DNA from: a virus
Lineage: Duplodnaviria > Caudoviricetes
IMG/VR virus record: IMGVR_UViG_3300011339_000379
Coordinates: 1-29,918 of that record
DNA length: 29,918 bases
Reading direction: 5' to 3' (one strand)
Shown here: one piece after another, positions 1-29,918 of the stretch
Layout of the letters: the number at the start of each line of letters is the position of its first letter
Numbering within the stretch: the stretch's first letter is position 1
Translations under genes and position numbers: made by a program
Notes under the pieces: model-generated
What the model was told of the DNA's origin: nothing
The model's database searches: none
Seen by the model: the letters and a program-made list of their open reading frames with translations, nothing else

Positions 1-362
1 GCCAGGGCCTCGAGGGCCGCGCCACGACCCTGCTGAGCCGCCAAAGCCGCCAACAGCGCATCCATTGCTGACTGGACGCTTGGGGCCACCACGGGCGCGG
101 CGGCGGGTTTGACGTAGGGGCGGGCGGCGGTGTTGAATAGGCCAGCGGGTGCGGTGGGTGTGGGCATGGTTTCGGCGTCCTCGATCTGTTGGGTGTTGGC
201 GATATGGGCGGTGTTGATTCCAAGGTGGCGGGCCACCTCGAGAGCGCGGGCAGCGCCAAGACTCGAGGTGTCAACGCCGTGCAAGCGGCGGTAGGCGGGC
301 CAGTCAGGGTGCGCCGCGATCAAGCGGCGTAGGGTGGCGCGGTCTGCATTGGTCAGGTGCAT
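1..362 (-). CDS. Hypothetical protein, runs off the left window edge; probably the first gene of a leftward operon
   Basis: Not in the ORF track because it has no stop in the window. ATG at 362-360 with AGGA about 10 nt upstream; 120 codons open to the edge (MHLTNADRATLRRLIAAHPDWPAYRRLHG...). Promoter-like sequence upstream. Confidence 0.7.
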   Translation of the reverse strand, partial: MHLTNADRATLRRLIAAHPDWPAYRRLHGVDTSSLGAARALEVARHLGINTAHIANTQQIEDAETMPTPTAPAGLFNTAARPYVKPAAAPVVAPSVQSAMDALLAALAAQQGRGAALEAL

Positions 363-403
363 TTTGGTCAATCCTAGCGGTCAGGGCAACATCGCCCGCC
401 CCC

Positions 404-432
404 TATATATAAAGTCAAGTCAGACCATGCAA
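404..432 (-). promoter_or_regulatory. Putative sigma70-type promoter for the leftward gene
   Basis: Minus strand TTGCAT-N17-TATATA; the spacer contains a CTGACT hexamer. Confidence 0.45.
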
Positions 433-453
433 CAACAATGTTTTATCTAATGA

Positions 454-518
454 TTTCAATAGGTTGTAAGATCGACCCGAAAAAACACCGAAAATAACCA
501 AGCAATTTCAAAGGGTTA
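454..518 (+). promoter_or_regulatory. Two IHF-like sites
   Basis: TTTCAATAGGTTG (454-466) and TTTCAAAGGGTTA (506-518), each one mismatch from WATCAANNNNTTR, with A-tracts between them. Confidence 0.45.
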
Positions 519-552
519 GAACGTCCTCGCGTGCGAGTCCATAATATCACCT

Positions 553-608
553 CGCGCGTGGCTTTATCCCCACGCGCGGTGGCCTATAGCCACCGCCCAC
601 GCTGGCGC
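553..608 (+). repeat. Two-hairpin element, copy 1
   Basis: CGCGCGTGG-ctttatcc-CCACGCGCG, then GCGGTGGC-ctata-GCCACCGC, then ACGCTGGCGC. Homologous to 1585-1639. Confidence 0.8.
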
Positions 609-780
609 GAGTTCGGCGGCGGGCCACACTAGGCTGACGTTTCCAGCCCAAGGGCGAGCAAAGGGGCGTGATGGAACGGGCGGCGGGGCGATAGGGGACA
701 GAGGCCAGCACAAAACCCACAGAATGCGATGTTTGGGTAGGGATAGGGGTAGGCCTAGGCCAAGCGGCTTGGCCCTCTGG

Positions 781-806
781 CGGGCCTCTACGGGCCTCTA
801 CGGGCC
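781..806. repeat. 10-bp tandem repeat CGGGCCTCTA, about 2.6 units
   Basis: Read directly from the sequence. Confidence 0.9.
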
Positions 807-808
807 AT

Positions 809-1034
809 TAGGTTTAGCCTAAGCAATGGATAGGGTGCAAAAGTCAGGCTAGACTAGCACTAATCCAACATTTGGCCCCGATCTGGCCTAAGTAGGCATT
901 GCCTAAGCAAGGCATAGGCCAGACCTATGCAGGCATAGGACTAAGATAGGCCAAGCCTAAGCACCGCATAGGCATGGCCTACACAAGTCAGGGCATGGAT
1001 AGGCAAAGCCTAAGCAAGTCATAGGCTTGGCCTA
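809..1034. repeat. Array of interrupted palindromes TAGGC-N3-GCCTA
   Basis: Perfect copies at 893, 947, 969, 1000, 1022; one-mismatch copies at 809 and 915. Confidence 0.9.
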
Positions 1035-1146
1035 ACCTCTCCCGCCCTCGCCCGCCCTCGCATCACGCGCAAGGCATCAGTCAGCGCGGCGGGCGGCGGG
1101 CCAGTCAGGGCGGCGGGCCAGTCAGGGCCAAGTCAGGGCGGCAAAA

Positions 1147-1164
1147 TGGTTTAACGTTAAACCA
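1147..1164. promoter_or_regulatory. Perfect 18-bp palindrome TGGTTTAACGTTAAACCA, candidate protein-binding site
   Basis: Self-complementary and AT-rich, within GC-rich repeats. Function not shown. Confidence 0.6.
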
Positions 1165-1223
1165 AGTCAGCGATGCGCGGCGTTTAGTCAGGGCCGAGTC
1201 AGGGCAGGTGGAAAGTGCAGCAA

Positions 1224-1236
1224 TATCAAGGGCTTA
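1224..1236 (+). promoter_or_regulatory. IHF consensus site
   Basis: TATCAAGGGCTTA is an exact match to WATCAANNNNTTR, in the same orientation as the sites at 454 and 506. Confidence 0.5.
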
Positions 1237-1375
1237 TGCCGAGTCAGGGCTGACTTTGACGCGCGACCCCCCACGGGGTGGCGGCGGGCGGGGGCAGTTT
1301 TATTTTGACACCCTAACAGGCCGTCCGGCCAAAATTTTTCTTTTTTCCGAAAAATTTCATGCGTTGAGTCATCGG

Positions 1376-1399
1376 TTTGTTAGACGCCCGTCTAACAAA
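1376..1399. repeat. Inverted repeat with 11-bp arms
   Basis: TTTGTTAGACG-cc-CGTCTAACAAA. Confidence 0.85.
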
Positions 1400-1456
1400 G
1401 TCAGCGTGAGTCAGCGTGAGTCAGATCGAGTCAGCGTGAGTCAGCGTGAGTCAGCG
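1399..1456 (+). repeat. 10-bp tandem repeat (AGTCAGCGTG), 6 units
   Basis: AGTCAG at 1399, 1409, 1419, 1429, 1439, 1449; the third unit is the variant AGTCAGATCG. Confidence 0.95.
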
Positions 1457-1484
1457 GCCTCAAAAATTTTTTGCTGCAAAATTT

Positions 1485-1508
1485 TACACTACTAAAAGTA
1501 GTAGTGTA
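1485..1508. repeat. Inverted repeat with 10-bp arms
   Basis: TACACTACTA-aaag-TAGTAGTGTA, flanked by A/T tracts. Confidence 0.85.
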
Positions 1509-1584
1509 GTTTTGGGAGGGCGAAGTCGGACTCAATATCGCGCGCAAGGCTTTATGAACGAACGCGCTATTGCCATATGCCCTA

Positions 1585-1639
1585 TGCGCGAGGCTTTATC
1601 CCCTACGCGCAGTCCACTACAGGTGGACTACGCTGGCGC
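1585..1639 (+). repeat. Two-hairpin element, copy 2
   Basis: TGCGCGAGG-ctttatcc-CCT(a)CGCGCA, then AGTCCAC-tacag-GTGGACT, then ACGCTGGCGC. Confidence 0.8.
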
Positions 1640-1650
1640 TCCGTCCCCAG

Positions 1651-1679
1651 TGGACACACCAACTTTTTGTAGCTATACT
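1651..1679 (+). promoter_or_regulatory. Putative sigma70 promoter for the packaging genes
   Basis: TGGACA-N17-TATACT, followed by a GGAGG RBS and ATG at 1700. Confidence 0.65.
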
Positions 1680-1699
1680 TTTGGCAACTGGAGGGAACC

Positions 1700-2092
1700 A
1701 TGTCAGATAGCCCATTGCCAAACGCCAAGCTGACTGTTGTGCCGCAGTCGCCGGAAGATCAGGTCCGCAAGGCTGCTGTCCACGACAGGTATGCGCTGGA
1801 TGCAGCGAGTGCGAAGTTGCTGAAGGAGAATGGTCGTCGGGCTGTTTTGAAAATGTTCGAGATGCTGAACGACGAGGAGAAGTGGAATGGGATGGGTCCG
1901 CGCAATCAGATGGCGCTGATCGACATGGCGATCACACGAGCCTATGGGCGCGTTGAGACTGTCAGTGCAGAAGCGAAATTGGCTGACTCTACGTCTGAGG
2001 TTGCAGGAGCCTTGCCGCACCATTTGAGGCTACTGGCTGGGACGCTGAACTTGCCAGAATTGCAAGGGGCGAAGTCAGCGAAGAAAGATTGA
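1700..2092 (+). CDS. Putative terminase small subunit
   Basis: 130 aa, strong RBS, first gene of the rightward operon upstream of TerL; helical segment ending 'MAITRAYGRV' resembles small packaging proteins. The function call is largely positional. Confidence 0.55.
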   Translation: MSDSPLPNAKLTVVPQSPEDQVRKAAVHDRYALDAASAKLLKENGRRAVLKMFEMLNDEEKWNGMGPRNQMALIDMAITRAYGRVETVSAEAKLADSTSEVAGALPHHLRLLAGTLNLPELQGAKSAKKD

Positions 2093-2117
2093 CTCGTTCG
2101 CTGTCTTTTCGTATTCT
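2089..2117 (+). promoter_or_regulatory. Putative sigma70 promoter
   Basis: TTGACT-N17-TATTCT overlapping the stop of the preceding gene. Confidence 0.6.
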
Positions 2118-2123
2118 GTCTTT

Positions 2124-2191
2124 GCAGCGGTCCTCCCTGTTGCTCGCAAAGTCCTACGCCCAACCGCCCACAAATGCTAGTTGGGCGTAGG
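2124..2191 (+). ncRNA. Candidate small RNA or structured leader with an anti-SD (UCCUCC) loop
   Basis: GCAGCGG-tcctcc-CTGTTGC stem (two G-U pairs) starts 7 nt after the -10 box; then a perfect 12-bp stem CCTACGCCCAAC/GTTGGGCGTAGG (2153-2191). Confidence 0.4.
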
Positions 2192-2213
2192 CATCCTTCA
2201 GAAAGGCTAGATT

Positions 2214-2570
2214 GTGATCTCTGCCAGTGAGAACTCCAAGAATACGCAGAATGCTATCGACAACTGGATGTTGGGTCCGTTGGTTCCAAGCAATATGCCG
2301 ACTGCCAACAAGGACTATTGGCGCGAATTTGCTGCTGCTACGCTGACTTCTGAGAAAGAAGCGCGGACACATCTTTGCTCAAACTGCGAATACTACGACA
2401 ATACGCCTGAGACAAAAGCAGAGATGCTGGCGATTCCGATGAACAAGTTTGATGTTGGCGCCGGATCACGAGGCTTCTGCACCAAGCTGGACTTCATCTG
2501 CCATGACTTGCGAGTGTGCATAGCGTGGGAGCCGAAAGACTTTGAGGATACGACTGAGGAGATGGACTGA
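2214..2570 (+). CDS. Cys-rich hypothetical protein, possibly metal-binding
   Basis: 118 aa; CSNC...C-x6-C-x5-C-x2-W; its stop overlaps the next ATG. Confidence 0.75.
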   Translation: MISASENSKNTQNAIDNWMLGPLVPSNMPTANKDYWREFAAATLTSEKEARTHLCSNCEYYDNTPETKAEMLAIPMNKFDVGAGSRGFCTKLDFICHDLRVCIAWEPKDFEDTTEEMD

Positions 2571-2731
2571 TGAAGTCAAAAGTTGGCAAAGTCATGCACG
2601 AGTTCAAAGCTGGCAAGCTGCATGGTGGTATTGATCCGAAAGGGCCAAAGAAAGCGCCCATCGTGAAGTCCCGCAAGCAAGCCATCGCCATTGCCTTGTC
2701 TGAGGCAGGGAAGTCGCGGAAAATGAAATGA
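2570..2731 (+). CDS. Small basic protein, DUF6496-like
   Basis: Below the ORF-track cutoff. 53 aa, MKSKVGKVMHEFKAGKLHGG...VKSRKQAIAIALSEAGKS; TGATG coupling and GAGGAG RBS. Confidence 0.85.
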   Translation: MKSKVGKVMHEFKAGKLHGGIDPKGPKKAPIVKSRKQAIAIALSEAGKSRKMK

Positions 2732-2874
2732 AGGGGCTTTACGCCAACATCAACGCGAAGCGTAAACGCATCGAAGCCGGAAGCGGCGAGAAGATGCGGA
2801 AGGTTGGAGCAAAGGGTGCGCCCACTGCTGCTGCCTTCAAGGCTTCTGCAAAGACAGCGAAAAAGCCAAAATGA
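2728..2874 (+). CDS. Small basic conserved phage protein
   Basis: Below the ORF-track cutoff. 48 aa, MKGLYANINAKRKRIEAGSGEKMRKVGAKGAPTAAAFKASAKTAKKPK; ATGA overlaps at both ends; I recognise the motif from aquatic phages. Confidence 0.85.
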   Translation: MKGLYANINAKRKRIEAGSGEKMRKVGAKGAPTAAAFKASAKTAKKPK

Positions 2875-3116
2875 AGAAGCAAGGGCCGTCTTTGTCTGTC
2901 GGACGCGGAGAGAAACTGCCTGTCTCTAAGGGGGCGGGGCTGACTGCAAAGGGCCGTGCAAAGTATAACGCTGCGACTGGCTCGAACCTGAAGCCCCCTG
3001 CTCCTAATCCCAAGACTGACGAAGCAAAAGCCCGCAAGAAGTCTTTCTGTGCGCGGTCGAGTGGCTGGACTGGGGAGCGCGGCAAAGCAGCGCGGAAGCG
3101 GTGGGCGTGTGAGTGA
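2871..3116 (+). CDS. Small basic protein, DUF6321-like
   Basis: 81 aa, GLTAKGRAKYN..TGSNLK.P...RKKSFCAR...RKRW.C; ATGA coupling. Confidence 0.8.
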   Translation: MKKQGPSLSVGRGEKLPVSKGAGLTAKGRAKYNAATGSNLKPPAPNPKTDEAKARKKSFCARSSGWTGERGKAARKRWACE

Positions 3117-4530
3117 AGAAGATGATCTTTACTCTGCCCTAGTCGCGCGGTGTGCTGTTGATCGCTATTTCTTCGTCACTGAGATTCTAGGCGTCGAGAA
3201 AGTCGAAGACTGGCAGCGCGAGACAATGGCTGCTCTCGACAGTGGCGAGACGCGAATTTCGATTAGGTCTGGGAACGGAGTTGGTAAGACAGCCTTGTGT
3301 GCTTGGCTGTCGATCCACTACTTGCTGTTTCGTGATGACGTAAAAATTCCTGTGACTGCTCCGTCCAGTTCGCAGTTGAAAGACGGCCTTATTCCAGAGA
3401 CAAAACGCTGGATCGCCCGACTTCCTGACTTTCTGCGCGTCCAGATTGAGATGACTGAGGACCGCATCCGGCGCACTCCGGGCGGCGACAACAACTTCAT
3501 CTCCTTCCGTACTGCCCGCGCTGACTCGCCTGAAGCCTTGGCTGGTATCCACGCAAGTCATGTGATGGCGATTGTGGACGAGGCGAGCGGTGTGCCGGAC
3601 ATCGTGTTCGAGTTTGCAGAAGGCACAATGTCGTCGGCTGGTTCTATCTTCATCCTGATCGGCAACCCAACGCGACCGACTGGCTACTTCCACAAGACGC
3701 ACTCCATCCTGAAGCACAAATGGTTCACCAAAAAAGTGTCGTCCTTCGACAGTTCTCGCGTTACGCAGGACTTCGTTGACAACATTGCCCTGACTTACGG
3801 CACAGGCTCGAATACCTACCGCTACAAAGTCTTGGGCGAATTTCCTGAAAGCGTAGCCGATACTGTCATCCCAAAGGAGTTGATTGATGGCGCATGGGGC
3901 AGAGACGTTGACCTCCTACGCGGCGCGGAGCGTTTTTGGGGTGTGGACCCCGGACGCGGAGGCGACCCAACAGGCTTTTGCATCAGAGCAGACAACCACG
4001 TTGAAGAACTCATCGAATGGTATGACGCCGACCTCATGCGCGTCACAGGCCGTGTCAAAGAACGCTGGGATAGGACGCCCGACAAAGAGCGCCCAGAATC
4101 TATCTTCGTTGACTCGATTGGTCTGGGCGCTGGCGTGGCTGACCGCCTTCGTGAACTTGGGCTTCCTGCTGTCGATGTTAATGTGGCTGAGTCGCCATCC
4201 ATGAAAGACCGCTTCACGCGGTTGCGGGCGGAATTGTGGTACGCAGTCAGGGAATGGCTGGAGCAGCGCAATGTCGTCTTCCCAAAAGACTTGGATTTGG
4301 CCGAAAAGCTGATGTCGGAACTGGCGGAGCCGCAAGCCATCTTCACATCGACTGGCAAGGCAGATGTCGAGTCAAAAGGCGCGATGAAGCAGCGCGGAGT
4401 CAGATCGCCAAACTTGGCTGACGCATTGTGCCTGACTTTTGCTGGCGGAGGGGCCATTGCAGTAGGTCGCTCCAATGGCCGCAATAGCTGGAAAAAGCCT
4501 CTCCAGTGGTCTGCGCCCGGACTTGTGTGA
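3109..4530 (+). CDS. terL: Terminase large subunit
   Basis: Walker A SGNGVGKT, Walker B MAIVDEASG, coupling motif LIGNP, nuclease motifs WGVDPG and SPNLADAL. Start moved to GTG 3109, which overlaps the upstream gene's end. Confidence 0.96.
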   Translation: MSEEDDLYSALVARCAVDRYFFVTEILGVEKVEDWQRETMAALDSGETRISIRSGNGVGKTALCAWLSIHYLLFRDDVKIPVTAPSSSQLKDGLIPETKRWIARLPDFLRVQIEMTEDRIRRTPGGDNNFISFRTARADSPEALAGIHASHVMAIVDEASGVPDIVFEFAEGTMSSAGSIFILIGNPTRPTGYFHKTHSILKHKWFTKKVSSFDSSRVTQDFVDNIALTYGTGSNTYRYKVLGEFPESVADTVIPKELIDGAWGRDVDLLRGAERFWGVDPGRGGDPTGFCIRADNHVEELIEWYDADLMRVTGRVKERWDRTPDKERPESIFVDSIGLGAGVADRLRELGLPAVDVNVAESPSMKDRFTRLRAELWYAVREWLEQRNVVFPKDLDLAEKLMSELAEPQAIFTSTGKADVESKGAMKQRGVRSPNLADALCLTFAGGGAIAVGRSNGRNSWKKPLQWSAPGLV

Positions 4531-4537
4531 GCCTTCG

Positions 4538-4566
4538 TTGACCAAAAGCTGCCTAACTGGTAGAGT
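4538..4566 (+). promoter_or_regulatory. Putative sigma70 promoter for the head genes
   Basis: TTGACC-N17-TAGAGT in the gap after terL; GGAGG RBS at 4589. Confidence 0.55.
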
Positions 4567-4598
4567 ATCGCAACTGAACCTGTAGCCCGGAGGCCAAA

Positions 4599-4769
4599 AT
4601 GCCCATTCGCGGAGTCAAGAACCCCTTTCCAAAAATCCTTCCTCCCACCAACGGCGGGATGTTCTCTGCAAACGGCTCGCAGAAGATGGACCCTGTGAAG
4701 CAGCCCGCCATCGTCAAAAAGACAATGGCTGAAGCCATGCGTACCAACGGCAAAGTCGGTAAAAGCTAA
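4599..4769 (+). CDS. Hypothetical protein (56 aa)
   Basis: Not in the ORF track. GGAGG RBS; MPIRGVKNPFPKILPPTNGG...; TAATG coupling to the next ORF. Confidence 0.7.
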   Translation: MPIRGVKNPFPKILPPTNGGMFSANGSQKMDPVKQPAIVKKTMAEAMRTNGKVGKS

Positions 4770-4903
4770 TGGCTACTACGATCACGCCGCCCAGCCCGAA
4801 CAACAAGGCCAGCGCGTACTACGCGACGATAAACCATGTGAAACACGCTCTTGTCGCGGAGTCTAAGTCGCAGATTCTTGTGGACATCGTGGACAACCGC
4901 TGA
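4769..4903 (+). CDS. Hypothetical protein (44 aa)
   Basis: Not in the ORF track. MATTITPPSPNNKASAYYAT...; coupled start; ends 15 nt before the portal gene. Confidence 0.6.
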   Translation: MATTITPPSPNNKASAYYATINHVKHALVAESKSQILVDIVDNR

Positions 4904-4918
4904 CTTTGAGGGCAGAAA

Positions 4919-7096
4919 ATGGCTGAAGACATCTGGGGCATCGACGATTCCGTTCCTCCTGCGGAAGATCAGACCATTTCTGTTGATGACGCCGCCCATG
5001 AACTTGGCGCACTGGTCAATACTGCCGTCAATTTCATCGACGAGCAGCTTATGCCCGGATGGGAGACGGCTCAAAAATACTACGATGGCCTGACTGACAT
5101 CCAAACTGTCACTGGCCGCTCCAAAGTCGTGATGACTACAGTCAGGGACGCAATCCGATCTGCCCGTCCGTCCTTGATGCGTATCTTCCTGCAAGCAGAC
5201 ACCATCGTCGAGTTTGTTCCAAACGGCACAAAGTCAGCATCTTTGGCGGCGCAGCAGTCCAAATACGTCAATTCGCTGTTTTTCCGCTCAAACGGCTACC
5301 GCTCTCTCTACGATTGCATCCAAAACTCCATGCTGAAGAAGCTAGGAGTGATGAAATTCTGGTTCGATGACGCCACTGAGGTCAAATACATCGACCTGAC
5401 TGCCATTCCGACCGAGGAACTGGACCGAATCTCCTCTCGTCCTGACGCGATGATTATGAGTGTAGCGCCATCAGAGGCGCAGCCCGTCATTATCTCGCCG
5501 GACGGCACTCAAATCCAACTTTTTGACGCCCAAATCGCACTTTACGTCAAAAACGGCTCAATTCGTGTCGAAAACGTGCCTTTGGAGGAGTTTTTCATCG
5601 ACGAAAACGCCTCTGGCATCGAAGACGCTCGCGTCATCGGCCATCGTCGCCAAATGCGCGTGGGCGATGCCGTTGCAATGGGCCTTCCGTTTGAGGAACT
5701 GGACAACCTCGACACCATCGACCCAGAACTCTACGCAAACGCTGGCGAGTCAGAATATCGCCGTGGCTACATGAAAGTCACAGAGCAAGAGTCGATGGAC
5801 CGCATGATGCGGCTCGTCCTCATCACCGAATGCTACGCCCGCTACGATCTTGACGGCACAGGCATCCCGCAGCTATACCGCTTCTGGCTAGGCGGCACGA
5901 ATTACGAACTTCTACAGCATGAACGCGCTGCACAAATCCCATTCGGCCTAATCTCAATCGACCCAGAACCAAATACTGTCTTTGGTAAGTCGCTTTTCGA
6001 CATTGTGCGCCAAGAACAAGACACGATGACATCGCTCATTCGCGCGACAGTTGACAACGCCCACCTCTCCAACAACCGCCGTCTAGCCGTCCATGACACG
6101 CTCGTGAACATGGATGATGTGCTGAACCCCGCTGTAGGCGCTCCAATTCGTGTGAAAGCAGCAGGACAAATCCAAGAAATTGGGGTTCAGTCCACCATCT
6201 CGTCCATGCTCCCCCTTTTGCAGTTCCTCAAGCAAGACACTGAGCAGAAAGTCGGCATCACTGGCGCTGCAATGGGCATCGACCACGATGCTTTGCAGTC
6301 CACGACCCGCGAAGCCGCCATGAACACGATCCAACTTTCGCAAGGCCAGATCGAAGTCATGGCCCGCAACATCGCAGAAGGTCTGAAGACTGTCTTCAAC
6401 GGCATCCTCAAACTGTCCATGTGGCATATGCCGCGCGAGCAGATCATGGAAGTGAACGGCGATTACGTCCCCGTAGACACCGCCATCTTCGATCCTACGC
6501 TGTATATGCGGGCCAACGTGGGTCTGGGTACTGGAGAGGCTACAGAGCGTCTGGCGGGCCTACAGGGCGTCCTAGCGCAGCAGAAAGAGATTGTGGCTAC
6601 CTTGGGGCCAGCCAACCCCATCGTGACCTACCGCAACATCTACAACACGCTTGAGGACATGACCAAGCTGTACGGCATCTACAACGTCAGCCGCTACTTC
6701 TCGCCCGTCACGCCGGAAGTCGAACAAGTTCTCGCACAGCAAGCCCAACAGGCCGCACAGAACCAGCAGCCTGTGGTTGACCCCGGCACTGCGATGATCG
6801 AAGCCGAAAAGATCAAGGCTCAACTCAAAGAGCGCGAACTTTACGTCACCTCCATGCTGGAGGAGCGCCGCCTTGCGCTGGATAACCAAATCCGCGCACT
6901 GGAATTTGCCGCCAAAGACGACCTAGAGCGCGACAAGATGGCCCAAGACCTCGAAATCGCTGCCTCCAAGTCAGCTATCGACAAGCAGAAGATCGCTTTG
7001 GAGCAAGAAAAGATTCGGTTAGCACCCTACGAAGCGCCGACCGCCGAACCGCTGACTCCGCCGACCGCACCAGCAGAGGCAGCGCAAAATGGTTGA
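4919..7096 (+). CDS. Portal protein
   Basis: 725 aa after terL; N-terminal 'KYYDG...GRSKVV...VRDAI...PSLMRIF' typical of podovirus portals; Q-rich coiled-coil C-terminus. Confidence 0.92.
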   Translation: MAEDIWGIDDSVPPAEDQTISVDDAAHELGALVNTAVNFIDEQLMPGWETAQKYYDGLTDIQTVTGRSKVVMTTVRDAIRSARPSLMRIFLQADTIVEFVPNGTKSASLAAQQSKYVNSLFFRSNGYRSLYDCIQNSMLKKLGVMKFWFDDATEVKYIDLTAIPTEELDRISSRPDAMIMSVAPSEAQPVIISPDGTQIQLFDAQIALYVKNGSIRVENVPLEEFFIDENASGIEDARVIGHRRQMRVGDAVAMGLPFEELDNLDTIDPELYANAGESEYRRGYMKVTEQESMDRMMRLVLITECYARYDLDGTGIPQLYRFWLGGTNYELLQHERAAQIPFGLISIDPEPNTVFGKSLFDIVRQEQDTMTSLIRATVDNAHLSNNRRLAVHDTLVNMDDVLNPAVGAPIRVKAAGQIQEIGVQSTISSMLPLLQFLKQDTEQKVGITGAAMGIDHDALQSTTREAAMNTIQLSQGQIEVMARNIAEGLKTVFNGILKLSMWHMPREQIMEVNGDYVPVDTAIFDPTLYMRANVGLGTGEATERLAGLQGVLAQQKEIVATLGPANPIVTYRNIYNTLEDMTKLYGIYNVSRYFSPVTPEVEQVLAQQAQQAAQNQQPVVDPGTAMIEAEKIKAQLKERELYVTSMLEERRLALDNQIRALEFAAKDDLERDKMAQDLEIAASKSAIDKQKIALEQEKIRLAPYEAPTAEPLTPPTAPAEAAQNG

Positions 7097-7316
7097 CCCC
7101 TTCACAAAAGCCCGCCGCGCCCGCGAATTGCTGGAAGATATGGTCGTGACCGAAATCTGCAATCAGATGGTTGCAGAGGCTTTTGCAGAATTTTGTTCCG
7201 TTGACAGTCAAGACACTGTAAGCATGACTCACATCCACGCCAAAGTCAGGGCCGTGGATACATTTCGAGCAACGCTGCGTAATCTCGCGCGGCAGGTCGA
7301 TGAGAGGAAAAGCTAA
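7089..7316 (+). CDS. Hypothetical protein between portal and scaffold
   Basis: 75 aa, overlaps both neighbours. Confidence 0.75.
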   Translation: MVDPFTKARRARELLEDMVVTEICNQMVAEAFAEFCSVDSQDTVSMTHIHAKVRAVDTFRATLRNLARQVDERKS

Positions 7317-8326
7317 TGGCTCTTGAAGCCGGACAACCTACTGGCAAGATGTCGATGGACGACATTGCTGCCTCCATGATCGTCTCCACTGACCCTGTGA
7401 AGGAGGAGGAGACTACCGCTGACGCTGCGGACGATAGCGTCGAAGACCAAGTTGAAACGTCTGAGTCAGAATCTGAGTCAGATGACGCCCCCACCGATGA
7501 CACCGCCAACGACGATGATGAAAACTTCGAAACGATCCAACTAACCGACGATACGCTTATCTCGGTGACAGTAGATGGAGAGGGTCGAGAAGTAACGCTC
7601 GCTGACTTGAAACGTGCCTATTCTGGTGAAGGAGCAATCGAAAAGCGACTCCAAGTTGCCACGGAAACCAAAAAACAGGCCGAAAGCCTGAAGGTTCAAG
7701 TGGAGCAGGAGTTAAACTCTGGCCGTCAGAACCTCGTGAAAGCCTTTACAGCCTTCGAGAGCCTGATGTTCCAGCCTCAAATCCCGCAGCCTAGCCTCGC
7801 ACTTCAGCAAACCAACCCTACCCAATACCTCATCCAACTTGAGAATTGGCGGGCGGAGCAAGGTGAACTTCAAGCGAAGCGATCCAAAGTGCAGCAAGCT
7901 GTGGCGCTGTTCCAGCAGCAAGAGGTAGAGCAACGCGAGCAGATGAAGACGGAAGCCGCTCATCGCCTCGTCGAAGCTATGCCTGTGCTGCGCGATCCCG
8001 TAAAAGGGCCAGAAATTCAGCGAATGATGGTAGACGCCGCTCGTGCATACCAATTTGCTGATAGTGAACTGGCCGAAATTGTGGATCATCGGCTGTATCT
8101 CGTGCTGGCTGACGCCGCCGCCTACAGGCAACTGAAGGCCAAAGGGCAAGCAGCACCGCAGAAACAGACCAAGGCAGCAGTCACCATGAGGCCCGGAGCA
8201 TCGAAGCATCTCGCAACTGCAACGGCAGTAGCGCGGAACCAGAAGGCCGCTCTGGAAACCGCTCGCAAGTCAGGTCGCGTCGAAGACATCGCCGCCACCA
8301 TGCTTGTCCGCAAACCGAAAAGGTAG
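7316..8326 (+). CDS. Capsid scaffolding protein
   Basis: Acidic disordered N-terminus, 'VTVDGEGREVTLADLKRAYS' motif, coiled coil, directly before the capsid gene. Confidence 0.85.
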   Translation: MALEAGQPTGKMSMDDIAASMIVSTDPVKEEETTADAADDSVEDQVETSESESESDDAPTDDTANDDDENFETIQLTDDTLISVTVDGEGREVTLADLKRAYSGEGAIEKRLQVATETKKQAESLKVQVEQELNSGRQNLVKAFTAFESLMFQPQIPQPSLALQQTNPTQYLIQLENWRAEQGELQAKRSKVQQAVALFQQQEVEQREQMKTEAAHRLVEAMPVLRDPVKGPEIQRMMVDAARAYQFADSELAEIVDHRLYLVLADAAAYRQLKAKGQAAPQKQTKAAVTMRPGASKHLATATAVARNQKAALETARKSGRVEDIAATMLVRKPKR

Positions 8327-8332
8327 ACTATC

Positions 8333-9328
8333 ATGGCAGTTGATGCACAAACCATCGAAACGTATGACAACACTGTCATCCGTGAAGACCTCGAACAGCA
8401 GTACACGATGATCTCCCCAGAGGAGACGCCGTTCCAGACTGCTATCGGTATCGGCCCCTCGGCAACCAACACTTATCACGAGTGGACTGTTGTTGAACTG
8501 GCGACCCCCTCGACCTCGAACCGCGTCATCGAAGGTGACGATGCTCCGGGCGAAGATGACGGCACTCTGGGTAAGCGTTTTGGGAACTACACCCAGATCA
8601 GCGACAAGATCGTCTCGGTGTCTAACACCTCGGAAGCTGTTGATGCAGCCGCCGAAAACGTTCAGCGTCTGGCCGCTCAAGTCGCCATCAAGCTGAAGGA
8701 AATGAAGCGCGATATGGAGTCCATGCTGCTCCAGAACATCGCTGCTGCCGCTGGCTCGTCGGGTTCTGCCCGTCAGGCTGCTGGTCTGCCCGCTTGGCTG
8801 CGGACCAACATCGTTCTGGGTTCGGCGGGCGCTGCGCCCACTCTGTCCGGCACGACCGCTGGTTATCCTAACGCTGCCCTGACTCCCGGAACGGCTGTGG
8901 CCCTGACTGAAGTTCGTTTGAACAACGTCATCCAGTCGTGCTGGACGGAAGGCGCTACTCCGTCGATCATCATGGTCAACGCGAACAACAAGCGAGTCAT
9001 CTCGCAAGTGTTCACGGGCAACTCGACGCGCTACAAGGACGCCATTGACAAGCGTCTGACTGCCGCGATTGACGTCTATGACTCTGACTTTGGCGAACTT
9101 TCGGTTGTCCCGAACAGATTCCAGCAAACCACTGCATCGAACAACTACTCGGTGTATGTGCTGGACCCCGAATACGCGAGCCTCTGCTTCTTGGAGACTC
9201 CGCGTCAGACGGAACTGGCTCAGACTGGACACGCAAAGCGCCGCATGGTGCATTGCGAATACACTCTGAAAATCTCCAACGAGAAAGCCCACGGCGCGGT
9301 TCACGCGACCACTGGCGCTGCATCGTAA
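8333..9328 (+). CDS. Major capsid protein (DUF5309/SU10-like)
   Basis: 331 aa; 'IREDL....MISPEETPF', 'HEW', 'GNYTQI..K', 'KEMKRDME', 'DVYDSDFG.L.VVPNRF'; followed by a strong hairpin. Confidence 0.92.
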   Translation: MAVDAQTIETYDNTVIREDLEQQYTMISPEETPFQTAIGIGPSATNTYHEWTVVELATPSTSNRVIEGDDAPGEDDGTLGKRFGNYTQISDKIVSVSNTSEAVDAAAENVQRLAAQVAIKLKEMKRDMESMLLQNIAAAAGSSGSARQAAGLPAWLRTNIVLGSAGAAPTLSGTTAGYPNAALTPGTAVALTEVRLNNVIQSCWTEGATPSIIMVNANNKRVISQVFTGNSTRYKDAIDKRLTAAIDVYDSDFGELSVVPNRFQQTTASNNYSVYVLDPEYASLCFLETPRQTELAQTGHAKRRMVHCEYTLKISNEKAHGAVHATTGAAS

Positions 9329-9336
9329 TCCTGACT

Positions 9337-9358
9337 GGGGCGGCGGCAACGCCGCCCC
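9337..9358 (+). terminator. GC-rich hairpin after the capsid gene (weak terminator or mRNA stabiliser)
   Basis: GGGGCGGCG-gcaa-CGCCGCCCC with a GNRA loop; no U-tract follows. Confidence 0.6.
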
Positions 9359-9379
9359 TACCTCCAACATAGGTGCATT

Positions 9380-9610
9380 ATGGCCGACGAACCTGAAGTT
9401 ACTGCTGAAGTCGAAAAGTCAGCAGAACCCGCGCCCAAGAAACGCGCAAAACCCGTCACAGCAAAATACGAAGTCATCAATGGCGCAATCAGCCCCAATG
9501 GTGGCAGCATGGAAGACCTCGTACATCCGGGTTCCATTGTAGAATTGCCCACTGACTTGGCGATCCACTACAATAAATTGGGCTATCTGAAGCCCTACAT
9601 TGAGGAATAA
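9380..9610 (+). CDS. Hypothetical protein (76 aa)
   Basis: AGGTG RBS; fits the operon. Confidence 0.75.
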   Translation: MADEPEVTAEVEKSAEPAPKKRAKPVTAKYEVINGAISPNGGSMEDLVHPGSIVELPTDLAIHYNKLGYLKPYIEE

Positions 9611-9611
9611 T

Positions 9612-9914
9612 ATGCGTTCTCCGTTCTCGCCCATCGTTGAAAAGCTGTATCTCAACCCAAACGGGACGGAGTTTCATTTCGTTAAAACGCAAAACGTGCA
9701 GGGCATCCTAGAAGCAGCCAAGGACGCAGCAGAAATTCTGCGTCCTAACACTGGCCCTGCTGGCGGCAAATACCTCGGTACAGTGCCTGTCCTGATCGCC
9801 CAGCAGTGGGCAAAGGAATGTGGCGCAGCAGTAGGCTCGCGTGAGTGGGCAACTTATGCTAAAACGAAGCTACGCGATGGAACGTGGTCCAGACTCAGGG
9901 TGCATCAGAAATGA
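9612..9914 (+). CDS. Hypothetical phage protein (100 aa)
   Basis: GAGGA RBS before ATG 9612; ATGA overlap with the adaptor gene. Confidence 0.75.
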   Translation: MRSPFSPIVEKLYLNPNGTEFHFVKTQNVQGILEAAKDAAEILRPNTGPAGGKYLGTVPVLIAQQWAKECGAAVGSREWATYAKTKLRDGTWSRLRVHQK

Positions 9915-10537
9915 ATTACGCTGCTTTCAAAGCCTACCTAGCGCGGTTTGTTTGGCGCAACGGCGACACAGTGTTCGAGGCAGACCTCGACAACATGGTC
10001 AACATGGCCCATGCCCGCCTGAACCGCGATCTGCGTATTCAGCGCATGATCGTCGTCGCAAGCACCAGCCTGACTTCTGACATGATCTCCTTGCCTACCA
10101 ATTATTTGGAAATGCGGACGATCACCTCAGACAGCCCTCCTGCCCCCATGCAGTACGTCAGCCCATACGAGCGCGAGCGGATCAAACTCGCTAACGCCAG
10201 CACGTTCCAGCCGATCTACACGATCACTGGGGACGCGATCTTTTTTGTCGGTCCGATGTCTGCTGCGGACAATCCGGCCAGATCAGTCATCCTGACTTAC
10301 TACAGCAAAATCCCTGACTTTGCGACGACCAACTCCTCGTGGCTGGCCGACGAGTACCTCGACCTCTACACCTACGCCGTCCTGCGCCACACGCCAGCTT
10401 ATCTCAAAGACGACGAGCGCGTTGCCCTGTGGAAGAACGAGTACGACGAGACACTCGCCTCTGTGGTCGCTGCTGAAGCTGGTCGCCGCTACGCCGGAAG
10501 CCCACTTCGCGCACCGATGCCGGGAGTTGTCGCATGA
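9911..10537 (+). CDS. Head-tail adaptor (tail tubular A-like)
   Basis: 'AHARLNRDLRI', 'LPTNYLEMR', 'YYSKIP', 'WL..Y.DLY.YA.L...AYLKDDER...W'; position after capsid. Confidence 0.75.
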   Translation: MNYAAFKAYLARFVWRNGDTVFEADLDNMVNMAHARLNRDLRIQRMIVVASTSLTSDMISLPTNYLEMRTITSDSPPAPMQYVSPYERERIKLANASTFQPIYTITGDAIFFVGPMSAADNPARSVILTYYSKIPDFATTNSSWLADEYLDLYTYAVLRHTPAYLKDDERVALWKNEYDETLASVVAAEAGRRYAGSPLRAPMPGVVA

Positions 10538-10836
10538 GCCTGACTCAAGCTATGTCGATGGACTTGCCGCTGACTCCGATTGTATCTATCCATACTACAA
10601 ATGGACGCGGCTTTACGCCGGAAGAAGTTGCTTCCCGCTGTGTCGATAAGCTGATGAGTGTCGCTGAGTCAGCGCCTCCAGTCATCAAAGATCAAGCGAA
10701 AGCCTTCAAAAACCATATGGAAACGATCATTGCTGTCTATATGCGCGAGGCTATCGCCAGCGACCGCACAACTGTGTATAATGCACTCAACGATGCTGGT
10801 CGCCCTGACCTAGCTGAACTTATCAGGAGGCTCTGA
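10534..10836 (+). CDS. Conserved hypothetical phage protein
   Basis: 100 aa, 'TTNGRGFTPEEVA...APPVIKDQA.AFK'; coupled at both ends. Confidence 0.8.
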   Translation: MSLTQAMSMDLPLTPIVSIHTTNGRGFTPEEVASRCVDKLMSVAESAPPVIKDQAKAFKNHMETIIAVYMREAIASDRTTVYNALNDAGRPDLAELIRRL

Positions 10837-11309
10837 TGGCATTCTCTGGCAACTTTATGACCACCTCGTTCAAGACAGAACTCTTGAAGGGTTGTCACGA
10901 CTTCACTCCAAACTCGTCACAAAGTGGCACAGGTGATACGTTCAAACTAGCTTTGTACGATAACACGCCTACTTTTGACGCTTCTACTACCACCTACACA
11001 ACATCAGGTGAGGTAGGCGCATCTGGTTCTTATGCCACTGGTGGTGGTACGCTATTAAATGTCACACCAGTAAATTCCAGCACTACGGCGTTTACCGACT
11101 TCTCTGACTTGACGTTTACCACAGCGACCATCACGGCCTACGGCGCGATGATCTACAACTCAACGCCAAACACCACATCGTCGTCTGGCCTGACGAACCC
11201 TGCTGTCGCCATCTTGTACTTTGGCTCGGCCAAGACCTCGACCGCTGGTGACTTCAGCATCGTGTTCCCCGCAGCCGCTGCATCGACGGCCATCATTCGG
11301 ATCGCGTAA
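10836..11309 (+). CDS. Virion structural protein, tail-associated
   Basis: 157 aa, S/T/G-rich, 'TSFKTELL', 'FKLALY', '[13 protein letters not shown]'; GGAGG RBS. Confidence 0.75.
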
Positions 11310-12103
11310 TGCCTAGATTCCTCAACCGCGCCAAGATGACGACTGCCACCACGGGGACAGGCACGATTACGCTTGGCTCTGTGTCGAGCAACTTTCAGTC
11401 ATTTGCTGCGGCTGGTTTGCTAGATGGAGAGGTAGTTCGCTACACGATTGAGGATGGTCTAGATTGGGAAATCGGATTAGGTGTCTACACCTCGTCTGGC
11501 ACGACCTTATCGCGCACCCTTACATCGTCCAGCACTGGATCGCTGCTGTCGCTGGATGGTGCTGCGGTTGTTTATATCACGTTGGCTGCGGAGGATGTCC
11601 AAGAAGAATTTTGGATACAGCAGAACGCCACCTACACGCTGACAAGCAGCACATCGCAGCAGAAACTGTTTAACGCTTCCACCAACGGCGCACTGACTTT
11701 GCCTATCGGGACGTATCGCTATGAGTCCATACTTTACCTAACCACTATGAACGCCGTGACATCTGGTAATGGCGCATTTGGTATCTTGGGCGCTGGCACT
11801 GCAACAATCTCATCCGCTCTGTCTCAGGCAGTAGGCATCGACGTTGCACTTGGCGCTGGCGCTGCTGCGGGAACATCCTACTGGACGGGTGCTACATCAA
11901 ACGCAGCCATAGTTACCATATCTGCGGCTGGATCGTTGGGCGTAACTATCCGTGGAACATTCAGGGTTTCGGTTGCTGGAACACTTATCCCGTCATTTAC
12001 ACTAACTACAGCCGCAGCCGCTATCGTGCAGACAAACAGTTACTTTATGGCAAGACGTATCAGTGCCAGCGATACCGCAGTGACTTACGGCCAGTGGAGT
12101 TGA
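11309..12103 (+). CDS. Tail fibre-associated protein
   Basis: N-terminal '[17 protein letters not shown]...WEIGLG.Y...TLSR' module followed by a beta-rich C-terminal domain. Confidence 0.7.
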
Positions 12104-12285
12104 TGATGGAAATAGTCAAAGCACGGGTTGAAAATGGTGTGGTGGTTGAGGCATTCTTGATTGCGGACATCCCTTTTCCCAACGATGTATATCGCGCTGA
12201 CTTAGCTGACTGGCTGACTGCTCCGACTGAAGTTGGTGTTGGCTGGCTCTACGATGGCGCTACGTTCACACCTCCGATGGAGTGA
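12103..12285 (+). CDS. Small protein, possible fibre assembly factor
   Basis: 60 aa, 'VENGVVV...VGVGWLYDGATFTPP', a type often found beside glycine-rich fibre genes; TGATG coupling. Confidence 0.65.
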   Translation: MMEIVKARVENGVVVEAFLIADIPFPNDVYRADLADWLTAPTEVGVGWLYDGATFTPPME

Positions 12286-12291
12286 TAATAT

Positions 12292-13809
12292 ATGTTTGGC
12301 TCATTCCCATTAGCCGCTTTCCCCATAGCGGATGATGGGGGACTTGGCCCAAATGTTGTTACGATATTCCTGACCTCTGGAACATCTTGGACCGTTCCAA
12401 GTGATTGGAATAACTCTGTTAATAGCATTGAAGTTATTGGCGCTGGTGGTTCTGGTGGTGTTGCATTTTCTGTTGGTAATTCAGATGCAAAAGCCGTCGG
12501 CGGCGGTGGCGGGGCATACTCGCGCATAAATAATGCCACACTAACTCCGTCAAGTTCTGTAGCATATTCTATTGGGCAGGGCGGGGCTGGTGTTACAAGA
12601 GGACCAACTGGTACAGGGCTTTCTGTTAGTGGAAATGCTGGCGGTGATACATACTTTGTAAATACCAGCACTGTCCTTGCTAAAGGTGGCGCTGGAGGCG
12701 GTGCAACAACCAACTCAAATAACACAGTTTCTGCTGCTGCTGGCGGTTCCGCAGTGTCTAGTATTGGCACAATAAAATACTCTGGCGGCTCTAGCGGTGC
12801 TATAACAAATTCAAACAGTACAGTTTCTGCAACTGGTGGTGGTGGCGCTGCTGGACGTTATGGTGCTGGGGGAAGTTCTGCCTCCACAGCAGTTTTTGCT
12901 GAAACTAATGGTGGAAATGGTGACGCTAATAAAGGTGGCGCTGGAGGTACAGTTAGTACGCCTACAGGAACGGATGGTGTTGAGTATGGAAATGGGTATG
13001 GTTCAGGCGGTGGGCCAAAAGCACAATCTACTTACCCATTAACCGCTAACCTTAGTGGTCGTGTAGGTAGAAATTATGGCGCTGGGTCTTCAGGTAGTTC
13101 TGGTTCTGGTGCATCATTTACAGTAACCACATTGGCTGGCGCTAACGGCCTGATTATTATCCGTTATGTTCCATTAGGTGACGTATCGGTAACTCTAACT
13201 GGTGTGTCTGTAACAGGCAGCACCGATGCTGTCTCCGTCTCTGGTAAGGCCAATCTAACAGCAACTGGCAGTGAAGGCACTGGAGCGGTCGGCGCAGTTT
13301 CCTTCGTCGGCGGCTCGAGCGTTACGCTGACCGGGCTGGCCGCAACTGGCGCCGTTGGCACAGTCGAAGTCAGCGCCAAAGCTGTCCTGTCTGTCACTGG
13401 TGTCGAGGCTACTGGCAGCGTTGGTGATGTCACGATCATCTCGCCAATCACTGCAACTGGCGTCAGTGGCACTGGTGCAGTGGGTAGCCCTGTAGTCACA
13501 GGGTCTGTTCCAGTGACCATTACGGGGCTAGAGGCTACTGGGGCCGTCGAGTCAGTCACAATCAATACCACGACCAACGTCACAGTCAGCGGTGTCTCTG
13601 CCACTGGTGCAGTCGGGACTGCGACAGTCCTGCTTTCGATTTCTGGTCTATCTGCCACTGGCAGTGTGGGCATAGTCCAAGTCAGGGCGTGGTCCAACAT
13701 AGACGACCAAAGCGTGACTTACACTCCTGTTGTTCCGACAGGCGGTTCAGGTTATACTCCCATAACGCCAGATACTACAGAAGTCTGGACCCCGATCACG
13801 ATTGCATAA
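12292..13809 (+). CDS. Glycine-rich, repeat-containing tail fibre or whisker protein
   Basis: 505 aa; Gly-rich domain ('[10 protein letters not shown]...[11 protein letters not shown]...[10 protein letters not shown]') plus about 8 repeats of roughly 21 aa (V.VTG..ATG.VG). Confidence 0.75.
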
Positions 13810-13820
13810 GGTGGCAACAG

Positions 13821-14924
13821 ATGGCCGATACAACAACGACGAACTACGGCTTGACGAAACCTGAAGTTGGGGCCAGCGGCGACACTTGGGGAACCAAGCT
13901 AAATGCTGACTTGGACGCTGTTGACGCCCTGCTCGGAGGCACGGGCGCGCAAAAAGCAAAACCGAATCTGTCGGGTGGCCTCTGGAAGATCGACGGCACT
14001 GCGGTCACAGTCACTGCTGCTGAACTGAATTACCTCGACATCGCCGCATTGGGCGCATCTGAAGCCTCAAAGGCACTCACGGCAGACGCCTCTGGCAACG
14101 TCAATATCCGCTCTGCTGGCGCAATAATTCTTCTGAACAGCGACAACACCAATAGCTACTACATCCAGAACAATGGGGCTACTGGTGGATCAAACTCAGT
14201 TTTTGACATAATTCAAAACGGGGTCGGAACCCGTGTGCGTGTCGATACTTCTGGCAACGTGGGCATTGGGGTTACGCCAAGTGCTTGGGACCAAGGTCGT
14301 GTATTGCAGATAGGAACAACTTCCTTCGGCTCTATCTATGACAACGGGTTTTCTGCCTTTTCCGCTGGCACAAATCACTACGTCAACTCTGGTGCAAATA
14401 AGTATATCGGCACTGGCCTTGCTACAGTTTATACCCAGCAAAGCGGCACACACGCATGGTACAACGCCCCATCTGGCACGGCTGGCAACGCCATCACCTT
14501 CACCCAAGCTATGACGCTGGATGCAAGCGGAAACTTGGGCATTGGTACTTCTTCGCCAACGGCGAAATTGGACGTAGCTGGGACAACAAACCTTGGAGGC
14601 TCTACGACTGTTCCAGCGGGTGTAACCACAACCGCAGCCAATGACGGCACGAAGTCAACGGGGACGTACACGCCGACACCTGTTGGCGGCAACATGAAAT
14701 ACATCTCCAACGCTGGTGCATTCACCCTAGCAGCGCCAACGGCGTCAGGTGACTATACGATGGTCATCCAGATCACCAACGCTTCTGGGGCAGGGGCGAT
14801 CACACTGACTGGTTTCACACGCACAGTTGGTGACGCGCTGACTACAACTGTAGGCAGCAAGTTCTTTGTGAACATCACAAAACTCAACAGCCTTACTATG
14901 GCTAGTGTGGTGGCGCTGCAATGA
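13821..14924 (+). CDS. Tail fibre protein
   Basis: Start at ATG 13821 (AAGGTGG RBS); '[27 protein letters not shown]' anchor and 'SGNVGIG' / '[11 protein letters not shown]' fibre repeats. Confidence 0.85.
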
Positions 14925-15691
14925 GTTTCCCTCTGATGCCCTTTTCTGGTGGGCCGTATATGCTGAGTCAGGCTGAAGTGGCTGATTTTGTATACAACAA
15001 TTACCTTACCTTGTGTTCCACCACAGATAGGAATCCGTCAGTCTTTACCACAAGGACTGCGCGAGCAGCATCGACAAGTCGGGAAATCACTACGTCTAGT
15101 GGGACGTTCAACACTACAATTCCCGCTACTGCTGGACTTTTTAATGGCTGCACGTTTCTATTTTTTGGCGGCAGGGATACAGCCGTTGCCAACATATCCG
15201 CAGCTACTGTAAACGGAAACTCCCTTTCAATTACTCAAGTGTATAATAATATAGGAACCCCCTCCAACACGGCCACTGGTGTCAGTCTGTACTATGGGTA
15301 TATCCCGCAGATACGTCCGCAAGATATTACAAATTGCGCGGCGACCTTTCCCGTGGGTGGGGGAAGCAACATCCTAACCGCAGGGTGCATCTATATAGTT
15401 CCGGGGAAGTGGACACCTCAAGCATATACAGTTGGCGCAGCGGGCGCAGCATTGACTGTTTCTATCGCGGCAAATGAGATGGTCGCCTACAGTTGCTACA
15501 GTGAGACGGATAGTTCCGCAAACAATATTACCCAGACCGCTGGGACGCTGATAGCAAGCGCCAAACAGAATTGGTATGACGGCGCACAGCATGGCTTGGT
15601 GTACAGGACCACTGATGGTTCCGTTACGATGACACCAACAGCAACGGCATCTACTGGCTATGTCTATGCCAGCAAACTTGTGTATGGTTAA
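14921..15691 (+). CDS. Putative tail fibre tip or receptor-binding protein
   Basis: 256 aa, T/A/G/Y-rich, ATGA-coupled to the fibre gene. Confidence 0.55.
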
Positions 15692-15700
15692 GGTAAGATT

Positions 15701-15961
15701 ATGCAGCCAGATGTGACAACAATGGAACTAATACAACTTGGTCTGCAATTTGCGGTCCTGCCTCTGGCTGCGTTCATGTGGGCGCATTACACCATGACTC
15801 AAGCCCATGACCGCGACATCGCTGTCATAAAATCGGAACACGCCTTGGTCAAAGAACACCATGACCGCGAGTTCAAAGATGTCAAAGACAGCCTAAAGAA
15901 CGTGCTGCAAAAGCTAGACGAGATTCAGAAATCTGTGAGTAAGTCAGGAGGCAGCGCATGA
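15701..15961 (+). CDS. Membrane protein with one TM segment and a coiled coil; putative holin or lysis accessory
   Basis: Hydrophobic LIQLGLQFAVLPLAAFMWA, then a charged heptad-like tail; begins the lysis cassette. Confidence 0.55.
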   Translation: MQPDVTTMELIQLGLQFAVLPLAAFMWAHYTMTQAHDRDIAVIKSEHALVKEHHDREFKDVKDSLKNVLQKLDEIQKSVSKSGGSA

Positions 15962-16146
15962 AAGAGAAGATTCTTTGGGCCGTGTTCGCCGCTGGTTTAA
16001 TCGGCGTCCTCGTGCTTTCTGGGGGAGGTTTTTACCGCTACCCATGCCAAGACCCTATGAACTGGGAAAAGCCAGATTGCAAACCGCCGTTATGCACAGC
16101 CCGCAAAGACTGTCCTGACGATTTGGTAGGAGACGGAAATGCCTAA
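15958..16146 (+). CDS. Small membrane-anchored or exported protein with four Cys
   Basis: N-terminal hydrophobic segment, then YRYPCQDP..W..PDCKPPLC.....CP. Confidence 0.7.
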   Translation: MKEKILWAVFAAGLIGVLVLSGGGFYRYPCQDPMNWEKPDCKPPLCTARKDCPDDLVGDGNA

Positions 16147-16405
16147 AGAAGATGCTGGCGTTTTGGAAGCGAAACTGCGCTATTTCATCGGCGTGGCGCT
16201 GACTATCATTCTCGGAGGGACGATCTTCGTGATCCTCTACAGCTTGGTTTTTGTCAGTCAGCCTATGGGGGCGTCCTCAGAGAACGACCGAAAGTTCTTC
16301 GAACTGCTGACTCCCATCGCCTCGTTTATCGTGGGTGCGCTAGGCGGCGTCCTTGCGGCCACCAACAGCAGAACACAACAGCAGGACGAGGAGAAGTCAG
16401 AATGA
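16139..16405 (+). CDS. Two-TM membrane protein, holin candidate
   Basis: Two hydrophobic helices (YFIGVALTIILGGTIFVILYSLVFV; LLTPIASFIVGALGGVLAA), charged C-tail, GGAG RBS. Confidence 0.6.
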   Translation: MPKEDAGVLEAKLRYFIGVALTIILGGTIFVILYSLVFVSQPMGASSENDRKFFELLTPIASFIVGALGGVLAATNSRTQQQDEEKSE

Positions 16406-16584
16406 TTGGTAAACTCATCGGAGCCTTGGTTGGCCGCAAGCTGAAAGAGAAGGCCGTCGATTCCGTGTTGGATAAGGTCAATCTGCCTGATCCAGTAGAG
16501 GGCGTCATCAAAATTGCCGCCACTGGCAATGTTGGCGATCTGCTCGGCGCGGCTGCAAAGGCCGTTGGAAAGAAAAAGCCATGA
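16402..16584 (+). CDS. Small amphipathic hypothetical protein
   Basis: 60 aa, GAGGAG RBS, ATGA overlaps at both ends. Confidence 0.7.
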   Translation: MIGKLIGALVGRKLKEKAVDSVLDKVNLPDPVEGVIKIAATGNVGDLLGAAAKAVGKKKP

Positions 16585-17417
16585 CGCTGACTAAGGACCA
16601 CATCATCCACATCCTGCACGGCAACGCAGATGCCGCCGCTTGGGCGGATGCTGCCTTGGAAATCCTACCCAAATACGGGATCACAACCGCCAACCGCATT
16701 GCTGGCTTCTTTGCCCAGTGCGGCCATGAGTCGATGAACTTAACTGTTTTGTCCGAAAACCTCAATTATCGGGCTGAAACTTTAGAAAAACTGTTCTCGA
16801 AATACTTTTCGAAAGCAGGGCGCAACGCTGCTGACTACGCCAAACAGCCGGAGAAAATTGCAAATGTCATCTACGCATCACGAATTGGCAACGGCGATAC
16901 TGCCTCTGGTGACGGGTATCGTTTCCGTGGTCGCGGCGTTGTGCAGCTTACTGGTCGTGATAACTACACGGCATTTGGCAAAACTGTCGGGCTATCGCCG
17001 GAACAGGTGATTGACTATGTGCAGACCAAGAAAGGCGCTCTTGAGTCAGCTTGCTGGTACTGGGACAATCGGAAGATCAACCTTGCTTGTGACGAGGGCG
17101 ACATCGCCAAGATGACCAAGCTGGTCAACGGCGGAACCATCGGTCTCGAAGACCGCCGCAAGCACTACGAGGCTGCGCTGAAAGTGCTTGGCGGCGCTGT
17201 TCCTGCCCCGATTACAAATGCTGCCTCCATCCCCGGAGTTTTGAAAAAAGGCTCCACTGGCGAGGCAGTCAAGCGGATGCAAGCTGAACTGGGCCTTGAG
17301 GATGATGGTGTATTTGGCCCCGGCACTGAGTCAGCAGTCAAAAAATGGCAAGCTGCCAACGGCTTGGCTGCGGACGGCATCGTCGGACCTAAGACGTTGG
17401 CTAAACTCTTAGGTTAG
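16581..17417 (+). CDS. Endolysin: GH19 domain plus C-terminal peptidoglycan-binding domain
   Basis: FFAQCGHES, FRGRGVVQLTGRDNY, VNGG.IGLEDR (GH19); LKKGSTGEAVK...DGVFGPGTESAVKKWQ..NGL.ADGIVGPKT (PG_binding_1). Confidence 0.93.
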   Translation: MTLTKDHIIHILHGNADAAAWADAALEILPKYGITTANRIAGFFAQCGHESMNLTVLSENLNYRAETLEKLFSKYFSKAGRNAADYAKQPEKIANVIYASRIGNGDTASGDGYRFRGRGVVQLTGRDNYTAFGKTVGLSPEQVIDYVQTKKGALESACWYWDNRKINLACDEGDIAKMTKLVNGGTIGLEDRRKHYEAALKVLGGAVPAPITNAASIPGVLKKGSTGEAVKRMQAELGLEDDGVFGPGTESAVKKWQAANGLAADGIVGPKTLAKLLG

Positions 17418-17425
17418 GCTATAGT
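17397..17425 (+). promoter_or_regulatory. Putative sigma70 promoter for tail and ejection genes
   Basis: TTGGCT-N17-TATAGT; AGTCAG overlaps the -10 box; AAGGAG RBS follows. Confidence 0.5.
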
Positions 17426-17446
17426 CAGGCATCAAGGAGTTCTGCC

Positions 17447-18964
17447 ATGCCTTTAGTTCCTATCAGCCTACAACCCGGCCTCTACAAGAACGGCACGGCC
17501 TATAGCGGGAAACTGCGGTGGGCTGACTCGAACCTTGTTCGCTGGAAAGATGGGTCGATCCGCGTCATCGGTGGCTGGGAACGCCGCAAGACTGCCGCAG
17601 GGGCAAACATTACCGCGCTCTACACAGATGCGACAATCGAAGCCCCACGCAATACCTTTGCTTGGACTGACAATGCTGGAGCGCGGCATCTCGTCGTAGG
17701 TACAAACCGCGCCCTTTACTACATCGACTCATCTGGAGCGAAATCGACCATCACTCCTTCTGGGTTTACACCCAGAGCCAAGGATTCTGGTCTAGCAGTC
17801 GGCTACGGCACGTTTGCTTATGGCGTCAGTTCCTATGGTACACCGCGCACGTTTAGCGGTGCTATCCCAACTCCTGCCGCCTCATGGGACTTCGCTGCGT
17901 GGGGAGAAAAGCTACTTGCTCAGTTTCGCGGTGACGGCAAACTGTATGAGTGGACTCCGGGAACATCGGCTGCTTTGCCAATCTCTACTTCACCGACCAA
18001 TATGCAAGACTTCCTTGTAACTGACGAGCGTATTGTCATGGGTATCGGCAATGCGACCGACCCCCGTATTGTCCAATGGTCTGCCTCAGAAAATAATACC
18101 AACTGGACGCCAGCAGTCACAAACCAAGCTGGTAGCCTGACTTTGGCTGGAACTGGGCCACTGCTGGCGATCACCCAGATTATGAACGAACTGCTCATCA
18201 TCAGTCAGAACGAAGTCTACGCTGGGCGCTACCTTGGCCCGCCCTACATCTACGGCTTTGACCGCGTAGGAGACAATAATGGGCTGCTTTCTCCCACTTC
18301 GCTCGTAACTACTGCCCGCTTTGCTATGTGGGCGGCAGAGCGCAACTTCTGGATGTATGATGGCTCTCTGCACAAGCTAGAGTCAGATGTCATCGACTTC
18401 TTTCACAATGATTTGAGCGACACGGAGTACAGCAAGACGTTTGGTTTCTCGCTGCGTGGCTTCAATGAAATCTGGTGGCTCTATCAGTCCAAGACCAGTA
18501 CCACTGGCGAGCCTGACTCCTACATCTGCTATGACTTCTCGGCTAATCACTGGACCAAAGGTAAGATTGGGCGTGGCGTAGGCATAGATAATGCTGCCAC
18601 TGCGTACCCATTGATGGTGTCAGCAGATGGGCTGCTCTACAACCACGAGCTGCCCGGAACGGCTATCACAGATGGCGTTACGCCCTATTGCGAGACAGGG
18701 CCGCTCGAACTGGGGCAGGGCGACCGCCAAGCCTATATCGACTACCTTTATCCTGATGAAGCAGTCGCTGGCGATGTGACGCTGACGATCAAGACCCAAG
18801 ATATGCCGAACTCGTCGCAGACTTCCTATGGCCCCTATACGCTGACTGGGCCAACCCCAGTCAGGGCGCGAGGGCGGCAATTTGCTCTGCGTTTTGAGGG
18901 CCGCGCTGTTGGCTGGCAGATCGGCACGATGCGGGCGAATGTCAAAACTGGTGGCAACAGATGA
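17447..18964 (+). CDS. Tail hub / tubular protein B-like (P22 gp10-like stabilisation protein)
   Basis: 505 aa, beta-propeller-like W/Y/G pattern, 'FNEIWWLY', 'RARGRQ..LR'; lies before the ejection genes. Confidence 0.7.
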   Translation: MPLVPISLQPGLYKNGTAYSGKLRWADSNLVRWKDGSIRVIGGWERRKTAAGANITALYTDATIEAPRNTFAWTDNAGARHLVVGTNRALYYIDSSGAKSTITPSGFTPRAKDSGLAVGYGTFAYGVSSYGTPRTFSGAIPTPAASWDFAAWGEKLLAQFRGDGKLYEWTPGTSAALPISTSPTNMQDFLVTDERIVMGIGNATDPRIVQWSASENNTNWTPAVTNQAGSLTLAGTGPLLAITQIMNELLIISQNEVYAGRYLGPPYIYGFDRVGDNNGLLSPTSLVTTARFAMWAAERNFWMYDGSLHKLESDVIDFFHNDLSDTEYSKTFGFSLRGFNEIWWLYQSKTSTTGEPDSYICYDFSANHWTKGKIGRGVGIDNAATAYPLMVSADGLLYNHELPGTAITDGVTPYCETGPLELGQGDRQAYIDYLYPDEAVAGDVTLTIKTQDMPNSSQTSYGPYTLTGPTPVRARGRQFALRFEGRAVGWQIGTMRANVKTGGNR

Positions 18965-19662
18965 GAAGCGGCTTCATTGTCCCATCCCCTAACAGAGACA
19001 ACCTTTCGCGCTGGGCGATTGACGTTCACAATTTCCTGCGTGACGCCAGCAGCGGCGCTGTAAACGCACAGACAGTGCTGCTGCAACGACAGATCGGCGG
19101 CGAGAAGCCGACAACTGACGGCCTCCTCATGTGGGATCAGGACGGCTACCCTGTCGTATCCAAGGACGATGCGTGGCATCGTCTGGCAGTCGCTGACTAC
19201 ACTTACGGCGTTGGCAATGCGCTGTTTGGTAGGGCTACAGCAATCACCGCAGCCGCCGCCAACACTGCCTACGCCATCCTGTTCGATGCCCCTGCCTTTG
19301 CCACAGGCATCAGCCGTGCTACAGGAAACCTGACTCGGATCGTTTTTGCCAATGCTGGGCTTTACCGCCTGTCGTTTACGGCACAAATGGCCTCGTCATC
19401 CGCCTCTAGTGTCGAATTGCGCTTTTGGCCCAAAGTCAACGGGACTAATGTGGGCGGCAGCACAATGGTCGGCTCTCTACACAACAATGGCGCTACGACA
19501 GTTGTCTCCCGCGACAGCCTATTTCAATTTGCTGCGGGCGACTACCTCGAAGCCATGTGGGCAACTAGCAGCACCAGCGGCTTCCTCGAAGCCCACGCCG
19601 CCACTGCCTACGCTCCTGCCTCGCCATCTGTGACTATGGCGATTAATCGTGTGCTGACATGA
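18961..19662 (+). CDS. Virion structural protein with a beta-rich C-terminal domain
   Basis: 233 aa; 'RIVF..AGLYRLSFTAQ', 'AAGDYLEAMW'; ATGA coupling. Confidence 0.6.
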   Translation: MRSGFIVPSPNRDNLSRWAIDVHNFLRDASSGAVNAQTVLLQRQIGGEKPTTDGLLMWDQDGYPVVSKDDAWHRLAVADYTYGVGNALFGRATAITAAAANTAYAILFDAPAFATGISRATGNLTRIVFANAGLYRLSFTAQMASSSASSVELRFWPKVNGTNVGGSTMVGSLHNNGATTVVSRDSLFQFAAGDYLEAMWATSSTSGFLEAHAATAYAPASPSVTMAINRVLT

Positions 19663-20051
19663 GTGTAACCACTGAAGTCAGGAATTTGCTCGACACTTTG
19701 GACCGCTTTCGCCCTGACTTAGAGGCGGCAATGGACCACAATGGCGGGACGCACAGCTTCGATGATCTGACTTTAATGGTGCTTCAAGGCAGACTTCGCC
19801 TCTGGTCAACAAAGAATAGCATCGCCCTCACTGAAATTGTTGAGTATCCGCGCCAAAAGCACTATCATGTCTTTGCCGCAGGGGGCGACCTGACTGAGAT
19901 TGTGGACGCGATACCGACAATCGAACAGGCTGCTCGTGACGCTGGTTGCTGTAAACTGACTCTCTCAGGCCGCAAAGGGTGGTCAAGAGTTCTAGTCAGC
20001 GGCGGCTGGATAGAGCAGTTCACAACTTGTGTTAGGAGTATCGAACCATGA
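19659..20051 (+). CDS. Conserved protein upstream of ejection genes, possibly GNAT-like fold
   Basis: 'TEIVEYP', 'AGGDL.E', 'A...GC..L...GRKGW.RVL...GW'. Confidence 0.6.
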   Translation: MSVTTEVRNLLDTLDRFRPDLEAAMDHNGGTHSFDDLTLMVLQGRLRLWSTKNSIALTEIVEYPRQKHYHVFAAGGDLTEIVDAIPTIEQAARDAGCCKLTLSGRKGWSRVLVSGGWIEQFTTCVRSIEP

Positions 20052-20641
20052 GCCTCGGCGGAACGAAGACGCAGAAAAATGAGATTGACCCAGAACTGAA
20101 AAGGGCTGCGCTGGAAAATCTAGCGATGGCAAAGAAGGTCGGTCAACTTGGCTACATCCCTTATACTGGCGATACAGTCGCTGGGATGCAACCGGGGCAG
20201 ATCGCCGCGATCCAGAGTGGCAATATGGGCGCAAGCGCCTTTGGTCTGCCTGAAATGGCCGTGCCGACTGGCACAAACCTGAACCCCTACGCCGCCTACG
20301 AGACTGCGCTTGCCAACATTCCGGCTGGTCAGCGGGCCTTCATCGAATCAATGTTCATCAACCCGCAGACTGGCGCTGCGCCGACAATGACTTACGGCAC
20401 TACGCCAGCCGCAGCCCCTGCTCAAAATACGCAGCGGTCATCAGGCAGCAGCCGCGATTACACGCCGACTGGTAACGGCGGCAGTGCAAACTGGTCTGTA
20501 AGCCGTTCTTATCTGCCCGGTGGTATCAATACGAACCACCCCGATAGCTTCCTAAACTCAGTTCTCGGCCTCGCCCTTGATAAAGTTTTCCCGCAAAAAG
20601 CCCCAACAGCCAAAGACCGCCCCCCAGCGCGGCCCAAATAA
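20048..20641 (+). CDS. Putative DNA ejection / internal virion protein
   Basis: 'MSLGG..TQK.EI', 'PYTG.TVA'; G/A/P-rich; position. Confidence 0.55.
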   Translation: MSLGGTKTQKNEIDPELKRAALENLAMAKKVGQLGYIPYTGDTVAGMQPGQIAAIQSGNMGASAFGLPEMAVPTGTNLNPYAAYETALANIPAGQRAFIESMFINPQTGAAPTMTYGTTPAAAPAQNTQRSSGSSRDYTPTGNGGSANWSVSRSYLPGGINTNHPDSFLNSVLGLALDKVFPQKAPTAKDRPPARPK

Positions 20642-20651
20642 GGAGAGCATC

Positions 20652-21350
20652 ATGTCTGGTGGTGGAGCAAATACCAATGCCTACGCTGGCGCAGCCAACG
20701 CCCTGACTGGGGCTGGTAACGCGGCAACTGGGGCGATCAATACCTACTCGAACCTCCCGACCATCGCGTCTGGGATGTCAACGTACATGAACCCGTACAC
20801 GAATGAAGTCATCGGCAACGCCACTAACGATGTGAACCGCCTGACTCAGATACAGCAGCAGAACAACGCTGCGTCAGCAGCCAATGCAGGAGCCTTTGGC
20901 GGATCGCGCCACGGCCTCGTGGAAGCGACGACAAACTCTGAAGCCCAGCGCAATCTGGCTGACATGAGCGGCAATCTGCGTATGCAGGGCTTCAACACTG
21001 CGGCCAACCTCTCCAACCAAGACATCGGCAATCGCCTCGCTGGCGCTGGTGGGATGCTTTCTGGGGCCGGAACGCTGGGCAATATCGGCACGACTGCCTT
21101 CAACATGGGCAATACGCTGGAGACGAACCAGTATAATCGCGGCATGGACCAGCAGAAGATGGAACAGCAGCGTCTTAGGGATGCAGCGGATATGTTCAAC
21201 AACTATACGAACTCGCCAGCAAACTACTTGCAGATGCTGACTGGCGCTCTGTCTGGGTCGCCGCTCAACAACAACACCACTACCAGCGGGTCTTACAAGC
21301 CCGGTGTTCTGGACTTCCTCAGCTTGTTTACTGGCCTCAAAGGACTGTAA
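20652..21350 (+). CDS. Putative DNA ejection / internal virion protein
   Basis: AAGGAG RBS before ATG 20652; 'YMNPYT..V', 'AGAFGGSR', 'LR.QGFN.A'; G/A/N/Q-rich. Confidence 0.65.
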   Translation: MSGGGANTNAYAGAANALTGAGNAATGAINTYSNLPTIASGMSTYMNPYTNEVIGNATNDVNRLTQIQQQNNAASAANAGAFGGSRHGLVEATTNSEAQRNLADMSGNLRMQGFNTAANLSNQDIGNRLAGAGGMLSGAGTLGNIGTTAFNMGNTLETNQYNRGMDQQKMEQQRLRDAADMFNNYTNSPANYLQMLTGALSGSPLNNNTTTSGSYKPGVLDFLSLFTGLKGL

Positions 21351-21360
21351 AGGAAACGAC

Positions 21361-23997
21361 ATGGCAATGAACTCTCGCCGCAACCCGCTTTCTGCCCTTC
21401 TGGACTATGCAAACGCGCGGGGCGACGAGGCTTCGAGCATCGGCAGCGTGATGACTCAACTTGCACGGCCAATCCTAGTGTCGCAAGGCGTCGAGGCGGG
21501 CGGCAGTGTTCCTGCTACTCCTCTGCCTAAAACGACCTCTGACGCAGAAGAATACTACATCCGCGAGTTTCAAAAGCGCGGCATGGCGCGTCCAGTCTCA
21601 GAAGGCATCGTTGCTGGCATGGGATCAGAAAGTGGTCTTGACCCGACTATCAACGAGCGCAATCCGACTGTTCCGGGGTCGCGCGGCGGCTTTGGTCTGT
21701 ACCAGTTGACTGGCCCTCGCCGTATCGCCTTCGAGCGGTGGGCGTCTGAAAACGGCAAGAACGTAAACGACGACCAAGCGCAGATCGACTATATGATGAC
21801 CGAATTTGCTGGCCCAGAGCGTCAAGCCTATGACGCGCTGATCCAGTCTCCTGACGCCCAGTCAGCAGCAACTGTCTTCACAGACCAGTTCCTGCGCCCC
21901 GGCGTCTCGCACTCCGCGCAAAGCGCCAATGAAGCTGCCCGCATGAGCGGCCAGCCTTACGATCCAGCAATGTCAGGGTCGGGCCTAACCACAAGAATCG
22001 GCACGATGAGCGCACCAGATGCTGGTGGCGGCGCTCTGCCTCAGACTGTCGAAGGCATCCTGTCGTCGCTTTATCCGAACGCTGCTGAAGACGAGAAGGC
22101 GGCGCGGCGCAAAGACATCTTCCGTGGGCTAAGTCAGGGCTTCTCCGCTATCTCGCAAGGTAATCCTGTCGATCTGTCGAACATCGCTGCAAACGCTGAC
22201 CAGCGCCGCCGCCAAAACGTGCTGGATATGCGCGAGCGTGAGCGGGCGCGGGCTGGTGCGGCGCTTATCTACAGTCAGACTGGTGACTCCGACATGGCAG
22301 GGGCAGTAGCTGGGGGACTTATGAGCCTCAACGATGTGTTTAGTGCGCGCGAGCGCAAGCGCATTTCCGAACAGGCAGACGCCCAACGGCTGAAAACTGA
22401 ACAAGCAAATAAAGCCCTTGGTGGGTTGGTGCTTGGTATGTCTAAAGACTTTGGCTTCGATGAAAAACGCACCGCAGAAGTAGCGGCGGCGCTTGACGCT
22501 GGCGTAGACCCTAGCAGTGTCCTGACTCTTGGACAGCAAGCAAAAGTTGCAGACGAAGCACGGAAAAAAGAAGAACAGACGGCGGCAGCAGCGGAGAAAC
22601 GTGCGGCTATCGCAGAGGAGTATTCGACTAGCCAAGACCCAGTTATGCGCCTCACTGGTCAGCTTCTGTTGAGCGACCCTAAGATGACTGTGGCAGAAGC
22701 CTACAAGTTGGCATCTGATCGCTTCCCCATAGCTAAAGAAGGCAGCGACAAAGGCTTTGAGTTCGAAGCCAAGATCGCCGCGCGTATGAAGTCTCTTAAT
22801 GAAGACGAAGCTACTGCCACACGCGCTGTTCTAGAGCAGGAAAAAGCCGCTGGGGCAAATGTCACAGTGGCTCCAGATGGTACGATTACTGTCACTGGCG
22901 GCGCTCCTGCGGCTGCTGGCGCTCCTGCGATTGCTGCTCCGGCTCAGGGCGTAGGCGGGGCATTTGCTCAGACCTTTGGCTCAGTATCTGATGCTGCAAA
23001 AGCGACCCTACTTCCGGGCGAAGTTCAACAGCAAGCTGCTGACTTGGCTGCTACGCAGCAAGCGACAGAGCAAGCTACGGCAGAAGCGCCTGTCGAACTT
23101 GAGACTAAAGCTACCGAACTGTCCGCTGCAAAACAGAAACTTCAGCAGACAATCAATCAAGAGCAGGACGTAAACAAGAAAGTAGCGGCTGAAGCGCAGC
23201 TTTCTGCACTCAATGTTCAAGAACTGCAAATGAAATTGGACGAAATGAAAGCCTCTGCGCCTACTGATACCGCGCAAGCAAAAGCTAACCTCGCCAAGAC
23301 AGAGGCAGACCTTGCCAATGCGCTACTGGAGAATGAAAAGAAGCATCGTGAAGCCGCTGATGCAGCAGCAGGAAAAGCTGCCAGCTTGGCTGCAAGCCTT
23401 GTTCGTGCAAATACTGGTGCTTACGCAAGCACATCGACAGTATCAAAACTGCTTAATCTTACTGCTGACTGGGAAGCGGGACGAGGCCCAGCTACTCTGC
23501 GATCTATTGACGCCGCAATACCCGGAAGTCCGGCATACGATGTAGCTAACGTACTGATTCCGCAACTTGAGGCAACTAACATTATTTCCAATATCATGGC
23601 TATGAAGGCAGCATCATCAACAGGTGCTACAGGTTTTGGTGCTACAACTGCACCAGAACTTGCTGCACTGACAGACTTGCTTGGAAAACTAGATGTAAAA
23701 GGTAGCCCTGCCTTACTACGCGAGAACACTCGCGTACTAAATAACTACATTCTAGATAGTGCCTATGGTACGCAGGAGCAGCTTAAAGCTAATAATAAGC
23801 TGACTGACGCAGAAAAAGAGTTCTATGGTCAGCGGTATGACCCAAGGTCCGGCGAAATCAAATACCTTGGCATCCTACCCATTGATGAGGGTGTCATCAC
23901 TATATTTGATAAGCCAGCAGAGCCACTTGATCCAAGCGTCCTTACTCCAGCAGAAAAAGCACTGTTTGATAGCATCTCCACAGGAGGAAACAACTGA
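21361..23997 (+). CDS. Large internal virion protein with a phage tail lysozyme domain
   Basis: 'GIVAGMGSESGLDP.INE', 'GFGLYQLTGPRR', 'QIDYM..E', 'AA..F...F.RPG' (Phage_lysozyme2-like), then long Ala/Glu/Gln helical regions; AAGGA RBS before ATG 21361. Confidence 0.8.
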   Translation: MAMNSRRNPLSALLDYANARGDEASSIGSVMTQLARPILVSQGVEAGGSVPATPLPKTTSDAEEYYIREFQKRGMARPVSEGIVAGMGSESGLDPTINERNPTVPGSRGGFGLYQLTGPRRIAFERWASENGKNVNDDQAQIDYMMTEFAGPERQAYDALIQSPDAQSAATVFTDQFLRPGVSHSAQSANEAARMSGQPYDPAMSGSGLTTRIGTMSAPDAGGGALPQTVEGILSSLYPNAAEDEKAARRKDIFRGLSQGFSAISQGNPVDLSNIAANADQRRRQNVLDMRERERARAGAALIYSQTGDSDMAGAVAGGLMSLNDVFSARERKRISEQADAQRLKTEQANKALGGLVLGMSKDFGFDEKRTAEVAAALDAGVDPSSVLTLGQQAKVADEARKKEEQTAAAAEKRAAIAEEYSTSQDPVMRLTGQLLLSDPKMTVAEAYKLASDRFPIAKEGSDKGFEFEAKIAARMKSLNEDEATATRAVLEQEKAAGANVTVAPDGTITVTGGAPAAAGAPAIAAPAQGVGGAFAQTFGSVSDAAKATLLPGEVQQQAADLAATQQATEQATAEAPVELETKATELSAAKQKLQQTINQEQDVNKKVAAEAQLSALNVQELQMKLDEMKASAPTDTAQAKANLAKTEADLANALLENEKKHREAADAAAGKAASLAASLVRANTGAYASTSTVSKLLNLTADWEAGRGPATLRSIDAAIPGSPAYDVANVLIPQLEATNIISNIMAMKAASSTGATGFGATTAPELAALTDLLGKLDVKGSPALLRENTRVLNNYILDSAYGTQEQLKANNKLTDAEKEFYGQRYDPRSGEIKYLGILPIDEGVITIFDKPAEPLDPSVLTPAEKALFDSISTGGNN

Positions 23998-25982
23998 TGG
24001 CTGGTCCTACCTATGAAGAACTGATGGCTGCGGCCACAAAACTAAAAGATGCTGGAAACGCTGACGGCGCGAGAAAGATGCTGGAGGCAGCAGTCCGCGT
24101 CAGGCAAAACCAGCCTAAGTCTTTCTGGGAAAAGACCAAAGAGACTGTCGGGAAGGACATTCAGCAACTTGGCGATGTCGCCCTTATGGCAGGGCGCGGC
24201 CTGACTATCGGGCAGTCACCGAACATCCAAGGTGCAATCAATGTAATGCTTGGCGGCGACTTTGAGACTGGTCGTCAGAACCAACTTGCGGCGGAGGGCG
24301 CAGCATCTGAGCGTCTTGGCTGGGCTGGTATGCTTCCAGAAATTGCTGGCGGTATGGCGACTGGTGGCGCAGAAATGGCAGCAATCAAAAAACTTGCTGG
24401 TCCACAAGCAGTAGAAAAACTAGGTGGGTGGCTTGGCTCTGCCTTGACTGGTGCAGCAGAAGGCAGCGTTTACGCGCAAGGGCAAGGCATGGATACCACT
24501 TATGGTGGCTTGCTTGGCGCTGGCGGCGCTCTGGCTGGCAAAGGCATTATGACTGGCCTTGGTAAAATCGACGACTGGATTTCTCCAAAATTGAATGTCC
24601 AACAACGCGCCGCTAACGCGATCACGCAGCAGATGCAGCGTAGTGGTGTAGCCCCAGAAGATGTTGCTACCACTTTGCAAGGAGAGATGGCGCGGCTTGG
24701 TCCTGACGCTACTTTAGCAGATGTTGATATGCTGCGGCCTCGTGTGGTCAAAGCAGTCAACCCCATGTCTTCAACAGAGGCTGTAGCGTCTGCTTTCAAC
24801 ACGGCGACTTCGCCTCAACGGAACATTGCTGACTTGGCTCTGACTGAGTGGGATAACATCTTCCAGACCCCACGCAGTATCAATGAAAAAGGCGCAGAAA
24901 CTAAACTTACTTTGGATCAAGCGAAAGCGATCTATGAGCAAGGGCTAAACAACAGCCCTGTGAAGTTTAAAGGGGACACGTTTGAAAAGATCGTGACTGG
25001 CGCATTTGGCACAAAGGCCATTGCCGGAATGAAGTCTGCTCGTGACGCAATCATAGACGCTATCAAGATCAAGACGCCTCTTAAAGATGATGGAAAAGGC
25101 GGCTTTATCCGCGAAAGTATGACTCCACGCGATCTGCTCGACATCAAAGATGCAGTCGATGCTCGTATCAAAGACACAACTGACGGCGCAGCAGACGCGA
25201 AAACCAAGCGCCATCTAAGCGACATCTCAAGGCAGATTAACGAGACGCTAAAAGGCTACGTCCCAGAAATCAAAACTGCCGCAGACATCTATTCTGGGCA
25301 GTATTCTTTCGACGCCGCTTACAATAATGGTTACGAACTTGGGGAAAAAGGACTCAAGGGACAGTCTCTGACTGACTTGCGAGAAATGATTGCTGGTTTC
25401 ACACCGCAGCAAAAACAGGCTTACGCAGAAGGCTGGCGCAAAGCTAAATTTGAAGGCGTCGATGCCGCAGGAGCCGAAAAAGAGTTTGCTCGCATTGGGC
25501 CGACTAAATCCAACGCTGACTTGGAAATTATCGACTCTCTGTTTGGTGCTGGAACTGGGCAGAAGTTTGTCGATGTCAGCAAGCGCATTAACGCTATATC
25601 GGCCACAAACAAAGACTTCTTAAATCGCTGGAAAACTGTGAGTGGCGAAGCAGCAAATCCGAAAGGTGATTCGCTCAACCCGCTACGAATGGGCGCGGAC
25701 TTACTAACTATGGCCGCGCAAACGGCTGAACGCAAAATGATGGGCGGCGCGTTCCAAGGGGCTTTTGGCCGCGAAGCGCGGGCTATGGGCGCTCGTGGCA
25801 ATGCTCTGACTAACGACCAAATTGTCGAGTGGGCAACGCGAACAGGACAGTCTGTCGATGATGCCATGCGCGAAATTGAGCAGTATATGGCTCGCTCTAA
25901 ACCGCGTCCTATAAACCCAGAACTGATGCGTTCTGGGATACAGACAGGCACGGCGATTGAACGTGCTATGCGGGACCGCTAG
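23997..25982 (+). CDS. Large internal virion / ejection protein
   Basis: 661 aa, Gly/Ala-rich N-terminal part, AGGAGG RBS, last gene of the rightward module. Confidence 0.65.
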   Translation: MAGPTYEELMAAATKLKDAGNADGARKMLEAAVRVRQNQPKSFWEKTKETVGKDIQQLGDVALMAGRGLTIGQSPNIQGAINVMLGGDFETGRQNQLAAEGAASERLGWAGMLPEIAGGMATGGAEMAAIKKLAGPQAVEKLGGWLGSALTGAAEGSVYAQGQGMDTTYGGLLGAGGALAGKGIMTGLGKIDDWISPKLNVQQRAANAITQQMQRSGVAPEDVATTLQGEMARLGPDATLADVDMLRPRVVKAVNPMSSTEAVASAFNTATSPQRNIADLALTEWDNIFQTPRSINEKGAETKLTLDQAKAIYEQGLNNSPVKFKGDTFEKIVTGAFGTKAIAGMKSARDAIIDAIKIKTPLKDDGKGGFIRESMTPRDLLDIKDAVDARIKDTTDGAADAKTKRHLSDISRQINETLKGYVPEIKTAADIYSGQYSFDAAYNNGYELGEKGLKGQSLTDLREMIAGFTPQQKQAYAEGWRKAKFEGVDAAGAEKEFARIGPTKSNADLEIIDSLFGAGTGQKFVDVSKRINAISATNKDFLNRWKTVSGEAANPKGDSLNPLRMGADLLTMAAQTAERKMMGGAFQGAFGREARAMGARGNALTNDQIVEWATRTGQSVDDAMREIEQYMARSKPRPINPELMRSGIQTGTAIERAMRDR

Positions 25983-28061
25983 TTAGCCCTCTAACTTGAA
26001 GATGCGGAAGAATGTGACCAGAGGAGAGCCGTAGCGGTTCTCCTTTGTTTCCACCATCACGTTGAAGCCGCCAGCGACATTCTTGCCCGTCGATGGGAAC
26101 AGCCCCAGCAAGAACGAACTCAAGTCAGCAGCGTCCGCCCGCATCTTCGATGCCTTCGAATACAAATTCGTGTCCTTCAGCGCCTCTTTCAGATGCTCGT
26201 GCATCCGCTTCAGCGGCACAACGCCCGTGCCGTAGGCCGCGACAGCGGCATAGAGCGGCTGATACATCATTTCGATCCGCAGCATCTCGCTTGCAGCATC
26301 CGCTGCCTCGTTCACTGACTTGGCCCCCGGAAGCAGCACAGGCGCTGTAATCTCGTAGCCCTGATTGCTGATGCCCAGTTTCTCAGTCACGATATCGAAC
26401 AGGAACGTCTTGTCGTCGTCGATAGACCGCGCCATCAGGATTTTCAGTTCGAGTTGGTCAGTCTCCTCGTTCTTGGTCAAAGTCAGCAGCGTGTCAGGTT
26501 CGGCCTGAATGTTGCTCGAACCGCGCGGCCCGCTGCCGTTCTTGGTGTTGTGGTGGATGATGACCACTGCTGCCTTGATGCCAGCGTCTTTGATCTTGGC
26601 GATGACATCGAACACCGCTGATGTGTCTTCCACGCTGTTCTGGTCGCCTCCGGGCATTGCCTTAGTCAGCGTGTCGATGACGATGACGCCGATGTGGTTC
26701 TCGCCCTTTTTCAGCCACCACGCATCCGCTGCCTTGATCTGCTCCACGAGATTAAGTCGCGCCGCTTCGTCCAGAAGATTGACGCTTTCTTCGACAGTGT
26801 AGAACGGAAACGTTTTCTCATCTGTGTATTTCTCGTCCGCTGGGTCGTGATACTTCTTCCACGCTACCAGACGTTTCCTGATCGCTGTCTGGCTTTCAAG
26901 AGCGAAATACAGCACGGGGCGGCGCTCTGTGACTGTCAGCGTGTCGTCGAAATTCAGCCCAGCAGCGATGTGCATAGCCAAGGTCTGACTGACCAGCGTC
27001 TTCCCTGCCTTGGGATCAGCAGAAATCAGCGTGACTTCGCTCGCATGGTAGATCGGGTGCATGATGAACTCCTCAGTCAGAACGTCTAGCTTTTCGTGGC
27101 CGAAATAGCCGCGCTTGCCCGCAAACGGAAAGTCGTCGCCGTAGGAAGCCGCTGTCACCACGGGCAACTGCGCGTTGTCGATCCGTGTGGCCGGAAACAT
27201 AGTCGCGGCCATTTCCTTCAGCCAGACAGGGGCGGCATCGCGCAGCCCGTCCGTCTTCGAGACTGTGTTGAACTTCGAGTGGCCGCTGCCGACGATGCGC
27301 GTCAACTCGCCGCTCTTGTCCGCCATGATAGGCTCCCAGCGGTCGTGCCGTGGGTGCTGCGGGTTGGCGGCGACTGAAGCGTTCATCAGCCCCAGCAGCG
27401 TGGCTTGCACAGACTCCATAGGCTCGCCAGCAGACGACATCTTGGCCGCAAGCTGGGTCAGACTGTCATGGAAGTCATCCCCCGTCAGGATGTTCTTCTT
27501 TAGCGCCTCTATGGGCGTGGCCGCTTGGGCTACCCTAGCAGAACGGAGATGGTCTAGGAGGCCCGTAGAGGCCGCTACAGCGCCTTCGCTGACTACAGTG
27601 TAACCCGGAGAGGGGGGAACGACGATGTAGCCCCCCTCGCCCTTTACCTCGACGCCCTTGGACGGCTTGCAGTTGGGGAACTCTGTGTCGGACGAGAAGA
27701 TGTAGTGCCGACCGCCGTTCCGTGTGGCGTGGACCCGTGTCTTGGGCATGAAGCCTGACTGCGTTAGCCAAGCGACATACTTCTTCGCCGCCTCGCCAGC
27801 CTCGCCGTCCTTGTAGGTATCGGCGTCGATGGCGAACAAGCCAGAGGCTTCTCCCATCCTTGCGCCGATACCATGCAGACGGCTACCAGCATCCAAAAAC
27901 ATTTGCCGGATGCGATCTGGATCAGTCGTAGCATCGTAGAAGCCATTCTGGGTCAGTGGCCGCTTGTCGTCGCCTGTCGGAAACACTGGGACGCCTAAGT
28001 CTGCCCAGTCCAGCGCAGCTTCGATCAAGTCAGCAGATGTGATGACTTGGTGCATATTCAT
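25983..28061 (-). CDS. Primase-polymerase (Prim-Pol) fused to an AAA_25/RepA-like helicase
   Basis: N-terminus VPVFP, KRPL, IDAD, TRNGGRHYIF, GGYIVVPPS; C-terminus Walker A ADPKAGKT, VLYFALE, Walker B IVIDTL, IIHH, GPRGSS. Confidence 0.9.
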   Translation of the reverse strand: MNMHQVITSADLIEAALDWADLGVPVFPTGDDKRPLTQNGFYDATTDPDRIRQMFLDAGSRLHGIGARMGEASGLFAIDADTYKDGEAGEAAKKYVAWLTQSGFMPKTRVHATRNGGRHYIFSSDTEFPNCKPSKGVEVKGEGGYIVVPPSPGYTVVSEGAVAASTGLLDHLRSARVAQAATPIEALKKNILTGDDFHDSLTQLAAKMSSAGEPMESVQATLLGLMNASVAANPQHPRHDRWEPIMADKSGELTRIVGSGHSKFNTVSKTDGLRDAAPVWLKEMAATMFPATRIDNAQLPVVTAASYGDDFPFAGKRGYFGHEKLDVLTEEFIMHPIYHASEVTLISADPKAGKTLVSQTLAMHIAAGLNFDDTLTVTERRPVLYFALESQTAIRKRLVAWKKYHDPADEKYTDEKTFPFYTVEESVNLLDEAARLNLVEQIKAADAWWLKKGENHIGVIVIDTLTKAMPGGDQNSVEDTSAVFDVIAKIKDAGIKAAVVIIHHNTKNGSGPRGSSNIQAEPDTLLTLTKNEETDQLELKILMARSIDDDKTFLFDIVTEKLGISNQGYEITAPVLLPGAKSVNEAADAASEMLRIEMMYQPLYAAVAAYGTGVVPLKRMHEHLKEALKDTNLYSKASKMRADAADLSSFLLGLFPSTGKNVAGGFNVMVETKENRYGSPLVTFFRIFKLEG

Positions 28062-28591
28062 TGCTTCGACCCAATGTCTTCCCAGTATTTTGCCAACAGC
28101 AGCGACTCAGCGCGGTTGTGGTCAAGTTTGCGGGCGAAATAGCCAGCATCGTCCGGCCACGTTTCGATGGCACGAAGCCGTGCTGGCTCCTTGGGGTTCT
28201 GGAGCGTGACAGGGAGTTTCATCGCTGGCTTCCAGACTGTCGGCGGCACTAGCTGGTAGGGTAGCTTCAGCCCAGCGCAGATGCCTTCCGTCAGGAACAT
28301 CGACCCGACAAACGGGACGCCAGCACTCAGGCTCTCGTTAGGGCGGATCGTGACGCGCTCAATCACGACCATCGGCTGATAGTTATACTCAGCAGCCAGC
28401 GCCTTCGCGGTCCGCAAGATCGTGGTGATAAGGGCGGCTTGGTTGATCCAAGAGGCGGTCTTGCGCCCTGCCTTGACGATCTGCACAGCGACTTGTTCGC
28501 CGCTGTAGCATTTGTATGGTTTGCCTTCCATCAGGATGCCGATAGTCAGCGGCGATCCGGGGTCAACTCCGATTGTAAACATAGTGGTCAC
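28058..28591 (-). CDS. RuvC-like Holliday junction resolvase
   Basis: IGVDPG, VVIERV, P..WK, DHNRAESLLLA; AAGGAG RBS. Confidence 0.85.
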   Translation of the reverse strand: MTTMFTIGVDPGSPLTIGILMEGKPYKCYSGEQVAVQIVKAGRKTASWINQAALITTILRTAKALAAEYNYQPMVVIERVTIRPNESLSAGVPFVGSMFLTEGICAGLKLPYQLVPPTVWKPAMKLPVTLQNPKEPARLRAIETWPDDAGYFARKLDHNRAESLLLAKYWEDIGSKQ

Positions 28592-28686
28592 TCCTTAGCA
28601 GAACTGTGATACTGATCTTTTTGTAGGCATCTGTGAAGCCACACAATATGGGGTGGTCAACCCCTAGCAGCCACAAGATGTAGTGT

Positions 28687-29918
28687 TTACGGCTTCGCCG
28701 CCCAAGATTGGCCGACTGCGCTTTCCGACAGATTGGCGGTTTCGGCGTTGGGGAAAATGTCCAGCCAAGCCTGACGCATCTCCTCCACCATGATTTCCCG
28801 CAGTTCTTCGCCATGCCCTGTCTCCGCCAGCATCAGCAATTCGTCGTGGATCGACGCCAGCATCCGCGACTTGAACGGCAGTTCGTAGACTTTGAAACTC
28901 ATGCGCGTGACGGCGCGATACATCACATCGGCGGCAGCGCCTTGGATGGGGTAGTTTGACGCCACGGGCATCGACCGCTCGTTCTTGTGAACGTAGACAG
29001 TGCGCCCAGACTTGATCGGCAGCAGCCCTGTGGCGTTCATCTGATCGAACATCTGGTAGCGCAGCGCATAGGCGTAGGGATACCGCGCCGCCCACTTATC
29101 GACGTATTCCGCCGCCTCTCCGTCAGAACAGCGCAGCACCATAGCCAGAGCGGCGTTGCCAGCGCCGTAGGTAAGCTGGAAGCTAAATGCCTTGGCCTTG
29201 GACCGCATCTCTTTAGCCCGTGGGTCTTTGGCCTTTAGGCGGGCCTTGAAGTCCTTGGGATCGACACGGAACAGCGTGATAGCTGATTCTGCGTGAACGT
29301 CCCCAAAGATCACATCCTGCTTTAGCTGTGGATCGTTGCTGACTTCCGCCAAGACGCGCAGTTCGATGCCGCTGTAGTCGGCCAGCACCATCTCTGTGTC
29401 CGGCGGGGCGATGAAGGACCGCCGCACCATAGGATTGCGCGGGATATTCTGAAGGTTTGGGTTCGATGACGAATAGCGGCCTGTGATGGCTTGGGCGATG
29501 TTGAAGCGCCCGTAGACGCGCCCTGCCAGCCTCTGCTTGTTCAGCAGCACTTCGCCGTAGGTGCTTAAGTATTTGTCTGCCCGATTGAAGACCATCAGCG
29601 CGGCGAGCCAGCGCGAGAATGGGTAGGGCGATCTGAAGGACGCCTGACGCAGTTGCTTGCGGTCAGTCTGGAGTTGCTCTGACTTATCAGTTTTCGGCCA
29701 CGCCTTTAGACTTGTCTCGTCCATGACAGTCTTGATGAAGTCAGAGAGTTGCTTTTTTGAGCGAAGGTTCGCAATCGTGTCTTCTGGGGTGTATTGGCGC
29801 AAGACCTTCTCAGCCACATCGCGGCGCAGCGACCACATCTTAATCAGACCGCTGTGATGCTCCTCGTCGATGCTCATGCCTGTGTCTTCCATCTCCGCCG
29901 TGCCGCGCCATGCGTCAT
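28687..29918 (-). CDS. polA: Family A DNA polymerase, N-terminus cut by the window edge
   Basis: TGRYSSSNPNLQNIPR, motif A VLADYSGIELR, motif B RSKAKAFSFQLTYG, NYPIQGAAAD, motif C IHDEL; the frame stays open upstream of ATG 29892 to the edge. Confidence 0.96.
   Translation of the reverse strand, partial: DAWRGTAEMEDTGMSIDEEHHSGLIKMWSLRRDVAEKVLRQYTPEDTIANLRSKKQLSDFIKTVMDETSLKAWPKTDKSEQLQTDRKQLRQASFRSPYPFSRWLAALMVFNRADKYLSTYGEVLLNKQRLAGRVYGRFNIAQAITGRYSSSNPNLQNIPRNPMVRRSFIAPPDTEMVLADYSGIELRVLAEVSNDPQLKQDVIFGDVHAESAITLFRVDPKDFKARLKAKDPRAKEMRSKAKAFSFQLTYGAGNAALAMVLRCSDGEAAEYVDKWAARYPYAYALRYQMFDQMNATGLLPIKSGRTVYVHKNERSMPVASNYPIQGAAADVMYRAVTRMSFKVYELPFKSRMLASIHDELLMLAETGHGEELREIMVEEMRQAWLDIFPNAETANLSESAVGQSWAAKP

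Follow-up and report, generated by a model that had tools for sequence, protein, structure and literature searches.

The hexamer AGTCAG is under selection on both strands of a podophage clade and may be read by the N-terminal domain of an early AAA+ ATPase

We confirmed that AGTCAG (CTGACT on the opposite strand) is a selected word, found across both strands in a clade of phages. Exact counting over the window (the whole stretch of DNA analyzed, 29,918 nucleotides) gave 57 AGTCAG and 68 CTGACT, i.e., 125 copies between positions 68 and 29739. On the basis of sequence comparison, we propose that the word is bound by the N-terminal domain of the ATPase encoded by the first early gene, which would anchor this ATPase, together with its DUF7192 partner, to phage rather than host DNA; we give this reading an even chance.

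Phage and window

The window is part of a phiM5-like podophage genome and encodes, among others, an SU10-type portal and capsid, PolA, a Prim-Pol/AAA_25 protein, and RuvC; contigs of its relatives measure ~41 kb. Scanning of the phage proteins, which include unassigned DNA-binding ORFs, turned up no integrase or repressor family, nor did near-complete relatives of the window phage yield an integrase. The available evidence points to alphaproteobacterial hosts. The following features are relevant here.

68..29744, both strands: dispersed AGTCAG/CTGACT words (n = 125), one per ~240 bp, with AGGCAG as a weaker variant
3..362, minus strand: 5' part of the first early gene, encoding a MoxR/CbbQ-type AAA+ ATPase and truncated by the window edge (orthologue, L050:1054-2232)
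1009..1388, no strand assigned: probable direct terminal repeat, suggested by a (weak) contig depth step and the position of the phiM5 repeat
1079..1247, plus strand: 8-copy AGTCAG array, partly phased at 10 to 11 bp and kept in both subclades
1242..1255, no strand assigned: inverted pair AGTCAG-N2-CTGACT, also present in L050 and L033
1265..1272, plus strand: conserved G-A-C-run element adjoining the array, also present in phiM5, L030, L050, L053, L056, and L069
1291..1398, no strand assigned: A-tract spacer, AT-richer than the arrays (56% versus 38 to 43% AT)
1399..1454, plus strand: six AGTCAG copies with an exact 10-bp period
1700..2092, plus strand: putative terminase-small-subunit (TerS)-like protein, labeled on the basis of its position and a motif; a rival reader
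25983..28061, minus strand: Prim-Pol/AAA_25 primase-helicase with a variable C-terminal domain, a rival reader

Excess of the word over coding sequence

The original prediction, which had reported 57 AGTCAG and 66 CTGACT, was exact for the former and two short for the latter, while the reported rarity of CTGACC/GGTCAG (about 16) was borne out by an exact count of 16. Markov models predicted 14.2 (order 0), 45 (order 3), and 89 (order 4; z of 3.8) copies of the word, the last expectation being high because 5-mers already carry the signal; the excess survived models that take coding into account. Across 31 genes, 101 copies were observed versus 19.1 upon synonymous-codon shuffling (maximum, 34 in 300 shuffles) and versus 27.2 when the next base was also fixed (maximum, 38 in 300 shuffles). 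Many restriction-type words are avoided by the phage genome, and a null model that additionally barred 135 avoided hexamers yielded 20.0 copies (maximum, 33 in 60 samples) against 96 observed, on which basis an artefact of restriction-site avoidance was rejected as the cause. While the predicted enrichment is therefore real, its size had been put at 8-fold and comes to about 5-fold against a codon-aware null.

As anticipated, the word occurs on both strands and in several reading frames, with all five usable frames enriched 4- to 10-fold. CTG ACT encodes 40 of the 84 Leu-Thr pairs, and AGTCAG takes up 96 of 229 synonymous opportunities, compared to 15 of 227 for GGTCAG. AGGCAG was also overrepresented in the window (44 versus 14.2 expected), and the one-mismatch variants of AGTCAG were not depleted, occurring at or above null levels. 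In the sense direction of genes, AGTCAG exceeded the null 7-fold and CTGACT 4.4-fold, a bias equal to codon cost; no orientation with transcription was found beyond that cost. Preference for positions upstream of gene starts was absent from the window, even spacing was not found (P values of 0.34 and 0.25), and the suggested extension of the motif came to nothing, with neither a longer consensus nor a partner half-site among 620 coding sites.

Selection and restriction to one clade

Synonymous divergence inside word sites is about half that of other sites. In four relatives, third positions differed at 11 of 121 positions inside sites (versus 1160 of 4970 elsewhere), 17 of 105 (versus 1230 of 4786), 21 of 85 (versus 1601 of 3643), and 23 of 91 (versus 1646 of 3837), corresponding to rates of 0.09, 0.16, 0.25, and 0.25 in sites and 0.23, 0.26, 0.44, and 0.43 elsewhere. 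Sites do turn over: subclade B has ~54 sites in aligned genes, of which 24 to 27 are common to both sides of the comparison. The idea that a DNA-level signal is overlaid on the coding sequence thus holds under both codon nulls and site divergence.

All 67 loci of the clade (overlapping and hence not independent) carry the word, at 2.26 to 5.39 copies per kb, versus at most 0.97 AGTCAG per kb in 82 loci outside the clade, and no flood of the word was detected in the unrelated phages or Rhodobacteraceae genomes tested. Among the functions originally put forward, a protein-binding site fits best, while a phage methylation target is unsupported, the scan of phage proteins having turned up no methyltransferase.

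The early ATPase and lineage-specific words

Judging from its sequence, the first early gene can be assigned as encoding a MoxR-type AAA+ ATPase with an adjacent DUF7192 partner. Its full-length orthologue matches AAA_5 (E value of 2e-12) and, weakly, CbbQ_C (E value of 0.02), and the adjoining gene in L050 has DUF7192, which we take to be VWA-like, as its sole match (E value of 2e-11). The proposed reader is the N-terminal domain of this ATPase, a helical stretch of ~55 amino acids that yielded no match in Pfam or PHROG. The ATPase, encoded at the left edge of the window, proved the best correlate of the word and was absent from the candidates listed earlier.

The best cultured match to the ATPase (50%) is found in Sinorhizobium phage phiM5 (MF074189.1). 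The N-terminal domains of the two ATPases are 40% identical over 54 amino acids (E value of 6e-8), with an alignment score of 98 versus a shuffle maximum of 42, and phiM5 is flooded with a word that differs from AGTCAG at the first base: TGTCAG (148 versus 14.6 expected) and TGACAG (158 versus 14.6), together TGWCAG (306 versus 29), amounting to 364 TGWCAG-type matches in 44 kb, with TGWCAR at 8.3 per kb. phiM5 shares TerL (48%), capsid (45%), portal, helicase (26%), and RuvC with the window phage, but differs in its primase, SSB, and polymerase lineage and in having an integrase; searches of phiM5 for the window Prim-Pol, its C-terminal domain, the SSB-like protein, the exonuclease, a putative ribbon-helix-helix (RHH) protein, and a second early protein (protein X; both discussed below) returned nothing. 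The combination of a homologous N-terminal domain and a near-identical word, with most other candidate readers undetected in phiM5, favors the N-terminal domain, although the shared TerL, capsid, and alphaproteobacterial host mean that a terminase or host factor could also explain the likeness. Octadecabacter phage DB virus 2, with the closest cultured portal, has neither the ATPase nor a flood.

In the PolA tree, the window groups with subclades A and B (support, 99/97), with L024 as sister (99/98), followed by G001, G002, G003, and L121; no PolA relatives were found among genome contigs. The sister word is TGNCAG (TGCCAG, 70 versus 19; TGGCAG, 40 versus 17); since the sister contig lacks the ATPase N terminus, the sister falls outside the comparison of words and N-terminal domains. 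The ATPase N-terminal domains of G001, G002, L121, L288, L291, and L293 align with that of the window phage at shuffle-level scores only, and the words of these phages (TCCCC-N6-GGGGA, TCCC-N8-GGGA, CCYA-N2-TRGG, GTTTAAAC, TTCTAGAA, and CCGAGC) are unrelated to AGTCAG, which likewise favors the N-terminal domain as the reader. By tblastn, the 17 loci L277 to L293 (15 of them from one clade) have only the ATPase in common with the window phage, apart from a weak PolA match in L291; the top word was GTTTAA or CTAGAA in 13 of the 14 loci analyzed and CCGAGC in the remaining one. Loci with the ATPase reached a z of ≥7.5 in 6 of 11 cases (mostly one clade), versus 4 of 42 unrelated loci (z of ≥7.5 and 3-fold excess).

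Counting against the proposed reader, ATPase-bearing LP-114 showed no flood (top z of 4.9), CS266P3 a weak one, and Kudefre a moderate, strand-biased one (40-kb part in each case); the N termini of these three ATPases score at shuffle level against that of the window phage. Among the examined genomes, then, a lineage-specific word covaries with the ATPase N-terminal domain, a correlation that rests on about six independent lineages.

Phased arrays and the probable genome end

The noncoding DNA that separates the early arm from the late one contains both arrays, the inverted pair, the G-A-C-run element, and A-tracts. Both arrays lie on the plus strand, and, in ten relatives, 44 of 65 short array gaps measured 10 to 11 bp, which, together with an orientation set by codon cost alone, fits a binder of double-stranded DNA. 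Positions 1009 to 1388 probably form a direct terminal repeat, since contig depth is 12.8 there versus 6.0 to 7.9 beside it (a weak hint from one data set filed twice and the only terminus evidence in the contigs searched) and since the annotated 357-bp terminal repeat of phiM5 occupies the matching position, between the ATPase and TerL genes. The phiM5 repeat holds eight word copies in an array beside the same G-A-C-run element, which is situated ~40 bp from the phiM5 end. Arrays alone prove little: phased AGTCAG triplets were found in 87 viral loci, and of the 80 that could be analyzed, 74 were unrelated to the clade. Only the six clade members were flooded, two others having passed the filter at 0.8 to 1.6 copies per kb. 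A further array, before the second early promoter, was rejected as a conserved element because subclade B has a different repeat unit there.

Based on these observations, the N-terminal domain would bind double-stranded AGTCAG, the ATPase might load onto the phased array, which lies at the early end within the probable terminal repeat, and the dispersed copies would keep the ATPase on phage DNA. From such anchors, the ATPase/DUF7192 pair might remove or inactivate host proteins that act on the phage genome as it enters or replicates. This last step, proposed because MoxR-type pairs in bacteria remodel protein targets, is the weakest of the model, and we consider it doubtful. We know of no MoxR-type pair that recognizes a DNA word.

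Alternative readers

The word might instead be read by an alphaproteobacterial host factor, for example as a Chi-like site for AddAB, as the site of an orphan or BREX-type methylase that helps the phage, or as a −35-like decoy. The format of the word (NNNCAG, with A at position 5) would suit such a factor, the matches of the SSB-like protein are to alphaproteobacterial phages throughout, a family member was found in a Rhodobacter metagenome-assembled genome (MAG), and the phiM5 words include TGTCAA (110 versus 20), the reverse complement of what we take to be the −35 consensus. TTGACT, however, shows no enrichment in the window (14 versus 12), and the words of related phages are quite different. 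The word test in candidate hosts, proposed earlier, revealed no flood in 251 genomes of the family of the Rhodobacter MAG (G006), where the word occurs at ~0.4 per kb or less, mostly below a control word as judged by eye. Genome G105 and its closest relatives do carry the word at 0.8 to 1.9 times the control, with 72 versus 42 copies in 179 kb of G105 genes, but over 500 kb of G105 there is no strand polarity (100 versus about 93). While these genomes may not be those of the host, the lack of excess and polarity makes a host reader less likely, as does the absence of a flood wherever phased triplets occur in unrelated viral loci (74 of 74), and we regard such a reader as unlikely. A terminase subunit, small or large, is in our view quite unlikely to be the reader, with the arrays as pac-like boxes and the dispersed copies biasing packaging toward phage DNA. 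The arrays flank the A-tract spacer and the conserved element where the genome probably ends, a position that would suit this role, as would the similarity of TerL to that of phiM5. Yet the TerS-like protein has no tblastn match in phiM5, the GTTTAAAC and TTCTAGAA phages have no head or terminase match with the window phage, and packaging needs only a few sites, not 125.

Very unlikely, too, is a stoperator-like role for another early DNA-binding protein, either a putative RHH protein (L002:2168-2629), for which the Atlas provided a MazE-like lead only (0.80), or protein X (L002:1626-2171), a clade-specific protein with two repeats resembling HNH-endonuclease N-terminal domains (probability, 82%). 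The strand residues G-L-x-Q-V-R of the RHH candidate are the same in each of 20 clade sequences, whereas G001 to G004 and L121 have others, and all 13 metagenome loci with protein X are flooded; against this, neither protein is detectable in phiM5, and X is missing from the sister operon, G001 to G003, and L121. Searches of 401 bacterial genomes and of cultured phages did not recover protein X, and the predicted folds of X (pLDDT, 91) and the RHH candidate (pLDDT, 87) had no significant match in the PDB (best Z, 4.1). A primase or nicking site was among the original suggestions, and use of the word by the Prim-Pol-helicase as a priming or iteron site, as in SaPI PriRep, is a variant informed by NrS-1 primase sites (PMC8718748). 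SaPI PriRep/Rep origins have iterons within an origin of ~300 bp, on opposite strands around an AT-rich region (10.64898/2026.10.17.759575); the window arrays resemble these in having hexamer repeats around an AT-rich stretch and differ in sharing one strand and in that the word floods the genome. Also in favor, the Prim-Pol C-terminal domain varies by lineage (60% within the clade versus 13 to 24% outside), and the family palindromes, which occur about once per kb (34, 49, and 22 copies of TCCCC-N6-GGGGA, TCCC-N8-GGGA, and CCYA-N2-TRGG, respectively), are evenly spaced in G002 (CV, 0.51; P < 0.0002) and L121 (P = 0.003), albeit not in G001. A hairpin or RNA reading of these palindromes was rejected, as neither covariation nor G-U bias was consistent. 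As to the C-terminal winged-helix domain that marks the helicase of SaPI-type origins, Pfam and PDB searches with the Prim-Pol C-terminal domain gave no support. The primase reading is weakened by phiM5, which has almost the same word and no detectable homologue of the window Prim-Pol. Moreover, the word follows neither the primase nor the lagging strand, with no strand polarity and a 3.85-kb gap on one strand of the window; L126 to L149, distant PolA relatives with the shared replication module, have no flood (though these loci may end before the ATPase region); and the GTTTAAAC phages have no match to the window Prim-Pol. Altogether, we consider this role highly improbable.

Finally, the word could have arisen neutrally, through avoidance of restriction sites, biased use of codon pairs, or a mutational drive such as that of HIP1. 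The genome does avoid many restriction-type words, which partly explains ATCGAC. With the excess persisting under the avoidance-constrained null, one-mismatch variants undepleted, sites diverging slowly, and phased arrays conserved, this reading is largely refuted, and we hold it to be extremely improbable.

Comparison with known systems

Chi sites, DNA uptake sequences, and HIP1 are host-chromosome signals that, like AGTCAG, occur in genome-wide excess over coding sequence at synonymous positions. The AGTCAG case differs in that the candidate host family has no excess or polarity and in that the word changes between phage lineages; in addition, HIP1 is a palindrome with depleted one-mismatch variants, whereas AGTCAG is asymmetric and its variants are not depleted. 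McrB-type AAA+ proteins have swappable N-terminal DNA-recognition domains, and the window ATPase shares with McrB an AAA_5 motor and a variable N-terminal domain, here proposed to set the target. McrBC differs in its nuclease partner, McrC, where the partner of the window ATPase matches DUF7192 only, and the proposed target of the latter is the phage's own unmodified word, enriched rather than avoided. Closer in domain content are the MoxR-type AAA+/VWA pairs (RavA-ViaA, CbbQ-CbbO, and NorQ-NorD, as well as phage "CobS" annotations), with which the window ATPase shares AAA_5, a weak CbbQ_C match, and an adjacent partner gene. The stoperators of Cluster A mycobacteriophages are 13-bp sites, 20 to 30 in number, that follow the direction of transcription and to which an immunity repressor binds (PMC6550527, PMC9283540). 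They resemble AGTCAG in being many asymmetric, genome-wide sites with a lineage-specific consensus that covaries with a phage protein; AGTCAG, on the other hand, occurs as 125 six-mers per 30 kb, is oriented by codon cost alone and not with transcription, and has an AAA+ ATPase domain as its correlate. The AGTCAG system departs from stoperators, McrB, and SaPI origins in a defining property of each, and a literature search for AGTCAG/CTGACT as a phage word found no reports.

More generally, AAA+ ATPases of the phage "CobS/porphyrin biosynthesis" type might constitute, with their partners, a widespread self-recognition machine, in which a swappable N-terminal domain reads a lineage-specific word selected every 0.1 to 1 kb and the first-made motor would grip its own genome, either to guard it or to ratchet it into the cell. 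We put this forward tentatively, as possible but less than probable; ratcheting would be a bolder alternative to the removal of host proteins. AAA+ genes with the annotation "porphyrin biosynthesis" are common among early phage genes, and we know of no job assigned to them. Reading of the word by the ATPase N-terminal domain would join these genes to the genome-wide word floods of phages, which have lacked a reader and some of which would thereby gain one, and would imply that it is sequence, not modification, that labels phage DNA as the phage's own. A cultured and harmless system in which this can be tested is provided by phiM5 and Sinorhizobium meliloti, the domain being 55 residues long and the word 6 bp.

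Word avoidance in the window and AGTCAG in bacterial genomes

Throughout the window (positions 1 to 29918), 135 hexamers are avoided (both strands counted), and many restriction-type words (CCWGG, ACCGT, GAGCT and most 6-bp palindromes) are nearly absent. In four related Rhodobacteraceae genomes (G105, G260, G262 and G265), AGTCAG reaches 1.4 to 1.9 times the level of the control word, and the excess in G105 is nonpolar.

Words and palindromes in other phages

In the cultured Sinorhizobium phage phiM5 (L294; MF074189.1, positions 1 to 44005), TGWCAG is flooded about 10-fold and TGWCAA is in roughly 5-fold excess, with TGWCAG-type hits at a density of 8.3 per kb and a word array at the end of the terminal repeat. 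A small ORF within the phiM5 gene for the early AAA+ ATPase (42460 to 42657) is annotated as found in the particle proteome, and the ATPase region may be packaged in the particle.

Among unrelated phages with the same ATPase, GTTTAAAC occurs once per 600 to 900 bp in L277 to L292, while the word is TTCTAGAA in L291 (41 versus 3) and CCGAGC in L293; by eye, the ATPase N terminus appears SAP/HeH-like in L291 and zinc-ribbon-like in L293. Gordonia phage Kudefre (L295, positions 1 to 40000) carries nine copies of the palindrome GTAGC-N4-GCTAC, together with a strand-biased excess of CTTAGC/CTAAGC. Operator-like palindromes, many of them immediately 5' of gene starts, are found about once per kb in the relatives G001 (L114, L115 and L056), G002 (L116, L069 and L117), G003 and L121 and in L055, L058, L066 and L164; their spacing is even in G002 and L121.

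Further genes and arrays in the family

L002:1626-2171, clade-conserved 181-amino-acid protein with two repeats similar to HNH-endonuclease N-domains
L002:2168-2629, MazE-like candidate RHH N terminus on a helical bundle; homologues in G001 to G004 and L121
L043:2941-3513 and L046:2723-3271, insertion encoding an HNH endonuclease, which in part of the subclade B genomes separates the conserved end element from the TerS-like gene
L024:2655-3968 and 9269-9946, beta-clamp-like and cytosine-methylase-like ORFs of the sister phage (labels by eye)
L002:1-340 and L004:1290-1800, GC-rich tandem array with CTGACT, variable in copy number, directly upstream of a sigma70-like promoter

The structure model of the 181-residue protein is confident and had no match in the PDB; its homologues form only about 19 real clusters (50% identity). 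The two sister-phage ORFs were not seen in the AGTCAG clade. The RHH-like gene adjoins the SNF2 helicase gene in every family member, and the strand residues of its product differ from lineage to lineage. The tandem array is confined to subclade A.
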